Assembly (NCBI GenBank): GCA_037130755.1
Contig: JBAXSI010000002.1
Location: 111,661 to 175,660 of the forward strand
Direction of reading: 5' to 3'
DNA length: 64,000 nucleotides
DNA from: Actinomycetes bacterium
GTDB taxonomy: Bacteria > Actinomycetota > Actinomycetes > S36-B12
In this document: one piece after another, positions 1 through 64,000 of the stretch
Layout of the letters: every line of letters starts with the position of its first letter
How positions within the stretch are numbered: position 1 is the stretch's first letter
Notes under the pieces: model-generated
Database searches by the model: none
Told to the model about the DNA's origin: nothing
The model's input: only the letters and a program-made list of their open reading frames with translations
Position numbers and translations under genes: made by a program

Positions 1-1976
1 ACCGGCTGCTCACGGAGCACGCATCCGACGTCGTCGTGCAGGTCGCCCTCGACGGGACCCTCGAGTGGATCTCGCCTTCGGTGACGAGGCTCCTCGGCTA
101 CGAGCCAGCACAGCTCATCGGGACTCATCCATGGGACCTGGTCCACCCGGACGACCGGGCCGCGGCCGCCGCCAACCTCGCCGATGCTGCCACGCCGGGT
201 CATCAGCCGTCGCCCCTGGCGACGCGGTTCTGCAAGTCGGATGGCTCATATGTGTGGCTGTCCGCGGCGGCGCGGAAGACGCCCGAAGGCCTGTTCGTGG
301 TGAGCTTCCGCGAGGTCGACGAGGAGGTTCGTGCGCGGCAGGCGCTCCTCGACTCCGAGGTGCGTTATCGACTCCTGGCCGAGAACGCGATGGACCTCGT
401 GTTCTCCCTCGACATGCACGCGGTCATCACGTGGGTTTCCCCGTCCGCTGTCAGGATGCTCGGCTACGGTCCGGAGGATCTGATCGGGCAGTTCGGCGGC
501 ATGCTCATCGTCGAGGAGGATCTGCCGCTGCTGCTCAGTGCCGCGGCCGATGCGCGCACGGGTCTTCCGGTGTCCTGCCAGATTCGCATGCTCATGAAGT
601 CCGGCGACGAACGGTGGGTGGAGGCCACGCCGAGAGCGCTGCACGACGATGCGGGCGACCTCGTCGGTGGGGTGATCGGTGTGCGCGACGCCCACGAGGA
701 AGTGCTCGCCCGCACGGCCCTCGTCCACGCGTCCGACTACGACGCACTCACCGGGCTCGCCAACCCGGCGCTGGCGCTGGCCCGGATCCAGGGCGTCCTC
801 GACACGCACGAACCAGAGGCGTGGGCGTTGGTGTGCGTTGGGGTGGATGGGATGACCGCCATCAACCAGGCCTACACGTACGCCGCTGGGGACGCCGTCC
901 TCGCGGCCGTGGCCGCCAGGCTCGTGACCGCGGTCGAGGACGAGACCAGCGTCGCGAGGATTGCCGGCGACGAATTCGTCGTCCTGGTCGACGGAATCTC
1001 GGACGCCACCGATGCCGCGAGCGCAGCTGCCCAGCTGCTCAGCGTCGTGCGCGGGACGGTCGATTTCGGCGGAGTGCAGATCGATGTCTCGGCAAGCGCT
1101 GGCATCGCCCTCGCGCACGGCGGTGACGTTCAGGGCTTGCTTCGAGACTCGACCGCGGCGATGCGGCAGGCGTCGGCGAAGGGTCCCGATCACTGGGAAT
1201 TCCTCGACGGCGACGTGGCCGAGCAGGCACGGCGCGCTCTGTCGCTGCAGTCCTCCCTGCGCGAGGCGGTCCGGCAGGGTCGCATTGAGCCCTGGTTCAT
1301 GCCGATCGTCGGACTCACGGACGGCGCGGTCGTCGGCTACGAGGTCCTCGCGCGATGGATCAGAGGCGACGGCCGGATCGCATTGCCTGCGGAGTTCCTG
1401 GCGGTAGCGGAGCGCACGGGGCTCATTGTCGACATCGACCGCGCCATGCTCGAGCGCTCGGTGGCGCTACTGGGCGAGAACCAGGGCATCGAGCGACTCG
1501 CCGTGAACGTCTCGGCGGCGACTCTCGCCAACGGATCGCTGACGGCACTGGTCGTTGACGCGTTGCAGAAGTCGGACGTCGACCCGCGGCGGCTGCACCT
1601 GGAGGTCACCGAGACGTCACTGGTCAAGGTCACGAAGCAGGTCCGACGAACCATGGAGGAGATCGCCGGCCTGGGAGCCTCCTGGTGGGTCGATGACTTC
1701 GGCACCGGCTTCTCGTCGATCAGTCACCTGCGCGACTTGCCGATCAGCGGACTGAAGTTGGATCAGTCTTTCACTGCAGGCGTGACGCGGCCGGACACGG
1801 CGGCCGCGCGACTGGCCCTGGGCCTGGTGGGCCTTGCTTCGGGCCTTGGACTGAAGACCATCGCCGAAGGCATCGAGAACGCCGAGCAGGCGGAGGTGCT
1901 CACCGCGCAGGGCTGGCAGATGGGCCAGGGCTGGCTGTTCGGTCGCCCCATCGGGACGACCGCTAGCGCAGCGTGA
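1..1976 (+). CDS. PAS-PAS-GGDEF-EAL c-di-GMP turnover protein, 5' end cut by window edge
   Basis: Frame stays open to nt 1 (codons before the GTG at 36 read RLLTEHASDVVVQ). Two PAS cores (WISPSVTRLLGYEP, WVSPSAVRMLGYGP). GGDEF domain with variant AGDEF (RIAGDEFVVLV). EAL domain with EVL variant (YEVLARW), EVTETS, DDFGTGFSS. Confidence 0.9.
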   Translation, partial: RLLTEHASDVVVQVALDGTLEWISPSVTRLLGYEPAQLIGTHPWDLVHPDDRAAAAANLADAATPGHQPSPLATRFCKSDGSYVWLSAAARKTPEGLFVVSFREVDEEVRARQALLDSEVRYRLLAENAMDLVFSLDMHAVITWVSPSAVRMLGYGPEDLIGQFGGMLIVEEDLPLLLSAAADARTGLPVSCQIRMLMKSGDERWVEATPRALHDDAGDLVGGVIGVRDAHEEVLARTALVHASDYDALTGLANPALALARIQGVLDTHEPEAWALVCVGVDGMTAINQAYTYAAGDAVLAAVAARLVTAVEDETSVARIAGDEFVVLVDGISDATDAASAAAQLLSVVRGTVDFGGVQIDVSASAGIALAHGGDVQGLLRDSTAAMRQASAKGPDHWEFLDGDVAEQARRALSLQSSLREAVRQGRIEPWFMPIVGLTDGAVVGYEVLARWIRGDGRIALPAEFLAVAERTGLIVDIDRAMLERSVALLGENQGIERLAVNVSAATLANGSLTALVVDALQKSDVDPRRLHLEVTETSLVKVTKQVRRTMEEIAGLGASWWVDDFGTGFSSISHLRDLPISGLKLDQSFTAGVTRPDTAAARLALGLVGLASGLGLKTIAEGIENAEQAEVLTAQGWQMGQGWLFGRPIGTTASAA

Positions 1977-3048
1977 GGCGCACGATCCGATCGTCGCCCG
2001 CGCGGACCTGGCCGCGGCCGTCGGTGTTGCTGGTCATCAGCCACAGGGATCCGTCCGGCGCGGTCGACACGGTCCGGATCCTGCCCAAGTCGCCGAGATT
2101 CATGGCGACCGGCGTACCGGCAAGGCGACCGGAGAGCGGCACCCGGAAGAGTCGCTGTCCGGCCAGGGTCGCGACGTAGGCCGCGGACCCGGCAATAGCC
2201 ACCCCGCTGGGTGACGCCGTCGACGTGGGGGTCCACTGCGCGATCGGGTCGACGAAGCCGGCGGCTCCCGCGGCACCTTCGTGCATCGGCCACCCGTAGT
2301 TGCGGCCGGGGCGAAGGAGGTTGAGCTCGTCGACGGTCTTCTGGCCGAATTCGGTGGCGAACAGCCGGCCGGCCGGGTCGAACGCCAGGCCCTGAACGTT
2401 GCGATGGCCCAGGGTCCAGACCAATGACCGCGGGAACGGATTGTCCTTCGGCCGGCCGCCGCTGGGCGTCATCCGGAGCACCTTGCCGCCGAGGCTGCCA
2501 ACGTCCTGGCTGAGAGTGCCATTGGTCGTGTCGCCGGTGGAGGCGTAGAGCATGCCGTCGGGGCCGAACACCAGGCGGCCGCCGTTGTGGAACTGCGCGC
2601 GGGGGATCCCGGCCAGCACGAGTCGTGGCGCGCCGAGTCGTCGGCCGTCCCAGGGCATCCGCACGATGCGGTTGTCGGTCGCCGAGGTGAAGTAGGCATA
2701 CACCCACCGCGGCTTCGGGCCGGGTGGCACCGCGATGCCGAGCAGCCCGCCCTCGCCGTACGGTGTCGCACCCGGTACCTGGCCGACGGTGCGCACGACC
2801 GTCGCCGCCCCTGGCCGGATGCGCTTGATCAGGCCGGTGTCGCGCTCGCTGACCAGTGCAGTTCCGTCCGGCAGGAACGCGAGCCCCCACGGTGAGGTCA
2901 GCCCGGTGGCGATGGTCTCAGTGCCCCGAACGCGTTCAGGCGGGCGTGGCTGCGCATTCGAGATCGAGGTGGGCGCAATGACGACGAGGGCGAGCAGTAG
3001 TGCCGTGGCAGTGAGTCGTGCCCAAGTGCCCGCCGTGCATCGCCGCAC
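1963..3048 (-). CDS. Secreted PQQ-dependent sugar (glucose/sorbosone) dehydrogenase
   Basis: GLTSPWGLAFLPDGTALVSERDTGLIKRI plus HNGGRLVFGPDG and GHRNVQGLAFD blocks typical of the soluble beta-propeller sugar dehydrogenase family. I chose the GTG at 3048 because it gives a signal peptide (RRCTAGTWARLTATALLLALVVIAPTSISNA) and avoids overlapping the upstream CDS that ends at 3074. Confidence 0.8.
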   Translation of the reverse strand: MRRCTAGTWARLTATALLLALVVIAPTSISNAQPRPPERVRGTETIATGLTSPWGLAFLPDGTALVSERDTGLIKRIRPGAATVVRTVGQVPGATPYGEGGLLGIAVPPGPKPRWVYAYFTSATDNRIVRMPWDGRRLGAPRLVLAGIPRAQFHNGGRLVFGPDGMLYASTGDTTNGTLSQDVGSLGGKVLRMTPSGGRPKDNPFPRSLVWTLGHRNVQGLAFDPAGRLFATEFGQKTVDELNLLRPGRNYGWPMHEGAAGAAGFVDPIAQWTPTSTASPSGVAIAGSAAYVATLAGQRLFRVPLSGRLAGTPVAMNLGDLGRIRTVSTAPDGSLWLMTSNTDGRGQVRAGDDRIVRLTLR

Positions 3049-3073
3049 GCGAACGGGCGTGTTCGCGCGAGTC

Positions 3074-5482
3074 TTAGTCCGGAAGTGAGGCGGCAACAAC
3101 GACCTGGCCCCTTCCTCGCCGCTTCGCTTCGTACATGGCGGCGTCGGCCCTGCCCAGAAGTCGATCGACGGGCTCTGACGGCCCGGCGAGCGCAGCGCCG
3201 ACACTGAGCGTCGCGTCCACGTCCCCCACGGGCAGGTGAACCGGGCGGGCGGTTGCTGCAAGCACCTTCTCGGCGATCTGCGTCACGTCGTCGAGGCTGG
3301 CCACTCCGTCGAGGATGACGAGGAATTCATCGCCGCCGAGCCGGGCGATCATGTCGCCCTGCCGGACGGTCGTGCGGATCCGTGCGGCCGTCTTGCGAAG
3401 AACCTGGTCGCCGGCGGCGTGACCCCTGGTGTCATTGATCGCCTTCAGGTTGTCGACGTCGCAGAACAGGACAGCGAAGTCGTCGCCGGGTCGTTGCGAT
3501 TGGCGCCCCATGTCGGCGAGCCGGGTCAGGGCGGGATCCCGTTTGAGTACGCCGGTGAGGTCGTCGAAGGTGGCCCGACGCTCGAGGTCCTGCTCGATCC
3601 TGACCTCATGGTCGATTGTCCGGAACGACACGACATGCCAGCCATCGGCAGAGCCGGCTTCGATGGATGCCTTCGAGTGGGCCTCGATCCAGTGGTAGCT
3701 GCCCGTTGCGTTCCGCATTCGCCATCGGCGGACCCCGGGAACGGGGGAGGGCTCAGCATCGGTCTCCACCAGCGCGCCGATGTCGTCCGGGTGGGTGAAC
3801 TCGCGGATCGGCCGGTCCTGCCACTCCTCAGGTCGCCAGCCGAGCATCTCGTGCAGCGACGGCGACGCCCAGAGCACGACGCCGTCCTTGATGCGCAGGA
3901 CGACGTCCGAGGAGTGCTCGGCCAGGAGGCGGTACCGCTCCTCGGACTGCCGCAGCTCGGCCTCGGCCCGGTGCTGCTCGCTCACGTCGATGGCGATGGC
4001 GACGCCGCCGACAATCGTTCCGGAGCCATCGACGATCGGATTGACGCGAATCATGAAGTGTCGGCTGCCATCCAGGGACGGCATGTCCGTCGTCGATGAC
4101 TGACCTTGGAGGGCAGCCACGTAGAGGGGCTCGTAGACCGCCCATCGTTCCGGAGACAGCACGTCGGAAACGAGGCTGCCCTCCAGGTCCCCCGGGTCGA
4201 TGCCCGCGGAGGTGATGGCCTCTCCTCGAGCGACGCGATACCGGAGGTTGGTGTCGAAGACCATCAGCGAGGCGTCTGGAAGGCTCTCGAGGGCGTCGGT
4301 GAGGAGCTCCCACTGCTCGTGCTGGACCTGGATGTCCTTGGCGCCCCCTATCCATGCGTCGACTCGACCGTCGACGACTGCCGGCCTGGCGTTCACCTCG
4401 AACCAGCGGTAGGAGCCAGTGCTGAGCCGGATCCGCACCTCTACGGAGACCCGTCCTTCGTCGATCGGGTCTGACGTCGCCTCGATGAAGCCCCCGACGT
4501 CATCCGGATGGATGAAGTCTGAGATGGCCCGTCCGACGAGCTCCGTGCTGACCCACCCTGACGCATGCTCCACGGAAGGAGAGATCCATTCAATGACTCC
4601 GTGGGCGTCGCCGCGGAAGACGACATCGGACGCGTTCTCCGCGAGAAGGCGGAATCGCTCGTTCGAGTGGGCCAGTTCCAGGGCCTGGTCGTGTCTCTCG
4701 GTGACGTCGCGCCAGGTCTGGCTGACGGCGTCGCCGGCCTTCACGGCTCGCACGTCGTAGCGACGCACCCGTCCGTCATAGATGTCCTGCGGGTAGGACC
4801 AGTCGTCCAGCACCAACCTGAGGCCCCGGTCGACGACACCGACGTACATGTCGAACAACTCCGTACTCGTCGCGGCCGGGTGCAAGGACAGGAGGCGGCT
4901 CCCGAGGAGCTCATCGCGGGTCATCCCGTGGAAGTCGAGGGCGGCAACGTTCGCGTCGGCATACTCGAAGTCGAGGATGGCCCCCTGATCGTCGCGCACT
5001 GCTGCCAGGAGGACGAACGGGTCGAGCATCGCATCGAGCAGTGCTTGGAGGCGGATTCGCTCTTGGGCCTCGGACTCACGGGCTTCAACAAGATCCGTGA
5101 CGTCGCGGACGGCACCGTACAGCGCCACTGAGCCATCTGCTCGCTTCCGCTTCACGCATCGGTGGGCCGTCCAGATCAGTCGCCCGTCCCGGGCGATCCA
5201 GCGCAGCCTGAGGTCGATGACCTGATCGATCTGGGCTTGGGCCGCAGACTGGAGGGTCGGGACATCGCGAGGGTCAAGAAGTCGAAACCCGAGTTCGGGA
5301 TCGGCATAGTGCTCAGCCGGGCTATAGCCGACAAGCGCCTCCACCGACGGCGACACGAATTCGAAGGCGACGTCGGGCTCAAGGCGCAGGACGTAGACGG
5401 TGTCGGCCAGCGCAGTCGCCATCTCGGCGACGAAGGCGTCGTCCGCTGGGTCACGATGCGCGTCGGTCGGCACCGTCGTCAT
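3074..5482 (-). CDS. Multi-PAS diguanylate cyclase (GGDEF only)
   Basis: About five PAS modules (FEFVSPSVEALVGYSP, IEWISPSVEHASGW, VLWASPSLHEMLGWRP and others). C-terminal GGDEF domain with canonical ARLGGDEFLVIL and an RxxD I-site (RQGD) five residues upstream. No EAL domain. Confidence 0.9.
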   Translation of the reverse strand: MTTVPTDAHRDPADDAFVAEMATALADTVYVLRLEPDVAFEFVSPSVEALVGYSPAEHYADPELGFRLLDPRDVPTLQSAAQAQIDQVIDLRLRWIARDGRLIWTAHRCVKRKRADGSVALYGAVRDVTDLVEARESEAQERIRLQALLDAMLDPFVLLAAVRDDQGAILDFEYADANVAALDFHGMTRDELLGSRLLSLHPAATSTELFDMYVGVVDRGLRLVLDDWSYPQDIYDGRVRRYDVRAVKAGDAVSQTWRDVTERHDQALELAHSNERFRLLAENASDVVFRGDAHGVIEWISPSVEHASGWVSTELVGRAISDFIHPDDVGGFIEATSDPIDEGRVSVEVRIRLSTGSYRWFEVNARPAVVDGRVDAWIGGAKDIQVQHEQWELLTDALESLPDASLMVFDTNLRYRVARGEAITSAGIDPGDLEGSLVSDVLSPERWAVYEPLYVAALQGQSSTTDMPSLDGSRHFMIRVNPIVDGSGTIVGGVAIAIDVSEQHRAEAELRQSEERYRLLAEHSSDVVLRIKDGVVLWASPSLHEMLGWRPEEWQDRPIREFTHPDDIGALVETDAEPSPVPGVRRWRMRNATGSYHWIEAHSKASIEAGSADGWHVVSFRTIDHEVRIEQDLERRATFDDLTGVLKRDPALTRLADMGRQSQRPGDDFAVLFCDVDNLKAINDTRGHAAGDQVLRKTAARIRTTVRQGDMIARLGGDEFLVILDGVASLDDVTQIAEKVLAATARPVHLPVGDVDATLSVGAALAGPSEPVDRLLGRADAAMYEAKRRGRGQVVVAASLPD

Positions 5483-5581
5483 GCCGGGCCTCCGATCGGT
5501 AGTCGAAGTGTCACCTTGGGGTCTGCACTTCGCGTCCAGAATGACACGATCGGACCGGTTTGGGCGGTCGATGCGCTCCGT

Positions 5582-8500
5582 TCACGCGTGCGGATAGGGA
5601 CGGTCCAGCTGCCAGGTGAGTTCCTCGGGTGGAAGGGCCTTGGAGTAGAGCCAGCCCTGCGCGGTCGGACAGCCCATCGCGATGAGCTTGGCTGCCTGCT
5701 CGGGATGCTCCACCCCCTCGGCCGTGACGGTGATGCCCAGAACCGTGGCGAGGGCGATGATTCCCGCGACGAGGTCGCGGTCGTAGTCGGGCTTGGCGGT
5801 GAGAGCGATGAAGCTTCGGTCGATCTTGATGACGTCTATGGGGTACTGACTCAGGTAGGTCAGTGACGCGTAGCCGGTCCCGAAGTCATCGATGGCGATG
5901 CCGATGCCGCGGTCGTGGATGCCGTCGACGTTGTCACGGGCAGTGGTGGTCTGGTTCAGCAGCGCGGTCTCGGTGATCTCGATGCACAGCAGTCGGGGAT
6001 CCAGTCCGCTTGCGGCCAGCGCGTCGTCGATCGTGTCGAGGAGCCCCGCGTCGGCGAGTTGGAGGGCGGACGCGTTGACCCGAACGGTGATCGGCCGGTC
6101 GGGACGGGTCGCGGCCCAGGTGGCGCCCTGGTTGCAGGCTTCCCGCAGGACCCAGTCGCCGATGTCCAGGATCAGGCCGGTCTCCTCGGCGACCTCGACG
6201 AAACGATCGGCATTCCAGATTCCTCCGTCAGGGTGATGCCAGCGAAGGAGTGCCTCGACGGCGGTCACCGCCCCGGTGGCGAGGGTCACCTCTGGCTGGT
6301 ACCAGACGGCGAACTGGTCACGTTCGAGGCCGTGCCGGAGGTCGGCTTCCACCGCCAGGCGGGTGGTGACTGCCGTGCGAAGGTCCTCGTTGAACACTGA
6401 CACCCGGTCGCGGCCGGCGCCCTTGGCCGCGTACATCGCGGTGTCGGCCTCGCGCAGCAGGTCGCCGGCGTCACTCACGTCGGTGGCGATCGCCACCCCG
6501 ACGCTCGTGGTCGCGTACAGATCCGCCCCGCCGAGGGTGAACGGGGTCCGGAACGCTGCGACGAGCCGCTCGCCCGCCCGGACCGCCTCGGCCGGGTCGT
6601 CAAGGTCACGCATCACGACCACGAACTCGTCGCCGCCGAGGCGGGCCGTCAGATCACCGGTCCTGACCACCTGCTCGATGCGGGCCGCGGCGTCGACCAG
6701 CAGGTCATCACCTGCAGCGTGGCCAAGGGTGTCGTTGACGTCCTTGAACCGGTCCAGGTCCAGCATCAGGACCGCGGTCTCGCGGCCGGACCGGCGTCCG
6801 GCACTGACCGCCCTGTTGATCTCGTCCAGCAGCGCGGCCCGGTTCGCCAACCCGGTCAGCCCGTCATGGGTCGCGAGCACCTGCAGCGCGTCGCTGGCGG
6901 TCTTGCGCTCGGTGATGTCAAGCGCCACCCCCTGAAGCCCGACAATCCTGCCGTCCGAATCGCGCACCGCCTCCCCACGCGCCAGCATCCAGCCGTGGGA
7001 GCCGTCTGGTCGGACCATCTCCAGTTCCAGTTCGTAGGGGACACCCTTCTCCTGGGTGACCGCCAGGTCCCGGCTCAGTGTTTGCCAGCTCCCGGCGGTG
7101 AACAACTGGCTGTGCTTGCTGAAGTCCGGCACCGGGCCTGTCGGGTCCAGCCCTTGCATGAGGAACAGCTCCTCCGACCAGGTGACCTCGCTCGTCGCGA
7201 TGTCCAGCGTCCAGCTGCCAACGTGGGCGATGCGCTGCGCCTGTTCCAGCTGCGCTCGGCTTGCTTCCAGGGCGGCCTCTGCCAGCTTCCGGTCGGTGAT
7301 GTCTCGGCTCGTCTGGACCACGTGACGGACCGACCCGTCCGCGGCCGCCTCCGCCGCGGCATTCGTCTCGTACCACCGGTGGCCCCTTGCGTTGACGATC
7401 TCGAACTCGAAGGTGACCGGTTCCCCGGTGGCGAACACCGTTCGGCGGTGCTCGTCCCAGGGCTCAGTCAGCTCGGGTGGGTAGCCGAGCTCCGCGAAGG
7501 TCCTGCCGATCCAGCGTTCGAGCGGGATTCCGGTGCTCTGCTCGACCGTGGCGTTCACGTACTCGAAGCGACCGTCGCGGTCGAGGCGGATGACGGCGTC
7601 GGTGGATGTGTCCAGCACCGTGCGCAGGAGTTCCTCATTCTCGGCGAGGGTCTGCTCGGCGAGTTTGCGCTCGGTGATGTCCAGGGTGACCCCGTGCAAC
7701 TCGATGATCGCGCCGTTCGCGTCCCGGATCGCCTCGCCGCGTGCCCACGTCCATCCCTGACTTCCGTCGGTCCTGACCGTCTGGAGTTCCAACTCGTACG
7801 GGGTTCCGCTTGTCTGGGCCAGCAGGACAGCCTCGGCCAGGCGCTGCCAGCTCTCGGGTGCGAACAGTCCTTCCTGGTCAGGGAAGCTCGGCACCGGCGC
7901 TGTCGGGTCCAGGCCGAACATCTCGTACAGCTCCGGCGACCAGACGACGACTCCGGTGGCCACGGCAAACTGCCAACTGCCCAGGTGGGCGATGCGCTCG
8001 GCCTCCAGCAGCGCTTCACGAAGGCTGTGCTCCTTGGTGACGTCGAGGATCTGTGCGATCCGGTGGCTGACGATCCCGTTCGCGTCGAGCACGACCGACA
8101 CGGTCACATCACCCCAGATCACCCGGCCGTCGCCGGTCACGTACCGCTTTGTCAGTCGCAGGCTCTGCCGGCGACCGTCCACCAGTTCCCTCACCAGATC
8201 GGCACCCACCGAAGCGTCGTCCGGGTGGGTGACGTCGAGGAAGCCCAGGTTCAGCAGCTCGTCCTCGCTGCGCGCCAGCAACTCGCAGATCGCCGGATTC
8301 ACTCGGATGAGCCTGCCGTCGTTGGCGACCAGGCATGTCGCCACTCTCGAGCGGTCGAAGGCGAGCCGGGACTGCTCCTCGCTGGCGGCGAGCGCCTGTT
8401 CGGCACGGTTGCGGTCGGTGATGTCTCGGGCGGCCGCGAACACCCCGGCGACTTCGCCGTGCTCGTCGCGGTAGACCGTGGCGTTGTAGAGCACGTCGGT

Positions 8501-9241
8501 GCTGGTGCCGTCGACGTTGCGGAGTGCCAGGGGGTAGTCGGTGACCGAGCCGGCGCTGAATGCCCTTTGGTAGCCGGTGCGGGCCGCGCCGGGGTCGGTG
8601 AAGTAGGAGGTGAAGTCGCTGCCGATCAGGTTCGGACGCTGGATGCCGGTGGCCCTCACGGTGGCTGCGTTGACGTCAGTGATGACGCCGTCGGCACTGA
8701 TGACCACGAGCGGGTCAAGACTCGCCTCGATCAGGCTCCGAGAGTACGCGGACACTCTGGCCAGCTCTTCCTCCGCGCGCACTCTCTCCTCGATGTCGAC
8801 AATGATCGAGAACAGCAGCGGCCGCCCGTCCCGGATGGGGGTCGAGTGGACGTCGACCCGACGGATCTCGCCGCTGGCGAGGCGGTGCGAAGCCATGAAG
8901 ATGCCGGACCCAGCATCGTGGGAGCGCACGCGGGCCAGCAGGGCGGTCATTTCGTCGGCGGGCAGCACGTTGATCTGACCGATGGACATCGAGAGCAGGT
9001 CTTCTGCCGAGTAGCCGTAGAACGCGACGGCCGAGGCGTTTGCATCGACGATCTGCCCCGTATCGGGGTCCAGGAGCAGCATGACGGCGTCATGCTCATG
9101 GAACATCGCCGCGAACCGGTGCGCTAGCGGTTCGGTGCCCGTTTCGCGCAGCCTGTCGCTGGATGGGGGTTCTGAGGCGGGCGGCTGACGGCGCTGGTGG
9201 GTTGCCATGTCTGCCCCCCTATCGGCATTTTGTATCGACAA
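5582..9241 (-). CDS. PAS-array GGDEF-EAL protein (1219 aa), paralogue of 15778-19068
   Basis: Many PAS/PAC modules. GGDEF with RTGD I-site and ARLGGDEFVVVM. EAL domain with VEALLRW, EITETAL, DDFGTGYAS. The start could instead be the internal ATG (MATHQRR) at about 9208. Confidence 0.9.
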   Translation of the reverse strand: MSIQNADRGADMATHQRRQPPASEPPSSDRLRETGTEPLAHRFAAMFHEHDAVMLLLDPDTGQIVDANASAVAFYGYSAEDLLSMSIGQINVLPADEMTALLARVRSHDAGSGIFMASHRLASGEIRRVDVHSTPIRDGRPLLFSIIVDIEERVRAEEELARVSAYSRSLIEASLDPLVVISADGVITDVNAATVRATGIQRPNLIGSDFTSYFTDPGAARTGYQRAFSAGSVTDYPLALRNVDGTSTDVLYNATVYRDEHGEVAGVFAAARDITDRNRAEQALAASEEQSRLAFDRSRVATCLVANDGRLIRVNPAICELLARSEDELLNLGFLDVTHPDDASVGADLVRELVDGRRQSLRLTKRYVTGDGRVIWGDVTVSVVLDANGIVSHRIAQILDVTKEHSLREALLEAERIAHLGSWQFAVATGVVVWSPELYEMFGLDPTAPVPSFPDQEGLFAPESWQRLAEAVLLAQTSGTPYELELQTVRTDGSQGWTWARGEAIRDANGAIIELHGVTLDITERKLAEQTLAENEELLRTVLDTSTDAVIRLDRDGRFEYVNATVEQSTGIPLERWIGRTFAELGYPPELTEPWDEHRRTVFATGEPVTFEFEIVNARGHRWYETNAAAEAAADGSVRHVVQTSRDITDRKLAEAALEASRAQLEQAQRIAHVGSWTLDIATSEVTWSEELFLMQGLDPTGPVPDFSKHSQLFTAGSWQTLSRDLAVTQEKGVPYELELEMVRPDGSHGWMLARGEAVRDSDGRIVGLQGVALDITERKTASDALQVLATHDGLTGLANRAALLDEINRAVSAGRRSGRETAVLMLDLDRFKDVNDTLGHAAGDDLLVDAAARIEQVVRTGDLTARLGGDEFVVVMRDLDDPAEAVRAGERLVAAFRTPFTLGGADLYATTSVGVAIATDVSDAGDLLREADTAMYAAKGAGRDRVSVFNEDLRTAVTTRLAVEADLRHGLERDQFAVWYQPEVTLATGAVTAVEALLRWHHPDGGIWNADRFVEVAEETGLILDIGDWVLREACNQGATWAATRPDRPITVRVNASALQLADAGLLDTIDDALAASGLDPRLLCIEITETALLNQTTTARDNVDGIHDRGIGIAIDDFGTGYASLTYLSQYPIDVIKIDRSFIALTAKPDYDRDLVAGIIALATVLGITVTAEGVEHPEQAAKLIAMGCPTAQGWLYSKALPPEELTWQLDRPYPHA

Positions 9242-9421
9242 GACCCACTATCGGGAGCGTAACCCGTGAAGGGAGGCGATGGTTCTCGCTGAACCAATGT
9301 CCGGGAACGCAACCAGTCTCCGACTTGTTACCTGTCGTGAGATTTGTGTTGTTGTCACCAGATTTGCACCGGATTGCTCCGACTGCCCTCGGAGCGTCCT
9401 GAGACTCCGGGCTCCTGCTGC

Positions 9422-10456
9422 TCACGGCGGCGCGACGACCTTGCTGGACTTCGTCCGTTTGGTCACGACCACCCGCTTGTCGGGGGTCACCGAGATGGTC
9501 CACGTGGAGGACTGACCGGAGTACGCATTCGGGTTGGTGAGTCGCAGTCCGGAGTCCACGTTCGTGATGGTGTCAGTGGATGGGTCCGCGGGCGGATGGG
9601 AGAAGTCCTGGTTGGCCGCGACTTGGCTGCGCACGTGGGCGATCAACTCCCGCCGGGTCATCGTCGCGGCCTTCTCGCGCGCGCTGCTGGCCGCATTGCG
9701 CACGGAGTAGTAGGCCGCCGTCGTGTCCTGAGCGGCGTGCAGGGCCGCCTTCACGTAGGACTCGGGCAGCGCTGAACTGAAGTCCGGCACGATCAGCTTG
9801 GGATTGGTGAACGTGACCTGCACGGTCTGGGTGGAGCCCGGGCCGGCTCCGCCGGGGGTCTTCGTCGAGAACGACTGGAGGACGAGCGCGCCGGTGGGCA
9901 GTTGGGTGAAGGTGGCGCTGACGGTCTGGCCGGGACTGCCGTCGGCCCCGTACGTCCACGAAGCCGAGACGATCCCTGCATCACTTGCCGAACTCGAGGA
10001 GATCGCGCCCACGGGATCGAAGGCCAACAGGCGAAGGACGGGAGGGGTGCTGCCGGCCGGCTCAGGGTCCGCACGGACCCAGGACGCCTTGCGCAGCGTC
10101 GGGTAGCGGCCCGCTTTCGGCAGGGAAGGCATGGGTTGATACCTGATGCCCACTCCGTTCTTGGTGACCGTCCAGGTGGTTGCGTCCGGCTCGGAGTCGG
10201 TCATGCCTGCCTCGCGGTAGCTCGCGCGGGTCACGGCACCGCCCGGTCGGTAGTCCGTGACCTCCCGGTAGCTGATCTTCGCGGCGACCTCGTCTGTGAC
10301 GGTGCCTCCGCCGAGCATGACATTCGTCTGCGCTGCCTTCGCCGCGGCCTGCACCTGGGGCCAGGTGACTTGATCCGCGGCTGACGCAGACGTCGCCGGC
10401 ACGAGGGCCACCGCGACGGATGTGAAGGTGGCGAGTAGTGCGCGGGTAAGCCGCAT
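9422..10456 (-). CDS. Secreted hypothetical protein
   Basis: Sec-type signal peptide MRLTRALLATFTSVAVALVPATSASA followed by ADQ. High GC3. No recognisable domain motif. Confidence 0.7.
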   Translation of the reverse strand: MRLTRALLATFTSVAVALVPATSASAADQVTWPQVQAAAKAAQTNVMLGGGTVTDEVAAKISYREVTDYRPGGAVTRASYREAGMTDSEPDATTWTVTKNGVGIRYQPMPSLPKAGRYPTLRKASWVRADPEPAGSTPPVLRLLAFDPVGAISSSSASDAGIVSASWTYGADGSPGQTVSATFTQLPTGALVLQSFSTKTPGGAGPGSTQTVQVTFTNPKLIVPDFSSALPESYVKAALHAAQDTTAAYYSVRNAASSAREKAATMTRRELIAHVRSQVAANQDFSHPPADPSTDTITNVDSGLRLTNPNAYSGQSSTWTISVTPDKRVVVTKRTKSSKVVAPP

Positions 10457-10674
10457 GATGCCCTCCCGCCTACACGCTACGGCTCACGACTGCGTGATGG
10501 AGCGGTGAAGCAGTGGATGGTGAGGCCTGGGTCGGCGCGTACAGCCGGAAATAGCTGAACTAGCCCCTTCCGGAGATCGTCTCGATCCAGTTGGACTCAG
10601 CCGCCCCTGGCGGCAGCGAGGGACCGAAGAGCAGGTCGACCGATCCCTCGTCGTTGACGGCGATGCCGCCCGGG

Positions 10675-13215
10675 CTATTGCGGCGGGTGGGTCGCCGTGC
10701 CGTGCGGGTTCACCAGATCCGTGATGCTCCCGTCCGCGGCGGGGATTGGCCCGGGTCGCCCGTAGAGGTAGCCCTGGCCGTGGGTCCAGCCCTGGGCGCG
10801 CAGGATGTCGGCCTGCTCGGTGGTCTCGATCCCTTCGGCGATGCTGACGATGTTGAGTCCGTGCGCGAGTCCGGCCAGTCCAGCGGCAAGGGCCCGTGAC
10901 GTGTCGTCGGTGGTGAGCTGGCGGGTGAAGGTCAGGTCGAGTTTGAGCCCACTGACGGGGAGATCGCGGAGCAGCGCGATGGAGGAGTACCCGGTGCCGA
11001 AGTCGTCGACGTGAATCCCGATGCCTTGGTCGTGCAGATCGGCGAGGTCCTCGCGGGTGCGGTCGAGGACGGACAGGATGGCTGACTCCGTGACCTCGAT
11101 GACGATGCGTCGCGGGTCGATGCCACGCGCGTGGATCCTCGCGAGGAAGCGGTCGTGCCATCCGGGTCGGGTGATCTGGCTGGGGGAGTTGTTGACGCTG
11201 ATCGCCACCGTCACATCGGGCCGGTGCTGGAGGAGGTCGAAGACCTGTTCCAGCACCTGGTCGTCGATCTCGTCGACGAGACCGGAGTCCTCAGCGACCT
11301 GCAGGAACTCCGCCGGCGCGAGCAGCCCGCGCAGGGGGTGATTCCAGCGGACGAGGGCCTCGTAACCAGCGACCGTGGCGTCGGGCAGCGACACGATGGG
11401 CTGGTAGTGCACGACGAACTGCCGCTCACCGATGGCCGTGCGCAGCTCGGCCTCGGTGACAAGACGCGCCATCGCCTCGGCGTGCATCTCGGGGTCGAAG
11501 AACGCCCACCGTGATCGTCCGGCAGCCTTGGCCCGGACCAGTGCTGAGTCGGTGTCACGCAGCAACGACATGGGAGTGGACGTCGGGTCGGACAGGACGA
11601 TGCCGATGGAGGCGGACACCGTCACGGAATGTCCCCCGGCCAGGCCCACCTGGCTCACCGCCGCCCCGAGCCGTTCCGCGATCGCGATGGCCTCAATCTC
11701 GCCCTGGGTGCCGGGAGCGATGACAATGAACTCATCCGCGCCGAAGCGTCCGACCCGGTCCCCTGGGCGCAACGCGTGCGAGATCCGACCGGCCACGGCG
11801 ACCAGCACCTCGTCTCCGACCGTGTGGCCCAGCGAGTCGTTGACGATCTTGAAGTTGTCCAAGTCCAGGAAGAACACCGCAACCGCGGAGCCGGAACGCC
11901 GGGCGAGGGCCAGGTCGGACTCGAGAATGTCCAGGATCCAGAGCCGGTTGTAGAGCCCGGTGAGCGGGTCGTGAAGGGCGAGGAAGCGTAGCTGCTGCTG
12001 GGCCCGGTCCCGGTCGACCGACACCGAGACCAGGTGCGCTGCGTCCCGCCCGACCTGCTCCTCGCGGGCCGTCAGCGGCCGCGGCGGGTTCGATGTGAGC
12101 GTGAGTTCGCCGAGCCGTTCGTCACCGGCTCCGGCGATGGGGATCGTGCAGGATCCGGGGTCCCTTGCCTCGACGGCTGCGGTGCTGCTCTCGCCCGCTG
12201 GCAGGTCGGCAGCCATCGGTGATGAGGTCCCGTCGCCTTCGAGGCGGATGGTGCAGCGCAGGCCCGGCAGTATCTCCTTCACGTTCGCCCGCACGAACGT
12301 GACGATCGAGTCGAGGGTGTCCCCGCGTGCGATCCGCTCGAACGCCTGGCCCTGCTTCTCCACGAGCAGTTCCGCCTGCCTTCGGAGCGAGATGTCGCGG
12401 TAGGTGAGTGTGATGCCGTCGCCGAGCCGCGCGGCGTGCACGTCGAGGACCCGCCGGTCGGCCTCTTCGTGCCCGGTCGTGATCTCGAACGTTGCGGGGG
12501 CGCCGACCTCGAGCACACGCAGGCACTGCGCGTAGCACATCGACGCGTGGGACCAGGATGCGGTGATCTCGCGAAGGCTCCGCCCGACCACCGCGTCGCC
12601 GCCGGCGAGTACGACGGCCTCGGGGTTGGCATCCACGCAGACGAGGTCGACGACGCCGCCGGCGTCGTCCCGGACAGCCTCGAGGATCACGATTGCGTCG
12701 ACGAACGTGTCCATTGCCGAGCGCAGTCGCTCCGTGTTGACCGCAAGGGCAGTCGTCGCCGCTTGGCTGCTCGCCTCTGCTGTCTTCAGGGCCGCATTCT
12801 CAGCAACGAGTGCGAGCGCGCGCCGCACGGCGTCGCCCAGCCGTGCCGGGCGGTCCTTGAGGACATAGTCCCAAGCACCCTCGCGCAGCAGTTCGAGAGC
12901 GGCCTCCTCGCCGATCTGCCCGGACAGGAACACGAACGGGGTTTGGGGAGCGAGCCGTCGCGCCAGCCTGAGTGCCATCTCGCCGGACCAGCCGGGGATC
13001 CCGAAGTCGGACACGATCACTTCGGGGTCGAACCGGTCGAGTGCCTCGGTGAACGCCGCCTCGGTGTCGACGACCTCCACGACCGGGTGGAGTCCCTGGC
13101 CGGTGAGGGCGCGCACGGCGAGTTCAGCGTCGGCGGGATTGTCCTCCACGATCAGGACGCGCAAAGGCTTGGGAGCCACCGCGGTCCCGCCACCGGCGCC
13201 CACCGCGGTACTCAC
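10675..13215 (-). CDS. Response regulator REC-PAS-GAF-GGDEF(degenerate GADEF)-EAL, likely phosphorylation-controlled c-di-GMP phosphodiesterase
   Basis: REC (LRVLIVEDNPADAEL, acceptor context IVSDFGIPG). PAS then GAF-like block. GGDEF domain with GRFGADEFIVIA (second G lost) but RPGD I-site kept. EAL with YEALVRW, EVTESAI, DDFGTGYSS. The GTG start overlaps the stop of the upstream REC gene (GTGA). Confidence 0.9.
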   Translation of the reverse strand: MSTAVGAGGGTAVAPKPLRVLIVEDNPADAELAVRALTGQGLHPVVEVVDTEAAFTEALDRFDPEVIVSDFGIPGWSGEMALRLARRLAPQTPFVFLSGQIGEEAALELLREGAWDYVLKDRPARLGDAVRRALALVAENAALKTAEASSQAATTALAVNTERLRSAMDTFVDAIVILEAVRDDAGGVVDLVCVDANPEAVVLAGGDAVVGRSLREITASWSHASMCYAQCLRVLEVGAPATFEITTGHEEADRRVLDVHAARLGDGITLTYRDISLRRQAELLVEKQGQAFERIARGDTLDSIVTFVRANVKEILPGLRCTIRLEGDGTSSPMAADLPAGESSTAAVEARDPGSCTIPIAGAGDERLGELTLTSNPPRPLTAREEQVGRDAAHLVSVSVDRDRAQQQLRFLALHDPLTGLYNRLWILDILESDLALARRSGSAVAVFFLDLDNFKIVNDSLGHTVGDEVLVAVAGRISHALRPGDRVGRFGADEFIVIAPGTQGEIEAIAIAERLGAAVSQVGLAGGHSVTVSASIGIVLSDPTSTPMSLLRDTDSALVRAKAAGRSRWAFFDPEMHAEAMARLVTEAELRTAIGERQFVVHYQPIVSLPDATVAGYEALVRWNHPLRGLLAPAEFLQVAEDSGLVDEIDDQVLEQVFDLLQHRPDVTVAISVNNSPSQITRPGWHDRFLARIHARGIDPRRIVIEVTESAILSVLDRTREDLADLHDQGIGIHVDDFGTGYSSIALLRDLPVSGLKLDLTFTRQLTTDDTSRALAAGLAGLAHGLNIVSIAEGIETTEQADILRAQGWTHGQGYLYGRPGPIPAADGSITDLVNPHGTATHPPQ

Positions 13216-13640
13216 GGCGCGTCGGGCAGGGGTGGCGACTCGTTGATGAGCAGCCAGAACATGCCCAGCGTCTTGACCGCGTCGGAGAACTCCGCGAAAC
13301 TCACGGGCTTGCGCACGTATGCGTTCGCACCTTCCTGGTAACTGGAGAGGATGTCCTCCTCCTGGAGGGATGAGGTGAGCACGACGACGGGGAGCAGACG
13401 GGTGTGGCTGGAACCGCGGATCCGGCGCAACACCTCAAGCCCGTCGATCTTGGGCAGCTTGAGGTCGAGCAGCACGAGGGAAGGCAGCGTTGCGCCGTCC
13501 CCGAACAGGTGCTCGAGCGCCTCAGCGCCGTCGTGCGCGACCACGACGCTGTTGGCGACGTTGTTCTTGACCAATGCCCGCACGGTGAGGGCCTCGTCGT
13601 CGGGGTTGTCCTCGACGAGCAGGATATGGGCCTGGTTCAT
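13212..13640 (-). CDS. Single-domain response regulator (CheY/Rcp1-like receiver)
   Basis: ILLVEDNPDDEAL, LVLLDLKLPKIDGLEVL, VVVLTSS, ANAYVRKP. There is no output domain. The ATG overlaps the stop of the upstream kinase (ATGA). Confidence 0.9.
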   Translation of the reverse strand: MNQAHILLVEDNPDDEALTVRALVKNNVANSVVVAHDGAEALEHLFGDGATLPSLVLLDLKLPKIDGLEVLRRIRGSSHTRLLPVVVLTSSLQEEDILSSYQEGANAYVRKPVSFAEFSDAVKTLGMFWLLINESPPLPDAP

Positions 13641-15625
13641 GTCTGCTCCGATGGGTTGAGGGTGAAGCGGAACGTGGCCCCTTCATCGACGGCGGCCTCG
13701 GCCCAGATGCGGCCACCGTGGCGCTCGACGATGCGTCGGGCGCTCGCCAGGCCAATGCCGTTGCCGGGGAACTCGCTGGAGGAGTGCAACCGCTGGAACG
13801 GCTGGAACAGCTTGTCAGAGTAGGCCGGGTCGAAGCCCGCGCCGTTGTCGCGCACCACAAGGCAGAAGGGGGCGTCCGTCACGGTCTCGGTGCCTACCTC
13901 GATGCAGGCGTCGGGTCGCTTCGAGGTGTACTTCCAAGCATTGTCGAGCAGGTTCTCCAGCACCGTGTGCAGCAGCGGCCCGTCCCCCCGGGCCTTCATG
14001 CCGGGCTCGATGACCACCTGGACTCGGCGGTCAGGGTCGCGGTCGGCCAGGCCCTCGAGGATCGTGGCGCACTCGGCGCTGACGTCTACCCCTTCGACGT
14101 GCAGCACGGCGCGCGACACCCGCGACAGCTGGAGCAGGTCGTCGATCAGCCCCGCCATCTGTCGACTGGCCGCCTCGATCCGGTGGGCATAGCCCCGGCC
14201 GGTCTCGTCGAGGGTGTCGGAGTACTCCTCCAGCAGCGCCTCACTGAACCCGCTCATCGCTCGTAGCGGCGATCGCAGGTCGTGCGACACCGAATAGGTG
14301 AACGCCTCTAGCTCGGCGTTCGCGCGCCGGATCTCGTCTGTGCGCTGCTCCACACGTTGCTCCAGGACCGCGTTCAACTGCCTGACCTCGGCTTCCGCCG
14401 CCATCCGGTGTCTGGATTCCCGGGCGACTACCTCTTCCGCGCTCTTGCGTTCGGTGACGTCGCGGCTCGACTCGATCACGTGGGCGACGGACCCGTCCGG
14501 GCCGAACTCCGGGGCGACGCTCGTCTCATACCAGCGGTGCCCCTCCGCGTTGTCGATCTCGAACTCGAACGTGACCGGCTCGCCGGTGGTGAACACCGTT
14601 CGGCGATGGACGTCCCACGACTGAGCGAGTTCGGCCGGGTAACCCATCTCCTCGAACGTCTTCCCGATCCACCGCTCGGCCGGAATGCCGGAGATCTCCA
14701 CGACCCGATGGTTGACGAACTCCACCAGGCCGTCGGCGCCGATTCGGATCGTGGTGTCAGGCGAGGTATCGAGCACGGCCCGCAACAACTCCTCGCCGGC
14801 GACCAGTGCCTGCTGCGCTGCTTTGCGCTCGGTGATGTCGCGTGCGGCGGCGAAGACTCCGGCGACGTCGCCGTCGGGGTCGCGGTAGACGGAGGCGTTG
14901 TAGAGCACGTCGGTGACGGAGCCGTCGACGTTCCGGATCGCCAGCGGGTAGTCGGTGACTGAGCCAGCGGCGAATGCCTCGCGGTAGCCGGCACGGGCCT
15001 GGTCGGGGTCGGTGAAGTAGCCGGCGAAGTCACTGCCGATCAGGGCCTGCCTTGGGACGCCAGTGGCCGTCACGGTGGCCGCGTTGACGTCGGTGATGAC
15101 GCCGCCAGGACTGATCGTGACCAGCGGGTCAAGGCTCGCCTCGAGCAGGGACCGCGCATACCCGGACACCCGGACGAGCTCCTCCTCGACCCGCACTCGG
15201 TCCTCGATGTCGACGATCAGGGCCCGGTTCGCGTTCTCCCGGTCCGTGACATCGATGAAGGTCACGGTGACCTGCTCCAGCTGCCCGCTATCGTCGACGC
15301 TGGGAAGTGCATTGACCTCCAGCCAGACATCGGGTCCCGCGGACGGCCGGACGATCATGGTCAGCCCGTGAACCGGCTCCATTGACGAGATCACCTGCAT
15401 CACGGGGAACCGCTCCAGAGCCATCGGGGAGTGGTCGGCCTCCAGGAACACCCAGCTGGGATCGGTCGCGAGTCGGCCTTCAAGATCCTGGAGTCCGAGG
15501 AGGGCCCGTGCGCGGTCGTTGGCCTCGATGATCGCGGTGTCGGCAGCGTGGACCACCACTCCGGCGCTCAGGGCGGCCAGAAGTGCTTCGTATCGGCTCG
15601 TCACGAGATCCCACCTCCCGACCAC
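13637..15625 (-). CDS. Multi-PAS sensor histidine kinase
   Basis: Three to four PAS modules, then HisKA H-box FTYSVSHDLRSPLRAM and an HATPase_c region (NLLDNAWKYT, VRDNGAGFD, GNGIGLA). Confidence 0.9.
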   Translation of the reverse strand: MVGRWDLVTSRYEALLAALSAGVVVHAADTAIIEANDRARALLGLQDLEGRLATDPSWVFLEADHSPMALERFPVMQVISSMEPVHGLTMIVRPSAGPDVWLEVNALPSVDDSGQLEQVTVTFIDVTDRENANRALIVDIEDRVRVEEELVRVSGYARSLLEASLDPLVTISPGGVITDVNAATVTATGVPRQALIGSDFAGYFTDPDQARAGYREAFAAGSVTDYPLAIRNVDGSVTDVLYNASVYRDPDGDVAGVFAAARDITERKAAQQALVAGEELLRAVLDTSPDTTIRIGADGLVEFVNHRVVEISGIPAERWIGKTFEEMGYPAELAQSWDVHRRTVFTTGEPVTFEFEIDNAEGHRWYETSVAPEFGPDGSVAHVIESSRDVTERKSAEEVVARESRHRMAAEAEVRQLNAVLEQRVEQRTDEIRRANAELEAFTYSVSHDLRSPLRAMSGFSEALLEEYSDTLDETGRGYAHRIEAASRQMAGLIDDLLQLSRVSRAVLHVEGVDVSAECATILEGLADRDPDRRVQVVIEPGMKARGDGPLLHTVLENLLDNAWKYTSKRPDACIEVGTETVTDAPFCLVVRDNGAGFDPAYSDKLFQPFQRLHSSSEFPGNGIGLASARRIVERHGGRIWAEAAVDEGATFRFTLNPSEQT
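14474..14567. repeat. PAS-cassette nucleotide repeat, copy C (inside histidine kinase gene)
   Basis: 94-nt block gatcacgtgggcgacggacccgtccgggccgaactccgggg...gtcgatctcgaactcg. By hand alignment it differs from copy B (17899-17992) at about 6 positions. Confidence 0.8.
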
Positions 15626-15777
15626 TCGGGGGATTCGTCACTCCATACTTGACAGCCCTGCGCTTTCGAGGCTACACCCCGCTGCCCCCCGACGCGGCGT
15701 CGTGCGATCGGTGACCACCGTGGACGGTTGCGACCATCGGGCGACGGCGGGCACGCCTTTGCACACCGCCGGCCCAT

Positions 15778-18700
15778 TCAGTGGCACGGGTACGTGTGGT
15801 CCAGGAGTGGGGTGATCTGGTCGGGGGGGAGGGCGAGGGAGTAGAGGTAGCCCTGCGCCGATGGGCACCCCATGTCGCGGAGGTGGGTGGCCTGCTCGGG
15901 GTGTTCGACGCCTTCGGCGGTGACGGTGATGTCGAGGATGGTGGCCAGGGCGATGATGCCGGCGACGAGGCGGTGGTCGTGGTCGGGGAGGGTGGTGTCG
16001 GTGATGAAGCTGCGGTCGATCTTGATCACGTCGATGGGGTACTGGTGAAGGTAGGTCAGGGAGGCGTAGCCGGTGCCGAAGTCGTCGAGGGCGATGCCGA
16101 TGCCGCGGGCGTGGAGGCCGGCGAGGTTGTTGCGCGCGGTGGCGGTCTGGCGCAGCAGCGCGGTCTCGGTGATCTCGATGCACAGCAGCGCGGGGTCCAG
16201 GCCGCTGGCCGCCAGGGCGTCGTCGATCGCGGGCAGCAGTCCGGTCTCGGCGAGTTGGAGGGCGGAGGTGTTGACGCGGACGGTGATGGGCCGGTCGGGG
16301 CGGGCGGTGGCCCAGGCGGCGCCCTGGGCGCTGGCCTGGTTCAGGGCCCAGTCGCCGATGACCAGGATCAGCCCGGTGTCCTCGGCGACGTCGATGAACC
16401 GGTCGGCGGTCCACACCGTCCCGTCGGGGTGGTGCCAGCGCAGCAGCGCCTCCACGGCGATCACCGCCCCGGTGGCCAGGTCGATCTCGGGCTGGTACCA
16501 CACGGCGAGCTGGTCGCGTTCGAGGGCGTGCCGCAGGTCGGTCTCGACAACGCGACGGGTGGCGGCGCTGATGCGCAGGTCCTCGTTGAACACGGCCACC
16601 CGGTCGCGGCCCGCGTCCTTGGCGGCATACATCGCGGTATCGGCCTCCCGCAGGAGGTCTCCGGGGTCGGGTGCTGCAGCGACGTCACCGGCGATGGCCA
16701 CCCCGATGCTCGCCGTGGAGTACAGCTCCGCCCCGGCAAGGGTGAAAGGAGCCCGGAACGCGTCCACCAGCCGCCCGGCTGCCCGCACGGCCTCGGTCGG
16801 GTCGTCCAGGTCGCGCATCACGATCACGAACTCGTCCCCGCCGAGGCGGGCCACGAGGTCCCCGGCACGCACGACGTGCTCGATCCGAGCTGCGGCGGCG
16901 ACCAGCAGGTCATCACCGGCGGTGTGCCCCAGGGTGTCGTTGACGTTCTTGAACCGGTCCAGGTCCATCATCAGGACTGCCGCCGGCCGGCCCGACCGCT
17001 GTCTCGCGCTCACCGCCCTGGTGATCTCGTCCAGCAGTGCCGCCCGGTTCGCCAGCCCGGTCAGCGGGTCTCGGGTGGCCAGCGCCTGCAGCACGTCGCT
17101 GGCGTTCTTGCGTTCGGTGATGTCGAGCGCCACCCCCTGAACTCCGGTGATTCCTCCCGCGGGGTTGCGTACCGCCTCGCCGCGAGCGAGCATCCACCCG
17201 TGGGTGCCGTCGGGTCGGACCATCTCCAGTTCCAGCTCGTAGGGGGAACCAGTTGTCTGGGTCTGGGAGATGGCGGTATTCATGCGAAGCAGGCTCTCCG
17301 GGGTGAAGAAGCGATCGGACTCGGCGTAGTCCGGGACTGGGCTCTCCGGGTCCAGGCCCCGCATCAGGTACATCTCCTGCGACAGCGTGACCTGATTCGT
17401 GGCCAGGTCCAAGGTCCAACTGCCGACATGGGCGATCCGCTGCGCCTGCTCCAACTGCGACTGGCTCGCCCGCAGCGCCTCCTCCGCCGCCTTGCGCTCC
17501 GTGATGTCACGACTCGTCAGGATCACGTGGGCGACCGCCCCGTCCGGGCCGAACTCCGGGGCGACGCTCGTCTCGTACCACCGGTGACCCTCGGCGTTGT
17601 CGATCTCGAACTCGTAGGCGACAGGCTCGCCGGTCTCGAACGCACGTCGGTCGTGGGCCTCCCAACTCGTCGCGAGGTCGGCCGGGTAGCCCATCTCGAT
17701 GAATGTCCTTCCGATCCAGTCGTCGAACTGGATTCCGGACACGGCGATTACCCGACCGTTCACGTACTCGATCCGACCCTCGCTACCGACCCGTATAGTC
17801 AGGTCATTCGACGTGTCGAGCACCACCCGCAACAACTCCTCGCTTGCGACCAGTGCCTGCTGCGCTTCCTTACGGTCGGTGATGTCGCGGCTCGTCTCGA
17901 TCACATGGGCGACCGCCCCGTCCGGGCCGAACTCCGGGGCGACGCTCGTCTCATACCAGCGGTGACCGTCGGCGTTGTCGATCTCGAACTCGAACGTGAC
18001 CGGTTCCCCGGTGGCGAACACGCGCTGGCGCTGGGCGTCCCAGCTCTGAGCCAGCTGGACCGGGTAGCCCATCTCCTCGAACGTCTTCCCGATCCACTGT
18101 TCGAAAGGGATGCCGGAGATCTCCACGACCCGTTTGTTCACGTACTTAATCCGGCCGTCGAGGCCGATCCGTATCGTGGTGTCCCGCGACGTGTCGAGCA
18201 CCGTCCTCAATGACTCCTGAGCGGCGGCCAGCGCTTTCCGGGCGAGTACCTCGTCCTGTATGTCTCGTTGAGTTGCGATCCTGCCGATCGTTCCGCGCTC
18301 GTCGACGACAGCGGCGCTGACCACGCCGCCCATCCACCGGTACTCACCACTGGCCATGCGCGACCGCAGCTCGAAGCGCACCCCGGTCTCCCCGCCAGTT
18401 GTGCGGGTCCGCACTTGAGGTACGACCGCGAGATCGTCCGGATGGACGAGATCCGTGCCCTTGGTGCCCACCAGGTCATCCGGTTCGTATCCCAAGACCA
18501 GTCGGACACTCGGTGACACCCACAGGAAGACACCGTCGGGGTTGATCAGGCTGACCATGTCGGTGCTGTTCTCCGCCAGCAGCCGGTAGCGGCGCTCGCT
18601 GTTCTCAAGTGCCTCCTCCGCAAGCACTCGGTCCTCGATGTCGGTGATGATCGAGAACAGCAGGGGCGTACCGTCGCGAATGGGGGAGGAGTGCACGTCC

Positions 18701-19068
18701 ACCCTGCGGATCTCGCCGCTGGCCAAGCGATGCGGCGCTACGAAATGGCCGTGCGCACGGGATGCTGCTTTCGCCAACAGGCCAGCCACCTCGTCGGCAG
18801 GCATCACGTTGATGTCGGTGATCGACATCGAGCGCATGTCGTCCACGCTGTATCCGTAGAACGAGGCCGCCGACGGATTTGCGTCAACGATTTCCTCTGT
18901 TTCGGGGTCGATGAGCAGCATCACCGCATCGTGGTCGTGGAACACCGCGTCGAAGCGGTGCACGCCGGCGAGAACCTCGACGTCCGAGGCTTGGCTCGTG
19001 CCAAGGTGAGCGGCGGGTCCGTTTTCGTCTCCCGGGCCACCGCGTTGACCGTGGTCTTGGCCGGCCAT
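15778..19068 (-). CDS. PAS-array GGDEF-EAL protein (1096 aa), paralogue of 5582-9241
   Basis: N-terminal PAS nearly the same as in 5582-9241 (FHDHDAVMLLIDPETEEIVDAN, HRLASGEIRRVDVHSSPIRDG). Tandem duplicated PAS modules. GGDEF with RAGD I-site and ARLGGDEFVIVM. EAL with VEALLRW, EITETAL, DDFGTGYAS. Confidence 0.9.
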   Translation of the reverse strand: MAGQDHGQRGGPGDENGPAAHLGTSQASDVEVLAGVHRFDAVFHDHDAVMLLIDPETEEIVDANPSAASFYGYSVDDMRSMSITDINVMPADEVAGLLAKAASRAHGHFVAPHRLASGEIRRVDVHSSPIRDGTPLLFSIITDIEDRVLAEEALENSERRYRLLAENSTDMVSLINPDGVFLWVSPSVRLVLGYEPDDLVGTKGTDLVHPDDLAVVPQVRTRTTGGETGVRFELRSRMASGEYRWMGGVVSAAVVDERGTIGRIATQRDIQDEVLARKALAAAQESLRTVLDTSRDTTIRIGLDGRIKYVNKRVVEISGIPFEQWIGKTFEEMGYPVQLAQSWDAQRQRVFATGEPVTFEFEIDNADGHRWYETSVAPEFGPDGAVAHVIETSRDITDRKEAQQALVASEELLRVVLDTSNDLTIRVGSEGRIEYVNGRVIAVSGIQFDDWIGRTFIEMGYPADLATSWEAHDRRAFETGEPVAYEFEIDNAEGHRWYETSVAPEFGPDGAVAHVILTSRDITERKAAEEALRASQSQLEQAQRIAHVGSWTLDLATNQVTLSQEMYLMRGLDPESPVPDYAESDRFFTPESLLRMNTAISQTQTTGSPYELELEMVRPDGTHGWMLARGEAVRNPAGGITGVQGVALDITERKNASDVLQALATRDPLTGLANRAALLDEITRAVSARQRSGRPAAVLMMDLDRFKNVNDTLGHTAGDDLLVAAAARIEHVVRAGDLVARLGGDEFVIVMRDLDDPTEAVRAAGRLVDAFRAPFTLAGAELYSTASIGVAIAGDVAAAPDPGDLLREADTAMYAAKDAGRDRVAVFNEDLRISAATRRVVETDLRHALERDQLAVWYQPEIDLATGAVIAVEALLRWHHPDGTVWTADRFIDVAEDTGLILVIGDWALNQASAQGAAWATARPDRPITVRVNTSALQLAETGLLPAIDDALAASGLDPALLCIEITETALLRQTATARNNLAGLHARGIGIALDDFGTGYASLTYLHQYPIDVIKIDRSFITDTTLPDHDHRLVAGIIALATILDITVTAEGVEHPEQATHLRDMGCPSAQGYLYSLALPPDQITPLLDHTYPCH
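17521..17614. repeat. PAS-cassette nucleotide repeat, copy A
   Basis: 94-nt block with about 4 mismatches to copy B. It lies exactly 378 nt (126 codons, one PAS module) from copy B within the same gene. Confidence 0.85.
17899..17992. repeat. PAS-cassette nucleotide repeat, copy B
   Basis: See copies A and C. Encodes EFEIDNA(D/E)GHRWYETSVAPEFGPDGAVAHVI on the minus strand. Confidence 0.85.
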
Positions 19069-19322
19069 CGCTGTCCCCCTTTAGGCAAGTGGCGACTGGA
19101 ACCCCGTCGTGAGCAGCGTAGACCCGCCATCGGCCGCAAAGCCGCCGTCGGGGCCGGCGAGGGATCCGGTCGGGGGTGGTGGAGGAGAGGGGTGATCTGG
19201 TCTGGGGTAGTGCGGGGTAGTACTGGAAGCCTGCTGCGGGAGAGAGCGTCCCCTTGTGCCGTGAGCGCATCTGACTCGGCATCGGGGGGTAGCCCAGCCC
19301 AGTGACCCTGCCAACAACTACT

Positions 19323-19399
19323 TGGGGTGAGTGACGGGACTTGAACCCGCGACCACCTGGACCACAACCAGGTGCTCTACCAGCTGAGCTACACCCACC
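19323..19399 (-). tRNA. tRNA-His (anticodon GTG), CCA and G-1 genomically encoded
   Basis: The reverse complement reads g-gtgggtg-ta-gctcagctggtagagc-a-cctgg-ttGTGgt-ccagg-tggtc-gcgggttcaagtcccgt-cactcac-c-cca. It folds as a cloverleaf with a 7-bp acceptor stem and the extra 5' G typical of tRNA-His. Confidence 0.93.
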
Positions 19400-19524
19400 A
19401 TGAGCATCGCGGTGCCGGGGGCGCCGTCCTGTCATCCCGCCGCGAAGCGGGAAGGTGATTCTATCGAAGCCAGGTCCGGTGTCTCATCGGACCCGACCTT
19501 CGAGCCAGATCGGTACGCGGCTGC

Positions 19525-20172
19525 CTACGAGTGGCCGGTCTCCTCGTCGTCCGGGCCGGCGGCTGTGCCGTGCGTGACGACGTGGTTCTCGCCGATCGCC
19601 TTGGCCGTCTCGGAGTCCGGTCCGGGGTGCGGGACGAACGCCGCGTCGCGGTAGTAGCGCAGTTCTGCGATGGACTCACGGATGTCGCCTAGAGCCCGGT
19701 GGTTGCCGGTCTTCTCTGGCGTCGCGAAGTACACGCGCGGGAACCAGCGCCGCACCATCTCCTTGAAGCTGGACACGTCGACCAGGCGATAGTGCATGTG
19801 CTGGTCGAGGGCAGGCATGTACCGCGACAGGAAGCCGCGGTCGACGTAGACGCTTGAGCCGGCCAGCGGCGCCTTGCGCGCCTCGGGAATGTGCCGCTGC
19901 ACGTACTCCAGGACCAAGGCCTCCGCATCGGCGAGTGGGATGCCGTGGGGGATCTCGGTGATGAGGCCCGACTCGGTGTGCATGTTCACCACGAACGGGT
20001 CCATGGCGGCGAGGGGTGCCTCACTCGGCTTCACGACGAGGCTGATCCCGGAGTCGATCTCGGTGAGGTCCGCCTCCGTGACGATGCAGGCGATCTCGAC
20101 GATCTCGTCGAAGGACGGGTTGAGGCCGGTCATCTCGAGGTCGATCCACACCAATCGGTCACCAGTAGCCAT
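19525..20172 (-). CDS. orn: Oligoribonuclease
   Basis: DRLVWIDLEMTGLNPSFDEIVEIACIVTEADL (DEDDh exonuclease ExoI motif) and HRALGDIRESIAELRYY (ExoIII His motif). Size of about 215 aa fits. Confidence 0.9.
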   Translation of the reverse strand: MATGDRLVWIDLEMTGLNPSFDEIVEIACIVTEADLTEIDSGISLVVKPSEAPLAAMDPFVVNMHTESGLITEIPHGIPLADAEALVLEYVQRHIPEARKAPLAGSSVYVDRGFLSRYMPALDQHMHYRLVDVSSFKEMVRRWFPRVYFATPEKTGNHRALGDIRESIAELRYYRDAAFVPHPGPDSETAKAIGENHVVTHGTAAGPDDEETGHS

Positions 20173-20216
20173 GACGACAGCCTAGGAGTCGGGTCGGACG
20201 AGTCTTCGGCGGGCGG

Positions 20217-20633
20217 TTAGCGCACGAGCCAGCGCACGATGTCGAACTCGGTGACGATTCCGACGAGGCGATCACGGTCGTCGAGGACCGGTACGGCCTC
20301 GATCGCGTTCTCGGCCATGATGCGTGCCGCGACGATGGGCGACTGCATCGGCTTTGCGGAGACGAGGGGAACCATCGCCATGACCTCGCTGACCTTGCGC
20401 TTCCCGAGGTTCTCGGCCGTCGCGGGAACTTCCGCGAGGATGTTGCGGTCGCTGAGCACGCCCATGCAGGCGCCGTCCTCGTTGATGACGACCAGGTGGC
20501 GCAGCCCCGAGACGAACAGCAACTGCCAGGCATCCCAGAGCGACTCTGAGACTTCCACCGTGAGCACCGGGTTGGACATGACGTCCGCGATCAGGATGTC
20601 CTTGTGAGAGTCCAGCAGTTCGGCAGCAGTCAT
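20217..20633 (-). CDS. CBS-pair domain protein
   Basis: Two CBS repeats (VMSNPVLTVEVSESLWDAWQLLFVSGLRHLVVINEDG and VPLVSAKPMQSPIVAARIMAENAIEAVPVLDDRDRLVGIVT). Confidence 0.8.
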   Translation of the reverse strand: MTAAELLDSHKDILIADVMSNPVLTVEVSESLWDAWQLLFVSGLRHLVVINEDGACMGVLSDRNILAEVPATAENLGKRKVSEVMAMVPLVSAKPMQSPIVAARIMAENAIEAVPVLDDRDRLVGIVTEFDIVRWLVR

Positions 20634-21535
20634 GCGGCGCTCCTTTCTGGCTCAAGCGGTGGAACGACCACGACGGGACGCTGCGACTTGTGAAGGATGC
20701 CGTTGCTGACCGAGCCCAGCAGGGCTCCCATGGCCGGTCCGTGACCGTGCTTGCCCACCACCACGATGGCCGCTCGGTCGGACGCTTCGAGGATCGCCTG
20801 AACAGCAGGCGCCCGGACCAGTCGCTCCTCGACGTCGACGTCGGGGTAGTCGGCGCGAAAACCAGCGAGCACCTCGGCGGTCAGGCGGATCTCCTCGTCG
20901 GCCACGTTGCTCAGCGGCACGGGGACCGGACCGTTCGGCACGATCAGGAGGTCATAGGCGGGGACGTCCCACGCGTGCACGGCGACGATGCGCAGGCCGC
21001 GTCGGCTTGCCTGGTCGAACGCGAAAGCGAGAGCCGACTCGACCGCGGGCGATCCGTCGATCCCGACGACCACGGTGTCGCCGTCGTTGCCCGAGCCCTC
21101 GCGAATGACTCCGACCGGGCATTGCGCGTGCGCGGCGATCTGCGAGCTCACCGAGCCCAGCAGCAAGCCCTTGAACCCGCCGCGGCCACGCGATCCGACG
21201 ACGACGAGGCAGGCGGTCTCGGAGGCCTCGAGCATCACCGCGCTGGGCGAGCCGACTGCGACGCGAGTGCGCGCATGCGGTTGGCCGACGCTGATCGCCT
21301 GGGCCTCCAATTGCTCGTGCGCCTGCAGTTCCAGTTCGTCGAGAAGATCGAGGCTGGGCGGCAGGCTGACGCCGAGGCCGCCGGTCGCAACCGGCGGCAG
21401 GAGTGCGTGGACCAAGGTGAGTTCGCGACCGAGCACGCGGGCCTGATCGGCCGCCCACGCCGCCGCGGCACTGGCCGACGGCGACCCGTCAAACCCCACG
21501 ACGACGCGATCGGTGAAGGCGTCCCCGTCGGTCAT
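20630..21535 (-). CDS. Tandem universal stress protein (two Usp domains)
   Basis: RVVVGFDGSPSASAAAAWAA, LVVVGSRGRGGFKGLLLGSVS, then a second copy VVVGIDGSPAVESAL, VVVGKHGHGPAMGALLGSVS. Confidence 0.85.
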   Translation of the reverse strand: MTDGDAFTDRVVVGFDGSPSASAAAAWAADQARVLGRELTLVHALLPPVATGGLGVSLPPSLDLLDELELQAHEQLEAQAISVGQPHARTRVAVGSPSAVMLEASETACLVVVGSRGRGGFKGLLLGSVSSQIAAHAQCPVGVIREGSGNDGDTVVVGIDGSPAVESALAFAFDQASRRGLRIVAVHAWDVPAYDLLIVPNGPVPVPLSNVADEEIRLTAEVLAGFRADYPDVDVEERLVRAPAVQAILEASDRAAIVVVGKHGHGPAMGALLGSVSNGILHKSQRPVVVVPPLEPERSAA

Positions 21536-21711
21536 GGGGACAGCATGGCCTCCCCGGTCGGTGCAAGGGATGGGGAGACAGACCCCGAGGGCAGGGACCT
21601 AAGTCCCCATCTTGTTCAGGTTTGACGGTCTGCGGTGTCGGGTCTTTTGGATTCCCTGCCCCTACAATTCGCCCAACGGGTGGACATGTCGAAGATCGTG
21701 GAGAGGTCAAC

Positions 21712-22590
21712 GTGACGAGCACAGGCCGTGGCTCTGCGCCCGCGTTCTTGATCGCGGTGCTGGCGCTGGCGGGCATCGCTGCCCTGGGCGACCTTGGCGA
21801 TTCGCCCACCGTTGCGGTGGCACTGCTGGCCACCGTGCCGCTCTTCGCTGCCATCTTCCTGGGTCCGCTTGGCACGATGGCCGCGGCAATCCTGAGCGTG
21901 GTCGCCGCGCTCGCCATCACGTGGCTGCGATCCGACGGGGACTACTCGACATACCTCGTTCCGTTGATCGCCGTCGGCGTCGCCTCGCTCGTGGCGTTGC
22001 TGTCAGCAACGGTTCGCCATCGCCAGAGTGCGGCGGAGTCGGCGGCGCAAGGGGAGGCCTCGACTGCCGACGAGGTCTCCGAGGACATCGACGCCATGTC
22101 CGGCCTGCTGAACCGTCGGGGTGCCGTCCGCGCGCTGGGTTCTCACAACGTGGGTGAGGAGCGCGTCATCGCCTTCATCGACTGCGACCTGTTCGGACGC
22201 GTCAACGACGAGTACGGCCGAGACGTCGGTGACGAGTTCCTGCAGGCCATCGCCGGCCGCCTTCGCCACGCACTGCCGTCGCGCGACAGCGTCTCCCGAT
22301 GGGGAGGCGATGAGTTCCTGGTGGTCGTGTCCGCCGACGCGGACTCGGCCGTGGCTGCTCTGCACCGAGTCACCGGCACCATCAACGGCCATCCCATTCG
22401 CACGTCCGCCGGACCGATCGAGGCGACAATGTCGGCGGGCGCAGCATCCTGGCTGGTCGGGCAGGAACTCGAGGACGTCATCGCGCGTGCCGGACGCGCC
22501 CTCCGTGCGGCCAAGGAGTCCGGTCCCGGGCAGATCGTCCTCGACACCGGCCCCAGCATCGAGCGACTCGACACACCGGTGACCACTTAG
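21712..22590 (+). CDS. Membrane-anchored diguanylate cyclase (about 4 TM plus GGDEF)
   Basis: GTG at 21712 preceded by ggagagg. Hydrophobic N-terminus (FLIAVLALAGIAALG, LATVPLFAAIFLGPLG and others). SGLLNRRG, then SRWGGDEFLVVV. No RxxD I-site. The tracked ORF starts earlier at 21622. Confidence 0.85.
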   Translation: MTSTGRGSAPAFLIAVLALAGIAALGDLGDSPTVAVALLATVPLFAAIFLGPLGTMAAAILSVVAALAITWLRSDGDYSTYLVPLIAVGVASLVALLSATVRHRQSAAESAAQGEASTADEVSEDIDAMSGLLNRRGAVRALGSHNVGEERVIAFIDCDLFGRVNDEYGRDVGDEFLQAIAGRLRHALPSRDSVSRWGGDEFLVVVSADADSAVAALHRVTGTINGHPIRTSAGPIEATMSAGAASWLVGQELEDVIARAGRALRAAKESGPGQIVLDTGPSIERLDTPVTT

Positions 22591-23471
22591 GCCAGCGGCA
22601 CGTGGTGGCGGGAGCGCATCAACGACTCCTGCACGACAGAGGCGACCAGTTCGCCGGCGAGGTCGTAGAACAGGCCGCGGGCCAGCCCGTGGCCTCCACC
22701 GGCAACCGGAGTGTCCTGCGCGAACAACAGCCAGTGATCGGCATGCACGTCCCCGTGGAACCACAGGGCGTGGTCGATCGAGGCCAGTTGAAGTCCCTCG
22801 CGGGCCAGGTCCGCCAGATGCGGGGCCAGGGCGGTGCTCACCATCGTGAGGTCCGACAGATAGGTGAGCGCGCAGGCCTGACTGAGCCAGTCGTCGGGCA
22901 TGGCATCGCGGATACGCACCCACGCCATGCGTTCGTAGCGGCCCGCCACCTTCTGCAAGGCTTGATCCGCGTGATCGATGCGAAGGTCGATGATGTTGGC
23001 GCCGGGGAAGTCCAGGGCTCGTCGCTGCTCGATGTCGGTGAGCTGGCTCTGCAATGCGGGGAAGATTGCCCCCAGGTCATCGGGTGGGGCCGCGTCCGGT
23101 GGTGCGGCTTGATGCCGCGGACCGTCATCGCGGGTGGCGAATGACGCCGTCATCATGAAGATCGTCTCGCCCTGCTGAACGGCCCGCACGATCCGTGTCG
23201 AGAACGACCGACCGTCCCGCGGCCGCTCCACCAGATAGGTGATCGAGTCCTTGGTGCCGCCCGGGCGCAGGAAGTAGCCGTGCAGGGAGTGCACGCGCCG
23301 CTCCGGATCGTCCACGGTGCGACCTGCCGCGTTCAGTGACTGCGCGGCGATCTGACCGCCATAAGCCCGTAACGGTGCTCCGGAGTGGCACCAGCCGGTG
23401 AAGATGTCCCGATCGACCTGATGCAGCGCGATGCGGTCGGTGAAGTGCTGCTGGTCCGGGGGCTCGGTCAC
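22587..23471 (-). CDS. tesB: Acyl-CoA thioesterase II
   Basis: YGGQIAAQSLNAAGRTV and VHSLHGYFLRPG blocks characteristic of TesB double hot-dog thioesterases. Confidence 0.8.
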   Translation of the reverse strand: MTEPPDQQHFTDRIALHQVDRDIFTGWCHSGAPLRAYGGQIAAQSLNAAGRTVDDPERRVHSLHGYFLRPGGTKDSITYLVERPRDGRSFSTRIVRAVQQGETIFMMTASFATRDDGPRHQAAPPDAAPPDDLGAIFPALQSQLTDIEQRRALDFPGANIIDLRIDHADQALQKVAGRYERMAWVRIRDAMPDDWLSQACALTYLSDLTMVSTALAPHLADLAREGLQLASIDHALWFHGDVHADHWLLFAQDTPVAGGGHGLARGLFYDLAGELVASVVQESLMRSRHHVPLA

Positions 23472-23477
23472 GTCAGG

Positions 23478-24053
23478 TCAGGCGAGGCCGGCAGACGTCC
23501 TGGCGGTGACGTTCTCCGTGGGCAGCGGGAAGCCCGCGCGGTCGCACGCACGCTGGACGCGCAGGGACTGCGTCGCGAACTTGGCCTGTGCATCCTTGGG
23601 GAGGTCGGCGAGCGCCTGCTTCTTCTTCAGAGAGGCGATCTCGGCCTTCATCCGCGTGGCGTTCTTCAGCAGCTTCTGGTCGGCGGTGCCGTCAGCGACG
23701 GCGAGCTTGGCCTGCGTGACCATCTCCTTGAGCAGGCGCTTGAAGTCGGCCTTCACCTGGTCTTCTGTCATGTTGCCGTTCTTGACCGCTCCGCCTGCGT
23801 ACTGGCTGTTCAGCACATCGAGCTGGAAGTAGGCCGAGCAGGCCTGGCCCGCCGAGCTCGTCGGCGAGACCGAAGCCGCGGTGCCCGACGGGGCAACCGC
23901 TCCGCTCGAGCTCGACGGCAGGATCGAGGTGGAAGCCGACGTGCTCGCGGACGTAGCCGAGTCGGAGGACGACGAGCACGAGGTGAGGAGCATGGTCGCC
24001 GCCGCCGCGAGGGCGGCGAGGCGGAGCGCCGTGCGGGCACCGGTCGAGATCAT
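23478..24053 (-). CDS. Lipoprotein, unknown function
   Basis: The internal ATG gives MISTGARTALRLAALAAAATMLLTSC with lipobox LLTSC followed by a Ser-rich linker. The tracked ORF extends to 24101. Confidence 0.65.
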   Translation of the reverse strand: MISTGARTALRLAALAAAATMLLTSCSSSSDSATSASTSASTSILPSSSSGAVAPSGTAASVSPTSSAGQACSAYFQLDVLNSQYAGGAVKNGNMTEDQVKADFKRLLKEMVTQAKLAVADGTADQKLLKNATRMKAEIASLKKKQALADLPKDAQAKFATQSLRVQRACDRAGFPLPTENVTARTSAGLA

Positions 24054-24280
24054 CGGACTACCTCCTGGTCCAAGGCGTATGTCGCGTCGCAAATCTCTCA
24101 TGAGACCCGCGGCGACGGGCCGAGGTTTCTACTATCTCTCGGAATCTCGGTGACCGGCTTGCGGGGTCGGGCCTCCTAGTGGAGTAGATGTCGACAATCC
24201 GGGCTCCTGCCCTCAGCGTGGCTACAGTGAGGGCCGGGGGCGAGGCTCGCCCGCGCTGGGACGACACGCTTGGAGGGGTA

Positions 24281-24622
24281 GTGCTGAAGTCCATTCGTTC
24301 GCTGGCACTCGCGGCCGTGATCGTGAGCGTGGGGACGCTCGCGGCCTGCAGCACGACCAAGACGCTGAACACCGAGGACGTGCAGACCGCGATCGCGAAG
24401 GGCCTGACCGACCAAGTGGGCGGGACGTTCGACGTCACCTGCCCGCCAGAGATCACGGCCGAGAAGGGTGCCACGTTCACGTGCCAGGTGAAGGACCCGA
24501 CTGACGGGACGTCGGCGACGGTCACCGTCACACAGGAGGATGCGGACGGGAAGTTCAACTGGAAGGTCACGGCGGCGCAGAGCGCCAGCGCGGCCCCGGT
24601 CGCATCCCCGTCAGCCTCCTAG
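24281..24622 (+). CDS. DUF4333-like lipoprotein
   Basis: GTG at 24281 after ggagg. Signal plus lipobox LKSIRSLALAAVIVSVGTLAACS. The mature part (VTCPPEITAEKGATFTCQVKD) matches the DUF4333 pattern as I remember it. Confidence 0.7.
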   Translation: MLKSIRSLALAAVIVSVGTLAACSTTKTLNTEDVQTAIAKGLTDQVGGTFDVTCPPEITAEKGATFTCQVKDPTDGTSATVTVTQEDADGKFNWKVTAAQSASAAPVASPSAS

Positions 24623-24639
24623 GGCCGAAGCGAAGAACC

Positions 24640-25647
24640 GTGACGGGGCCAGTGGGTTTCGTTCGCGGGCTTCGACGTCCTGAGGCGTTCCATGGCTCCG
24701 GCGTCGCCAAGGGCTTCTTCGAGGGCTGGTACATCAAGCTCGTGTCCGCCGACCGAACGCAGCGCTGGGCGGTGATCCCCGGGATCTTCCGCGGCCTGGA
24801 GCAGCCGGGCCAGCCGCCGCGAGACGAGGCGTTCGTCCAGGTGCTCAACGGCTCAACGGGGGAGTCCTGGTATCACGTCTATCCCACGCACGACTTCGTC
24901 GCCTCGAGTGAGACGTTCGACGTCTCGGTTGGTGGCAACCGCTTCTCGCCCTCGGGTGTCACGTTGGACCTGCCGCAGCTCACGGGGCGCATCTCCTTCA
25001 CCAGCCCCATGGATCCTTGGCCGGTGACGTGGCGCTCGCCGGGGATCATGGGCTGGTACGGACTCGTGCCCTTCATGGAGTGCTACCACGGCGTCGTCTC
25101 CTTCGGCCACGGTCTGGCGGGCACCATCGAGGTACTCGGCACGGCCGAGTCGTTCGACGGCGGTCGCGGGTATCTCGAAAAGGATTGGGGCAAGGCATTC
25201 CCTGCGGGCTACGTGTGGATGCACAGCAACCACATCGACGCCGATCCGGACGCCAGCCTGGTCGCGTCGGTGGCGATCATCCCCTGGCTGCGCAGTTCGT
25301 TCCGCGGCTTCATCGTCGGCCTCAAGCATCAGGGCCACCTGTACCGCTGGGCGACCTACAACGGCGCGAAGGAACTCGACCTGGTGATCGACGACTCCCA
25401 TGTGCGCTGGGCCCTGACAGGGCCCGACGGGGTCCTGAAGCTGTCTGCCGAGCGGGTCCGCGGCGGCCTCCTGCACGCCCCCTTGCGCACCGCCATGCAC
25501 CAGCGAGTCGAGGAGACCATGGACGGCCGGGTGAGCGTCATCCATGAGGACGCCCACGGCCGGGTCCTTCTGTCCGGCGAGGCCACCTGCGCGGGCATGG
25601 AGGTCTTCGGGGAGATCGACCGGCTCCTGGCCACCGGCTCCCGCTAG
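24640..25647 (+). CDS. Tocopherol cyclase-like protein
   Basis: N-terminal FFEGWYIKLVS motif (FFEGWYF[KR] in VTE1/slr1737-type cyclases). Size of about 335 aa. Family assignment is by motif only. Confidence 0.55.
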   Translation: MTGPVGFVRGLRRPEAFHGSGVAKGFFEGWYIKLVSADRTQRWAVIPGIFRGLEQPGQPPRDEAFVQVLNGSTGESWYHVYPTHDFVASSETFDVSVGGNRFSPSGVTLDLPQLTGRISFTSPMDPWPVTWRSPGIMGWYGLVPFMECYHGVVSFGHGLAGTIEVLGTAESFDGGRGYLEKDWGKAFPAGYVWMHSNHIDADPDASLVASVAIIPWLRSSFRGFIVGLKHQGHLYRWATYNGAKELDLVIDDSHVRWALTGPDGVLKLSAERVRGGLLHAPLRTAMHQRVEETMDGRVSVIHEDAHGRVLLSGEATCAGMEVFGEIDRLLATGSR

Positions 25648-25724
25648 CCGCGCCGACCGGCGAAACGCCCTCAGTAGGGGGCAAATTCCCTGCCGTTCAC
25701 CTTTGCCATGTACCCTCCCGGTAG

Positions 25725-25759
25725 CGCGCAGGCAAACGCATGGTTCGCGCAGGTAAACG
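25725..25759 (+). promoter_or_regulatory. 14-nt direct repeat (cgcgcaggCaaacg / cgcgcaggTaaacg) spaced 21 bp, just upstream of the RBS of the 25772 operon
   Basis: Copies at 25725-25738 and 25746-25759 differ at one base. A 21-bp spacing is two helical turns. gaggtgg RBS at 25761-25767, ATG at 25772. Confidence 0.35.
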
Positions 25760-25771
25760 TGAGGTGGATCA

Positions 25772-25945
25772 ATGAAGGAACTGCTCGCTTACATCGACGC
25801 AGGGTCAGGCTCCTACCTGCTGGCGGCCATCGCCAGCGGTGCGGCCGGAACCTGGTTCTTCGTCCGGTCGCAGTTTGCCAAGTTGCGTGGACGCGGTCTG
25901 GACGACAGCGTCGTTGAGGTCGAGTCGACCTCGACCGATGCCTGA
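25772..25945 (+). CDS. Small membrane protein (57 aa), absent from the ORF track
   Basis: My translation is MKELLAYIDAGSGSYLLAAIASGAAGTWFFVRSQFAKLRGRGLDDSVVEVESTSTDA. It has a good RBS, strong GC3 bias and one predicted TM helix, and ends 12 nt before the next gene. Confidence 0.6.
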   Translation: MKELLAYIDAGSGSYLLAAIASGAAGTWFFVRSQFAKLRGRGLDDSVVEVESTSTDA

Positions 25946-25957
25946 CGCCTGCCCTTC

Positions 25958-27406
25958 GTGACTGAGTCGAGTTCGGCGAGTTTTCGCGACCCCGAGAACG
26001 CTGCCTTCGAGCTTGACGGCACGTGGTACCGGATCGCCGGGCCGTCGTCCGCCAAGGCCCTTCGCGACCTGAGGGCGTCCGCCCTGTACTCCGCACTCGT
26101 CGCTGAGGGCGTCCTGGTCGAATACGCCGAGTCCGACGCCCCCACCGCTGAGTCCGTTCTGGCCGCCTTCGGGCGCACCGGCCAGCGCGAGGTAGCCGGC
26201 GGCACTACCGTCTTCGCGGTCGCGCCGGTCGACCTCATCACCTACCCATGGGAGTGGCCGAACTCCCTGCTGGAGTCGGCCGCCCTCCTCACCCTCGACC
26301 TGCGCACACGGCTGCTGGGCATCGGCTTGGACCTGAAGGACGCGTCGGCGTTCAACGTGCAGTTCCGCGGCATGAAGCCGGTCTTCATCGACCTCGGGTC
26401 GATCGAGGTGTGGCGACCCAATCCGTCGTGGAACGCGTCGCGGCAGTTCATCGAGCACTTCATCAATCCCCTTGCCGTCGGGTCCGGGGATCGAGTGACA
26501 GCGGCCGACGCCTGGGATCTTGGCAAGCGGCGCGGACTGCGCTCGGAGGTCGCCCGCCAACTGCTGCCCAAGGGCAGGCGCCGCAGCCTTTCCCTACTGC
26601 TCCTTCAGGCGACGACCCGACCGGTCGAGAAGAACGCGCCCTCGGAGTCGAAGTACGCCAAGGAGGCGTCCCAGAACAAGGACCTCGCGCGCAACGCGAC
26701 CCTGTCCCTGACGAAGCGGCTGCGCAAGCAGGTCCTCAAGCTGCACGGCAAGAAGCACGGCACCACCTGGGTCGACTACGGCACTCGCGACCACTACGGA
26801 AGTGAGGACCTCACCCGCAAGTCGGCCTTCGCCACGGAGTTCGTGAGTGTCGACGGCCGCAACCGACTTGTCCTGGACGTCGGCGGCAACGACGGATTCA
26901 CCGCGGCGCATCTGGTGCGGCACGCGGGCGCCCGCGTGATCGTGATGGATGCGGACGCTGGCGCGCTCGACGTCCTGCAGGAGGGTGTGGCCCGAACGCC
27001 CGACGTCGCATCGAGCGTCACGCCGATCCTCGGCGACATCACTAATCTCACCCCTGCGTCAGGGCTGCTCGATCGGGAGTACGCCGGCTTCACGTCGCGC
27101 GTCCGGCCGTCGGCTGTGGTCTGCCAGGCCGTCCTGCACCACGTGGTCATCACGCAGGGCGCGCCCATGCAGTTCGCCGTGGATGCGCTGGCCGCGTTCG
27201 GTGCCCCGGTCCAGATCGAGTTCGCGACCGAGGACGACGAGAAGTCTCGGCTGCTGCTGAGCCAGATCCCGAACTGGTCGGGCGACTACTCAACTGAGGC
27301 GCTCATCGCCGCGCTCAGGCACCGATTCGCCAATGTCGAGGTGATGGGAACCACTTCGCCCACTCGAGTCGTCGTAAACGCATGGGACCTGCTGGATCGC
27401 TCGTGA
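25958..27406 (+). CDS. Two-domain class I SAM-dependent methyltransferase
   Basis: N-terminal SFRDPENAAF, ITYPWEWPNSLLESAALLTLDL, LKDASAFNVQFRGMKPVFIDLGS module. C-terminal Rossmann motif I VLDVGGNDGFTAAHL. Confidence 0.75.
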   Translation: MTESSSASFRDPENAAFELDGTWYRIAGPSSAKALRDLRASALYSALVAEGVLVEYAESDAPTAESVLAAFGRTGQREVAGGTTVFAVAPVDLITYPWEWPNSLLESAALLTLDLRTRLLGIGLDLKDASAFNVQFRGMKPVFIDLGSIEVWRPNPSWNASRQFIEHFINPLAVGSGDRVTAADAWDLGKRRGLRSEVARQLLPKGRRRSLSLLLLQATTRPVEKNAPSESKYAKEASQNKDLARNATLSLTKRLRKQVLKLHGKKHGTTWVDYGTRDHYGSEDLTRKSAFATEFVSVDGRNRLVLDVGGNDGFTAAHLVRHAGARVIVMDADAGALDVLQEGVARTPDVASSVTPILGDITNLTPASGLLDREYAGFTSRVRPSAVVCQAVLHHVVITQGAPMQFAVDALAAFGAPVQIEFATEDDEKSRLLLSQIPNWSGDYSTEALIAALRHRFANVEVMGTTSPTRVVVNAWDLLDRS

Positions 27407-29445
27407 GCGAGCCGAAGGGCCGGGCCCCGCTCGGGCAGCGCATCAACCTGAGCGCGATCGACAACGCCTCCTGGATTCTGTCGGTCGGCATCCTCGCGGT
27501 GGTCATCCCCGCCAGCGACAAGATCGCCTCGAACGACGTCTTCTTCGCCGCGCACGGCGTGTCTCCGGTCGCCTGGATCGTCCTGCTGGTCGCCGGCCTG
27601 ATCGTCGTCTGGCTCGTGCTTGCAGGGATCCTCGGCCTGCTCCGTCGATGGCTGCCGGCTCGCGGCTTCGACATCGTGGCGTCGATCCTGATGCTGCTGA
27701 TCACCTGGTTCTTCGTCGGCAACGTCCTTGCGCGGACTGTGTTCGCTGCCAACCCGAACCTGGGCCCGATCGCCGGCCTCGTCGTCGCGGTGCTCATCAC
27801 GCTGGCCGCGCGTCGGTTCCACATGGGCTCGGCGCTGTTCGTGTTCGCCTCGATCGCGGCTGCCATTCCGCTGGTCATGACCGTGTGGAACGGCGCCCAG
27901 ACCCCGGCGACGACTGCCTTCGACTTCTCGTCCACGACCCCGCCGTCGGTCCTCTATGTCATCTCCGACGAGCTCCAGTACCCGTTGGCCTTCAACGCCA
28001 AGGGCGAGGTGCGGCCTGAGCTGCCGAACCTGCGCGCGCTCTCCGACACCGCGACCAGGTACACGCACGCCTATGCCGGTGCGAACTACACCGACTGGGC
28101 CGTGCCCGCGCAGCTGACCGGCATCTCCGATGTCGCGGGGCAGGGCAATCAGCGGATGGACAAGGTGCGGGCCGGCCTGGGGATCGTGCCGGGCATGTCC
28201 GGCACGTACTCGATCGTGATGCAGTCGCCGATCTTCCAGTTCGAGTGCAAGGAGGCGGGCTGCGCCAGCGTCGGATCCGATCCGGGGGTGGGCGCGATCG
28301 AGCGCTACTGGTCCTTCGCCAAGGACACCGCCGCCATCGCGGGCAAGACCGCTCTCGCCGAGCCGTTCGCCAGCTACTTCCCGTCCCTGGACGGCAAGTG
28401 GAAGGACTTCTGGAGCGGTGGCGACGAGTTCGGCAACGGCGCGGAGGGCAATTCGGTCGACAAGGCCATCGCCGGGATCGCGGCCTCGGTCAAGCAGTAC
28501 CCGGAGACCCCGTTCTTCGCCTTCTGGCACACGATTCGCACCCACGCACCCTGGGCGGTCGACGGCCAGGGCCGTGACCTCTACCCCGCTCGACTTCCAG
28601 TTGTCGAGGGCTCGCACATGGTCGGGACGGACAAGGACGGGAAGTTCTCCACCCAGGACCTGCAGTACCTCGAGCGACGTCTGTACGCCGACTCGGCGAT
28701 CGACTTCGACCGGCAGTTGGGCAAGATCCTCGACGAGCTGAAAGCGACCGGGCGCTTCGACAACACGATGATCGTCGTCACCGCGGATCACGGGGCGACG
28801 ACGGGCATGACGGCCGACCGCCGATTCGGCGACACGCTTGCCCAGCGCTGGGGCGAGGTCGCGCATGTCCCGCTCGTCATCAAGTACCCCGGCCAGACCT
28901 CGAGCGACGTGGTCACCGGCGTCCGTTCGACCGGCCAGATCGCCCAGACCGTGCTCAACACGGTCGGCGGGACCGTGACCGACGGACTCAAGCTCTCGCC
29001 CGACCTCACCAAGGACCTGCCCGGCGGCCCGGTCTTCACGACGGTGGCCGGGGGAGTCATGACGCCTTGGAAGTACGCCGGCGTCAAGGAGCCCAATCCC
29101 TGGCGGCAGGAGGATGTCGCGCCGCCGAACCCTGCGTACCCCTTCGCCATCGACGTTGACCCGGCGCAACTTAGCAAGGTGGTACCGGCCGGTGCGAAGC
29201 GGATGTCGACCGTGTCGATCAACGCGCTTCCCGGCCAGTCGGACCAGCAGGTCCTCGTCGTGACGCGGACGCCGGGAGAGTGCCCCAGCGACGAGTCGCC
29301 CAGTCTGGTGACCTCAGGCGACACCGTCATCGGCGCTGTGCTCTGGGAGAAGACGACCGGCACCGGTTCCTCGAACGCGCGAGGGTGGGCCATCGTCCCC
29401 AAGTCCGATCCGACGTCCTACCGGGTCTACTGCAGCGCCTCCTGA
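27382..29445 (+). CDS. LtaS/EptA-like membrane transferase (alkaline-phosphatase/sulfatase superfamily)
   Basis: About five N-terminal TM helices, then an extracytoplasmic domain with VLYVISDELQYP, WHTIRTHAPW, MIVVTADHG. It lacks the C/S-x-P-x-R sulfatase motif. An alternative GTG start at 27403 overlaps the upstream stop (GTGA). Confidence 0.75.
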   Translation: MGPAGSLVSEPKGRAPLGQRINLSAIDNASWILSVGILAVVIPASDKIASNDVFFAAHGVSPVAWIVLLVAGLIVVWLVLAGILGLLRRWLPARGFDIVASILMLLITWFFVGNVLARTVFAANPNLGPIAGLVVAVLITLAARRFHMGSALFVFASIAAAIPLVMTVWNGAQTPATTAFDFSSTTPPSVLYVISDELQYPLAFNAKGEVRPELPNLRALSDTATRYTHAYAGANYTDWAVPAQLTGISDVAGQGNQRMDKVRAGLGIVPGMSGTYSIVMQSPIFQFECKEAGCASVGSDPGVGAIERYWSFAKDTAAIAGKTALAEPFASYFPSLDGKWKDFWSGGDEFGNGAEGNSVDKAIAGIAASVKQYPETPFFAFWHTIRTHAPWAVDGQGRDLYPARLPVVEGSHMVGTDKDGKFSTQDLQYLERRLYADSAIDFDRQLGKILDELKATGRFDNTMIVVTADHGATTGMTADRRFGDTLAQRWGEVAHVPLVIKYPGQTSSDVVTGVRSTGQIAQTVLNTVGGTVTDGLKLSPDLTKDLPGGPVFTTVAGGVMTPWKYAGVKEPNPWRQEDVAPPNPAYPFAIDVDPAQLSKVVPAGAKRMSTVSINALPGQSDQQVLVVTRTPGECPSDESPSLVTSGDTVIGAVLWEKTTGTGSSNARGWAIVPKSDPTSYRVYCSAS

Positions 29446-29464
29446 CGCCTCGCGAATCTGCTGT

Positions 29465-29480
29465 GGGCCACCTGTGGCCC
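29465..29480 (+). terminator. Possible stem-loop terminator after the transferase gene
   Basis: gggcca-cctg-tggccc, a perfect 6-bp GC-rich stem 20 nt after the stop. There is no T-tract, so this is weak. Confidence 0.3.
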
Positions 29481-29580
29481 GCCTGAAGACCTTTCTCTGG
29501 GGGACCTTCGGCACTTAGTACAGGTCTACACATAAAGGACCGTCATCCCCCAGTGCTTGACCCTTCAATTGGGAGGTCCC

Positions 29581-29745
29581 GTGATCGCGAGTTCGGTTCT
29601 TGCAGTGGCCGAGAATCCGCCCCCGTATCTGTCTGTGGGCGTCTTCTCGGTGTCTGTGCCCAACGCCATCATCATCGGAGTCATGCTGGCCCTGTTCGTC
29701 CTGGCCATCGTCGTTCCCTTCCCCAAGGACAAGGACCAGTCATGA
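29581..29745 (+). CDS. Small single-TM protein (54 aa from GTG), first gene of the cytochrome b module
   Basis: gggagg RBS at 29571-29576. TM segment NAIIIGVMLALFVLAIVVPF. The stop overlaps the ATG of the next gene (ATGA at 29742-29745). Confidence 0.55.
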   Translation: MIASSVLAVAENPPPYLSVGVFSVSVPNAIIIGVMLALFVLAIVVPFPKDKDQS

Positions 29746-30431
29746 CAATGACCGATCCTGAGACGAGCACGAGTGCTGCCGAGAATGACATGTGGACCGC
29801 GAAACTGAGGCGGTCGTGGGAGAAGAACCTCCCGCCGGACAAACTGCTGCCGGACCGTCAACCGGCCTATGTGGCCTCGTGGATCTACGTCTTCGGCGTG
29901 GCGACCATCGCCGCACTTGTCGTGGTCTTCGCCAGCGGCTTGGTGCTCACCCTCGAAGGCCCCTCGTGGTACCACGTGTCGTCCGTCGGCCTCTTCGTGA
30001 ACAGCCTCCACTTCTGGAGCGTCCAGCTGTTCTTCATCTTCATGGTGGTCCACCTGTGGGGGAAGTTCTGGATGGCCGCCTGGCGCGGTCGCCGGGCAAT
30101 GACCTGGATCACCGGGGTCGTCTGCTTCCTGGGCTCGGTGGGCACCGCCTTCACCGGCTACCTGATCCAGAGCAACTTCGACTCCCAGTGGATCGCCAGC
30201 GAGGCCAAGGACGGCCTGAACGCGGTTGGTATCGGCGCCTTCTTCGACACCGAGAACTACGGCCAGGCACTCCTCCTGCATGTGGCCTTCCTGCCGCTGG
30301 TCGTCGGCTTCATCGTCATCATCCACGTCCTGCTCGTCCGTAAGCATGGCGTCGTGCCGCCGCTCGACTATGCGGAATCAGCGGCCGGTCAAGAGGCCGC
30401 TGCGGCCGCGAACGCGGAGGTGAGCAACTGA
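29742..30431 (+). CDS. Dihaem cytochrome b, b6-like N-terminal-domain-only protein
   Basis: Four TM helices. Helix B has a His pair spaced x13 (SLHFWSVQLFFIFMVVHLWGKFW) and helix D a His pair spaced x14 (LLHVAFLPLVVGFIVIIHVL), the b6/Bacillus-type spacing. Confidence 0.8.
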   Translation: MTMTDPETSTSAAENDMWTAKLRRSWEKNLPPDKLLPDRQPAYVASWIYVFGVATIAALVVVFASGLVLTLEGPSWYHVSSVGLFVNSLHFWSVQLFFIFMVVHLWGKFWMAAWRGRRAMTWITGVVCFLGSVGTAFTGYLIQSNFDSQWIASEAKDGLNAVGIGAFFDTENYGQALLLHVAFLPLVVGFIVIIHVLLVRKHGVVPPLDYAESAAGQEAAAAANAEVSN

Positions 30432-31405
30432 TGGCGACGCACACGTCCACCGTGAACGTCGACGCCCTGCCGTGGAAGGGGCCATGGCGCAGGTACGACA
30501 TCATCAAGGAGGGTGTCGCCGCGATAGTGATCATCAGCATCCTCACGGCACTCCTCGCGGCGATCTTCAGCTCCCCTGACTCGAAGGCGATCACCTTCAA
30601 GGAATGGGCGACCGCATCCCCGGAGGCCTTCGCGGCCACCGCGGTGCAGGAGCTTGCCGGGACGAGTGGGTCGGCCACCTACGGCCCGCCGTACAACTCC
30701 GCCAGCGACGGTCTCAACGTCGGACCGCTGTACCTGCAGAAGTGGGCTGGCGTGAGCCACCCGCTCGACCCGGTGAACTCGTTCGTCATCGAGCCGCTTC
30801 GGTCGCTGCCACCGTCTACGGACGTCACTGCGGCACTGGCGGCGTGGGACAAGGCGACACCTGACCAGCAGGCCGCTTGGGCGACCGCCCTGGACACAGC
30901 GATCGCCGACGCTACTGCCGAGGACGGCAGCATCGACATGTCCACGGTCGCCGCGGGCGACTACGGTCCGGTGCCGGTCCTGGCCGCAGGACTGCTCGCA
31001 ATGGCTAAGTCCGGCGCTCTCGACGGCGTACTGAAGTCGGGTGACACGTTCTTCGCCACCGATACGACAAACCAGTTGATGTTCCTGGGTGATGGCACCT
31101 ACCTCGAGGACGCGGCCGTGGCCAACCACCTCGGCGGCGGCCAGTGGGGCATGATGAACGAGACGGGACCGTTCCCGGGCCAGGCATGGCTGTGGCTGTA
31201 CTCGTTCTGGTACCAGATCCCGCCCTTCAGCGATGAAGAGCAGCAGCCGTTCGGCGCCAACGCCGATGCGTATATCTGGGTGATCATGGGGCTGCTCTCG
31301 CTCATCTTGATGCTCCTGCCGTTCATCCCCGGTCTTCGTTCGATCCCGCGATGGATTCCGATCCATCGCCTGATCTGGCGGGACTACTACCGCAGGGTTC
31401 GCTGA
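30431..31405 (+). CDS. Membrane protein partner of cytochrome b (possible subunit IV analogue with large extracytoplasmic insert)
   Basis: The ATG shares one base with the upstream TGA. N-terminal TM (GVAAIVIISILTALLAAIF), a soluble domain of about 230 aa, then a C-terminal FWYQIPPF motif followed by the TM helix YIWVIMGLLSLILMLLPFIP. Compare EWYFFPVF of PetD as I recall it. Confidence 0.65.
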   Translation: MATHTSTVNVDALPWKGPWRRYDIIKEGVAAIVIISILTALLAAIFSSPDSKAITFKEWATASPEAFAATAVQELAGTSGSATYGPPYNSASDGLNVGPLYLQKWAGVSHPLDPVNSFVIEPLRSLPPSTDVTAALAAWDKATPDQQAAWATALDTAIADATAEDGSIDMSTVAAGDYGPVPVLAAGLLAMAKSGALDGVLKSGDTFFATDTTNQLMFLGDGTYLEDAAVANHLGGGQWGMMNETGPFPGQAWLWLYSFWYQIPPFSDEEQQPFGANADAYIWVIMGLLSLILMLLPFIPGLRSIPRWIPIHRLIWRDYYRRVR

Positions 31406-31482
31406 CCCTACGTGTGCTGGGTGCCGATCCGCCGTTGCTGGCGGGCCGGCACCCAGCGCGCTTTCGGACCTACGATGAAGCG

Positions 31483-32532
31483 ATGAGCAGGCACGCACGA
31501 CCGTTCGGCCTGGTCGTCATTCTGACTGCGGTGCTTGGCCTCTTGGCTATTGCGCCCGCCGTGGCACGTCCGGGCCAGCCGGTCCCGCCGGTCCCGCCGG
31601 TGTCGCCTTCTGATGGCGCAGCGGCGCTGGCCCAGGCCCCCGCCCCGGACACGCTCGCCGGGCTCTACTCGACGACGAGCATGGACTTGATCCTGCTCGA
31701 GCGTCGCAAGGGGCCTGCTGCAGCGCTCAAGGCTCTGGAGCGCCGAATCGAGAAGGATGGCCGACTCGGCGGCGTGTGCCACGCGATCGCCCACGAGATC
31801 GGTCACGAGGCGCTGACCGAGGCCGGCGGCAACGTCAGCAAGGCGCTCACGAACCGCAATGACGTGTGTGGTGGCGGCTACACGCACGGCATCATCGAGG
31901 TGGCCCTCGGCTCGTCGAAGCATCCGGCCAAGGACCTGCTCGTGGTCTGCGCTCCCAAGCAGGACGGATCCTGCTTCCACGGCGTCGGGCACGGACTGAT
32001 GTTCGCGACGGGAATGGACCTGGCGCGCTCACTGCGACTGTGCGACAAGTCGCCGACCTCGATGCTCGTGGCACGATGCGGCGAGGGCGTCTTCATGCAG
32101 TTGTTCGGCGCGGACGCCAGTACCGCGCATCTCGGCGGCGCGAGCCCGCCCACTCTCGCCAGCGCCCGTACGACGTGCCGCGGAACGCGCGCCCGGTATG
32201 CGGCGAACTGCTGGTTCTACGCCCCCACGGTCTGGCTCGCCGCCCGCCCCGACGACTTCACCGGGGCGATGGGCTGGTGCTCGGCCGCGGGAAGCACCCT
32301 TGGCGCCCAGCTGTGCGCCAAGGGAGTCGGCAGCCGAACGATCAAGTACCACCCGGACGACCCGCGCATCGGCGCGGCCGTCTGCGCGGCGTCCGGGGAC
32401 CTCACCGACCCGTGCCTGTCGGGCATGGGGTCTTACTGGTCGGTGCACTTCAAGGGCCAGAAGCCGCCCAGCGACGTCTGCGGCCACCTGGGCTCCGCGG
32501 CACTGGCGACCCGGTGCCGGGCGGTCACCTGA
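31483..32532 (+). CDS. Secreted Cys-rich repeat protein with HEIGH motif
   Basis: Signal peptide MSRHARPFGLVVILTAVLGLLAIAPAVA, PVPPVPPVSP linker, 14 Cys. Repeated C-x2-G units (VCHAIAHEIGHEA, VCGGGYTHGIIE, SCFHGVGHGLMF, RCGEGVFMQLF, NCWFYAPTVW, LCAKGVGSRT, PCLSGMGSYW). Confidence 0.7.
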   Translation: MSRHARPFGLVVILTAVLGLLAIAPAVARPGQPVPPVPPVSPSDGAAALAQAPAPDTLAGLYSTTSMDLILLERRKGPAAALKALERRIEKDGRLGGVCHAIAHEIGHEALTEAGGNVSKALTNRNDVCGGGYTHGIIEVALGSSKHPAKDLLVVCAPKQDGSCFHGVGHGLMFATGMDLARSLRLCDKSPTSMLVARCGEGVFMQLFGADASTAHLGGASPPTLASARTTCRGTRARYAANCWFYAPTVWLAARPDDFTGAMGWCSAAGSTLGAQLCAKGVGSRTIKYHPDDPRIGAAVCAASGDLTDPCLSGMGSYWSVHFKGQKPPSDVCGHLGSAALATRCRAVT

Positions 32533-32541
32533 CCCTTCGGG

Positions 32542-34347
32542 CTACTTGTCGTCGGTGTCCTGCTCCGCGTCGAAGGCCTCCTTGGCCCGCTCGAGGTCCT
32601 GATCGCTGCGCAGTGCGCGCAGCTGGCTGGTGGAGTCGACCTCCTCGCCGCTCTCCAGGTCGAGTGCGGACATGCCGGGGGGCAGGTTCGACAGGTCGGG
32701 TGCGATGACCAGGTCAGGAAGGCCCGCGTCCGGCATACGGACCGTCTCCTCCTCGAACACCGAGCCCGCAAGGATCAGCTCGGAGTGGGAGCGCTGGGAA
32801 AGCGTCTCGCCGCGGAAGAAGGCCGGCGCGATGCGCGACCAGACGATCATCAGGATGGCTCCCACCAGCAGCGTGCCGATACCGATGACGAACACTCCTC
32901 CCACGCCCCACAGCGTCGTGCTGCCGTAGTCGGGCTGGGCGTACTGGTAGCAGGCGATGACGAACGCACCGAGCAGCATGGTTCCGCCCAGCAGCGGGAA
33001 CAGGAACTTCATGAAGAAGCCGTCGACGCTCTTGAACGCCGAGTGGCGGTAGAACCAGACCGCGGCGAAGCCCGTGAGTCCGTAGTAGAAGGCGATCATC
33101 AGGCCAACGGCGGCGATGGAGTCGCCCAGCACGTTCTCGCTGACCAGGGTCAGTCCGACGTAGAAGATGATCGACACCAGGCCCATCCAGACGGTGGCAG
33201 TCGTCGGGGTCAGGTACCGGGGATGGATACGCGCGAAGTAGGGCGGGATCGCCTTGTAGGCGCCCATGGCCAGCGCCGTCCGCGCCGTCGGCAGGATGGT
33301 CGTCTGCGTTGAGGCCGATGCGGACGAAAGGACGGACAGGATGAGCAGAGTTTCGAGGATCTTGCCGATGCCGGAGTCTCCGAAGACGGACGGTCCGAGT
33401 GCGTTGAAGACGTCGCTGGAGTTCTCCGGGTTCGCCAGACCGAGATCGGCCTCGCCCACGCCCGCGAAGGCTACGGTGGCGACGCTGACGATCGCGTAGG
33501 TGAGTAGCAGCAACAGGGTCGAGATGATGGCCGCTCGCCCGGGGGTCTTCTCCGGGTTCGAAGTCTCCTCGTTGATGCTGACGGCGGTGTCCCAGCCCCA
33601 GTAGATGAAGACGGCGATCAGCGTGGCCGTGACCAGGGCGCTCAGCGAGATCCCGGACGGCCACAGCCAGGACAGCTCCGGCGTCAGCGACTCGGGGGTC
33701 GCATTGCCGCTGTAGACCTTGGTGAGTGCGATCACGGAGAAGATCACGAGGACCACGATCTCGATGCCCAGTAGTGCGTACTGCAGCCGAGCCGAGACCT
33801 CGATGCCGCGGTAGCAGATATAGGTCATGACGATGATCCAGGCGACTCCGGCGACCATGCTCCAGAACGTCGATGCAGCGAGCCCGTCCAGGCCGAAGAG
33901 CTGGAAGCCGTATGACCCGGCGATCTGCGCGAGGTTCGCCATGACGATGACGTCGGCCGCGATGATGCCCCAGCCGCCTATCCACCCGGCCCACGGGCCG
34001 AACGCGCGCGTCGCCCACGTGAATGTCGTGCCGCAGTCCGGCTCGGCCCTGTTCAACTGCTGGTAGGCGATGGCGATGAAGAACATCGGCACGAAGGCGA
34101 GCAGCATGATCGACGGGGCCTTGACTCCGACGATGCCGTCGCCGTTCTGCGTCGCGACGACGAACCCGAGGCTCGCGGCGAGGCTGTAGGCGGGCGCGGT
34201 CGAGGCCATGCCGACGACGATGCTCGACACCAGCCCCAAGGCCCCGGTCTTGAGTCCCTTCTCGCCGGCCACCTCCGGGAAGCCGATGGGGGCCTGGGTC
34301 TCCTGCTGCGCCATGGCGACTCCGTCCGAGGTCGAGTCCGTTCGCAT
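32542..34347 (-). CDS. APC-superfamily amino acid/polyamine permease with about 100-aa acidic cytoplasmic tail
   Basis: About 12 TM helices, and GLVSSIVVGMASTAPAYS and FTWATRAFGPWAGWIGGW blocks typical of APC transporters. Confidence 0.8.
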   Translation of the reverse strand: MRTDSTSDGVAMAQQETQAPIGFPEVAGEKGLKTGALGLVSSIVVGMASTAPAYSLAASLGFVVATQNGDGIVGVKAPSIMLLAFVPMFFIAIAYQQLNRAEPDCGTTFTWATRAFGPWAGWIGGWGIIAADVIVMANLAQIAGSYGFQLFGLDGLAASTFWSMVAGVAWIIVMTYICYRGIEVSARLQYALLGIEIVVLVIFSVIALTKVYSGNATPESLTPELSWLWPSGISLSALVTATLIAVFIYWGWDTAVSINEETSNPEKTPGRAAIISTLLLLLTYAIVSVATVAFAGVGEADLGLANPENSSDVFNALGPSVFGDSGIGKILETLLILSVLSSASASTQTTILPTARTALAMGAYKAIPPYFARIHPRYLTPTTATVWMGLVSIIFYVGLTLVSENVLGDSIAAVGLMIAFYYGLTGFAAVWFYRHSAFKSVDGFFMKFLFPLLGGTMLLGAFVIACYQYAQPDYGSTTLWGVGGVFVIGIGTLLVGAILMIVWSRIAPAFFRGETLSQRSHSELILAGSVFEEETVRMPDAGLPDLVIAPDLSNLPPGMSALDLESGEEVDSTSQLRALRSDQDLERAKEAFDAEQDTDDK

Positions 34348-34448
34348 ATCGGCCCCTGGCGGGGCGATGGGCGTGACGCTACCCCTCCGGCATCGGCTGC
34401 CGGGTGCATTTGCCGTCGTTGCAGGGTCGATGGCGTAGTTGGGGTTGT

Positions 34449-34784
34449 CTAGAGGTCGACGATGTCCGATTCGTCGAATTCGTCCGCATGGTCATGCACC
34501 CAGCGGGTCAGCGCATCGGCGAGCAGGCCCGAACGACCGGACGTCATCGTGGGTCGATGGTCGTGCGCGATCACGTCAGGATCGATCACGCCGACCAGGA
34601 GTCCGCCGGGGGTGTAGACCGTCGCCGTGTGCTCACCCTCGTGCTCGACGATGCGCCAGCCCGTCTCGTGCGCGACCTCGAGCGACCACGCAGAGATACG
34701 GCCGAGGACACGGTCGTATGCGCTGTGCCCCGCGGGGCTGTGCACGATGGTCCACGGTCCGGCGTGGCGCGTGAAGGGCTTCAT
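34449..34784 (-). CDS. Hypothetical protein (111 aa)
   Basis: High GC3, non-repetitive composition, positioned immediately upstream of the permease on the same strand. No recognised motif. Confidence 0.5.
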   Translation of the reverse strand: MKPFTRHAGPWTIVHSPAGHSAYDRVLGRISAWSLEVAHETGWRIVEHEGEHTATVYTPGGLLVGVIDPDVIAHDHRPTMTSGRSGLLADALTRWVHDHADEFDESDIVDL

Positions 34785-34906
34785 AGGCGGCGTCCTGGTC
34801 GAGCGGATCTGGTGGCGACGCTACTCCGCAACCGCGACGGCGGCGACCACGCGAGCAGTGTGCCAAAGTACGGACGACGGGGCGACGACGGAAGCGGAGA
34901 TCTTGC

Positions 34907-36316
34907 ATGGATGACGAGGCGGTCGAGTCCTTTCTCAACGAGCTGTACCCCTACCGCTTCGAGAGTGAGACGAACCGAGCGATCCCCGAGCGTGGCCGAC
35001 CCGCGCAGGACGTGATCGCCGAGGTGCGCGGCTACGCCGAGCGTGAGGACCGCATGGGCGACGACGGACGCGTCTCGGGCTCCCTCTACTGCGGCGATCA
35101 TGACCACTACCACGTGCTGTCCGAGGTCTTCGAGGAGTTCGCGCACGTCAACGTCCTCCAGCGCGACATGTACCCGTCGGCGACGAAGTTCGAGGCGGAG
35201 ATCGTCGCGATGGTCGCCGACATGCTGCATGGCGCCGAGGACGGCGTCGATGCCTGCGGGGTCGTCACCAGTGGAGGTAGCGAGAGCCTGGTCACCGCGC
35301 TATACACCTACCGCGAGCAGGGGAGGGCCGAGCGCGGAATAACGAAGCCCAACATCGTGATCCCCACGACGGCGCACGTCGCGCTGGACAAGGGCGCGCA
35401 CTGGCTGGGCATCGAGGTGCGTCACGCCCCGCTCACTGACGAGTTCGTCGTCGATGTCGACGCCATGGCTGCCTTGATCGACGAGAACACGATCGCCATC
35501 GTGGGCTCGGCTGGCAACTACGCGCACGGCCTCATCGATCCGATCGAGGAGCTGTCCGAGCTCGCGCTCAGTCGCGGCGTCGGGTTTCACGTGGACGGCT
35601 GTCTTGGCGGTTTCCTCCTGCCGTGGATCGAGGCCAACGGCGTCGACGTGCCGCTGTGGGACTTCCGCGTTCCCGGCGTGACGAGCATCAGTTGCGACAC
35701 CCATAAGTACGGCTACGCGCTGAAGGGCACGTCGTCGCTCATCTACCGTTCGAAGGCGCTCCGCGCACACCAGTGGTTCACCTACCCGGATTGGCCGGGC
35801 GGCCTGTACCTGTCACCGGGTCTTGCCGGTTCGCGCAGTGGCGGTCTGATCGCCTCGACATGGGCATCGCTGGTGATCACCGGCCGCGAGGGATACCTGC
35901 AGAAGGCGCAGGAGATCTATGACACGGCACAGGCGATGGTGGCCGGAATCCGCGCCGACATCCCTGAGCTGACGATCATCGGGGAGCCCACCTTCCTGTT
36001 CGCGTTCGTGTCTGACGAGGTCGACGTGTACCTCGTCAACGATGACCTCAAGCGGCGCGGCTGGCGCATGAATGCGCTGCAACTGCCACCGGCACTGCAC
36101 TTCTGCGTGACGCGCCCGAACACTGCGCCGGGACTCGTCGACGTATTCCTTGCGGATCTGCGCGCTGCTGTCGACTATGCCAAGGCGAGCGCCGGGACAC
36201 CCGCCGAGAGCGGCGCCATGTACGGCCTGGGCGGCACGCCGCAGGGCAACGAGAGCGTCAACGCCCTGATGGGTGCCTACCTCGACGCGATGCACGATCC
36301 GGCGCCGACGGTCTAG
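34907..36316 (+). CDS. PLP-dependent decarboxylase/lyase, sphingosine-1-phosphate-lyase-like (group II decarboxylase fold)
   Basis: SISCDTHKYGYALKGTSSLIYR carries the PLP lysine, plus VVTSGGSESL and GLIDPIEEL blocks. Confidence 0.8.
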   Translation: MDDEAVESFLNELYPYRFESETNRAIPERGRPAQDVIAEVRGYAEREDRMGDDGRVSGSLYCGDHDHYHVLSEVFEEFAHVNVLQRDMYPSATKFEAEIVAMVADMLHGAEDGVDACGVVTSGGSESLVTALYTYREQGRAERGITKPNIVIPTTAHVALDKGAHWLGIEVRHAPLTDEFVVDVDAMAALIDENTIAIVGSAGNYAHGLIDPIEELSELALSRGVGFHVDGCLGGFLLPWIEANGVDVPLWDFRVPGVTSISCDTHKYGYALKGTSSLIYRSKALRAHQWFTYPDWPGGLYLSPGLAGSRSGGLIASTWASLVITGREGYLQKAQEIYDTAQAMVAGIRADIPELTIIGEPTFLFAFVSDEVDVYLVNDDLKRRGWRMNALQLPPALHFCVTRPNTAPGLVDVFLADLRAAVDYAKASAGTPAESGAMYGLGGTPQGNESVNALMGAYLDAMHDPAPTV

Positions 36317-36323
36317 TGATCCG

Positions 36324-37877
36324 ATGAACGCGGACGACTGGATCCTGGCGATCGATTTGGGCAACGGCGGCCCGAAGGTCGGAATCATCGATCGGGACGA
36401 CCGGTTCAAGGCGGTCGTCATTCGAGCAGTGGCGGTGCACATCGGCATGGACGGGGCCGCCACGCAAGATGCCGTGGAGTGGTGGACGTCGCTCGTCGAC
36501 GCCGTGCGCGAGGCGGTCGCGCTCTCCGGGGTGGACGGTGATGCCCTGCACGCTGTCGCGCTGACCGGCCAGTGGGCGTCGACCGTTCCCGTCGACGCCG
36601 AGGGCAACCCGGTGGGCGAGGTCCTGCTGTGGGCCGACACGCGGGCCGCGAAGTACACCCATGAGGTGATCGGCGGCCCGATCACCTATCAGGGGTTCGC
36701 CCCGCAGCGCGTGCTCCCGTGGATCCGCAAGACGGGTGGTGCGCCGACGCCCAGCGGAGCCGACCCGACCGGTCACTCGCTGCTCCTGCAGCACGAGTTC
36801 CCTGAGATCCACGCCCGCGCGGCCCACCTGATGGAGCCGCTGGACTACCTGGGCATGCGCTTCACCGGGCGGGCCGCTGCCACGCCCGCCTCGATGACGG
36901 CCAGCTGGCTGACCGACAACCGGCTCGGTCGGGAGCCGGAGTACGACAGTTGGCTGCTGTCGCACTCCAAGCGCGATCCGTCGAAACTGCCACCGCTCGT
37001 GCCGACCGGTTCCGTGCTCGGTCCTATCACTTCGACCGTCGCGGCAGAACTGGGGGTGCGCGCCGGGGCCCCCGTCGTCACTGGCATTCCCGACCTGCAC
37101 GCCGCCGTGCTCGGCAGCGGGGCGGTGGAGCCGTACGCAACACATCTGGCGATCTCGACGACCGCATGGTTCGGCACTCGGGTGCCATTCAAGAAGACCG
37201 ACATCCTGCACATGATCGCCACGGTTCCGGGTCTCGACCACGGGCACCGGGTCGTCGCGAACAACGTCGAGACCGGTGGCGCGGCACTGCGCTGGCTCAA
37301 GGAGCAGGTATTCCCCGAACTGGACTACGCCGAGCTCACTGCGCTCGCTGCCCAGGCTCCGGCCGGCTGCGAAGGCCTCATCTTCACGCCCTGGCTCAAC
37401 GGCGAACGCAGCCCCGTCGAGGACCGAATCCTACGTGCGTCGTTCCTCAACGTTTCGTTGCGCACCGACCGCGCGACGATGATCCGCGGCGTGATGGAGG
37501 GGGTGTCCCTCAATGCACGGTGGCTGTTCGACTACTACGTGAAGTTCCTCGGGAAGCAGCCCCCATACGTGCGGATCATCGGCGGCGGAGCACAGTCGGA
37601 CCTGTGGTGCCAGATGCACGCCTACGTCCTGGGCGTGCCCGTTGAACGGCCCTCGAATCCACGCGATGCACAGTTGAAGGGCGCGGCCCTGTGGGCTCGG
37701 ATCTGCTTAGGGGAGATGACGATCGAGGAGGCAGGACAGCGTGCCGTGGTCACGGACACCTTCCGTCCGGACGGCCCCGACGCGGCCGCCTATGCCGACC
37801 TCTACGAGGAGTTCCGCCGCCTCTATGGCTCCATGAAGAAGACGCAGAAGCGGCTCTCTCGCCTCTCGGTCAAGTAG
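36324..37877 (+). CDS. FGGY-family carbohydrate kinase (xylulokinase-like)
   Basis: WILAIDLGNGGPKVGII N-terminal ATPase motif, GIPDLHAAVLGSG, IIGGGAQSDLWCQMHA C-terminal motif. The ATG at 36324 lies 8 nt after the upstream stop. Confidence 0.8.
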   Translation: MNADDWILAIDLGNGGPKVGIIDRDDRFKAVVIRAVAVHIGMDGAATQDAVEWWTSLVDAVREAVALSGVDGDALHAVALTGQWASTVPVDAEGNPVGEVLLWADTRAAKYTHEVIGGPITYQGFAPQRVLPWIRKTGGAPTPSGADPTGHSLLLQHEFPEIHARAAHLMEPLDYLGMRFTGRAAATPASMTASWLTDNRLGREPEYDSWLLSHSKRDPSKLPPLVPTGSVLGPITSTVAAELGVRAGAPVVTGIPDLHAAVLGSGAVEPYATHLAISTTAWFGTRVPFKKTDILHMIATVPGLDHGHRVVANNVETGGAALRWLKEQVFPELDYAELTALAAQAPAGCEGLIFTPWLNGERSPVEDRILRASFLNVSLRTDRATMIRGVMEGVSLNARWLFDYYVKFLGKQPPYVRIIGGGAQSDLWCQMHAYVLGVPVERPSNPRDAQLKGAALWARICLGEMTIEEAGQRAVVTDTFRPDGPDAAAYADLYEEFRRLYGSMKKTQKRLSRLSVK

Positions 37878-37902
37878 GACAATCGCGGTCGCGACACGCG
37901 GA

Positions 37903-37976
37903 TATGTCTAGTAATGGACATTTCCGGGATCGTCGGTTATGGTCTTTGTATTGGTCTAGACATAGACACAAGACCG
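37903..37976. promoter_or_regulatory. Nest of GTCT/AGAC inverted repeats in a low-GC intergenic patch
   Basis: atgtctag (37903-37910) and ctagacat (37956-37963) are exact inverted copies. gtctagac is itself palindromic (37954-37961). ggtctttgt / acaagacc form a near-inverted pair. The patch lies upstream of RBS aaggagg (37984-37990). Confidence 0.35.
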
Positions 37977-37998
37977 ATAGTGCAAGGAGGTGGATGAC

Positions 37999-38226
37999 AT
38001 GTTTCGACGGATCGGCAAGAAGTCACGTGCCGCGGTCCTGCCGTGCCGAGTGGACGCTGCGCATGTCGTCACATCGGATTTCTCGACGTCGCTGTGCCGA
38101 TTCGTGCTCGTGTGCTCATGTGGGGCCCTGTTCGACACGAACTACATCGACGAGGCGTTGGAGTGGCGCGAGCTGCACCTGACCCTCGCGCCGCTGGAGG
38201 ACCAGCTCGCGGCCGCGGACCGGTGA
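37999..38226 (+). CDS. Small hypothetical protein (75 aa from ATG)
   Basis: Strong RBS aaggagg 8 nt upstream of the ATG at 37999. The protein has 5 Cys and no recognised motif. Confidence 0.45.
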   Translation: MFRRIGKKSRAAVLPCRVDAAHVVTSDFSTSLCRFVLVCSCGALFDTNYIDEALEWRELHLTLAPLEDQLAAADR

Positions 38227-38235
38227 TCGGCATCC

Positions 38236-38448
38236 ATGCCGCCCACTGACAAGGACAAGGCCAGCAAGGACGTTGTTTCGGCAGCCAAGCAATGGCGCGA
38301 GGCGAAGAAGCAGGAACGCGCCGCGCGTGATGCGCTGGCCGTGGTCGTTCGCCAGGCTGTCGGCAAGGGGATTCTCACCGAGAACAAGGTTGCCCAGTTG
38401 ACCGAGATCCCTCGCATGACGATCAGGAAGATGCTCGGCAAGACGTAG
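38236..38448 (+). CDS. Small basic protein with C-terminal helix-turn-helix-like segment (70 aa)
   Basis: Lys/Arg-rich helix, then ENKVAQLTEIPRMTIRKMLGK, which resembles an HTH. It begins 9 nt after the previous small ORF. Confidence 0.45.
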   Translation: MPPTDKDKASKDVVSAAKQWREAKKQERAARDALAVVVRQAVGKGILTENKVAQLTEIPRMTIRKMLGKT

Positions 38449-38517
38449 CGAGAAGATGGTCGCGCGGCCGTGCCAGACTGAGTCCTGCTCGCAGTGATTC
38501 TTGAGGGGATTCCCAGC

Positions 38518-40026
38518 ATGGCCATGGTCCGCATGAGCGCGCAGGACGCGCTTTGGCTGACCATGGACCGACCCAACAACCTGATGGTCGTGGACGGCGT
38601 CGTGGTCCTCGGTGACGACCTGGACTTCGATGCCTTCCTGGTGAAGTTCGACGAGATGGTTGCGCGATTCCCGGTGCTGTCGAAGCGGCCGGTGCGACAT
38701 CGTGGCAACTGGTGCTGGGAGCCCGATCCGGACTTCGAGATCACCCAGCACGTGTCTGCCGTGACGCTTCCCGCGAGCGCGACGACGCAGTCGCTGCAGC
38801 ACTTCGTTGGCGAGCAGCGGTCGGTGCCGCTCGACAAGGACGGGCCGCTGTGGGCGGCGTTCCTTGTTTCTCCGGTGCACCTGCCCGACGGCAGGGTCGG
38901 CTCGGCGATCGTCACGCGGTTCCATCACGCCATCGCCGACGGGGTTCGGCTCACCCAGATCCTCCTGGGGATGTGCGAGGCCGTCGACGGCACGATGGTC
39001 CCGCTCATCGCCCGCAGCGGCGTCAAGGGTGATGCGCTGAGCCCGATCCAGGCGGCGACGGGCACCGTCGCAGGTATCTCGCGACTGTCGGTCGCTGCCG
39101 CCCAGTCGACGTGGTCGATGGTCGGAAGCGCAACGACCACGGCACGGCAGGTGTCGTCACCCGGTGACGCCCTCGCGACGGCCGGGGCAATCCCGCGCGC
39201 ACTCAAGACAAGGATCGATTCCGGCATTTCCCTCGTGCGCCACCCCGACCACGTGCTGAACGCGTTCGAGGACGCGGGGGGTCCCGCACACCGGTCGATC
39301 AACGATATGAGCACGCTCACCAAACTGGCGTTCGGTGGCAGCGAGGCCACCGTGTGGACCGGCCTGCCAGGCCTGGAGAAGTCGGTGTCGTGGTCTCCGC
39401 CGCTGCCGCTGGCCGACGTCAAGCGCGCCGCCAAGGAGCACGGAGCAACGGTCAACGACACGCTCGTGGCGGCTGTCGCTGGTGGGCTGCGCCGCTACCT
39501 CGCCGACGAGGGTGCGGCGGTGAGCGAAGTCGTCTGGATGGTGCCGGTCAACCTCAAGCCGTTCGAGGACGAGATCCCCGAGGACCTCGGCAATCACTTC
39601 GCGTTGGTGATGCTGGGCATGCCACTCGATCACGAGTCCTCGGAGGCTCGGCTCGCCGAGATCCACCGCCGCATGCAGCGCATCAAGAACTCCGACGAGG
39701 CGGTCATCACCTTCGGGGTCCAACGGTCGATGTCGATGTCGCCGATGGTCATGGCGGCGTTCGTGACGAACTTCTTCGCCAACAAGGCGATCGGCGTGCT
39801 GACCAATGTCCCCGGCCCGACCGGGCGCATGGCCTTCGCGGGCGCCGACGTCGTGCAGGTCATGGGCTTCGCGCCGTGCTCGGGCAATCAGCCGCTGACG
39901 GCCACGATCTTCACGTACGACGGGAATGTGACGATCGGCTTCGCCGGCGACTCGGCCCTTGTGCCCGACCTGCCACGTTTGGTCGGTCATGTCGTAGCGG
40001 AGGTCCGCGAACTCACCGGGACCTGA
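38518..40026 (+). CDS. Wax ester synthase/diacylglycerol acyltransferase (WS/DGAT)
   Basis: Catalytic HHxxxDG motif (RFHHAIADGVRL), N-terminal DALWLTMDRPNNLM, C-terminal NVPGP block. Start ambiguous among the ATGs at 38518, 38524 and 38533. Confidence 0.85.
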   Translation: MAMVRMSAQDALWLTMDRPNNLMVVDGVVVLGDDLDFDAFLVKFDEMVARFPVLSKRPVRHRGNWCWEPDPDFEITQHVSAVTLPASATTQSLQHFVGEQRSVPLDKDGPLWAAFLVSPVHLPDGRVGSAIVTRFHHAIADGVRLTQILLGMCEAVDGTMVPLIARSGVKGDALSPIQAATGTVAGISRLSVAAAQSTWSMVGSATTTARQVSSPGDALATAGAIPRALKTRIDSGISLVRHPDHVLNAFEDAGGPAHRSINDMSTLTKLAFGGSEATVWTGLPGLEKSVSWSPPLPLADVKRAAKEHGATVNDTLVAAVAGGLRRYLADEGAAVSEVVWMVPVNLKPFEDEIPEDLGNHFALVMLGMPLDHESSEARLAEIHRRMQRIKNSDEAVITFGVQRSMSMSPMVMAAFVTNFFANKAIGVLTNVPGPTGRMAFAGADVVQVMGFAPCSGNQPLTATIFTYDGNVTIGFAGDSALVPDLPRLVGHVVAEVRELTGT

Positions 40027-40054
40027 TCTCCGTCGTCGGCTAGGTTCGTCAGCG

Positions 40055-40298
40055 ATGACGCGATTCTTCCTGCGGACGTATGCGTTCCCGGACGAGGTTG
40101 AGGCCGCCGCCTGAGGACTTCCTCGACCGGTTCTGCGTGATCGGTCCACCGGAGGCATGCGTGGCGCGCCTGCGCGGACTTGTCTCACTCGGCCTTGACC
40201 ACGTGGTCATCGTCGGTGGTGGCCGTGACACGGATCCGGCCGTGCGTCAGCGATCCGACGAGCTCTTTGCGGCCGAGGTGCTGCCCGCCTTCGATTGA
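40055..40298 (+). pseudogene. C-terminal remnant of a luciferase-like (LLM/F420-dependent) oxidoreductase, frameshifted
   Basis: MTRFFLRTYAFPDEVEAAA-stop in one frame continues in another frame as EDFLDRFCVIGPPEACVARLRGLVSLGLDHVVIV, the typical LLM C-terminus. No N-terminal TIM-barrel part is present. Confidence 0.6.
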
Positions 40299-40387
40299 CC
40301 GGGCTCGCTTTGGCGGTATCCGATTGTTCCCTTTTGGCATGATTCGCATTAGCCTGCTGACACGAGCACGAGGCCGGGGGAGGGCCT

Positions 40388-41914
40388 ATGTCGGACAGGG
40401 CCGAGCGCTCGATTCTTGAGCGGGCGAAGTTGCGGCGCGAGTTGCGTCGGCTCGACACGATCTTCTTCCTGATCTCCGCGATGGTGGTCGTCGACACCAT
40501 CGGAGCCATCGCCATCGGCGGTGCGCAGGCGTTCACCTGGCTGCTGGTCCTGTTCGTCTTCTTCTTCGTGCCGTCCGCCCTCGCCAGCGCCGAACTCGGT
40601 GCTGCGCTTCCGGAGGAGGGCGGTGCCTATGTGTGGGTGCGACGCGCCTTCGGTCGCTACCCGGCCGGCCTCACATCGCTGCTGTACTGGGCGGGCACCC
40701 CGATGTGGCTCGGCGGCTCGGTGACGGTGGTCGCCATCGCCGTGTTCGAGCGCTTCTTCGTGGACCTGTCCGTCCCAGGAATGTTCGTGTTCGGGACGGT
40801 CTTCGTCGTGGCGTCGACGATCGGCGCGATCATCCCCCTGCGCTACGGCAAGTGGATTCCGAATGCCGGCGCGATGACGCAGATAGCCCTTCTGGTGTTC
40901 TTCACCGGGACCGTGGTCGTCTACGGCCAGCGCCACGGCATCCACGGACTGGTGTGGGGTGACTTCTCACCCTCGTACCTCGTCTTCATCGCGGTTGCAC
41001 CGATCCTGTTGTACTCGTTCGTGGGCATCGAGTTGCCCACGTCGGCCGCCGAGGAGATGGTCGACCCGCGTAGGGACATCCCCGCTGCCATCGCTAGGGC
41101 CGGCGTCGGGCAGATCCTCATGTATGCGATCCCCATCCTCGCGGTTCTCTTCGTGCTCCCGACCGATCGGATCACCTCTTTGGGTGGACTCATGGATGCC
41201 ATGAAGACGGTCTTCACGGTGTACGGCGGCAGCCTCGGCGCTGACGGTTCGGTGACGCTGAGCGGCGCCGGGTCGGTGGTCGGGACCGTCTGCGCTGCCG
41301 CGTTCATCGTGATCCTGCTCGCCAGCGGATCGGCCTGGATCATGGGTGCAGGACGCGCGCAGGCCGCCGCGTGCCTCGACGGCGCAGGACCCGCAGTACT
41401 CGGCCGTATCTCCGATCGCTCGGGCGTGCCCGTGATCATGGGGCTTGTCTCGGGAGGGGTGGCGCTCGCGACGATGATGGCTGACCTCGCGTTCACCGGA
41501 GGTGACGGCCAGAAGTACTTCTCCGTCGCGCTGACCCTTGCCGTCGCCCTCATCGTGCTCGCGTACCTGTTCATCTTCCCGAGCTTCGTAGCCCTGCGGA
41601 TCAAGGAGCCGGGACTGGAGCGACCCTTCCGAGTTCCCGGCGGAAGAGGGGTCGCCTGGGCAATCACGATCGTCACGACGGCGTGGTCATTGCTGGCTGC
41701 CGTGTGCCTGCTGTGGCCCGGGTTCGGGACGCCCGATCCCGACCTGGCGCTGCCTGCCGGCTTCGCAGGTGACCGGGCCACGTTCGAGTTCCTCGTGCTG
41801 GCGCCGATCGCCCTGCTGCTGATCGTGCAGAGCGGCTTCTACTTCTACGAGCGGCGCCGCGAGTCCAGCCTGTCGGCCGCCCGGCTCAGCCGACCGGCAC
41901 CCACACGAGCCTGA
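40388..41914 (+). CDS. APC-superfamily amino acid permease (GadC/antiporter-like)
   Basis: 12 TM helices, SAELGAALPEEGGAYVWVRRAFG motif. Confidence 0.8.
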   Translation: MSDRAERSILERAKLRRELRRLDTIFFLISAMVVVDTIGAIAIGGAQAFTWLLVLFVFFFVPSALASAELGAALPEEGGAYVWVRRAFGRYPAGLTSLLYWAGTPMWLGGSVTVVAIAVFERFFVDLSVPGMFVFGTVFVVASTIGAIIPLRYGKWIPNAGAMTQIALLVFFTGTVVVYGQRHGIHGLVWGDFSPSYLVFIAVAPILLYSFVGIELPTSAAEEMVDPRRDIPAAIARAGVGQILMYAIPILAVLFVLPTDRITSLGGLMDAMKTVFTVYGGSLGADGSVTLSGAGSVVGTVCAAAFIVILLASGSAWIMGAGRAQAAACLDGAGPAVLGRISDRSGVPVIMGLVSGGVALATMMADLAFTGGDGQKYFSVALTLAVALIVLAYLFIFPSFVALRIKEPGLERPFRVPGGRGVAWAITIVTTAWSLLAAVCLLWPGFGTPDPDLALPAGFAGDRATFEFLVLAPIALLLIVQSGFYFYERRRESSLSAARLSRPAPTRA

Positions 41915-44339
41915 AGTCGGTGACGGCGACGTCGGACTTCGCCAAGGGGATCTGCATCGGCTGGACGTTGCGGGCCAGGCCGTTCCACTTCGCGTCGATC
42001 TCGGCGACCTCCGCCTGCAACTCCGCCTCGAGATCGAGGACAGCCTGCTGCGCTGCCGTCACCTTCTGATTGGCAGCGTCGACGCGGGCCTGTGACGTGG
42101 CGGCCTTCTTGTATTCGCTGGAGATCGACGTGCGGCTTCGTCGACCGCTGAAGAGTCCGCCGAGCATGTTGGCCACCTGAGCGCCCGTGCCGTGCTCGGC
42201 CTCGTGCCGTGCGGACTGCTGCTGGCTTGCGCTCGCCGCTGTGTCGAACTTGGCCTTGGCCGCCCGCAGCTTCGTCTCGTACTTCTTCTGCAGCGCCGCG
42301 ATCTGCTCGTCCGCCTTCGTTCCCGCGGCCTCAGTGCATCGAGCGGTGAACTCCTCCGGCGTCTCGCCGATCCGCGAGTAGACCTTCAGGTCGGGGTTGG
42401 TCAGGACCTCGACGGACTTGGTGCGGACCAGGTGGTCGGCCAGTCCCTTCTGCAGCGCGGTCCACCACGTCTTCTTGGAGATCTCGGCCTTCACCAGTCC
42501 GTAGGCGAGCGGTCCGCTGGGTTCGTCCTTGAGATCGCGATCGTCGTAGTCGACGGCGATGAACTCCGCCGGGTTCGGCAGGGGAGTGATCGGGAAGAGC
42601 ACGGCCTCGTACTCCTCGTTGTGCATGATGCCGGCCTTCGTGTCGTCGTAGCGAAGGACGACGCGTGCAACCACGCCCGGCTTGACGTGCGCGCCCGGCG
42701 CTGCTCCGATCGTCGACGACCAGTTGGCGGCCGGGTCCAGGAAGGAGACCGGGATCCCCGGAGCGATGACGGGAGCAACGGGCGACTCGTCATCGCCCGC
42801 GACCGGCAGCGCACTGCTCGCTGCCGCGGCCGCCGGCTCGGCGGTCGGTGCAGGCGCGGCCGGTGTCTCCGGTGTCTCCGGTGCCGCGGGTGCCGGTGTC
42901 GGTGCTGGAGCGGCCGCGGGCGCGGCTGCTGCGGGAGTGGGCGTTGCAGCCTCAGGGGCGACCAGCCCGATCTCCGCGAGCTTGCCGATCTCGCCCTTCA
43001 TCAGCGGGCCGCGCAGGTAGCTCATCGCCCAGCGGGTCGTGGTGAGCGAAGGTGTGTCGGAGCCCGCCTTCTTCAGCACGAACTGGCGCTTGCCGAGGGA
43101 GGAGATGGTGTCGCCGAGCGCCGACAGGTCGACGTTTCCGGCGGCGCTCTTCAGCCCGTCCATGAGGCGGGACTTGTCGCGCTCGGTCTGGAGCCGGCCG
43201 ATCAGCCAGGTGCCCGCGTTCGACAGCGCCTTGTAGTCCACGTCGACCGGGTTCTGCGTCGACAGCACGACGCCGACACCGAAGGCGCGGGCCTGCTTCA
43301 GCAGCGTCATGATCGGCTTCTTGGTCGGCGGGTTCGCCGTCGGCGGGAGGTAGCCAGCGACCTCGTCCATGTACAGGAGGGCGCGCAGCTCGGAGCTGCC
43401 GCTCTGGCGACGCGTCCACGTGACGAACTTCGCGAGGACGAGTGCGGTGACCGACTGCCGCTGCTCGTCGGACAGGTGCGAGGTGGTGATGATGGCGCAG
43501 CGCGGTCGGCCATCGGCGGTGTGGAGCATCGCCTCGATGTCGACCGGGTCACCGGCCATCCACGTGGCGAAGCCGGGCGAGGCCAGCAGGCTGTTCATGC
43601 GAATCGCGAACGCCTCGCGATCCTTGGCCGGGTAGAACTGGTCGAGCTCGAGGACACCGAGTTTGCGGATGGGCGGCTGCTGGACCTGGGCCAGCAGTGT
43701 GGCGAGGTCGAGGTCGCGGCCCTGACTCCACGAGTTCTGGATCAGCGACGACAGCAGGACGTGCTCGCGCGAGGAGAGTGGGTCGGCGTCGATGCCCATC
43801 ATCCCGAGCAGGGTCGTGACGTAGCTCTCGATCTCGTCCGCAGTGTCCTCGGGGTCGCCGCCGTCCTTGGGCGCCTTGAGGGAGCCGACGAGGTTCAGCT
43901 GGCGTCCGGCGGCCGACCCGGGCGTATAGACGCAGAACTCGACCCCCTCGCGCAAGGCACCGATGCGCTCGGGTCCGACGCCCCACCCGGCCAGGCCGTC
44001 GCGCCAGGTCGTGGCCTGCTGGCCGGCGTACTCCGCCGCGCTGACCCCCGCCTTCGTCACGTCGCTCTCGTTCACCCATGGCTCGAAGTCGGTAGGCGCC
44101 AGGGCGGGGAAGGTCAGGCACAGGTTCGTCAGGTCGCCCTTGGGGTCGATGAGCAGCGTCGGCACCCCGGCTGCCAGGCACTCCTCGATAAGCACGACGC
44201 CCAGGCCGGTCTTGCCCGAGCCGGTCATGCCGACGATGACCCCGTGGGTCGTGAGGTCCGAAGAGCCGATGACGGTCGCCCCGTCGGCCCGCTCCTTCGT
44301 CGCCGCGTCGAGCGGCCCGCCGATCGTCAGGTCTGCCAT
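41886..44339 (-). CDS. HerA/FtsK-like P-loop ATPase (817 aa) with Pro/Ala-rich linker and coiled-coil C-terminal region
   Basis: Walker A GVIVGMTGSGKTGLG, Walker B ALLYMDEVAGYLP, STQNPVDVDY sensor-like block, linker ATPTPAAAAPAAAPAPTPAPAAPETPETPAAPAP, heptad-like C-terminus. Confidence 0.8.
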   Translation of the reverse strand: MADLTIGGPLDAATKERADGATVIGSSDLTTHGVIVGMTGSGKTGLGVVLIEECLAAGVPTLLIDPKGDLTNLCLTFPALAPTDFEPWVNESDVTKAGVSAAEYAGQQATTWRDGLAGWGVGPERIGALREGVEFCVYTPGSAAGRQLNLVGSLKAPKDGGDPEDTADEIESYVTTLLGMMGIDADPLSSREHVLLSSLIQNSWSQGRDLDLATLLAQVQQPPIRKLGVLELDQFYPAKDREAFAIRMNSLLASPGFATWMAGDPVDIEAMLHTADGRPRCAIITTSHLSDEQRQSVTALVLAKFVTWTRRQSGSSELRALLYMDEVAGYLPPTANPPTKKPIMTLLKQARAFGVGVVLSTQNPVDVDYKALSNAGTWLIGRLQTERDKSRLMDGLKSAAGNVDLSALGDTISSLGKRQFVLKKAGSDTPSLTTTRWAMSYLRGPLMKGEIGKLAEIGLVAPEAATPTPAAAAPAAAPAPTPAPAAPETPETPAAPAPTAEPAAAAASSALPVAGDDESPVAPVIAPGIPVSFLDPAANWSSTIGAAPGAHVKPGVVARVVLRYDDTKAGIMHNEEYEAVLFPITPLPNPAEFIAVDYDDRDLKDEPSGPLAYGLVKAEISKKTWWTALQKGLADHLVRTKSVEVLTNPDLKVYSRIGETPEEFTARCTEAAGTKADEQIAALQKKYETKLRAAKAKFDTAASASQQQSARHEAEHGTGAQVANMLGGLFSGRRSRTSISSEYKKAATSQARVDAANQKVTAAQQAVLDLEAELQAEVAEIDAKWNGLARNVQPMQIPLAKSDVAVTDFRLVWVPVG

Positions 44340-44450
44340 GGCGGAAACCTATAAGGCCGGGCCTTCCAGCGCTCGATTGGTGGCCTAAGGTCCCGGGACT
44401 GGGGACAAACGCCCGATGAGGGCATTTGGGGCAGATGCGAGGATGTTCCG

Positions 44451-45881
44451 GTGACACTCTCCGTCGTAGTCGTGGGCAGCGGCATCAGTGGCCTCTCCAC
44501 GGCCTACTACCTGCGCCAACTGCTCGGCGACGATGCGGCGGTCACCGTGCTCGATCAGGCCCCGGCCCCGGGCGGCAAGATCCGGACGCGGACCTTCGCC
44601 GGCCTTCCGGTCGACACCGGTCCCGACGCCTTTCTCTCCCGCGCGCCGCAGCTCAAGGCGCTCATCGAGTCCCTCGGGCTGTCCGACCAGGTCGTCGGCC
44701 CGGCGGCCAGCGGAGCGTTCATCTGGTCCAAGGGCGCACTGCGTCCGCTGCCTTCGGGTGCCACCTTCGGCCTGCCGGAGAAGTTCCTGCCCCTGGTGCG
44801 CAGCGGTCTGATCTCGATGCCCGGCGCCCTGCGCGCCGCGATGGACGTCGTCCTGCCGCGCACGAAGCGGTCCGACGACCCGACGGTGGAGGAGCTCGTG
44901 AGCCCTCGACTGGGCAGCGAGGTCTTCGACCGCATGGTGGAGCCCCTGCTCGGCGGGGTGCACGCCGGGAGTGCCACGGTGCTCAGCGCGAAGAGCACGG
45001 TGCCAGAGATCGTGGCGATGACGAGCGGCAAGCGCAGCATCATCATGGCGATGCGCGGTCGCAAGAAGCCTCCGCCGCCCGTGCCCGGCACCAAGCCGAC
45101 TCCTCCGCTGGTCACCGTCTCCGGCGGGATGACGCGTCTCACGGAGGCGCTGGTCGCCGCGATCGGACCGGAGAACGTCCTGTCGGGCGTGCGGGTCACT
45201 GGCCTGTCGCCTCGCGACGGCGACGGATGGACGATCGCCACCGACAGCGGCCGGCTCATCGCAGACCATGTCGTCCTCGCGACGCCTGCGTATGCCGCCG
45301 CTGACCTCGTTGCTCCACTCGATGCCGCGCTGCCCGGCCTGCTCCGGTCGATCCCCTATGTCGACACGGCGGGCGTGGTGCTGGCATTCCGTCGCTCGGA
45401 GATCCCCGCGCTCCCGGAGGGCACCGGATACCTGGTGCCGCCGATCGAGGGCGAGCTCATCGTCGGCAGCACATGGCTGACCAGCAAGTGGCCCTACCTG
45501 GTCAACGACGACGTCGTGGTCATCCGCAGCCTGGTCGGCCGCTACGGCGACACCCGCTTCATGACGATGACCGACGAGGAGCTCGTCGACGCCGTGCGCG
45601 AGGCACTCGGTCGCACCGTCGGCATCGAGGCCGCTCCGATCGAGCGGCTCGTGCAGCGCTGGCCCGCCGCGATGCCTCAATACGTGGTCGGCCACGCCGA
45701 CCGCCTCGAGCGGATCGACGCTGCGCTCGAGCAGCACCCAGGACTCCATCTCACCGGGGCCGCCTACCGCGGTGTCGGGCTGGCCGGCTGCGTGGCACAG
45801 GGCCACGCACTGGCGACAGCAATCGCCCAGGAATCGATTGCGGACGCGTCTGGATCGATTTCGGAAGGAAGCCAACGATGA
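44451..45881 (+). CDS. hemY: Coproporphyrinogen III / protoporphyrinogen oxidase (HemY/CgoX)
   Basis: FAD dinucleotide fold VVVVGSGISGLSTAYYL, C-terminal LHLTGAAYRGVGLAGCV. Sits in a heme cluster together with hemQ. Confidence 0.85.
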   Translation: MTLSVVVVGSGISGLSTAYYLRQLLGDDAAVTVLDQAPAPGGKIRTRTFAGLPVDTGPDAFLSRAPQLKALIESLGLSDQVVGPAASGAFIWSKGALRPLPSGATFGLPEKFLPLVRSGLISMPGALRAAMDVVLPRTKRSDDPTVEELVSPRLGSEVFDRMVEPLLGGVHAGSATVLSAKSTVPEIVAMTSGKRSIIMAMRGRKKPPPPVPGTKPTPPLVTVSGGMTRLTEALVAAIGPENVLSGVRVTGLSPRDGDGWTIATDSGRLIADHVVLATPAYAAADLVAPLDAALPGLLRSIPYVDTAGVVLAFRRSEIPALPEGTGYLVPPIEGELIVGSTWLTSKWPYLVNDDVVVIRSLVGRYGDTRFMTMTDEELVDAVREALGRTVGIEAAPIERLVQRWPAAMPQYVVGHADRLERIDAALEQHPGLHLTGAAYRGVGLAGCVAQGHALATAIAQESIADASGSISEGSQR

Positions 45882-47026
45882 CCTCCACCAGCGTGACCCG
45901 TCCTCGGGTCCTCGACTACAACCAACGGCCCATGCTGGTGTTCTGGGAGGTCACTCGGGCCTGCCTGCTGGCCTGTCACCACTGCCGCGCGTCAGCCACG
46001 CCCGGGGCACTCCCCGGCGAGTTGAACCTGGCGGAGGGCCGGGACCTGATCGACCAGGTCGCGGGCTTCGGTCGGCCGTACCCGATCCTCGTGCTGACGG
46101 GTGGTGACTGCCTCCTGCGCCAGGACATCTTCGAGCTCGTCGAGTACGCAAACGGCCAGGGCATCCCGGTTGCCATGTCGCCGTCGGTCACGCCGCAGCT
46201 GACCCCCGAGGCCATTCAGCACATGGTCGACAGCGGCGTGAAGGCTGTGTCGTTGAGCCTCGACGGAGCCAACGCGGCGACCCACGACGGAGTCCGCGGC
46301 ATCCCCGGCCACTTCGACAAGACCATCCCTGCCATTCGCGCGCTCGTGGATGCCGGACTCACCGTCCAGATCAACACCACGGTGATGAGCCGCAACAAGA
46401 GCGAGATGGCCGACATCGCGGCGATCGTCCAGGACACCGGCGCCGATATCTGGGAGGTGTTCTTCCTGGTGCACGTCGGCCGCGGTGAGGACACCGACTC
46501 CATGACTCCCGACGAGCACGAGGAGATGTGCCACTTCCTCGTCGATGCCTCTCACTACAACTTCATCGTGCGCACCGTCGAGGCGCCGTTCTTCCGCCGT
46601 GTCGTCGTCGAGCGTCGCGAGCATCCTGACCGCAAGCCCGACGGCGCCCTCTACCGCTCTCTGGTCGCTCAGTTGGAGGCCGAACTGGGTGAGCCCAACG
46701 TGAAGTCGTCGGCCCACACGGCGGCAACGCGTGACGGCAAAGGCATCGTCTTCGTGGCGCATGACGGACAGGTGTACCCGGCTGGGTTCCTGCCGCTGTC
46801 GCTCGGCTCCGTGCGCGACCTGCCGCTGGCAGACATCTATCGCGACAACCCCGTGCTGCGCAGGATTCGCTCGATGGAGTTCGGCGGCCGTTGCGGTTAC
46901 TGCGACTTCGCGGACCTGTGCGGTGGATCGCGTGCGCGCGCGTTCGCGTCGACGGGCGACCCGCTAGCTGAGGACCAGGCCTGCGCCTACCAGCCGCCCG
47001 CGAAGCTTGCAGGTGTCAACGAGTAG
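45878..47026 (+). CDS. Radical SAM/SPASM protein, AhbD/NirJ-like
   Basis: CLLACHHC (CxxxCxxC) cluster motif, LTGGDCLLRQD, SLSLDGANAATHDGVRG, C-terminal SPASM Cys motif CGYCDFADLCGG. The ATG overlaps the hemY stop (ATGA at 45878-45881). Confidence 0.8.
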   Translation: MTSTSVTRPRVLDYNQRPMLVFWEVTRACLLACHHCRASATPGALPGELNLAEGRDLIDQVAGFGRPYPILVLTGGDCLLRQDIFELVEYANGQGIPVAMSPSVTPQLTPEAIQHMVDSGVKAVSLSLDGANAATHDGVRGIPGHFDKTIPAIRALVDAGLTVQINTTVMSRNKSEMADIAAIVQDTGADIWEVFFLVHVGRGEDTDSMTPDEHEEMCHFLVDASHYNFIVRTVEAPFFRRVVVERREHPDRKPDGALYRSLVAQLEAELGEPNVKSSAHTAATRDGKGIVFVAHDGQVYPAGFLPLSLGSVRDLPLADIYRDNPVLRRIRSMEFGGRCGYCDFADLCGGSRARAFASTGDPLAEDQACAYQPPAKLAGVNE

Positions 47027-47028
47027 GA

Positions 47029-47286
47029 ATGTGCGGCGATCGCCTCCAGAAGGAAGGCAGCAAGCCCGTGCCCACGACGAGGTTGAGCCTGATCAAAGTC
47101 GGGGCCCTGGCGATGACGCGAGCGGCACTGGGTCTTGGAGTCGGCCTGCTCATTGCCGATCGATTGGATGGCGGGACGCGAAGGGCCCTCGGCGTGACCT
47201 TGCTCGGCGTTGGGGTCGTCGCAACAGCACCGGTGGTCGTGTGGATCGTGAAGGGCATCGATTCGCCGGACGTGCCCGTCCAATGA
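47029..47286 (+). CDS. Small membrane protein (two TM)
   Basis: Starts 2 nt after the radical SAM stop. Hydrophobic segments ALGLGVGLLIA and LLGVGVVATAPVVVWIV. Confidence 0.5.
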   Translation: MCGDRLQKEGSKPVPTTRLSLIKVGALAMTRAALGLGVGLLIADRLDGGTRRALGVTLLGVGVVATAPVVVWIVKGIDSPDVPVQ

Positions 47287-47290
47287 CTTC

Positions 47291-48553
47291 TTAGAAAGGC
47301 GGCGGGTCGTGGTCGTATCGGCGGCCCTGCAGGGAGCGCCACGTACAACTGCCGTCGGCCCGACTCACGGTGATCTGCCAGCTGCCATGGCTCTTGAGTT
47401 GATGGTGTCGGGTACACAGTGCGCCGAGGTTCAGCGGGCTGGTGTGGCCGCCGTCGTCCCACGCGATGGCGTGATCGATCTGGCACCGGTCGGCTCGGCG
47501 CCGACAGCCGGGAAAGCGGCACACCTTGTCGCGTGCGACGACGAAATCGCGCAGGGCTTGAGGTACCGCGTAGGTTCGGCGGCCGTAGTCCAGCAGGTGC
47601 CCGGAAAGCGGATCGGTGACCAGGCGGCGCATCGTCACCGCGACGTCCGGATCGGCGAGCAGGTCGCGCACCGCTGCGGCCGAAACTGGCCCGGACCCGC
47701 GCAACTCGGCGATGCCAGAGTCGGCAGGTGAGCTGTCAATGCTCGCGTCGCGCAGGGCAGCGAGCGTGGGCAGGTCGATCACGACATCGATATGAGCCTG
47801 GATCGTGGCGTCGGGCGACGTCGCGCCACCCAGCACTGCCGCAGCCAAGGCGTGGACCCGATGCTCGCCGATCGTCCACGACCCTGACTCCGGCGTGGCG
47901 GCGGCTGCGGACCTGGTTGTCTTGGCGGCCCTCATGATCTCAGCCATGACAGCGTGGGCGTGCTCGGTGGTCATGCGCGCCGAGAGGGTCGAGATGCCGT
48001 CGAGCTCGTCGACGACCCACACATCGCGAGTGCATCGGGCGCGCTCCCGCCGCCGCTGTTCGCCCGCGGCGTCGATGGCGAGGACCGCGCGCTTGGCGGC
48101 CTGGCGGGTCATCGACAGGGTTCCCCGCCGGGCGACGGGGAGCACTCGCCGCATTAGTTCGGCGCATGCCGTGGCGAACGTCTCGGCGTCTTCACCCGCC
48201 TCCGCCCAACGGCCGGGGAGTCGCTGAGCTACCTCGGTCAAGATGCGGGCATGCTGCGCGGTGATCTCCCCGCTCCGCAGGCAGTCGAGGACCGCGCGAA
48301 GTGGGCCGACGAGAAGACGGGCGTCGTCGATTCGTGCCTGCGCCGTTGGGGGCGCCCACCGCAGTGCAGCCGCGACTTCCTCCCTGACCGCGTCCTCGAT
48401 CCTGATGCTTCGCTCGTCGTCGCGGTCGGTGCCCAGAATCAGGTACTCGTCCACGTGGGGCTTGGACGAGGCGACGTCGACGAGCACCTCGGCCTGGCGG
48501 GCGTAGAGCCCAGCCAGTTGCCGCTCGATGTCTTGCAGTGCCGCTATCGACAT
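47291..48553 (-). CDS. DUF222/HNH endonuclease (13E12-repeat-type)
   Basis: C-terminal HNH CRFPGCRRRADRCQIDHAIAWDDGGHTSPLNLGALCTRHHQLKSH, plus the long helical N-terminal region typical of DUF222. Confidence 0.85.
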   Translation of the reverse strand: MSIAALQDIERQLAGLYARQAEVLVDVASSKPHVDEYLILGTDRDDERSIRIEDAVREEVAAALRWAPPTAQARIDDARLLVGPLRAVLDCLRSGEITAQHARILTEVAQRLPGRWAEAGEDAETFATACAELMRRVLPVARRGTLSMTRQAAKRAVLAIDAAGEQRRRERARCTRDVWVVDELDGISTLSARMTTEHAHAVMAEIMRAAKTTRSAAAATPESGSWTIGEHRVHALAAAVLGGATSPDATIQAHIDVVIDLPTLAALRDASIDSSPADSGIAELRGSGPVSAAAVRDLLADPDVAVTMRRLVTDPLSGHLLDYGRRTYAVPQALRDFVVARDKVCRFPGCRRRADRCQIDHAIAWDDGGHTSPLNLGALCTRHHQLKSHGSWQITVSRADGSCTWRSLQGRRYDHDPPPF

Positions 48554-48626
48554 GCCCTCACTCTAGGGAGGGGGTCTGACATCCAGACGGCTAGAAAACC
48601 CTTATCCACAAAGGGATTATCTGGAA

Positions 48627-49697
48627 TCAACTGCAGCCAGGAACGACATCGAGTGCGGCCCGTGCGTTCACGCAGCACTCGGGGGAGCACAGTCCTGTCC
48701 ACAGCGGTCCACGAGTGGAGGATCGTTCCTTGATCGCGTTCTCGACGACGTCGACAAGGCCCGCGACGAAGGGCGGCGACGTGCCGGCCGTCGGCACCCG
48801 GGTGAAGTCGAGGCCGAGTTCGGCCGCGGTCTGGCGCGCCTGCGTGTCGAGGTCCCAGATCACCTCGATGTGATCGGAGATGAAGCCGATGGGCACGAGG
48901 ACGACGGACGCGACGCCGTCAGCGGCGGCGACGCGGAGGGCGTCGTTGATGTCGGGCTCGAGCCAAGGCATCGTCGGCGGTCCCGAGCGCGACTGGTAGA
49001 CGAGCGACCACGGGGGAGTCGGATCGAAGCGGGCGGCGACGGCAGCCATCAAGTCGGCAGCCACTTCGAGGTGCTGGTCCACGTACTGCTGCGTCGACGC
49101 GCCGGTCTGAGGTCCGGATGCGGCCACCATCGAATCGGGGATCGAGTGGGTGGTGAAGAACACGTGCAGTCCGTGGAGGGAGCCGCGCTGCTCCACGACC
49201 ATCGCAAGTGCGTCGACGAGTCCGGGCGCCATCGCCTCCGCGAACCCGGGTAGGTCGCCGACCGGCGAGATCTTCTCGACGGCAAGAACCTGGTTGAGCT
49301 GCGTCTGACTCAACGCCCTCGCGAGATCCTCGCGATACTGCCGGCAGCCGGAGTAGGACGAGTAGGCGCTCGTGGGGATCGCGAGAACGCGCTGGTGCCC
49401 GTCCTCGTGGATCTCGCTCAGGACGTCGGCGAAGTACGGCGGTGAGTTCCGATTGCCCAGGTAGAGAGGGAGGTCGAGCTCCCGTGCCGAGAGTTCGGCT
49501 CGCAGGGCCTCCGCGAGAGCGCGGTTCTGGGCATTGATGGGACTGACACCGCCGAGGGTCAGGTAGTGCTGCCCGACCTCGAGGAGTCGCTCGGGCGGGA
49601 TGCCGCGGCCTGCGGTGACGCGCTCAAGAAAGGGAACGACGTCATCGACCCCTTCCGGCCCGCCGAAGCACGCGAGGAGAAGGGCGTCGAACGTCAT
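48627..49697 (-). CDS. hemH: Coproporphyrin ferrochelatase
   Basis: MTFDALLLACFGGPEG start, GGVSPINAQNRALAEAL, HSIP block, Cys-rich C-terminus (LCSPECC) consistent with the actinobacterial 2Fe-2S type. The ATG overlaps the hemQ stop (ATGA). The tracked ORF extension to 50000 is R-rich and overlaps hemQ. Confidence 0.85.
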   Translation of the reverse strand: MTFDALLLACFGGPEGVDDVVPFLERVTAGRGIPPERLLEVGQHYLTLGGVSPINAQNRALAEALRAELSARELDLPLYLGNRNSPPYFADVLSEIHEDGHQRVLAIPTSAYSSYSGCRQYREDLARALSQTQLNQVLAVEKISPVGDLPGFAEAMAPGLVDALAMVVEQRGSLHGLHVFFTTHSIPDSMVAASGPQTGASTQQYVDQHLEVAADLMAAVAARFDPTPPWSLVYQSRSGPPTMPWLEPDINDALRVAAADGVASVVLVPIGFISDHIEVIWDLDTQARQTAAELGLDFTRVPTAGTSPPFVAGLVDVVENAIKERSSTRGPLWTGLCSPECCVNARAALDVVPGCS

Positions 49698-50410
49698 CGG
49701 ATGACGTCGGCCGCACCGGTGATCGGGATGCGACGACCGGTGTAGAAGGGGATCTCCTCGCGCACGTGGCGTCGGGCATCGGTGTAGCGCATGTCGCGCA
49801 TCATGTCGACGAGGTCGTGCAGCACGGGTGACTCGAGCGCGAGCACCCACTCGTAGTCGCCGAGTGCGAACGATGCCACGGTGTTCGACTGGACCTCTGT
49901 GTAGTCCCGACCCTTCATCCCATGCTCGGTGAGCATGCGGCGACGCTCGTCCTCCGGCAGCAGATACCACTCGTAGGAGCGCACGAACGGGTACACGCAC
50001 AGCCAGTCGAGCGGGTCCTTCCCCGACATGAATGCGGGGACGTGGCCGCGGTTGAATTCCGCGGGCCGATGCATCGCCATGCCGGACCAGACCATGGACG
50101 TCGATGCCCCGGCCGCAGTGCGGCGGAAGTCGCGCAATGCGTGCTGGAGGCCTTCAGCGGTGGGGCCGTGCAGCCAGAGCATGAGGTCGGCGTTGTCGCG
50201 CAGGCCCGAGACGTCGTAGGCCCCCCGAAGGACGATGTCTTGCTCCGCGAGTGCGTCGGCCCAGCCCTGGAGTTCCTTGGCAGCCACGTCGGGATCAGCG
50301 TCGAGCCCGCCGCTGCGGGCGAAGACCGTCCAGACGGTGTAGCGGATGGTCTCGTTGATCTCGCGGGCCGTGACGCGCTTCGCCTCGTCCGCGGTGGTCG
50401 CGTCGGTCAT
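49694..50410 (-). CDS. hemQ: Coproheme decarboxylase (chlorite-dismutase family HemQ/ChdC)
   Basis: INETIRYTVWTVFAR, MHRPAEFNRGHVPAFM, YPFVRSYEWYLL blocks of the HemQ family. Confidence 0.85.
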   Translation of the reverse strand: MTDATTADEAKRVTAREINETIRYTVWTVFARSGGLDADPDVAAKELQGWADALAEQDIVLRGAYDVSGLRDNADLMLWLHGPTAEGLQHALRDFRRTAAGASTSMVWSGMAMHRPAEFNRGHVPAFMSGKDPLDWLCVYPFVRSYEWYLLPEDERRRMLTEHGMKGRDYTEVQSNTVASFALGDYEWVLALESPVLHDLVDMMRDMRYTDARRHVREEIPFYTGRRIPITGAADVIR

Positions 50411-50437
50411 CTGTTCTCCTCGTGCCGGATGCGGCGG

Positions 50438-51496
50438 TCAGGCGTCGAGCTCGCCGTGGGCGAGCGATACGACACGGGTGATGATCTCAGGGTCGGCCTC
50501 GGGCGGCACGCCGTGGCCGAGGTTCAGGACGTGGCTGCGGGCGCCCTTGCCCTTCTCGATGACGTCGAGGACGTGAGCGCTCAGCACGGGCCACGGCGCG
50601 AGCAGAAGTGCCGGGTCGATGTTGCCCTGCACGGGAACGTCCGATCCGAGCCTTGCGATGGCGACATCGAGCGGCGTCCGGTCGTCGACGCCCATGACGT
50701 CGGCGCCGCAGTCGTGCATGGCGACCAGCAGCTCGGAGGTCTTCGTGCCGAAGTGCACTCGCGGTACGCCGAGGTCGGCGACGTTGTCGAAGACGGCCTT
50801 CGAGTGCGGGGCCGCGTAGGTGAGGTAGTCGGGCAGGGAGAGGGCGCCGGCCCACGAGTCGAACAGCTGGATGGCGCTGGCCCCGGCCATGACCTGGGCG
50901 CGGAGGAACGTCGATGTCGTCCGCGCTGTCCAGGCGAGCAGCGCATGCCAGGTGTCGGGGTCGGCGTGCATGAGGGCCTTGGTGTGGAGGTGGTCCCGTG
51001 AGGGCTTCCCCTCGACGAGGTAGGAGGCCAACGTGAACGGTGCGCCGGCGAACCCGATGAGCGGTGTCGTGTCGAGCTGGTCGACGCAGATGCCGATCGC
51101 TTCCTGGATCGGCGCCAGACTGGCGGGATCGAGCTCAGGCAGCGCGTCCACCTCGGCGCGCGTGCGAATCGCTGAGCCCATGACCGGGCCTACGCCAGGA
51201 GCGATGTCCACGTCGACGCCCGCGAGCTTCAGCGGCACGACGATGTCGCTGAAGAAGATGGCGGCATCGACGCGGTGTCTACGCACCGGCTGGAGTGTGA
51301 TCTCGGCCGCGAGGTCGGGCCGCAAGCATGATTCGAGCATCGCCGTGCCCTCGCGAGCGGCTCGGTACTCGGGCAGTGAACGTCCGGCCTGCCGCATGAA
51401 CCACACCGGCAGCTGCTCGGGGCGCTCGCCGCGATAGGCGCGGATCAGCGGGGACTCAGCCGTGCGTGATGAAGGATGGTCAAGGGGGAGGGGCAC
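50438..51496 (-). CDS. hemE: Uroporphyrinogen decarboxylase
   Basis: PVWFMRQAGRSLPEYR signature, FFSDIVVPL. Confidence 0.9.
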   Translation of the reverse strand: MPLPLDHPSSRTAESPLIRAYRGERPEQLPVWFMRQAGRSLPEYRAAREGTAMLESCLRPDLAAEITLQPVRRHRVDAAIFFSDIVVPLKLAGVDVDIAPGVGPVMGSAIRTRAEVDALPELDPASLAPIQEAIGICVDQLDTTPLIGFAGAPFTLASYLVEGKPSRDHLHTKALMHADPDTWHALLAWTARTTSTFLRAQVMAGASAIQLFDSWAGALSLPDYLTYAAPHSKAVFDNVADLGVPRVHFGTKTSELLVAMHDCGADVMGVDDRTPLDVAIARLGSDVPVQGNIDPALLLAPWPVLSAHVLDVIEKGKGARSHVLNLGHGVPPEADPEIITRVVSLAHGELDA

Positions 51497-51626
51497 CCGG
51501 TCACGTTAGCAGGAGGTAAGAACACGCGCCCGTGGCGGAACTGTTGCCTCTGAAGGACGTTTGCCGACGCACTGACGGTCTTTGGTCATCCTTGCGCGGC
51601 CTCGGCGGCTGTTAGCATCCCTGATC

Positions 51627-52874
51627 ATGGGCCTTGCACTAGTGGGCGTGAGTCATCACGATGTCCCGCTCTCCCTGTTGGACGACATCAGCCGATCCGC
51701 TGCGTCGTTGCCCGAGGATCTGGTTCGTGAGCCGCACGCTGGAGTCTCCGGTGCTGTCCTGCTCTCGACATGCAATCGGGTCGAGCTCTACATCGATGCT
51801 GAAGACACGCGTCGCGCTGCCGAGGCCGTCCAGAAGATGTTCGTCAAGCGGCTTGAGATGGAAGTCGACGTAGACGTCCTCGCCCCCAGAGTCGGAACCG
51901 ATGTTGCCCGTCACCTGTTCTCCGTGGCTGCGGGCCTTGAGTCGATGGTGGTCGGCGAGGACGAGGTGTCCGGGCAGGTGCGTCGCGCCCTCACCCGCGC
52001 TCGCACCGACAAGACCACGTCTTCGTCCCTCGAGCGCCTGTTCCAGGCGGCAGCTGCCACCCACAAGCAGGTGACTGCCAACACCGGGCTCGGGGCTGCT
52101 GGCAGGTCGATCGCGTCGGTCGCACTGGATCTGGTGGAGTCCGAGGGCGAGAGCATCGCCGGACGCCCGGTCCTGCTCATCGGCACGGGGTCGTTCGCAC
52201 GGGTCGTGCACGCCACGCTGATGAAGCGCGGTGCCGAGCCGCCCATGGTCTACTCCAGCAGCGGTCGGGCCAAGCGCTTCGTCGAGAGCCACGGCGGCAC
52301 GCCCATCACGACTTCGGAGCTCTTCACCGCACTGGAGAAGGCCGAACTGGTCGTCTCGTGCAGTGGCGCCCCGCATCCGGTGCTCGATGCCAACACCTTG
52401 GCGATGGTCACGCAGAACCGGGTGCGTCCGCTCCCGGTCCTCGACCTTGCCCTGACCCAGGACGTCGAGGACGAGGCGCGCTCACTCACGAGCGTGCGGA
52501 TCATCGACCTCGACTTCATCTCCCGCCATGCCCCCGCCGAGCACACCGAGGCAATCACCCGCGCACAGCGCATGGTCAATGAGGCGGTCGAGAGCTTCGG
52601 TCAGCGCGAGGCCGGACGTAGCGCCGACGCGGTGGTTGTCGCGCTGCGTAAGCACGTCCGCGAGGTGATGGAGCGCGAGCGCACCCGTGCCCAGACGCGA
52701 CTGTCGCCCGAGGCCGCCGGCGCGGTCGAGGAGGCCCTGCACAGGTTCGTCGGTGAGCTCCTCCACGAGCCGACGATCCGCGCCCGCGAGTACACCCGCG
52801 AGGGACTGATCGACGAGTTCGAGAACGCTGTGCACGTCATGTTTGGCATCGATGCCAGCATGCCCCCGTCATGA
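51627..52874 (+). CDS. hemA: Glutamyl-tRNA reductase
   Basis: MGLALVGVSHHDVPL start, catalytic Cys context LSTCNRVELY, NADPH fold LLIGTGSFA. The tracked ORF begins at the TTG at 51582. Confidence 0.88.
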   Translation: MGLALVGVSHHDVPLSLLDDISRSAASLPEDLVREPHAGVSGAVLLSTCNRVELYIDAEDTRRAAEAVQKMFVKRLEMEVDVDVLAPRVGTDVARHLFSVAAGLESMVVGEDEVSGQVRRALTRARTDKTTSSSLERLFQAAAATHKQVTANTGLGAAGRSIASVALDLVESEGESIAGRPVLLIGTGSFARVVHATLMKRGAEPPMVYSSSGRAKRFVESHGGTPITTSELFTALEKAELVVSCSGAPHPVLDANTLAMVTQNRVRPLPVLDLALTQDVEDEARSLTSVRIIDLDFISRHAPAEHTEAITRAQRMVNEAVESFGQREAGRSADAVVVALRKHVREVMERERTRAQTRLSPEAAGAVEEALHRFVGELLHEPTIRAREYTREGLIDEFENAVHVMFGIDASMPPS

Positions 52875-53818
52875 CAGGACCCATCCGCCTCGGAACCCGG
52901 GGTAGTGCGCTCGCTCGCACTCAGTCACAGACCGTCGCCGATTCGCTTGCCGTCGCATCCGGTCGCCCCGTCGAGCTCGTCATCATCAAGACCGTCGGTG
53001 ACGTCACGGCCGGGCCCCTGGCCAGCATGCCGCAGCCCGGTGTGTTCGTCTCGGCACTTCGCACCGCGCTGCTCGACGGCGACGTCGACGTCGTCGTCCA
53101 CTCCATGAAGGACCTCCCGTCGGAGCCGGCGGACGGCATCGCCTTGGCCGCCGTGCCGCCGCGCGCAGATCCGCATGACGCGCTGGTCTCCGCCAACCGT
53201 GGCGACCTGGACGCCCTGCCGAACGGCGCCCGCGTCGGCACCAGTTCGCCCCGCCGTGCGGCCCGACTCCGGTCGATACGTCCCGACCTTGCGATCGAGG
53301 ACCTGCGGGGGAACGTCGACTCCCGGATCGCCAAGGTGCGTGACGGGCAGCTTGACGCAACCATCCTCGCCGTGGCCGGGCTCACGCGACTTGGACGTGC
53401 CGACGAGATCGACGCGATCATCGACATGGGCACGATGCTCGCCGCCCCCGCGCAGGGAGCTCTTGCGGTGGAGTGCCGAAGCCACGACGTCGAGATGGTT
53501 CGAGCGTTGTCCGCACTCGACGACACGGCCACTCGGGTGACGACCACCGCTGAGCGGGCCGTCCTGTCGGCGGTCGGCGCGACGTGCGCCTCGGCGGTGG
53601 GCGCGCACGCGTCCTGGGTTGATGGCCGACTGACGCTCGTCGCCGACGTCTCTGGGCGCGCCGTCGACCAGCACGTGATCGTCGCCAGTGACGTCGTGCT
53701 CGACGCATCAGGCCCCTCCGCCGTCGAGTCAGCTCGACAGTTGGGCGGTGAGGTCGGGCGCCAGCTGCTTGATGCGGGTGCGGGTGCCTTCATCACGCCG
53801 GAATCCGCCGGTGCCTGA
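52871..53818 (+). CDS. hemC: Hydroxymethylbilane synthase (porphobilinogen deaminase)
   Basis: IRLGTRGSALARTQS, VHSMKDLP, GTSSPRRAARL. ATGA overlap with hemA. Confidence 0.9.
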   Translation: MTGPIRLGTRGSALARTQSQTVADSLAVASGRPVELVIIKTVGDVTAGPLASMPQPGVFVSALRTALLDGDVDVVVHSMKDLPSEPADGIALAAVPPRADPHDALVSANRGDLDALPNGARVGTSSPRRAARLRSIRPDLAIEDLRGNVDSRIAKVRDGQLDATILAVAGLTRLGRADEIDAIIDMGTMLAAPAQGALAVECRSHDVEMVRALSALDDTATRVTTTAERAVLSAVGATCASAVGAHASWVDGRLTLVADVSGRAVDQHVIVASDVVLDASGPSAVESARQLGGEVGRQLLDAGAGAFITPESAGA

Positions 53819-54593
53819 CGTCCTTCTGGTGCGTGCGCTTGGCGGCGACGACAAGGATGCAGGCACTCTCCGCGAGCGCGGCCTGACTGTCGTCGAAGAC
53901 CCGTTTCTTGTTGTACGAGCGTGTGCAGATCCGGGTGCTGGCGAACGCGCCGAACGCGTGCTTGCCGCGATCTCCGACACCGCGGACTGGCTCGTGGTCA
54001 CGTCGCAGGCTGCCCTCAGGGCGCTCATCGACCTCACCTCGGAGACATCCCTGCGGAGCAGCATCGCCGGTGGCCGCGACCGGGGGCTTCAGTTCGCCAC
54101 CGTCGGTGAGGTGACCAGCGCGGCCATGACCGATCTGGGCGCAACCCCGGTGCTCGTGCCTTCGGTGAGCACGGCTGAGGCGCTGCGACAGGACCTCGCC
54201 ACATGGGGGCCCGCGACGATCATCGCGCCGCAGGGCAGCCAGGCGATGAAGGGCCTCGCCGGTGGGCTGCGGTCCCTCGGCTGGCAGGTGGACGAGGTGG
54301 TGGTCTACGAGACGAGCACGGTTGGGGCGCGGCCTGAGGCCGCCGATCGCCTAGCGGCCGGCGACTTCGCCGTCGTCGTGCTGCGGTCGCCTACCGCCGT
54401 GCGGGCGGTCGCGTCCTTCGTACCGAGACTCCCGGACGGCACGACGGTCGTCTGCGGGGGCCCCACGACCGCGGCGGAGGTGGAGCGGACCGGCCTCGGT
54501 ACGGTCGTCATCAGTCCCGGCCCGACGGCTGACGCCGTTGCCGACGCGGTCCAGGCCTGCCTCGCCGATGGCATCACAAAGGAGCGACCATGA
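53811..54593 (+). CDS. hemD: Uroporphyrinogen-III synthase
   Basis: The GTG at 53811 overlaps the hemC end. Position between hemC and hem[14 protein letters not shown] and [12 protein letters not shown] are typical HemD half-domain motifs. No fused methyltransferase domain. Confidence 0.7.
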
Positions 54594-55573
54594 CCTCTCC
54601 CTACGAGCGGCCTCGCCGACTGCGCACCACGCCCGCGATGCGTCGCCTCGTGCGCGAGACGAGGTTGAGCGCCAGCCAGTTCGTCCTCCCTGCCTTCCTT
54701 CGCGAGGGGCTGACCGCGCCGGTGGAGATCGACGGGATGAAGGGCGTCATGCAGCATTCCCGCGACTCGCTCAAGCGCGCTTCCGCTGAGGCGGTTGCGT
54801 CCGGCGTCAGCGGAATCATGCTGTTCGGGGTGCCCGAGTCGCGCGACGCGTTGGGCACGGAGGCATGCAGCCTGGAAGGCGTGCTCTCGGTGGCCGTTGC
54901 GGACGTGCGCGCCGAAGTCGGCGACGACGCCGTCATCATCGCGGACCTGTGCCTTGACGAGTTCACCGATCACGGGCACTGCGGTGTCCTCGACGCGAAC
55001 GGGAACGTCGACAACGACGCGACGCTGATGACCTACCAACGCATGGCCGGCGTACTGGCCGAAGCCGGGGCGCACATGGTCGGCACCAGCGGGATGATGG
55101 ACGGGCAGGTGGCCGCGGTCCGCGAGGCACTTGACGACCTCGACCGCACCGACGTGTCGATCCTCGCCTACGCGGCCAAGTACGCGTCAGCCTTCTACGG
55201 TCCGTTCCGCAACGCCGTCGAGTCGAAGCTGTCGGGCGACCGCCGCACCTACCAGCAGGATCCGGCGAACCGCAAGGAATCGATGCGCGAGGTGCGTCTC
55301 GACGTCGCCGAGGGTGCGGACATCGTCATGGTCAAGCCCGGCCTGCCGTATCTCGACATCATCGCCGATGTGGCCGCGGAGGTCGACGTGCCGGTAGCGG
55401 CGTACGTCGTCTCAGGGGAGATGGCGATGATCGAGTACGCGGCCGCGGCGGGTGCCATCGACCGTCGTCGCTCGATCCTCGAGGCGCTCACGTCGGTCAA
55501 CCGTGCGGGCGCTGAAGTCATCTGCACGTACTGGGCAACCGAGGTCGCAGCCTGGCTGCGGGAGGAGAACTGA
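54590..55573 (+). CDS. hemB: Porphobilinogen synthase (ALA dehydratase)
   Basis: [32 protein letters not shown] metal site, VKPGLPYLD active-site Lys block. ATGA overlap with hemD. Confidence 0.9.
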
Positions 55574-55574
55574 C

Positions 55575-56876
55575 ATGACGTCGCGAGCTGGCTCGGCACA
55601 GTGGCACGAGCGGGCCTGTCGGGTCGTGCCCGGTGGCGTGAGCTCCCCGGTTCGCGCGTTTCGCGCAGTAGGTGGGCATCCGGTCTACTTCGCGTCCGGC
55701 GAGGGCGCCTGGGTCACCGATGTCGACGGCAACTCCTACGTGGACATGGTGGGCTCCTGGGGCCCGATGATCCTCGGGCACGCGCACCCTCAGGTCGTCG
55801 CGGCGGTCACCGACGTTGTTCGGCACTCGTCCTCCTTTGGCGCTCCGACGATGGCCGAGACGCTGCTGGCGGAGGAAATCGTCTCGCGGGTCTCGGCGGT
55901 GGAGCGCGTGCGCTTCGTCTCGTCGGGCACGGAGTCCGTCATGACGGCGATCCGCCTCGCGCGCGCCGCGACGGGCCGTGACCTCATCGTCAAGTTCGCC
56001 GGTTGCTACCACGGGCATGTGGATGCGCTCCTCGTACAGGCCGGCTCGGGCGTTGCCACGCTCGGGCTGCCCAACTCGCCGGGCGTCACCGAGGGCAATG
56101 TGGCAGACACGATCGTGCTGCCGTACAACGATCGCGCGGCCGTGGAGGCATTGTTCGCCGAGCGTGGCGACCGCATTGCGGCCGTGTTCACCGAGGCGAT
56201 TCCAGCGAACATGGGCGTCGTCCCGCCGGAAGGTGACTTCAACCACTTCCTGCGTCAGATCACCGAGCGCCACGGCACGGTGTTCGTCTTCGACGAGGTG
56301 ATGACGGGCTTCCGAGTCGGGAGCGCCGGCTGGTGGGGCGAGACCGGACGCGGTGAGGGATGGACGCCCGACCTGTTCACGTACGGGAAGGTGATCGGTG
56401 GCGGCTACCCGCTCGCCGCGGTGGCGGGGAAGGCGTCGATCCTCGACCAGTTGGCACCGCTTGGCCCGGTGTATCAGGCAGGGACCTTGAGCGGCAATCC
56501 CGTCGCCGCCACCGCTGGTCTGGTCACGCTCCAGCACTGCACCGATGATGTCTACGCGCATCTCAATGATCAGGCGGACGCCGTCGGCCGGATCGTGTCT
56601 GATGCCCTCACGCAGGCGGGTGTTCCGAACCGGCTTCAGTCGGCGGGTAGCCTGTTCAGCGTCTTCTTTCGCGAGGGCGAGGTGCAGAACTTCGCCGACG
56701 CTGCAGACCAGGACGAGGCTGCCTTCGGCCGCTTCTTCAACGCGATGCTCGACGAAGGAGTCTCGCTTCCGCCGTCGGCGTTCGAAGCGTGGTTCGTGTC
56801 GAACGCCCACGGTGACCGCGAACTCGAGCGGATCGAGCAGGCCGCAAGGATTGCCGCGCAGGCAGCGGCAGGCTGA
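55575..56876 (+). CDS. hemL: Glutamate-1-semialdehyde 2,1-aminomutase
   Basis: [29 protein letters not shown] (PLP Lys). Starts 2 nt after the hemB stop. Confidence 0.9.
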
Positions 56877-56877
56877 C

Positions 56878-57675
56878 CTACTTCACGCCGAGTGAGTCCT
56901 TGGCCACCCGCTCGAACCATGAGTGGGGGAGCAGTCTCTTGGCGACCAGGCCGAACCGTTCGCCCGTCTTCCCGACGGAGATCCTTCGTCGTGGGTGCTG
57001 AGCCCGGAGTTGCGCAACGATCACGGCCGCGACGTCGGCGGGATCGGCGCCGTTGCGCTCGTCACGCTCCATGACGCCGACCGCATGCTCATTGGCCTGC
57101 GCGTATGGCCCAGGATCTGCAGCGGCCATTCGTCGACTCGCGGTGAAGTCCGTGGCGAAGTTGCCCGGCTGCACCAAGGTCAGGTGGATGTCGAACGGGG
57201 CGACCTCGTAGGCGAGTGCCTCGGCCCAACCTTCCAGCGCGAACTTGCTGGCGCTGTAGTACGCCTGGAAGGGGATGCCGATCTCGCCGCCGATGCTGCT
57301 CATCATCACGATGCGTCCACTGCCCGACGACCGCATGTGTGGAAGCACTGCCGTGACGACCCTGACGACTCCCCAGAAGTTGGTCTCGACCTGGGCACGG
57401 GCCTCGTCCATGGTGGTCGACTCCACCGGCCCCGCGAGTCCGTAGCCGGCGGCGCACACGACCGCGTCGATCCGGCCGTGCTCGTCGATCGTGGCCTGGA
57501 TGGCCGACGCCACGGAGTCGTCGTCGTCGACGTCGACCACGATGCCCGTCCATCCGCGGCCACCCGTGCCTCGCCGACTGCCCCCGACCACCGTCCAGCC
57601 CTGCTCGGCGAGGGCATTGCAGGTGACCTGGCCTAGTCCAGCGGACGCTCCGGTCACCAGGACGACACTTCCCAT
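56878..57675 (-). CDS. Short-chain dehydrogenase/reductase (SDR)
   Basis: VLVTGASAGLG cofactor motif and YSASKFALEG catalytic YxxxK. Confidence 0.85.
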   Translation of the reverse strand: MGSVVLVTGASAGLGQVTCNALAEQGWTVVGGSRRGTGGRGWTGIVVDVDDDDSVASAIQATIDEHGRIDAVVCAAGYGLAGPVESTTMDEARAQVETNFWGVVRVVTAVLPHMRSSGSGRIVMMSSIGGEIGIPFQAYYSASKFALEGWAEALAYEVAPFDIHLTLVQPGNFATDFTASRRMAAADPGPYAQANEHAVGVMERDERNGADPADVAAVIVAQLRAQHPRRRISVGKTGERFGLVAKRLLPHSWFERVAKDSLGVK

Positions 57676-57826
57676 TTCGCCAACATCTCCTCGTGAGTAA
57701 GCCTTGAAGCGGTCATTTCGGGCAAAGCCTTGATGGGCGGACGTTTTGTGCCCGCAAGTTCGTGCTGAGGCTGCTCATGAGAAGGTAGCGTCCGATTCAC
57801 TCGCACGGGTAGGAGCGGCTGGGTAC

Positions 57827-58705
57827 ATGTCGGATAAGGCAACGGAAGTCCTGCTTGGCGTCGTCCTGCCGGTGCTGCTGGTCGGCGTGATCTTGCTGGC
57901 CGACGCGATCGAAGGACCGAAGACCGCCTACGTCGGCGTGCTGGCTGTCGTGCCGATGCTGGCGGCAGTGTTCGCCCGCCCTTTGCTGACGTTCATCGTC
58001 GGCGCAATCGCTTGGACCGCTGCCTTCACGTTCGGGCACTTCGCGTCCGACGGGAACGTCACCGCGCAGACGGTGCGGCTCATCATCATCGGCCTGTCGA
58101 CCCTCGCGGCCGTCGGCGCCGCGACGCTGCGCATGCGCCGCGAGGCCAAGCTCGGCGCAGCCCTCGAGGAGGCCGGTCATGCCGAGACACTACGGATCCA
58201 GGCGGAAAGTGATTCGCTTACTGGTCTGCTCAACAGGCGAGGACTCCTTCGACTTCTCGAGAGCGGCGGCACCGCGACCACGCGGACGCTGACCCTCATG
58301 GACTGCGACAAGCTCAAGATCATCAACGACGAGTACGGGCACCTTGCTGGCGATGAGTTCCTCCGTGCGCTCGCTGGGCGTGTGCGATCGAACCTGGCCA
58401 GCCAGGACCACATCGGGCGCTGGGGAGGCGATGAGTTCCTGGTCGTGCAGGCTTTGTCCGTTGACCAGGCCGTCGGCACGATCCTGCGTCTTCGCGAGTC
58501 CATCAACGCCCCCGCGATCCAACTGCCCAGCGGGCCGATGCCGGCCAGCGTCTCCATCGGTGTCGCCGAGTGGGTCCCTGGTCAGGCGTTCGACGACGCG
58601 CTGGCGGCCGCTGACCGTGCGCTGTATCGGGCCAAGTCCGCTGGCGGCAATCGTGTTGAGGTGTCCGACGAAACCGTGGGCAAGGGACTCGCGGAGCGCT
58701 CGTGA
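57827..58705 (+). CDS. Membrane-anchored diguanylate cyclase, paralogue of 21712-22590
   Basis: About four TM helices (LAVVPMLAAVFARPLL resembles LATVPLFAAIFLGPLG of the other protein), DSLTGLLNRRG, GRWGGDEFLVVQ. Confidence 0.85.
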   Translation: MSDKATEVLLGVVLPVLLVGVILLADAIEGPKTAYVGVLAVVPMLAAVFARPLLTFIVGAIAWTAAFTFGHFASDGNVTAQTVRLIIIGLSTLAAVGAATLRMRREAKLGAALEEAGHAETLRIQAESDSLTGLLNRRGLLRLLESGGTATTRTLTLMDCDKLKIINDEYGHLAGDEFLRALAGRVRSNLASQDHIGRWGGDEFLVVQALSVDQAVGTILRLRESINAPAIQLPSGPMPASVSIGVAEWVPGQAFDDALAAADRALYRAKSAGGNRVEVSDETVGKGLAERS

Positions 58706-59541
58706 GTGTGCTGCGGGAGCCCCTTCGGCTCTCGACCGCTAGCGGAACGGGAGCGATCTTCGACCACGGTTCACACGTCGTTTCGTGGCGGCCGGCCGGG
58801 CAGTCCGAAGTCCTGTGGATGAGCGGGACCAGCACATTCGATTCGGGGACAGCGATCCGCGGCGGAATCCCCATCTGCTTCCCGTGGTTCGGATCGGGTC
58901 GCGACTCCACCCTGATCCCTGCGCACGGATTCGCCCGGCTGACGTCGTGGACCCTGGTGGACGTGGTGGAGCGAGACGGCGCAGTGACCGCCACGCACTC
59001 GTTGCTCGACACCCGGCTCACGCAGAACGCCTTTCCGCACCGATTCATGGCGGTGCACACCGCTCGCTTCGGTGAGCACCTTGACGTGCACCTGAGCGTG
59101 GAGAACCTGGGCGACTCGGAGTTCAGCTATGAAGCGGCCCTGCATACGTACCTTCGCGTCGGAGACAGCCGGCAGATCTCCGTCCACGGCCTTGACGGCG
59201 TTGACTACATCGACAAGGTCGACGGCGCGAGTCTGAAGACTCAGGAGGGCGACCTAACCGTCGCCGCGGAGACCGATCGCATCTACCGGACGGGTTCTGG
59301 TGTCGACGTCATCGACCCTGTCCTCGGCCGGACGGTCCATGTGCGCATGTCCCACTCGGCCGACACGGTCGTGTGGAATCCGTGGATCACTCGGGCGACT
59401 GCGCTGGCCGACTTCGACGACGACGGATGGCAGTCCATGGTCTGCATCGAAGGTGCCAACGTCCTGGAGAACGCGATCTCCTTAGCGCCCGGTGAGATCC
59501 ACTCCATGGGCTACCAGCTTTCCGTCGGTGCGCTGGCCTGA
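58702..59541 (+). CDS. D-hexose-6-phosphate mutarotase (aldose 1-epimerase family, YeaD-like)
   Basis: RGGIPICFPWFG motif, VWNPW. The GTG start overlaps the cyclase stop (GTGA). Confidence 0.75.
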   Translation: MSVLREPLRLSTASGTGAIFDHGSHVVSWRPAGQSEVLWMSGTSTFDSGTAIRGGIPICFPWFGSGRDSTLIPAHGFARLTSWTLVDVVERDGAVTATHSLLDTRLTQNAFPHRFMAVHTARFGEHLDVHLSVENLGDSEFSYEAALHTYLRVGDSRQISVHGLDGVDYIDKVDGASLKTQEGDLTVAAETDRIYRTGSGVDVIDPVLGRTVHVRMSHSADTVVWNPWITRATALADFDDDGWQSMVCIEGANVLENAISLAPGEIHSMGYQLSVGALA

Positions 59542-59544
59542 GAC

Positions 59545-60612
59545 TCAGTTCGCGGGGGCCTTCGCGGGCCTTGTCAGCGCGACGAAGAAGTCCTTCTGGA
59601 ACCGGTGCAGGTAGGCGGATGCATCACGCCAGATCGAGGGTTGGATGCGGTGGCCCACAGGCGGGCTGCTGCCCTTCGGTGCGTCGTACACGAAGCCTGT
59701 CGGCCACGACTTGTTCATGTCGAGGATGATCGCGGTCTCAGCGCCCGCGCCCGCCAGAGCCTGAGCCATCGCGGGTGCCGAGACCTCGCTGCCGTAGGCG
59801 AACACGAGGGAGCCGTCGGCGAGCTCGCCGAGCGCTGACCTGTTGGCGTGCGGAAGCCCGTGGTCGGCCTGGCCCCAGGTTCCCCGCGCGTCCCCGCTCT
59901 TGGCGCGTGCCTGAGAGTGCAGGACTAGGGGCTTCATGTTCTGGCGAACGAGGCGCGTTCCGGCCGGAACGTGGTTCCCGTTGCGCCAGTCCACCACGGT
60001 CAGCCGGCCCTGCCTGTCGATGACGATCGAGGAGAGACCGTTGCGCAGCGGTCGCACTGTCTTGTGGTCGTAGTAGTACCCGCCCGCACCGTCCTTGAGT
60101 TGGAAGGCGCCGTTGAAGGCCGCGACCATCCGGCTCGTCCACGTGGACGGCTTGTTGTCGATGCGGCGCACGGGTCCGGACTCGGGGAAGTTGTACCCGG
60201 GGATGTATCGAAACCGCAGGAGGGCGGGATTCATCCACATCATGCCGATCGAGCCGTGGCCGGTCTGGGCTACCCACACGGGGTGCTGCTTGCGGACCTT
60301 GCGCCCCATGGGCTTCCACGTGAGGCCGTTCACCTTCGGCGGTGCCAGGCTGGAGGGCGGCGGTGCTGATGGCACTGGCGCCGACCCTGACGGGAGCGCG
60401 GTGGCGACCGCCGATGGCGTCGCGGGAACGGCGGGTCCCGAACTCGCCGCATTCGGATCGGGCGACGACGCCTGTGCGGGCGTCGGGTCGCTGGCCGCCG
60501 TCGCGTCGGCAGCCGCGCCCACGGATGCAACTGTCGCATCGGTGGCGGACTGGCACGCCGTCAGCACGAGGGCGGCAGTCGCGAGAAACACCCCGCCACG
60601 TCTGAACCGCAT
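59545..60612 (-). CDS. Lipoprotein with phosphodiester glycosidase (DUF2233/NAGPA-like) domain
   Basis: The ATG at 60612 gives MRFRRGGVFLATAALVLTACQS (lipobox), a Pro/Ala/Ser linker, then NGAFQLKDGAGGYYYD, RSALGELADGSLVF, AIILDMN. The tracked ORF extension to 60738 overlaps the LacI gene end. Confidence 0.6.
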   Translation of the reverse strand: MRFRRGGVFLATAALVLTACQSATDATVASVGAAADATAASDPTPAQASSPDPNAASSGPAVPATPSAVATALPSGSAPVPSAPPPSSLAPPKVNGLTWKPMGRKVRKQHPVWVAQTGHGSIGMMWMNPALLRFRYIPGYNFPESGPVRRIDNKPSTWTSRMVAAFNGAFQLKDGAGGYYYDHKTVRPLRNGLSSIVIDRQGRLTVVDWRNGNHVPAGTRLVRQNMKPLVLHSQARAKSGDARGTWGQADHGLPHANRSALGELADGSLVFAYGSEVSAPAMAQALAGAGAETAIILDMNKSWPTGFVYDAPKGSSPPVGHRIQPSIWRDASAYLHRFQKDFFVALTRPAKAPAN

Positions 60613-60655
60613 AGGAGCATTGTCGCTCGCGATGCCTGTTGGCGTGCTGTGCGGG

Positions 60656-61678
60656 CTAGGCAGGACGAGGTGGTCCGGTACTCGAGCGGATAACGAGAAC
60701 CTCGGGTGCGAGCAGTCGCAGTCCACCTGGGTCAGCACCGCCGATACGGGCGAGCACGGTCTGGGCCACGGCGATCGCGAGGCGATCGGCCCGCTGCTCG
60801 ATGGTCGTCAACGAGATGTGCTCGAGGGCTGCCTCGTTCACGTCGTCGAAGCCCACCACCGAGACGTCCTCGGGAACCCGGACCCCACGCCGTGCGAGCA
60901 CGTCGAGGAGTCCGAATGCCGACTGGTCGTTGTAGCCGATGATCGCCGTCGGCAAGGGGCCGGACTTCAGCATGCGTTCCGCGGTTGCGGCGCCATCCGT
61001 TCGAGTCCCGCCTGAGGGGACGATCGTGATGAAGTCGGCGAGCCCGGCCTCGGTCATGGCCGTGACGTAGCCGGACCGGCGCGGTTCAGCGCTGACGAAG
61101 TCTCCGCCGTCGATGTAGTGAATCTGTGAGTGGCCCAGCGACTTGAGGTGATCGACGGTCAGGCGAAGGCCGGCGGTGTCGTCCACGCGCAGGGCGTCGA
61201 TCTCGGCAAGGTCGACATGGCGGTCAACGACGACCGTGGGCACTTCGCGATCCAGTCCCGTGAGCCGGGCAAGCTCGTCATCGGGAACTTCGGGGCCGAT
61301 GAGGATCAGTGCCGCGCAGCGCTGTGCGAGGAGAGCCTCGACGGCATTGGACAGCGATCGCGATTTCGTGGTCCATGACAGGGAGAGTTCGTAGCCGCCG
61401 AGCAGCGCATCCTCATGCAGCGCCTCGGTGACGGCGACGTGGAACGGATGGACCGCGGTGAGTGTGACGCCAATGAGCCGACTGTCGCGGCTGCGCAGCT
61501 TGCGGGCCCGCTCGTCGGGTCGGTAGCCGAGCTCGGCGGCGGCGGCCAGTACTCGCTCGCGAGTGGCGGGGCTGGCGCCAGGAACGCCGCGGAAGACCGT
61601 GGACACGAGTGACCGCGAAACACCGGCCCGCTCGGCCACGTCGAGCATCGTCGCGTGCCTCGTGCGGGGTTCGGCCAC
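60656..61678 (-). CDS. LacI-family transcriptional regulator
   Basis: N-terminal HTH ATMLDVAERAGVSRSLVSTVFRG and periplasmic-binding-protein-like core (AIIGYNDQSAFGLL, SVVGFDD). GTG at 61678 preferred over the tracked 61705. Confidence 0.85.
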   Translation of the reverse strand: MAEPRTRHATMLDVAERAGVSRSLVSTVFRGVPGASPATRERVLAAAAELGYRPDERARKLRSRDSRLIGVTLTAVHPFHVAVTEALHEDALLGGYELSLSWTTKSRSLSNAVEALLAQRCAALILIGPEVPDDELARLTGLDREVPTVVVDRHVDLAEIDALRVDDTAGLRLTVDHLKSLGHSQIHYIDGGDFVSAEPRRSGYVTAMTEAGLADFITIVPSGGTRTDGAATAERMLKSGPLPTAIIGYNDQSAFGLLDVLARRGVRVPEDVSVVGFDDVNEAALEHISLTTIEQRADRLAIAVAQTVLARIGGADPGGLRLLAPEVLVIRSSTGPPRPA

Positions 61679-61748
61679 TGCTCGACGATACCGACAATGC
61701 CCCACGAAAGGGTCATCGCGCCCTGAGTGCCGGTGTAGCGTCGGAGGA

Positions 61749-61803
61749 CCGACACTCCGCCTGCTATCCCCCGCTACTGGCTAGCAGGCAGGCGGAGTGT
61801 CGG
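61749..61803. promoter_or_regulatory. Perfect 16-bp inverted repeat (ccgacactccgcctgc ... gcaggcggagtgtcgg) with 23-nt spacer in the divergent LacI / GGDEF-EAL intergenic region
   Basis: Arms at 61749-61764 and 61788-61803 are exact reverse complements. Followed by three TATGGCA/TGCCATA half-sites at 61809-61815, 61830-61836 and 61844-61850. Confidence 0.5.
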
Positions 61804-62008
61804 CTACTTATGGCAAGCGGTGCGGTGCCTGCCATATGGATCGTGCCATAAGACGGAGTCGGTGCGTCGCGGATGGGTGAATCTGCCCGATTCCTGATCG
61901 CTGCCAGAGGTCCACGATCGGTCATAGAAGCCACCATCGACGTAAACTCGCCTACTGGAGACGCTTGTCACGGTTGTTGCTGTGACTCACGCCGCCATCG
62001 GGGGCGCA

Positions 62009-64000
62009 ATGGACAGCTTTGCGAATCGGAACAGGGATCCGCAGAACCGACTGCTTCCCGGCGCCTGGGTATGGACGAGCCGGGTGCTCATCGTCATCAT
62101 GCTCGTCTCGCTCGTGATGTTCGTCGCGAGCGTCTTCCTCCGCCCGGCAGACGAGGTCCTGCTGTGGGCCGATCTCGGGCTGTACAGCGTGCCGATGCTC
62201 GTCGCGGCGATCCTCGCGATGGTCCGGGGGCTCAGTGGCGACCAGGTCATGCGGCCTTGGATCGCGGTCTCCGTTGCGCTGTTCATCTATGTGATCGGCA
62301 ACGTGCTCTATTCGTTCACCGACGCGTTGTCGCTGCCCGACGTGGTCCCGCCGATTCCTGACATGTTCTGGCTGGCCTTCTACCCCGTCACCTTCCTGGG
62401 CGTCCTGTTGCTCACGAAACGAAGGCTCTCGGGCACCTCGAACTACGCCTGGCTGGACGCGCTCGTCGTCGGCACGGGATTCTTCGCCGTCGTGATGGCC
62501 CTCGCCAACGGAACAATCGCCGGGGACATGTCCGACGACCCCGAACTCGTTGTCCTCAACAGTTTGTATGTGGTCGGCGACCTCGTCTTGCTGTCCTTGG
62601 TGGCGATGGTCATCCAAGCGTTCAACGGCCGCCCGCCGCTGGCGTGGTGGCTCCTGCTCGGCGGCTTCGTGGTGTTCGCCTTTGCCGATGCGGCGTACCT
62701 GGTGCAGTCTGCTACGGGCAGCTACATCGAGGGGGCCTGGCTCGATGCCTTGTGGCCGGTGAGCGGAGTCCTCCTCGGCCTCAGCGCCTGGTTGGACAAG
62801 GGCGGCGTGGTCGAGCGGCCCACGAGCCGGCACCTGTCGTTCGTGGCGCCGAGCGTTGCGATCGTCGCGGCCGGACTGGTGCTCGTGGACCGCGTCGAGG
62901 GACCCATCAAGTGGGTGTCCGGCGGGGCCGCACTCCTGACCATTCTCCTTGCGGTCTTCCGTCTCAACCTCGACGTGCGGCAGAGCCTTGCCCTGTCCGA
63001 TCGGCTTCGCCGCTCCCAGGTCGATTCCCTCACCGGCCTGCTCAACCGGCACGGCATCCTTGATGCGGACTACGAGCCCGAGCACGGCTGCGCGATGATC
63101 CTGCTCGACCTCGACTCCTTCAAGGATGTCAATGACAGCTTGGGTCACCTGGTGGGCGACCGACTTCTGTGCACGGCGGCCGAACGGCTTTCCGAGAGCA
63201 CCCGGGGAATCGATGTGCTGGCACGGCTGGGTGGCGATGAGTTCTGCGTGCTGATCCTCGATTCCGATGCGGAGACGGCCACCCACATTGCTGAGTCGCT
63301 GATCCTGTCGCTGGAGAGGCCGCTTGTCCTCGACGGCGTTCCCCTGCTGGTCACCGCGTGCGCGGGAGTCTCGAGCTCCATTGATGACAATCCCGATCTG
63401 GCCCTGCTCCTGCAGGAGTCCGAGGTCGCGCTGTACGCCGCAAAGGCGGAGGGGCCGGGTCTTGTCCGCGCACACGACGGGGGAATCGGCGAGCGAAGTG
63501 CGGCGCGCCTTCGGCTGCGCGCAGAAGTACGCGCGGACCTTGCGACCGACGAGAAGCGATTCACGGTGTTCTACCAGCCCATCACGTCGCTCGGCGACCG
63601 TTCGATCCTGGCGGTGGAAGCGCTGGTGCGCTGGCAGCACGATGGACGGCTCCTGCCGCCGTCGGCCTTCCTGCCCGAGGTCGTCCGAGGCGGGCAGATG
63701 GCCGATCTCACAAGACTGATGCTTCAACGCAGCCTGCATGAGGTGAAGGGGCTGCCCATCGACGTCCCGGTCACGATCAACGTGCCGCCAGAGCTGATGA
63801 CCGACTGGATCCTCCGGGAGGTCGCCGCGGTTCTCGAGGCCGAGCATTGCGATGCCGATCGGCTGATCGTCGAGATCACCGAGGAAGCAATCATGAAGAA
63901 CCCCGAGGAGGTAGCACGCGTCCTGTCGGCGCTGCGCGCCCTCGGCGTGCGAACGCTGCTCGATGACTTCGGCACCGGCTGGTCGGGGCTGTCGAGCCTG
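62009..64000 (+). CDS. Integral-membrane sensor-GGDEF-EAL protein, 3' end cut by window edge (not in ORF track)
   Basis: Hand translation in the frame of the ATG at 62009 shows no stop to nt 64000 and about 8 TM helices. Motifs in order: DSLTGLLNRHG, RGID I-site, ARLGGDEFCVLI, VEALVRW, EITEEAI, DDFGTGWSGLSSL. An in-frame stop lies at 61943-61945. An alternative GTG start is at 61982. Confidence 0.85.
   Translation, partial: MDSFANRNRDPQNRLLPGAWVWTSRVLIVIMLVSLVMFVASVFLRPADEVLLWADLGLYSVPMLVAAILAMVRGLSGDQVMRPWIAVSVALFIYVIGNVLYSFTDALSLPDVVPPIPDMFWLAFYPVTFLGVLLLTKRRLSGTSNYAWLDALVVGTGFFAVVMALANGTIAGDMSDDPELVVLNSLYVVGDLVLLSLVAMVIQAFNGRPPLAWWLLLGGFVVFAFADAAYLVQSATGSYIEGAWLDALWPVSGVLLGLSAWLDKGGVVERPTSRHLSFVAPSVAIVAAGLVLVDRVEGPIKWVSGGAALLTILLAVFRLNLDVRQSLALSDRLRRSQVDSLTGLLNRHGILDADYEPEHGCAMILLDLDSFKDVNDSLGHLVGDRLLCTAAERLSESTRGIDVLARLGGDEFCVLILDSDAETATHIAESLILSLERPLVLDGVPLLVTACAGVSSSIDDNPDLALLLQESEVALYAAKAEGPGLVRAHDGGIGERSAARLRLRAEVRADLATDEKRFTVFYQPITSLGDRSILAVEALVRWQHDGRLLPPSAFLPEVVRGGQMADLTRLMLQRSLHEVKGLPIDVPVTINVPPELMTDWILREVAAVLEAEHCDADRLIVEITEEAIMKNPEEVARVLSALRALGVRTLLDDFGTGWSGLSSL

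Follow-up and report, generated by a model that had tools for sequence, protein, structure and literature searches.

Six genes encoding GGDEF and/or EAL proteins are packed, alongside one two-component system, into ~23 kb of the genome of an uncultured freshwater actinobacterium of Actinomycetales type, within the 64,000-nucleotide stretch of DNA analysed here (the window). The genes are indeed clustered, at an unusually high density, and we read the cluster as a lineage-specific accumulation from a very widespread gene family and not as a new system kept across relatives. We favour, and consider probable, the explanation that a sensory island specific to this lineage grew here by duplication and module shuffling and by accretion. 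The island would extend over ~19.6 kb, from g09 (up to position 19322) to g01 (~200–400 nt left of position 1), and its nine genes would occupy the interval from the 3′ end of tRNA-His to the backbone gene u336, an interval that holds one gene in a collinear relative.

The initial annotation had named eight GGDEF/EAL proteins, six of them packed together. All eight open reading frames contain GGDEF and/or EAL domains above the Pfam gathering score, and when all six frames were searched with HMMs made from the GGDEF and EAL domains of these genes, exactly these eight were recovered in the window and no further ones; another such gene was likewise not found in the next 6.9 kb left of g01. The estimate of roughly twenty PAS modules agrees with our own PAS HMM, which counts 20–21 (two in g01, four plus one weak in g03, six in g04, five in g09 and, counted in, three in the kinase g08). 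The interleaved genes were also correctly named (GSDH, a signal-peptide protein, and a kinase with its receiver), and the motif states of g01, g03, g04, g06 and g09 all proved correct on residue check, as did the division of labour at the level of active-site and I-site residues. A tRNA-His and an oligoribonuclease gene (orn) between g09 and g13 were missing from that annotation. We rejected an assembly artefact because the arrangement is found in assemblies from five different samples, 99.9% identical in nucleotide sequence, and each contig that covers the AGDEF or the GADEF motif repeats it.

Table 1 Features of the island, the adjoining core block and the remaining GGDEF/EAL genes of the window (TM, transmembrane segment).
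Feature	Position	Strand	Description and basis
g01	1..1976	+	TM-PAS-PAS-AGDEF-EAL (EVL); Pfam, motifs; left-most island gene
GSDH	1963..3048	-	PQQ-type glucose/sorbosone dehydrogenase, secreted; Pfam PF07995, 228 bits
g03	3074..5482	-	PAS array (four, possibly five) and GGDEF, without EAL; Pfam, motifs, PAS HMM
g04	5582..9241	-	Six PAS, GGDEF and EAL; Pfam, motifs
g05	9422..10456	-	Secreted protein (signal peptide), clade-restricted; synteny anchor
g06	10675..13215	-	Receiver, ~280-aa stretch (weak PAS hints), GADEF and EAL
g07	13212..13640	-	Stand-alone receiver domain; Pfam PF00072
g08	13637..15625	-	Soluble histidine kinase: three PAS, HisKA, HATPase
g09	15778..19068	-	Five PAS, GGDEF and EAL; right-most island gene
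tRNA-His (GTG)	19323..19398	-	ARAGORN, Rfam; right boundary of island
Orn	19525..20172	-	Oligoribonuclease; NCBIfam NF003765 equivalog, 244 bits against cut-off of 106
CBS-pair protein	20217..20633	-	Pfam; upstream of orn
Tandem-Usp protein	20630..21535	-	Pfam; upstream of orn
g13	21712..22590 (alternative start 21622)	+	Three TM and GGDEF, without I-site; divergent from Usp-CBS-orn
g50	57827..58705 (alternative start 57746)	+	Three TM and GGDEF, without I-site; outside cluster
g55	62009..64000 (alternative start 61946)	+	Eight TM, GGDEF (RGID I-site) and EAL; outside cluster

Pfam places two PAS domains, a GGDEF and an EAL domain on the g01 open reading frame (3–1976, plus strand), the 5′ end of which is cut by the window; the full-length protein has 730 aa, its start lies 216 nt beyond the left edge of the window and its transmembrane segment spans residues 39–57. 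Its cyclase site reads AGDEF (also in an independent assembly) without an I-site, the metal/GTP box is degenerate and the Asp of the N-D box is lost, and its EVL-type EAL domain has the full set of catalytic residues. g01 is predicted to be a membrane-anchored phosphodiesterase with a dead cyclase domain. g03, with an intact GGDEF and an RQGD I-site, is a predicted product-inhibited diguanylate cyclase and would make c-di-GMP together with g13. In g04 (called start 9208, 1208 aa) and g09 both GGDEF and EAL are intact, with RTGD and RAGD I-sites, respectively; their homologous PAS modules lead us to expect that the two proteins sense the same cytoplasmic cues, and they would act directly on c-di-GMP. 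In g06 the cyclase motif reads GADEF, where its homologues elsewhere all have GGDEF, the I-site is RPGD and the EAL is intact. Since its cyclase site is dead and its EAL intact, g06 is predicted to be a phosphodiesterase gated by phosphorylation. The stand-alone receiver g07 has the acceptor Asp, Thr and Lys, and g08 (called start 15604) has H, N, G1 and G2 boxes; we infer that this soluble PAS kinase phosphorylates both g07 and the receiver of g06. Among the other genes, GSDH (361 aa as called) has a signal-like hydrophobic segment. g05 matches nothing in Pfam or NCBIfam and its structure model, of low confidence, gave no fold match; it has 22 homologues, mostly 58–69% identical.

The proposal that the cluster was locally amplified holds for part of it. 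g04 and g09 are 59% identical across 970 aa, and all three PAS modules of the kinase have counterparts of 73–81% identity on GGDEF-EAL proteins: module P2 matches g04.P2 (76%), P3 matches g09.P3 (81%) and P1 matches the first module of a g04 orthologue at locus L097 (78%; the orthologue as a whole is 70% identical to g04). In the same module matrix g09.P3 and g09.P4 are 73% identical and g04.P1 and g09.P1 70%, and the shared repeats are 74–84% identical at the nucleotide level. One route of growth would be duplication and PAS-module shuffling within a single PAS-GGDEF-EAL family, represented by g04 and g09, with the sensor array of the kinase apparently drawn from the same module types. The proposal does not extend to g01, g03 and g06. 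Every other pairing of the six cluster genes gives only 27–37% identity, which suggests that these three were brought together and not amplified in place; judged by sequence similarity, they are generic family members, alike at family level only, and the GGDEF-EAL module of g06 is 52–59% identical to proteins of other metagenome-assembled genomes (MAGs). Accretion of these unrelated c-di-GMP genes would be the second route.

Conserved adjacency in relatives had been set beforehand as a test, and we found little of it. At locus L099 the order is g13, Usp, CBS, Orn and tRNA-His, then one Rce1-like gene, a u336 homologue (67%) and, farther on, a u384 homologue (71%); the stretch from tRNA-His to u336 contains neither g05 nor any GGDEF/EAL gene. 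At L088, u336 through PALP follow directly after g05 at 72–93% identity, and g04, g03, GSDH and g01 are absent between g05 and u336. L098 has other genes past tRNA-His. None of four g05-anchored loci has a GGDEF/EAL gene in its flanks (three loci covered for 10 kb in both directions, L095 on one side). A g04-type neighbour does recur next to g05 in L091 and L097, which indicates that part of the cluster is older than this lineage. Because the relatives are all fairly distant (58–68% identity for g05, 72–76% for Usp) and the short interval was seen in one of them (L099), gain here as opposed to loss there is inferred by parsimony.

The genes to the right of the island are a conserved core. tRNA-His, the 3′ end of which points toward the island, also follows orn in L098 and L099, where Orn is ~80% identical; the CBS-pair and tandem-Usp genes, which overlap by 4 nt, are kept in both, and g13 has orthologues of 49–51% identity in the same position. 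Since g13 stands beside Usp-CBS-orn-tRNA-His in both relatives examined, it is a core gene of this block and lies outside the island; from its motifs it is a predicted cyclase.

We weighed three other explanations. The cluster could be a functionally integrated, co-regulated hub, in which six enzymes, the two-component system and Orn form one local module with a division of labour. Eight protein-coding genes in a row on the same strand, never more than 218 bp apart, complementary motif states across the enzymes, homologous PAS modules on the kinase and two enzymes, and the adjoining orn all speak for such a hub, but we regard it as unlikely: the arrangement is kept in none of the relatives examined, most members are unrelated paralogues, protein-domain and Rfam searches found no c-di-GMP effector or riboswitch in the window, and the conserved orn-tRNA-His block, not the island, accounts for the position of orn. 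Co-regulation, raised as possible in the initial annotation, is borne out for one part. The receiver gene shares 4 nt with the kinase gene at one end and 4 nt with g06 at the other, which makes co-transcription of the three very likely, and GSDH, which starts 25 nt past the g03 stop codon, is probably co-transcribed with g03. The remaining gaps are 99–218 bp and several stop codons are followed by hairpins, so that a single co-regulated unit is not indicated; several units would be expected, namely g09, kinase-receiver-g06, g05 and probably g04-g03-GSDH. Scans for promoters and terminators gave no useful signal, the DNA being GC-rich.

Chance clustering in an exceptionally GGDEF/EAL-rich genome, with significance limited to the two-component operon, is somewhat more doubtful still. 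Among 42 loci at which a GGDEF-EAL gene has 10 kb of complete flank in both directions, 36 have one such gene, five have two and one has three, and the equivalent span holds six here. The cluster exceeds every one of 52 comparison loci, GGDEF-rich relatives included, the maximum of which is three, in support of the view that the clustering is exceptional. Chance gains some support from the surroundings, with two such genes in the ~48 kb of the rest of the window and the left extension, and 7–9 per 160 kb in homologous neighbourhoods of relatives. If 150–200 such genes are assumed to lie at random in 4–5 Mb, the probability of at least six in some 23-kb span is 0.08–0.59, but with 100 or fewer it is at most ~0.02; with totals that are assumed and neighbourhoods that seem rich in GGDEF genes, the positional statistic is no more than suggestive. 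Recent shared ancestry of g04, g09 and the kinase, all inside 13.5 kb, also argues against chance. Horizontal acquisition of an integrative island at tRNA-His is highly improbable: although the tRNA 3′ end directly adjoins the island and the interval differs in content in each relative, Pfam detected no integrase or other mobility gene in 1–19.3 kb, the tRNA 3′ end has no direct repeat in the window or in L093, the GC content (0.65–0.70) equals that of the flanks, the closest homologues are in MAGs labelled Actinomycetales, Dermatophilaceae, Kineosporiaceae or broader Actinomycetota, and the interval member g05 is part of the clade's own backbone. The same lack of an integrase, an att-like repeat and a GC shift also counts against the favoured explanation, as it leaves no trace of how the interval was filled.

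A gene run of this kind is already known from Leptospira, where seven PAS-GGDEF genes stand in tandem, and the present cluster adds another case. Both have c-di-GMP genes at one locus, local duplication at least in part and content that varies between related strains. The Leptospira genes, however, are paralogues of one architecture and cyclases only, whereas close paralogy is limited to g04 and g09 in the present cluster, which contains a pure cyclase alongside GGDEF-EAL proteins, predicted phosphodiesterases with degenerate sites and a two-component system. The kinase-g06 pair resembles, by architecture, RavS/RavR of Xanthomonas campestris, in which a PAS histidine kinase gene adjoins that of a receiver-GGDEF-EAL regulator with EAL phosphodiesterase output under phosphotransfer control (PMC6707612). 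RavS/RavR belongs to another phylum and has no stand-alone receiver between kinase and regulator, and g06, unlike RavR, has ~280 residues without an assigned domain between receiver and GADEF. The closest solved structures to the g06 GGDEF-EAL module are the MorA, MucR and DosP-type tandems (PDB 4RNH, 5M3C and 9CMF; E = 1e-83 to 1e-56, both domains), the PAS-GGDEF-EAL layout of which g04 and g09 share with both active sites intact; the sensor parts differ, with 5–6 PAS or a receiver here, as does GADEF in place of GGDEF in g06. According to the summary in PMC12943098, the degenerate GGDEF of CC3396 (PdeA) from Caulobacter crescentus binds GTP and activates the adjoining EAL. In g01 and g06, too, the cyclase site is degenerate and the EAL catalytic residues are complete, a likeness of architecture; their motifs are AGDEF (g01) and GADEF (g06), and g01 lacks the N-D box Asp as well.

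The pGpG released by EAL enzymes is degraded by Orn (PMC6256023; mycobacterial Orn, PMC9676404), and the neighbouring gene, which scores above the oligoribonuclease equivalog cut-off, would clear it here; as Usp-CBS-orn-tRNA-His is common to relatives without the island, adjacency does not show a dedicated role. Farther along the window, g50 is a distant paralogue of g13 (41% identity), and the 3′ end of g55 is cut by the window end.

We detected the GGDEF domain (PF00990) in all eight candidate proteins (80-155 bits against a Pfam gathering score of 23.8) and the EAL domain (PF00563) in g01, g04, g06, g09 and g55 (109-238 bits, gathering score 31.3). When we trained HMMs on the window's own GGDEF and EAL domains and scanned all six frames with them, the same eight ORFs came back and none besides, so that every ORF named in the initial annotation was recovered. 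The genes said to be interleaved with them were also all present, namely a PQQ-type glucose/sorbosone dehydrogenase (GSDH), the signal-peptide protein g05, the stand-alone receiver g07 and the three-PAS histidine kinase g08. Absent from that account were two genes between g09 and g13, a tRNA-His gene and an oligoribonuclease gene (Orn; it matches the NCBIfam equivalog NF003765 over 184 of the model's 189 positions at 244.1 bits, where the cut-off is 106). The window is a metagenome contig with about 67% GC throughout and looks actinobacterial and chromosomal in its gene content, with DUF4333, WS/DGAT and DUF222-HNH genes and a complete haem pathway that has hemQ. A plasmid origin was rejected, as a PLSDB megablast search with positions 1-23000 yielded no more than four short hits of 50-98 bases, all at domain level. 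The region recurs at 99.9% nucleotide identity in assemblies from five different samples, which shows that the arrangement did not arise by mis-assembly of repeated domains. L093, which carries the same cluster in another assembly, reaches 6.9 kb farther left than the window, gives g01 a length of 730 aa and contains no additional GGDEF/EAL gene in that extension.

Motif states were read from an alignment of the eight GGDEF and five EAL domains, which bore out every motif call made earlier. We scored the I-site as RxxD five residues upstream of the active site, and the EAL catalytic set as E(A/V)LxR, N, ExxE, DD within the DDFGTGYSS loop, KxD, EGxE and QG, the catalytic positions known from studies of RocR and TBD1265. 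GG[DE]EF is intact in all proteins except g01 and g06, and the full EAL set is kept in g01, g04, g06 and g09. The degenerate AGDEF and GADEF motifs were found again in independent assemblies. Homologues of g06 in other MAGs read GGDEF in 10 of 11 cases, the pattern not being found in the eleventh, so that the change to GADEF is specific to this lineage.

Motif states of the GGDEF/EAL proteins of the window
Gene	GGDEF motif	I-site	EAL domain
g01	AGDEF, N-D box Asp also lost	none	EVL, catalytic residues complete
g03	GGDEF	RQGD	none
g04	GGDEF	RTGD	intact
g06	GADEF	RPGD	intact
g09	GGDEF	RAGD	intact
g13	GGDEF	none	none
g50	GGDEF	none	none
g55	GGDEF	RGID	intact up to window end (DDFGTG loop)

We compared the density of the cluster with 42 loci from diverse bacteria in which a GGDEF-EAL gene has complete 10-kb flanks on both sides. 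One GGDEF/EAL gene was found in 36 of these loci, two in five and three in one; the equivalent span at the window cluster holds six. Ten homologous neighbourhoods of relatives, 160 kb in total, contain seven intact GGDEF/EAL genes, one broken and one cut, with two at most per neighbourhood, and the remaining 48 kb of the window's genome contains two. These counts suggest a GGDEF-rich background of about one gene per 20-25 kb near these anchors, a figure drawn from small samples and from anchors picked near GGDEF genes. We also simulated random placement, asking how often at least six GGDEF/EAL genes fall within some 23-kb span of a genome of 4-5 Mb. The probability was about 0.001 with 60 such genes in the genome, 0.01-0.02 with 100, 0.08-0.19 with 150 and 0.3-0.6 with 200. 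Since it climbs with the genome-wide gene count, position alone is suggestive of non-chance clustering, not decisive.

The setting of the cluster was traced through homologues of the secreted protein g05, of which the database holds 22, most of them 58-69% identical, from metagenomes and genome records; a metagenome-contig search with g05 gave one locus, which added nothing to the set. Three loci (L085, L086 and L087) lack any GGDEF/EAL gene in the 10 kb to each side of the g05 homologue, and L095 has none in the 10 kb examined on one side. In the relative L088, g05 is followed directly by homologues, 72-93% identical, of the backbone genes u336, u384, u218, u228 and u219 and of ThiS and PALP; a 9.6-kb block, g04-g03-GSDH-g01, separates g05 from u336 in the window's genome. 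A g04-type gene adjoins or is near g05 in L091 and L097, and a PAS-EAL gene lies 3 kb from the g05 homologue of L096. Using the Usp gene as a second anchor, we obtained two further relatives, L098 and L099. Both share with the window a block in which a TM-GGDEF gene (the g13 orthologue, 49-51% identical) is divergent from Usp, CBS and Orn, followed by tRNA-His. The pairing of a cyclase gene with the gene for a pGpG-degrading enzyme may be a clade-wide association, and the position of Orn is, judged from gene order, a feature of this conserved core block and not of the island, the stretch from g09 to g01.

After tRNA-His, L099 has a single Rce1-like gene (81% identical to the Rce1-like gene beside g05 in L097), next a u336 homologue (67%) and, at a greater distance, a u384 homologue (71%), so that its backbone and that of the window are collinear. 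The interval between tRNA-His and u336 measures about 1 kb in L099 versus about 19.6 kb in the window's genome, and in L098 it contains unrelated genes and a g01-like gene split across several frames, so that its content differs among the three. The gene order of the cluster is not kept in the relatives examined, L088 and L099 among them. The g01-like PAS-GGDEF-EAL gene of L098, 36-51% identical to g01 and about 7 kb downstream of tRNA-His, is spread over at least three reading frames and is either a pseudogene or the product of assembly indel errors. A tRNA-linked integrative island is very unlikely: positions 1-19.3 kb contain no integrase or other mobility gene, and no direct repeat of the tRNA-His 3' end with up to three mismatches occurs in the window or L093. 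The GC content of the interval shows no shift from its flanks.

Several further features were seen along the same backbone. A tRNA-Lys (CTT) gene occupies the same place in L093 and L088, between u218 and u228. L088 and L099 carry a different PAS kinase and receiver pair, about 25% identical to g08, at differing positions on the backbone that they share with the window. Signalling genes seem to enter and leave this backbone region repeatedly. Between a thioesterase gene and the g13 orthologue, L099 also has a Flp/Tad pilus operon that is absent from the window (Flp, TadE, RcpC, a CpaE-like ATPase, a TadA-like ATPase and two T2SSF proteins, one with a VWA domain); this pilus is a plausible c-di-GMP target.

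Coordinates of features in the window and the comparison loci
Feature	Sequence	Coordinates	Strand
Secreted protein g05	window	9422..10456	-
Segment of g06 deleted in L004	window	12594-12650	
Site of the g06 deletion	L004	8548-8561	
tRNA-His	window	19323-19398	
Conserved block, TM-GGDEF to tRNA-His	window	19323-22590	
Conserved block, TM-GGDEF to tRNA-His	L098	5666-8946	
Conserved block, TM-GGDEF to tRNA-His	L099	8877-12140	
g01-like gene	L098	15561-17660	
tRNA-Lys (CTT)	L093	18965-19039	
tRNA-Lys (CTT)	L088	14398-14470	
PAS kinase and receiver pair	L088	16280-18349 and 15906-16283	
PAS kinase and receiver pair	L099	14928-17413	
Flp/Tad pilus operon	L099	1715-8630	
817-aa protein gene	window	41886-44339	
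Haem biosynthesis cluster	window	44451-56876	
Radical SAM gene	window	45473-47026	
DUF222-HNH endonuclease gene	window	47291-48553	

An all-against-all comparison identified one true paralogue pair, g04 and g09, with 59% identity over 970 aa. The proteins g13 and g50 are 41% identical, and all remaining pairs are 27-37% identical, which is the level of any two family members. At this 27-37% identity, g01, g03, g06 and g13 also differ in architecture from the other genes of the cluster. A pure tandem-duplication array of the type of Leptospira LIC_11125-11131 was accordingly rejected, as close paralogy within one architecture is found for g04 and g09 only. With proteins of other Actinomycetales-type MAGs the g06 GGDEF-EAL module shares 52-59% identity, against 33-37% with its neighbours. 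A search of genome contigs with g06 returned 80 loci, the best of which reach this higher identity over the GGDEF-EAL part alone and have no neighbouring gene in common with the window. These loci served as a comparison set and gave a coarse taxon label (Actinomycetales, Dermatophilaceae and Kineosporiaceae MAGs).

The single PAS modules show mosaic relationships. Kinase P2 matches g04.P2 at 76% identity, and the matches of kinase P3 are g09.P3 (81%), g09.P4 (70%) and g04.P5 (64%). Among the GGDEF-EAL proteins, g04.P1 matches g09.P1 at 70% and g04.P6 matches g09.P5 at 62%, and the 73% identity of g09.P3 and g09.P4 marks an internal duplication. The L097 orthologue of g04 is nearer to g04 (70%) than to g09 (60%), so the g04/g09 duplication is older than the L097 split. 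The first PAS module of this orthologue matches kinase P1 at 78% identity. With module matches of 76-81%, all three kinase PAS modules therefore have close GGDEF-EAL counterparts, and one sensor repertoire is, as far as sequence tells, hooked to two kinds of output. At the nucleotide level the PAS repeats are 74-84% identical, so none is very recent. The proposed local amplification thus holds for g04, g09 and the kinase sensor and fails for the other genes, given their low identity and differing architectures. We conclude that the locus shows how a c-di-GMP network grows: a variable, tRNA-adjacent interval has probably been filled by gene duplication, by exchange of PAS modules between a kinase and GGDEF-EAL enzymes, and by accretion of unrelated family members.

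With an HMM built from the clear PAS modules of the set, we counted two modules in g01, four (plus one weak) in g03, six in g04, three in the kinase and five in g09, a total of 20-21. None of the PAS modules contains a LOV-type flavin motif, PDB matches to the g09 array were too weak to name a ligand, and the stretch of g06 between receiver and GADEF gave sub-threshold PAS hints only. A hydropathy scan placed one N-terminal membrane segment in g01, three TM segments each in g13 and g50 and eight in g55; g03, g04, g06, g09 and the kinase showed no N-terminal segment of this kind and read as soluble. The kinase has retained the H, N, G1 and G2 boxes, and the receivers of g07 and g06 both keep the acceptor Asp, Thr/Ser and Lys. 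The nearest solved structures to g06 are MorA, MucR and DosP. The locus thus encodes a kinase with its boxes next to a regulator whose receiver keeps the acceptor Asp, as looked for in a RavS/RavR-like system; RavS/RavR would be the closest functional analogue of g06 with the kinase (PMC6707612).

Gene spacing bears on the suggested co-regulation. Overlaps of 4 nt join the kinase to the stand-alone receiver and the receiver to g06, so these three genes very probably form one operon. GSDH starts 25 nt past g03, and g03 starts 99 nt past g04; the other intergenic gaps are 150-220 bp, and hairpins with weak z-scores lie behind the stop codons of g09, g06 and g05. At 67% GC, promoter and terminator scans and intergenic folding were uninformative, with a single promoter-like site upstream of tRNA-His. 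Co-regulation is thus supported for kinase, receiver and g06 and not for the other genes, and the initial reading as a locally amplified, co-regulated hub has support only in part.

In the proposed working of the locus, g08 would phosphorylate g07 and the g06 receiver, and g06, with its GADEF and complete EAL, would act as a phosphorylation-gated phosphodiesterase. As g04 and g09 carry the kinase's module types, they would sense the same cytoplasmic cues and act directly on c-di-GMP. The predicted roles of g03 and g13 are those of cyclases and that of g01 a membrane-anchored phosphodiesterase, and Orn would clear pGpG (PMC6256023, PMC9676404). The window contains no c-di-GMP effector protein and no c-di-GMP riboswitch, and Rfam detected tRNA and no other RNA. 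We consider it unlikely that g08, g04 and g09 make up one multi-output sensor, in which a single cue would reach c-di-GMP both directly and via the kinase-g06 phosphorelay in a feed-forward manner; such a reading would draw on PAS module types that are 73-81% identical and run in parallel on the kinase core and the GGDEF-EAL outputs. On this unlikely reading, homologous PAS modules might also let the three proteins assemble into mixed oligomers, and the kinase/GGDEF-EAL module swapping across relatives would be this clade's general way of rewiring sensors. Should the modules that they share indeed respond to one cue, the locus would offer a compact natural system for studying signal splitting between a phosphorelay and direct second-messenger turnover in Actinobacteria.

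Characterised actinobacterial c-di-GMP networks are small and come mainly from Streptomyces and mycobacteria. Every single protein described here is an ordinary member of a well-known family, the locus is no new kind of system, and dense local c-di-GMP gene clusters are already known. In Leptospira interrogans seven PAS+GGDEF paralogues stand in tandem, and serovars differ in how many they carry (PMC12943098); unlike that array, the window cluster is heterogeneous, has only two close paralogues and includes a two-component operon.

Some observations concern individual genes. The secreted protein g05 is 344 aa long with a clear signal peptide and has no family match in Pfam or NCBIfam; its AlphaFold model has a mean pLDDT of 62 and, by Foldseek, no PDB match at E <= 0.001. 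In L004, from a different sample, g06 has a 57-nt in-frame deletion between GACGCCGGCGGCG repeats. The 19 residues that are lost (VVDLVCVDANPEAVVLAGG) belong to the unassigned region that follows the receiver, and the deletion is either a variant within the population or a slip of the assembly. Elsewhere in the window, the sole family match of an 817-aa protein is a short HerA/DUF87-type P-loop at residues 23-80. A coproporphyrin-type haem biosynthesis cluster (hemY-like oxidase, ferrochelatase, chlorite-dismutase-like HemQ, hemE, hemA, hemC, hemD, hemB and hemL) is broken by genes for a radical SAM protein and a DUF222-HNH endonuclease.

Follow-up and report, generated by a model that had tools for sequence, protein, structure and literature searches.

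Probable gene conversion and module shuffling within a PAS sensor module shared by a histidine kinase and GGDEF-EAL genes of a freshwater Actinomycetota bacterium

Gene conversion and concerted evolution of paralogous genes are known in bacteria from duplicated tuf genes, rRNA operons and surface-protein families. Signalling proteins with multiple PAS domains are found everywhere, and the building and rewiring of their arrays have mostly been inferred from distant comparisons. A published study of PAS arrays recorded few gain and loss events, and states that it saw no direct shuffling between proteins. The window analysed here, a 64,000-nucleotide stretch of DNA from an uncultured freshwater (lake) Actinomycetota bacterium (genome GC 67%, GC3 86%), carries a signalling gene cluster that offers a small, clean natural example at the strain level, in which part of one sensor module has probably passed from one protein to another, a kinase and a c-di-GMP enzyme being the partners, and in which a whole PAS module has been gained or lost in frame.

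All genes of interest are encoded on the minus strand, with the plus-strand letters giving the reverse complement of the coding sequence. The histidine kinase gene (13637-15625) encodes three PAS domains followed by HisKA (55.7 bits, with the H-box SHDLRSPL) and HATPase_c (87 bits), which together with adjoining receiver genes mark its product as a two-component sensor histidine kinase. Gene callers place its start at 15604, giving 655 amino acids against 662 for the open reading frame itself; an exact protein look-up found the 655-residue form and not the 662-residue form. The region at 10675-13640 holds a stand-alone receiver gene (13212-13640), which adjoins the end of the kinase gene, and a REC-GGDEF-EAL gene (10675-13215). 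Because each overlaps the preceding gene by 4 nt, their products are probable phosphorylation targets of the kinase. Two paralogous PAS-GGDEF-EAL genes complete the set: D1 (15778-19068; five PAS domains, 1096 amino acids) and D2 (5582-9241; six PAS domains, 1219 amino acids), which are colinear and share 77% nucleotide identity over 2.1 kb. Both are predicted bifunctional c-di-GMP enzymes, with Pfam scores of 153.8-155.5 bits for GGDEF and 225-238 bits for EAL and with intact GGDEF, EALLR, DDFGTG and RxxD signatures (RAGD in D1, RTGD in D2).

A PAS_4-type module, here called X, occurs four times in these genes on the minus strand: once in the kinase (K_X, 14444-14797, residues 277-394), twice in tandem in D1 (X1, 17869-18222, residues 283-400; X2, 17491-17844, residues 409-526) and once in D2 (D2_X, 7286-7639, residues 535-652), where it is the positional counterpart of X2. 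The three proteins score 129.7-198.2 bits against PAS_4 (PF08448; gathering cut-off 23.1), and the best-scoring stretches fall on the X modules (residues 285-394 of the kinase, 291-401 of D1 and 543-652 of D2). An AlphaFold2 model of kinase residues 270-400 has a mean pLDDT of 92.1 and adopts a PAS fold, a five-stranded antiparallel beta sheet (model residues 22-27, 32-35, 82-90, 93-105 and 111-120) with helices between the strands. Foldseek aligns this model to solved PAS and LOV domains with a probability of 1.0 and TM scores of 0.64-0.76; among solved structures, short LOV proteins, VqmA, DosP and the Rv1364c PAS come closest in fold, and X shares just 14-25% sequence identity with any solved structure.

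LOV photosensors rely on an adduct-forming cysteine, whereas all four X sequences are devoid of cysteine, and because of this the modules are predicted to be unable to form a LOV photoadduct. Set against heme- or flavin-binding PAS sensors of the FixL, DosP and NifL type, X shows generic fold matches and a weak profile match to FixL (E = 0.006); a PDB profile match to ARNT PAS-B is also weak (E about 1e-4), and the PDB profile and Foldseek searches, yielding weak matches or generic PAS/LOV folds, permit no assignment of ligand or cofactor. The sequence-only reading suggested that a single ligand might act on several outputs; a shared ligand is plausible for K_X and X1 only, because X2 has diverged in the N-terminal, putatively pocket-forming half of the module (64% amino-acid identity to X1 outside the conserved block described below). 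The X profile matches more than 100,000 representative proteins, and an exhaustive search with it returned mainly giant multi-PAS proteins and defined no subfamily.

Within X lies a block of 94 nt that is more alike between three of the copies than the rest of the module. It is located at 14474-14567 in K_X, where it encodes EFEIDNAEGHRWYETSVAPEFGPDGSVAHVI, at 17899-17992 in X1 and at 17521-17614 in X2, 378 nt from the X1 copy, all on the minus strand. Computed alignment gives exactly 4 mismatches between the two tandem copies and exactly 6 between the kinase and X1 copies, as had been counted by hand in the sequence-only reading, and likewise 6 between the kinase and X2 copies. The encoded core given in that reading, EFEIDNAxGHRWYETSVAPEFGPDG, is correct, and the block covers the G-beta, H-beta and I-beta strands of the module. 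A 20-nt core pattern of the block occurs four times in the window, against 0.02 occurrences expected from shuffles. Between X1 and X2, identity in 30-nt sliding windows runs at 0.87-1.00 within the block but drops to 0.63-0.83 over the remaining module, so the flanks are indeed the more diverged part. The description of a PAS cassette copied nearly identically thus holds for about 94 nt, where all three copies are 94-96% identical, and fails for the remainder of the approximately 354-nt module, at 63-84%. K_X and X1 are 84% identical overall and share the reported identical 28-nt run (at 14645 and 18070). The diverged fourth copy suspected in D2 is real: the block equivalent lies at 7316-7409 (minus strand), encodes EFEIVNARGHRWYETNAAAEAAADGSVRHVV and is not homogenised, and the surrounding 7273-7572 is 74% identical to the kinase module. 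Alignment of the paralogs over 2.9 kb (D1 with D2 and the kinase with D2, GGDEF and EAL cores included) supplies 2,625 other 94-nt windows, whose identity peaks at 88.3% and stays below 90% throughout.

The resemblance extends to synonymous sites. Where residues are shared between copies, the block has the same codon in 25-26 of 28-29 degenerate cases; local codon usage predicts about 16 (P = 3e-5 to 3e-4). In the X2 pairs the flanking sequence lies near expectation (37/63 vs 31.5 and 41/67 vs 34.2). The comparison of the block with neighbouring codons proposed in the sequence-only reading gives, for X1 vs X2, a Nei-Gojobori dS of 0.17 inside the block compared with 0.69 for the remainder of the module; block dS ranges over 0.17-0.30, and outside it the X2 pairs approach synonymous saturation, so that by this measure the X1/X2 tandem pair is old. 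The block is therefore more alike than amino-acid constraint and codon bias predict. This within-window evidence is by itself moderate, as the block was chosen post hoc, the high GC and GC3 inflate codon identity, and a GENECONV-style permutation restricted to synonymous sites within the window yields p = 0.06-0.16.

The most direct support for homogenisation by gene conversion, which the synonymous-site statistics also favour, comes from L081, a near-identical kinase ortholog found in a sister lake metagenome. Upstream of the X module the two kinases differ at 14 of 848 nt and downstream of it at 3 of 899 nt; within the module the count rises to 41 of 328 nt. At informative sites in CDS nt 784-941 L081 groups with the window kinase by 39:4, whereas over the next 219 nt (CDS nt 942-1160; window 14466-14684, minus strand) it groups with the window X1 by 28:2, with 6 mismatches to X1 and 32 to the window kinase. 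The corresponding donor-type stretch of X1 is 17891-18109 (minus strand, from the alignment to L081). A GENECONV-style fragment at CDS nt 924-1164 of the L081 kinase has a permutation p <= 5e-5. X1 would be the donor and the L081 kinase the recipient; we infer donor and direction, because D1 of the L081 strain was not recovered from Logan contigs (at 95% and 82% likeness), which gave patchy, ambiguous pieces mixed with other paralogs. In the L081 sample D1 is at least 95% like the window in patches only, and across the whole genome this strain may have diverged further than the kinase flanks would indicate.

The L081 kinase also contains one more in-frame PAS module than the window kinase, a PAS_3 module of 384 nt (128 amino acids), whose junction maps to TCACCGA at 14451-14457 (minus strand) within D[V/I]TER linker codons. 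The same PAS_3 module is present in a second run. The L081 tract is no assembly chimera: independent Logan contigs of the run labelled X1 span its junctions with 0 mismatches, and in that run the depth of the window-type tract is 0.77, against 12-26 for the kinase flanks. Because the L081 kinase switches type within a module and holds an extra PAS module, we conclude that non-allelic gene conversion and module gain or loss are ongoing at this locus. The ancestry of the window's kinase module is mosaic: the linker upstream of K_X (14778-14842, minus strand) is 89% identical to the X1-X2 linker (17825-17889), compared with 58% for the linker that precedes X1. The upstream linker thus groups with X2 and the module body with X1.

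The window sequence is reproduced, copy-specific differences included, in at least five independently assembled contigs from different samples and assemblers. Over 13.4-19.3 kb these contigs depart from it at a total of four positions, of which three lie in the kinase and one lies in D1, and at none within the X modules. A cluster of SNPs in D2 of sister contigs (6107-6253) was considered as a conversion from D1 and rejected, with 2 (L092) or 3 (L091) of 10 sites matching D1. A scan of genome contigs for a close relative suited to a cross-species ortholog test found none (53-59% amino-acid identity at best). In the related MAGs L002 and L004 the one X module present is 63% identical, a distance at which synonymous sites cannot be compared, and a homologous-protein search with the X1-X2 tandem returned 19 matches, the best at 52%, while missing the window's own proteins.

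An explanation free of recombination would regard the block as the most constrained part of the PAS fold, rendered alike in DNA by strong codon bias. The GHRWYE motif and even the PEFGPDG loop recur in distant homologs (P0003, P0008 and P0010), so that part of the amino-acid conservation is family-wide and purifying selection contributes to it, and the GC3 value is high; in addition, the C-terminal part is also the best conserved in another organism (L083) when its two tandem X modules, which share the 378-nt period, are compared. However, in that tandem the same peptide region is merely 67-77% identical in DNA, D2_X has escaped homogenisation, and even the GGDEF and EAL catalytic cores reach at most 88% in 94-nt windows. 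Codon identity in the block far exceeds its expectation with flanks that do not, and selection cannot produce a switch from kinase-type to X1-type sequence in L081, which leaves this explanation unlikely. Less likely again, at a level we would call very improbable, is that the tandem and kinase modules are very recent whole duplicates whose real, young age is visible in the block, positive selection for new ligands having driven the remainder apart quickly. High dN outside the block (0.17-0.32), in the part that forms the ligand pocket, fits such a history, but positive selection does not raise synonymous divergence, which is near saturation there in X2 pairs, and a single duplication cannot yield a K_X whose linker groups with X2 and whose body groups with X1.

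We attach least credence to an artefact, by collapse or chimerism of repeats during assembly, or to a conserved element at the nucleotide level such as an RNA structure or a binding site, either of which would be hard to credit. The window does derive from metagenome assemblies, and repeats of about 90 nt are close to assembler k-mer sizes; against this stands the recurrence of the same copy-specific differences across the independent contigs. RNA structure as the cause of block conservation is rejected, as the block folds no better than shuffles (z = +0.1 to +1.4) and the sole Rfam match in the window is a tRNA, with none at the block. Gene conversion of tracts of about 90-240 nt, combined with older module duplication and shuffling, thus probably explains the near-identical block in K_X, X1 and X2. 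The X copies arose through old duplication and shuffling of one PAS module between the kinase and the two GGDEF-EAL genes, in line with the duplication or shuffling that the sequence-only reading had proposed, and non-allelic homologous recombination, presumably RecA-type, would later have carried tracts among the K_X, X1 and X2 copies. Such copying would keep the part coding for the C-terminal beta sheet near-identical in DNA while the rest of the module diverges, and the same locus also undergoes in-frame gain or loss of entire PAS modules, with the repeated D-I/V-T-E-R linker codons as the sites. The functional effect may be to pair a constant signalling or dimer surface with a ligand half that is free to vary. 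A broader proposition, that the PAS modules are exchangeable cassettes whose recombination yields standing variation in sensor architecture in lake populations that is kept by selection, with the block serving as recombination anchor and constant signalling surface while ligand halves are re-assorted between kinase and c-di-GMP outputs, is speculative and in our judgement quite doubtful.

The locus reveals neither a new mechanism nor a new kind of system; it is an ordinary, if clear, instance of gene conversion and module shuffling, a known process acting on a very common domain. Its use is illustrative, and it can direct the engineering of PAS chimeras towards natural splice points. As in known conversion of bacterial paralogs, it displays short, bounded, near-identical tracts in diverged paralogs, an excess of synonymous identity (weaker in the synonymous-only scan) and an ortholog carrying a bounded paralog-type tract. 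Unlike in those cases, the unit is part of one sensory domain, common to genes whose outputs differ, namely a kinase and a c-di-GMP enzyme, as well as to tandem domains of one gene. With the published PAS-array study it has in common the in-frame gain or loss of whole PAS modules between close relatives, the multi-PAS arrays and boundaries at a conserved linker, but here a tract is common to two different proteins, among near-identical strains in lake-water metagenomes.

All genes relevant here lie on the minus strand of the window, which has a GC content of 67%. Based on Pfam, gene D1 (15778-19068, 1096 aa) encodes five PAS domains, GGDEF and EAL, and its paralog D2 (5582-9241, 1219 aa) encodes six PAS domains, GGDEF and EAL; both proteins show the GGDEF, RxxD, EALLR and DDFGTG motifs. 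The histidine kinase (13637-15625, 662 aa) contains three PAS domains, HisKA with an H-box, and HATPase_c, followed by a stand-alone receiver gene (13212-13640, 142 aa) and a REC-GGDEF-EAL gene (10675-13215, 846 aa). Since these last three genes overlap by 4 nt each, gene order suggests that c-di-GMP turnover is most likely a further output of the kinase. With a PAS-GGDEF gene (3074-5482, 802 aa) and a fifth GGDEF-containing gene at about 21712-22590, the region 3074-22590 forms a dense c-di-GMP cluster that packs five GGDEF-containing genes, two receiver domains and one histidine kinase into 20 kb. The gene at 9422-10456 (344 aa), in the midst of the cluster, has no Pfam match, and a tRNA-His (GTG) gene (19323-19398, minus strand) lies directly upstream of D1. 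The closest reference-genome relatives are Actinomycetota MAGs with just 53-59% identity; the locus is also found in lake-water and freshwater metagenome contigs and in NCBI MAG GCA_964537085.1.

A PAS_4-type module, X, is present in four copies: K_X in the kinase (aa 277-394), X1 and X2 in D1 (aa 283-400 and 409-526) and D2_X in D2 (aa 535-652). By blastn among the genes, K_X and X1 share 84% identity, X2 shares 77-78% with either, and D2_X shares 73-76% with each of the three; the paralogs D1 and D2 align colinearly over 2.1 kb at 77% identity, with D2_X where D1 has X2. Within the module, a 94-nt block at 14474-14567 (K_X), 17899-17992 (X1) and 17521-17614 (X2) is nearly identical. The sequence-only reading had estimated about 4 and 6 mismatches by hand, and exact counts among the three copies are 4, 6 and 6. 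Its 378-nt tandem spacing was confirmed, its identical 28-nt run was located at 14645 and 18070, and the core that it read, EFEIDNAxGHRWYETSVAPEFGPDG, continues in the block as xVAHVI. Four places in the window match a 20-nt core pattern, compared with 0.02 expected. The linker upstream of K_X (14778-14842) is closer to the X1-X2 linker (17825-17889; 89% identity) than to the one preceding X1 (58%), and the reverse holds for the module body, a further sign of mosaic ancestry.

Purifying selection on the protein plays a part, as distant homologs also have the GHRWYE and PEFGPDG motifs, and with a GC3 of 86% codons will frequently be shared by chance at identical residues. However, K_X, X1 and X2 share the codon at 25-26 of 28-29 degenerate identical residues in the block, where local codon usage predicts about 16 (P = 3e-5 to 3e-4). 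Pairs involving X2 match expectation outside the block (37/63 vs 31.5; 41/67 vs 34.2), and every pair with D2_X is at or close to its expectation. The synonymous divergence comparison proposed for the modules gave an X1/X2 dS (Nei-Gojobori) of 0.17 in the block versus 0.69 elsewhere in the module, and the highest identity among 2,625 further 94-nt windows from alignments of the paralogs, GGDEF and EAL cores included, was 88.3%. The block was selected by eye, and a permutation scan of synonymous sites only gave p = 0.06-0.16. Old synonymous sites outside the block rule out a recent duplication of the whole module followed by fast protein divergence, and it is unlikely that a conserved RNA element lies behind the block. 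In a PAS-GGDEF-EAL gene of another organism from another metagenome (contig L083), two X-type modules (L083 1411-2136) stand in tandem with the same 378-nt period, yet are 59% identical overall and just 67-77% in the block region; the tandem arrangement would thus be recurrent, or old, in this protein family.

Exchange is seen most directly in L081 (Ga0194060_10048228, 2,493 nt), a kinase ortholog from a metagenome scan with an intact ORF of 790 aa (783 aa by gene callers). Compared with the window kinase, L081 has changes at 14/848 nt upstream of the X module, 41/328 nt within it and 3/899 nt downstream. Over kinase CDS nt 942-1160 (window 14466-14684) it has 32 differences from the window kinase and 6 from X1 (17891-18109); informative sites side with the window kinase 39:4 across nt 784-941 and with X1 28:2 across nt 942-1160. 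The suggested gene-conversion test, run GENECONV-style, returned a fragment at nt 924-1164 (permutation p <= 5e-5). In this tract the window kinase and X1 each have their own derived states relative to X2 and D2_X, and L081 has those of X1. On the simplest reading, the donor was an X1-type copy and the recipient the kinase of the L081 lineage; every alternative likewise requires a recent exchange between the kinase module and X1.

L081 also carries 384 extra nt (1226-1609) between X and HisKA, encoding a 128-aa PAS_3-type module. In the window form, two D[V/I]TER linker copies are joined within the 7-nt TCACCGA at 14451-14457 with the frame kept. This whole module is polymorphic, present in L081 and metagenome runs X1 and X2 and absent from the window and runs X3 and X4. 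As the X-PAS_3 pair of L081 is colinear with those of D2 and of D1 (X2-PAS_3), loss in the window lineage appears more likely than gain.

These identities are unlikely to stem from an assembly artefact: the window region recurs in five contigs from different samples with 4 differing positions in 13.4-19.3 kb, and 0 inside the X modules. For L081, independently built Logan contigs of run X1 match 408-905 and 1196-1625 without mismatch, a second run contains L081-type PAS_3 at low depth, and two further runs are of window type, including a joint that leaves out exactly 384 nt. The window-type tract has a depth of 0.77 in run X1 against 12-26 for the kinase flanks, indicating that the kinase of that population lacks the window-type module, and the extra PAS_3 is just 75-77% identical to any window sequence and therefore no chimera of such sequences. 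In the run X1 sample, compared with the window across 15600-19300, D1 is represented by patches of at least 95% likeness and 83-88% identical contigs, and in one 4.3-kb contig about 623 nt are missing between a PAS_3-GGDEF part and the X1-like part joined to it; the module architecture of D1 may differ in the L081-type strain.

Two sister contigs that share 99.92% identity with the window across 23 kb have 8-10 of their 17-18 differences in a 147-nt patch of the D2 EAL domain (6107-6253). Four variants alter the protein, one of them turning the EAL signature EALLR into ESLLR, and just 2-3 of 10 variant sites match D1; the patch may have been acquired from another strain.

The X module is an ordinary PAS_4 domain. 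Structure prediction, as proposed, gave a PAS fold for the kinase module (AlphaFold2, pLDDT 92), with the block residues forming the end of G-beta, H-beta, the H-I loop and I-beta, and a four-copy profile matched 104,465 representative proteins at E <= 0.001. Among solved folds, generic PAS and LOV domains come closest (14-25% identity). No ligand could be assigned, and a LOV photosensor is excluded since the module lacks cysteine. Amino-acid identity outside the block is 74% for K_X/X1 and 63-64% for X2, and K_X and X1 could have a common ligand. That the conserved sheet serves as a constant signalling surface is speculation.

The literature searched contained nothing beyond general mentions. 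Gene conversion and domain shuffling are both well-known processes, acting here on a very common domain, and this locus is a tidy, well supported case of them rather than a new kind of system.

Follow-up and report, generated by a model that had tools for sequence, protein, structure and literature searches.

The window, the whole 64,000-nucleotide stretch of DNA analyzed here, carries four linked open reading frames, g1 to g4, at the locus described below (Table 1). A sequence-only reading had reported these frames, with ATGA and TGATG overlaps joining the first three, and they are present in the sequence as it stated. g1 encodes a small single-helix protein, g2 a four-helix, b6-type cytochrome, g3 a partner subunit with a large extracytoplasmic domain, and g4 a Cys-rich protein. 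A palindrome of the DevR/DosR/OsdR type lies upstream of g1, and an Rfam scan of positions 29000 to 33000 found no riboswitch or other RNA.

Table 1. Coordinates of the genes and features of the locus, counted from the first letter of the window
Feature	Position	Strand	Description
DevR/DosR/OsdR-type palindrome	29501..29514	.	GGGACCTTCGGCAC; 67 nt before g1 start codon; one mismatch to GGGMC-N4-GKCCC
g1	29581-29745	+	GTG start 6 nt after GGAGG; 54 aa, one transmembrane (TM) helix
g2	29742-30431	+	229 aa; ATGA overlap with g1
g2 H90 and H104	30009-30011 and 30051-30053		codons of the first heme-ligand pair
g2 H180 and H195	30279-30281 and 30324-30326		codons of the second heme-ligand pair
g3	30431-31405	+	324 aa; TGATG overlap with g2
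g3 TM1, aa 24-46	30500..30568	+	from hydropathy; AF2 helix 24-46; followed by conserved SPD
g3 extracytoplasmic all-alpha domain, aa 47-239	30569..31147	+	about 190 aa, predicted insertion in the ef loop
g3 conserved ef-loop segment, aa 240-266	31148..31228	+	GMMNETGPFPGQAWLWLYSFWYQIPPF; putative PEWY-region equivalent
g3 TM2, aa 275-298	31253..31324	+	putative helix F equivalent; ends in invariant P297-F-I-P300-G, then a basic cytoplasmic tail
g4	31483-32532	+	349 aa, 14 Cys, N-terminal hydrophobic segment (signal or anchor); start 77 nt past g3

Conservation and surroundings of the gene unit

In all 81 related loci, which extend across classes of Actinomycetota, g2 lies directly upstream of g3, a linkage far beyond chance. 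g1 accompanies the pair in 50 of these 81 loci by tblastn and in 75 when sought by its motif together with a transmembrane segment. The locus scan was made with a narrow alignment, and its 80 loci are the closest relatives, with distant taxa under-sampled. Natural fusions of both the g2+g3 and the g1+g2+g3 type occur and keep the order g1-g2-g3: g2 is joined to g3 in P0079, P0127 and P0128, and g1 is fused onto the N terminus of g2 in P0127 and P0213. The same order is retained on a contig of 27% GC, where g3 is 28% identical to that of the window. Within the genome collection at least 599 bacterial species carry the module, and almost all of them belong to Actinomycetota, including freshwater Candidatus Nanopelagicales known from MAGs and antibiotic-producing genera. 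A full-text literature search returned no published description of g1-g2-g3, and we found no prior description of this operon in the literature searched.

The g1 protein has its N terminus outside and its C terminus inside the cell, carries the motif Y..(W)..(I/V)SVxN(L)...PFP, and has no match in Pfam or NCBIfam; the His of its “HW” motif is variable across relatives. The sequence-only reading mentioned neither the conservation of g1 nor the natural fusions nor the box of DevR/OsdR type.

g1, g2 and g3 are thus a real unit, and g4 lies outside it. We found g4 beside the module in none of the 81 related loci, its synteny being kept only in an 86%-identical relative (L082). Its homologues number only 138, versus more than 6,000 for g3, and those at 51 to 65% identity occupy three unrelated neighborhoods that contain neither g2 nor g3. 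The linked quartet proposed earlier, and its co-occurrence in other genomes, therefore stands for the g1-g2-g3 trio but not for g4, which in the earlier reading was a fourth member or a redox partner. A system of four genes, with secreted g4 as the redox partner on the extracytoplasmic side (a thiol/disulfide client, for instance), would account for its proximity and shared strand, its many Cys residues, its N-terminal signal or anchor, and the synteny in L082; set against the absence of g4 from every related locus and the unrelated contexts of its few homologues, such a system is highly improbable, and as a general feature of the family it is largely refuted.

The module had also been described as an orphan, with neither Rieske nor cytochrome c partners, and this description holds both in the window and in its relatives. 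Among the 38 likely genes scanned in the 64-kb window we found no member of the Rieske, cytochrome c, or oxidase families, and none of these families recurs next to the module in the 81 related loci. No further gene family recurs in more than 15 of them. The heme biosynthesis cluster that the earlier reading noted 12 kb away is real (44451-56876; CgoX-like, ChdC, HemE, HemA, HemC, HemD, HemB, and HemL). However, its linkage to the module is not conserved in related loci, and we set aside its proximity as a sign of functional linkage.

The cytochrome b6-like subunit and its partner

The two bis-His pairs with b6-type spacing that had been assigned to g2 are confirmed as H90/H104, with 13 residues between them, and H180/H195, with 14. 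All four His, together with the glycines of helices A and C, are invariant in 80 family members. g2 matches PF13631 at 52.5 bits (gathering cut-off 27; 7.4e-14) and PF00033 at 27.7 bits (gathering cut-off 27.2; 3e-6), its best PDB relatives are cytochromes b6 (1q90_B, E 5.5e-10), and its C-terminal VRKxGVVPP resembles the IRKQGISGPL of b6. At the level of sequence we thereby show the cytochrome b6 identity of g2, which is predicted to bind two b hemes across the membrane. Among NCBIfam models its best match is ExtP (NF040969), at 49.5 bits and far under the cut-off of 290; cytochrome b6 (PRK03735) scores 48.6 bits against a cut-off of 325, whereas actinobacterial QcrB (NF050120), of the same superfamily but one long protein whose gene accompanies those of QcrA and QcrC, reaches 21.9 bits against a cut-off of 500. 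Because all three scores fall below threshold, g2 is, as judged by these profiles, a subfamily distinct from cytochrome b6 proper, ExtP, and QcrB. Helix A of g2, WIYVFGVATIAALVVVFASG, contains no Cys, so the CxGG site for heme cn is missing. We also considered a third P-side heme or metal site made up of H78 of g2 and the “HW” His of g1; all 80 Actinomycetota sequences have H78, but the 27%-GC relative has Gln there, and we dropped this candidate because both residues vary.

The g3 protein has two transmembrane helices and both termini in the cytoplasm. Its homologues number more than 6,171, all named “hypothetical”, and fall into 990 clusters at 50% identity. Searches of g3 against Pfam, NCBIfam, and PDB sequences gave no match, nor did a search of the PDB with a 23-member profile of the g3 family, and 23 members compared with Pfam one by one remained unmatched even at E <= 5. 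The sequence-only reading had named assignment of this 324-residue protein to an unrelated, well-characterized family as a finding that would count against it, and no such family emerged from these searches.

That reading had further likened FWYQIPPF (aa 259-266 of g3) to the PEWY-loop segment of subunit IV, and profile comparison points the same way. In hhalign, aa 235-324 of g3 aligned with four PDB PetD sequences at a score of 24.8 (P 9.7e-4) with a probability of only 22%, and none of 200 column shuffles reached this score (mean 12.4, sd 2.6, max 24.2). The register is the expected one and places g3 aa 240-307 on PetD 60-130, with NE..PGQ..FWYQIPPF within the PEWY loop and TM2 on helix F (LLPFIPG versus LVPFIEN). 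From Y261 to P297 the spacing is 36 residues in the g3 of the window, about 30 in most relatives, and 32 in PetD. The equivalent of PEWY in g3 reads S-F-W-Y, and its Tyr, Y261, is the sole invariant residue family-wide; the Pro and Glu are absent from the family, and the Trp is not conserved. Subunit IV has three helices (E, F, and G), whereas g3 has only two, with helix G missing. Overall, the C-terminal third of g3 appears weakly subunit-IV-like. For the N-terminal part, 61 of 200 shuffles reached the score obtained against PetD, which amounts to no signal, and TM1 is proposed as the helix E equivalent from topology and fusion order only.

Between these parts lies the ectodomain, which contains the conserved elements YGPPYN, W150, and G179-P180. 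The AF2 model of g3 (pLDDT 81, pTM 0.71) is all-helical over aa 51-200, with block-mean pLDDT of about 81 to 97, and is least confident near the start of the ef-loop segment, with pLDDT below 50 at aa 239-245. Foldseek found no match for this model in the PDB (best E 1.8, probability 0.04), and, as modeled, the ectodomain is a fold without a solved analogue. It has no conserved Cys, His, or Met for a redox cofactor and is therefore unlikely to be an electron acceptor itself. We also modeled a fusion of g2 and g3 with AF2, from an alignment that included the natural fusions P0127 and P0128. In the PDB this natural-fusion model matched only long cytochromes b (probability about 1.0 in the top 29, E from 1.7e-3), headed by actinobacterial QcrB of the bcc-aa3 supercomplex. 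The TM-scores were low, at 0.22 to 0.26, which suggests that only the b6 half superposes.

These features bear on whether the module could be an alternative cytochrome b core that uses QcrA and QcrC encoded elsewhere, giving a second bc-type complex, possibly specific to hypoxia, that runs a normal Q cycle. g2 and g3 do appear to belong to the cytochrome b/subunit IV lineage, Qo motifs vary in nature (APWY, GPWY, PPWF, and SxWF, for example), and surveyed genomes with several cytochromes b do not always have their Rieske genes adjacent (PMC4122944 and PMC5600118 for the motifs, PMC5600118 for the genomes). Against such a core stand the absence of a Rieske or cytochrome c gene beside the module in all 81 loci, the loss of the Pro, the Glu, and a conserved Trp from the PEWY position, the 190-residue insert in what would be the Rieske-docking loop, and the missing helix G. 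On balance, we judge it improbable.

A DevR/DosR/OsdR-type box upstream of the operon

The OsdR/DevR consensus is AGGGCCGATCGGCCCT (PMC5069765), and the boxes of the module match this pattern. The box of the window is not significant by itself, and perfect boxes stand at orthologous positions in L082 (GGGACCTATGGCCC) and L083 (GGGACCAAAGGCCC). Across the family, 27 of 75 loci have a box with at most one mismatch at a fixed distance, versus 4.06 +/- 1.66 in 300 dinucleotide shuffles, the position window having been chosen after the clustering was seen. Perfect boxes occur in 12 of the 75 upstream regions, compared with 12 of 2,083 control segments. Boxes are thus enriched across the module family, with one at a fixed upstream position in about one-third of loci and none recognizable in about two-thirds. 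Only one perfect box occurs in the 64 kb, and it precedes a tandem universal stress protein gene by about 59 nt. Because the box recurs at a fixed position in about one-third of loci, we infer that the operon may be expressed in hypoxia or redox stress under a regulator of the DevR/DosR/OsdR type.

In five loci, NarL-type regulators with GAF/HisKA_3 or other sensor kinases are encoded directly upstream of the operon. The adjacency of two-component systems to the module in several loci invites the idea that the complex is no electron-transfer enzyme at all but a membrane sensor or scaffold that binds heme or quinone and signals the redox state of the envelope or of the menaquinone pool, or else a protein for storing or handling heme. 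The b6f complex reports redox state to the state-transition kinase, and a sensor would fit both an ectodomain without cofactor ligands and the lack of a partner enzyme encoded nearby. However, the bis-His pairs and heme-packing glycines are invariant from Actinomycetota to the 27%-GC lineage, as would be expected of a transmembrane electron wire, and, with boxes upstream of the operon, the simpler reading of the neighboring regulators is that they control it. We therefore regard a sensory or heme-handling role as unlikely.

A candidate Rieske-independent electron conduit

With these observations in mind, we propose that g1, g2, and g3 would assemble into a single membrane complex, a split cytochrome b that works independently of a Rieske protein and would be expressed in hypoxia or redox stress. 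g1 would be a peripheral single-helix subunit, and g3 would derive from subunit IV, with TM1 in place of helix E and the NE..PGQxWLWxY..YQIPP segment and TM2 replacing the PEWY loop and helix F. The ectodomain would sit on the outer face, at the docking site of the Rieske head in bc complexes, and may shape or cap an outer quinol or substrate pocket. Electrons would pass one way through the two hemes and so link the menaquinone pool with a substrate or partner encoded outside the operon, much as in a quinol-linked conduit of the NarI or Cbc/ExtP type. A bifurcated Q cycle would not be possible because there is no high-potential acceptor. Heme binding, the direction of electron flow, quinone as the substrate, and the regulation are the inferred parts of this scheme. 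We give a menaquinol-linked diheme conduit of this kind an even chance of being correct. For such a conduit a terminal partner is required, and the genes near the module include none.

Known systems share parts of this design. Cytochrome bc complexes are defined by the pairing of a Rieske protein with cytochrome b and by the Q cycle. In PetB and PetD of b6f, and in the split cytochrome b of Firmicutes bc complexes, a four-helix diheme b6 gene precedes a partner gene, as in the module. These b6 proteins share with g2 the H-x13-H and H-x14-H spacings and a C-terminal (V/I)RKxG..P, and PetD and g3 share a topology in which a helix leads through an outer loop, marked by a conserved Tyr, into a helix that bears a conserved Pro-Phe. 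In contrast to b6f, the module has no Rieske, cytochrome f, or cytochrome c gene, its b6-like subunit has no CxGG Cys and thus no heme cn, and its partner combines the losses relative to PetD described above with a novel ef-loop domain of about 190 residues. It also has an additional conserved 54-residue subunit and DevR-type boxes upstream.

ExtP resembles g2 in concept, with a b6-like subunit that connects the quinone pool with a partner other than a Rieske protein, and the Cbc-type complexes of Geobacter are PetB-like quinol oxidoreductases of metal-reducing bacteria that likewise work without a Rieske protein. Systems of the ExtP/Cbc type are encoded together with multiheme cytochromes c, whereas we found none by the module. 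In subunits of the NarI/FdnI type, electrons from a quinol site cross the membrane by way of two stacked b hemes, with no bifurcation; in all known cases, the catalytic partners of these subunits are encoded with them. Their likeness to the module is one of function only, as fold and family are unrelated. The cyanobacterial “subfamily K” and other cytochrome b subfamilies whose function is obscure are likewise short, without CxGG, and untied to a Rieske gene (PMC5600118). “Subfamily K” has lost one heme-ligand His and mostly lacks a subunit IV of its own (PMC5600118, Dibrova et al. 2017), whereas in the module all four His are retained, a partner subunit of its own is always present, and the lineage is different.

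A broader and more doubtful extension is that the module represents a new class of respiratory complex, a Rieske-independent b6/subunit IV descendant with an outer quinol pocket rebuilt by the ectodomain and switched by DevR/DosR. Such a complex might turn over the menaquinone pool or hold the membrane potential without oxygen, in Actinomycetota and some other lineages, by way of an acceptor or donor that known bc complexes do not use.

The module retains a diheme cytochrome b and what looks like a recognizable remnant of subunit IV; the Rieske partner seems to have been lost and a new outer domain acquired. The small size and self-contained nature of the operon make expression, spectroscopy, cryo-EM, and knockouts feasible. 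If it does encode a hypoxia-induced, quinol-linked conduit, it would supply a missing piece in how obligately aerobic actinobacteria survive oxygen limitation, would reveal the capabilities of a cytochrome b core that does not bifurcate electrons, and would offer a natural test case for ideas on the evolution of bc complexes.

Extent and genomic setting of the operon

The four plus-strand open reading frames (ORFs) that the sequence-only reading had described are present at 29581-32532 in the high-GC DNA of the window (approximately 66 to 70% G+C). They encode a protein with a single transmembrane (TM) helix (g1), a cytochrome b6-like protein (g2), a partner protein (g3), and a Cys-rich neighbor (g4). 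Upstream of them lie a methyltransferase-like gene and a gene for a 687-aa sulfatase/LtaS-like membrane protein, and downstream a PLP decarboxylase gene and an amino-acid permease gene, the latter on the opposite strand; a family search of the genes around the module found no link of these flanking genes to respiration. Elsewhere in the window, signaling genes are unusually dense in one region, and the tocopherol-cyclase-family gene, found here in an actinobacterial context, has a counterpart in the 86%-identical relative L082.

Features of the window and their positions
Feature	Position	Strand	Description
Signaling genes	36-19068	mostly minus	Five large PAS/GGDEF/EAL or receiver-GGDEF-EAL proteins (646, 802, 1219, 846, 1096 aa); multi-PAS histidine kinase (662 aa)
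Universal stress protein gene	20630-21535	minus	Tandem, two Usp domains
Perfect box	21594-21607		GGGACCTAAGTCCC; ~59 nt 5' of universal stress protein gene
Tocopherol-cyclase-family gene	24640-25647		PF14249
Module box	29501-29514		GGGACCTTCGGCAC; one mismatch; 244 nt before g1 end
g1	29581-29745	+	54 aa; GTG start, GGAGG six bases before; one hydrophobic helix
g2	29742-30431	+	229 aa; ATGA overlap with g1
g3	30431-31405	+	324 aa; one-base overlap with g2 (TGATG)
g4	31483-32532	+	349 aa; 14 Cys; hydrophobic N-terminus; 77 nt after g3
Tgs-like gene	38494-40026		Wax-ester synthase/diacylglycerol acyltransferase
Box in Tgs-like gene	38989		DevR-type pattern, one mismatch
Haem-cluster box	44381-44394		TGGCCTAAGGTCCC; one mismatch; ~57 nt 5' of amine-oxidase-family gene
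Amine-oxidase-family gene	44451-45881	plus	Protoporphyrinogen/coproporphyrinogen oxidase-like; first of haem cluster
Haem cluster	44451-56876		CgoX-like oxidase, ChdC (chlorite-dismutase family), HemE, HemA, HemC, HemD, HemB, HemL
DUF222 gene	47291-48553		Interspersed in haem cluster

When one genome per species was scanned, a g3 relative turned up in at least 599 species, and we compared the best 80 of these loci, all from Actinomycetota, together with one metagenome locus. The 80 loci include Actinomycetes (Streptomyces, Kitasatospora, Amycolatopsis, Actinoplanes, Nakamurella, Blastococcus, and Nanopelagicales) as well as Acidimicrobiales, Solirubrobacterales, and Gaiellaceae; cultivable carriers identified by the scan include Amycolatopsis orientalis DSM 43388, Kitasatospora cystarginea, and Pengzhenrongella phosphoraccumulans. 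The g2 gene lies directly 5' of g3 in all 81 loci, and g1 was found in 50 of them by tblastn and in 75 by motif plus TM segment. Natural fusions join g2 to g3 (P0079, P0128) or all three genes (P0127), and the order never varies. The most divergent traceable g3 is 28% identical and lies on a 29-kb contig of 27% G+C, locus L086 (ENA ERZ27237454). The module at 4312-5951 of this contig has the gene order of the window: the first gene encodes 39 aa, the second a cytochrome b of 205 aa retaining all four His, and the third a g3-like protein of 316 aa. The module therefore extends beyond high-GC Actinomycetota. The L086 module adjoins rpsF-ssb-rpsR and secDF, and a 122-aa membrane ORF overlaps the 3' end of its g3-like gene.

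The gene quartet proposed from sequence thus shrinks to a triplet, as g4 was beside the module in none of the 81 loci. It is kept there only in L082; its homologues number only 138, those at 51 to 65% identity fall in three unrelated neighborhoods, and g4 has no Pfam match. We therefore rule out g4 as a component and regard it as a neighbor only, and a four-gene system with g4 as the client is highly improbable. The g4 family itself is small, secreted or anchored, with 14 cysteines and varied genomic contexts. The g1-g2-g3 operon is a conserved three-subunit membrane unit.

Clustering of all ORFs revealed no other gene family in more than 15 of the 81 loci. The neighbors met most often are NarL-type response regulators, ABC ATPases, zinc alcohol dehydrogenases, and GAF/HisKA_3 kinases, joined in Solirubrobacterales by a Pyr_redox_2 flavoprotein. 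No Rieske protein, cytochrome c, or oxidase gene recurs near the module in these loci, which upholds its description as an orphan. Some relatives have metal-related genes near the module, namely CopC/CopD and a multicopper oxidase in L083 (7137-12996) and, in L001 (1-2201), VIT1 together with a Ferric_reduct protein, FMN_bind, and ApbE; this association does not recur across the 81 loci.

The cytochrome b6-like subunit and its partner

The bis-His spacing of g2 is of the b6 type, as first read, with 13 residues between H90 and H104 and 14 between H180 and H195. The protein passes the Pfam thresholds of two cytochrome b N-terminal families (PF13631, 7.4e-14; PF00033, 3e-6), and its closest solved relatives are the cytochromes b6 of b6f complexes (E 5.5e-10 to 1.4e-8). 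Its NCBIfam bit scores are similar for ExtP (49.5) and cytochrome b6 (48.6) and much lower for actinobacterial QcrB (21.9), all far below the family cut-offs. By these profile scores, g2 belongs to the cytochrome b N-terminal superfamily, outside every curated equivalog, and forms a separate b6-like subfamily, not a copy of the resident QcrB; that it acts as an alternative cytochrome b borrowing QcrA/QcrC is unlikely. Across 80 family members, the four haem His, the helix A and helix C glycines (14 apart), the WRGR motif after helix B, and the C-terminal VR..GVVPP are invariant or nearly so. The last of these matches IRKQGISGPL of b6. The module as a whole is nearest to the split cytochrome b found in b6f and Firmicutes bc complexes. 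Unlike b6, helix A of g2 in the window has no Cys, and the covalent haem cn of b6f therefore cannot be present.

All of the more than 6171 homologues of g3 (990 clusters at 50% identity) are named "hypothetical", and profile searches assigned g3 to no well-characterised family, with no match in Pfam, NCBIfam, or PDB sequences. Two hydrophobic helices are evident, at aa ~24-46 (TM1) and ~275-298 (TM2), with FWYQIPPF at 259-266. Conserved segments comprise SPD directly after TM1, YGPPYN, QWGxxNExGxxPGQxWLWxY..YQIPP, NAD at the start of TM2, PFIPGLRxIPR, and YRLIWRxYY. The family alignment contains no conserved Cys, His, or Met, and thus nothing that would obviously ligate haem, iron-sulfur clusters, or copper. 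Since basic residues precede TM1 and follow TM2, and since the natural fusions join the cytoplasmic g2 C-terminus straight to the g3 N-terminus, g3 is expected to run in-out-in, in the manner of b6f subunit IV (PetD), in which helices E and F flank the ef loop.

The likeness of FWYQIPPF to the PEWY loop (the Qo motif of PetD), first noticed by eye, gained statistical support when the profile of g3 aa 235-324 was compared with that of four PetD sequences from PDB entries (score 24.8, P 9.7e-4, probability 22%). Column-shuffled PetD profiles, 200 in all, stayed below this score (mean 12.4, SD 2.6, maximum 24.2), and the reversed-profile control scored 15.8. The alignment places g3 aa 240-307 on PetD 60-130, pairing NE..PGQAWLWLYSFWYQIPPF with the PEWY-loop segment and LLPFIPG with LVPFIEN. 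Only Tyr (Y261) remains invariant from PEWY, 30 to 36 residues before the invariant Pro of TM2 (32 in PetD). The N-terminal helix of g3 gave no PetD signal in this comparison. On this evidence, the C-terminal third of g3 very probably has its origin in the region of subunit IV that spans the PEWY loop and helix F, and TM1 is plausibly the helix E equivalent. We conclude that residues ~47-239 have been inserted into the ef loop and that helix G is missing. Although it falls short of the features that define subunit IV, with no HMM match, no PxWY, and two helices rather than three, g3 retains a statistically supported remnant of that subunit.

AlphaFold2 modeled g3 alone (80-sequence alignment) with pLDDT 81 and pTM 0.71. 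The predicted ectodomain is all-helical, with block-mean pLDDT of ~81 to 97 over aa 51-200; the sole low-confidence internal stretch, aa 239-245, is the start of the highly conserved NE..PGQ. Foldseek found no PDB match to this model (best E 1.8, probability 0.04), and the modeled ectodomain fold has no solved analogue. For the fusion P0079 (90-row alignment; pLDDT 74.5, pTM 0.70), the best 47 matches are without exception long cytochromes b, from bc1 and bcc complexes, with probability ~1.0 for the top 29 and E from 1.7e-3. The alignments extend over 323 to 522 columns (more than 400 in all but one), with TM-scores of only 0.22 to 0.26. These matches fit a predicted cytochrome-b-like core bearing a foreign domain and do not settle the positions of the g3 helices.

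DevR/OsdR-type boxes upstream of the module

In related loci, g1 is preceded by a palindrome of the DevR/DosR/OsdR type, a clue that the sequence-only reading lacked. The OsdR consensus AGGGCCGATCGGCCCT is said to conform to the Mycobacterium tuberculosis DevR box (PMC5069765). We searched for the pattern GGGMC-N4-GKCCC in 75 regions upstream of the module and in 2083 control segments of the same loci. Perfect boxes occur in 12/75 upstream regions and 12/2083 controls, and boxes with at most one mismatch in 28/75 and 217/2083, respectively. The start of 25 of these 28 sites falls 236 to 290 nt before the g1 end. An 89-nt interval at that distance contains a site with at most one mismatch in 27 of 75 loci, compared with 4.06 ± 1.66 (maximum 10) in 300 dinucleotide shuffles, and ten perfect boxes against 0.29 expected, though it was picked after the clustering was seen and the broad test is therefore cleaner. 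L082 and L083 have perfect boxes at positions aligned with the module box of the window. In L002 and L026, two tandem DevR/OsdR-like boxes, for example GGGACCAAAGTCCC then AGGGCCACAGACCCC, lie ~60 to 130 nt 5' of g1 and ~20 nt apart, resembling the paired boxes carried by strong DosR promoters.

The sole perfect box in the 64 kb precedes the universal stress protein gene. Universal stress proteins are classic members of the DosR regulon, and this box suggests that the organism has a DosR-like regulon. The site inside the Tgs-like gene is probably due to chance. A further box precedes the first gene of the haem cluster, and OsdR binding has been reported 5' of the Streptomyces coelicolor protoporphyrinogen oxidase gene (PMC5069765). 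The cluster is of the coproporphyrin-dependent type, and its proximity to the module, remarked on in the sequence-only reading, is incidental. A NarL-type regulator and sensor kinase lie directly 5' of the operon in five loci, and in four of these five the kinase is of the GAF/HisKA_3 type. Taken together, the boxes and these regulators and kinases suggest, short of proof, that in many carriers the module is part of a regulon for hypoxia or redox stress.

Proposed mode of action and novelty

As judged from sequence, the unit pairs a b6-type subunit that can bind two haems with a subunit-IV-derived partner, and no high-potential partner is encoded with it. Because the Rieske center is absent, the bifurcated quinol oxidation that defines the Q cycle could not run in the module. 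The two haems of g2 would still carry electrons across the membrane, since the bis-His pairs are invariant; there is accordingly little probability, in our estimate, that the unit is instead a redox sensor or scaffold. The most strongly conserved part of g3 would sit at the position of the outer quinol pocket of bc complexes, with the ectodomain above it. For these three reasons, we favor a menaquinol-linked, non-bifurcating transmembrane conduit, by analogy with NarI-type or Cbc/ExtP-type cytochrome b subunits. A further redox partner or substrate would be required, because a quinol-to-quinone shuttle between the two sides only dissipates the proton gradient; it may be encoded elsewhere or be a small molecule. 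The complex would come into play under oxygen shortage.

Published surveys of how cytochromes b vary cover the QcrB of actinobacteria, a small number of split forms from Rubrobacteridae and Acidimicrobidae, and the short orphan cytochromes b of cyanobacteria (PMC4122944, PMC5600118). They do not describe the g1-g2-g3 family, and a full-text literature search found no published paper on it, in keeping with the initial view of an undescribed system. The cytochrome b/subunit IV lineage is known, and what is new is the architecture. The sequence-only observation is largely borne out; the feature exists, occurs widely, and had not been described, and its mode of action likely differs from the Q cycle. 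The module may tentatively represent a new class of respiratory complex, induced by hypoxia and independent of a Rieske protein, a possibility that we consider open to real doubt.
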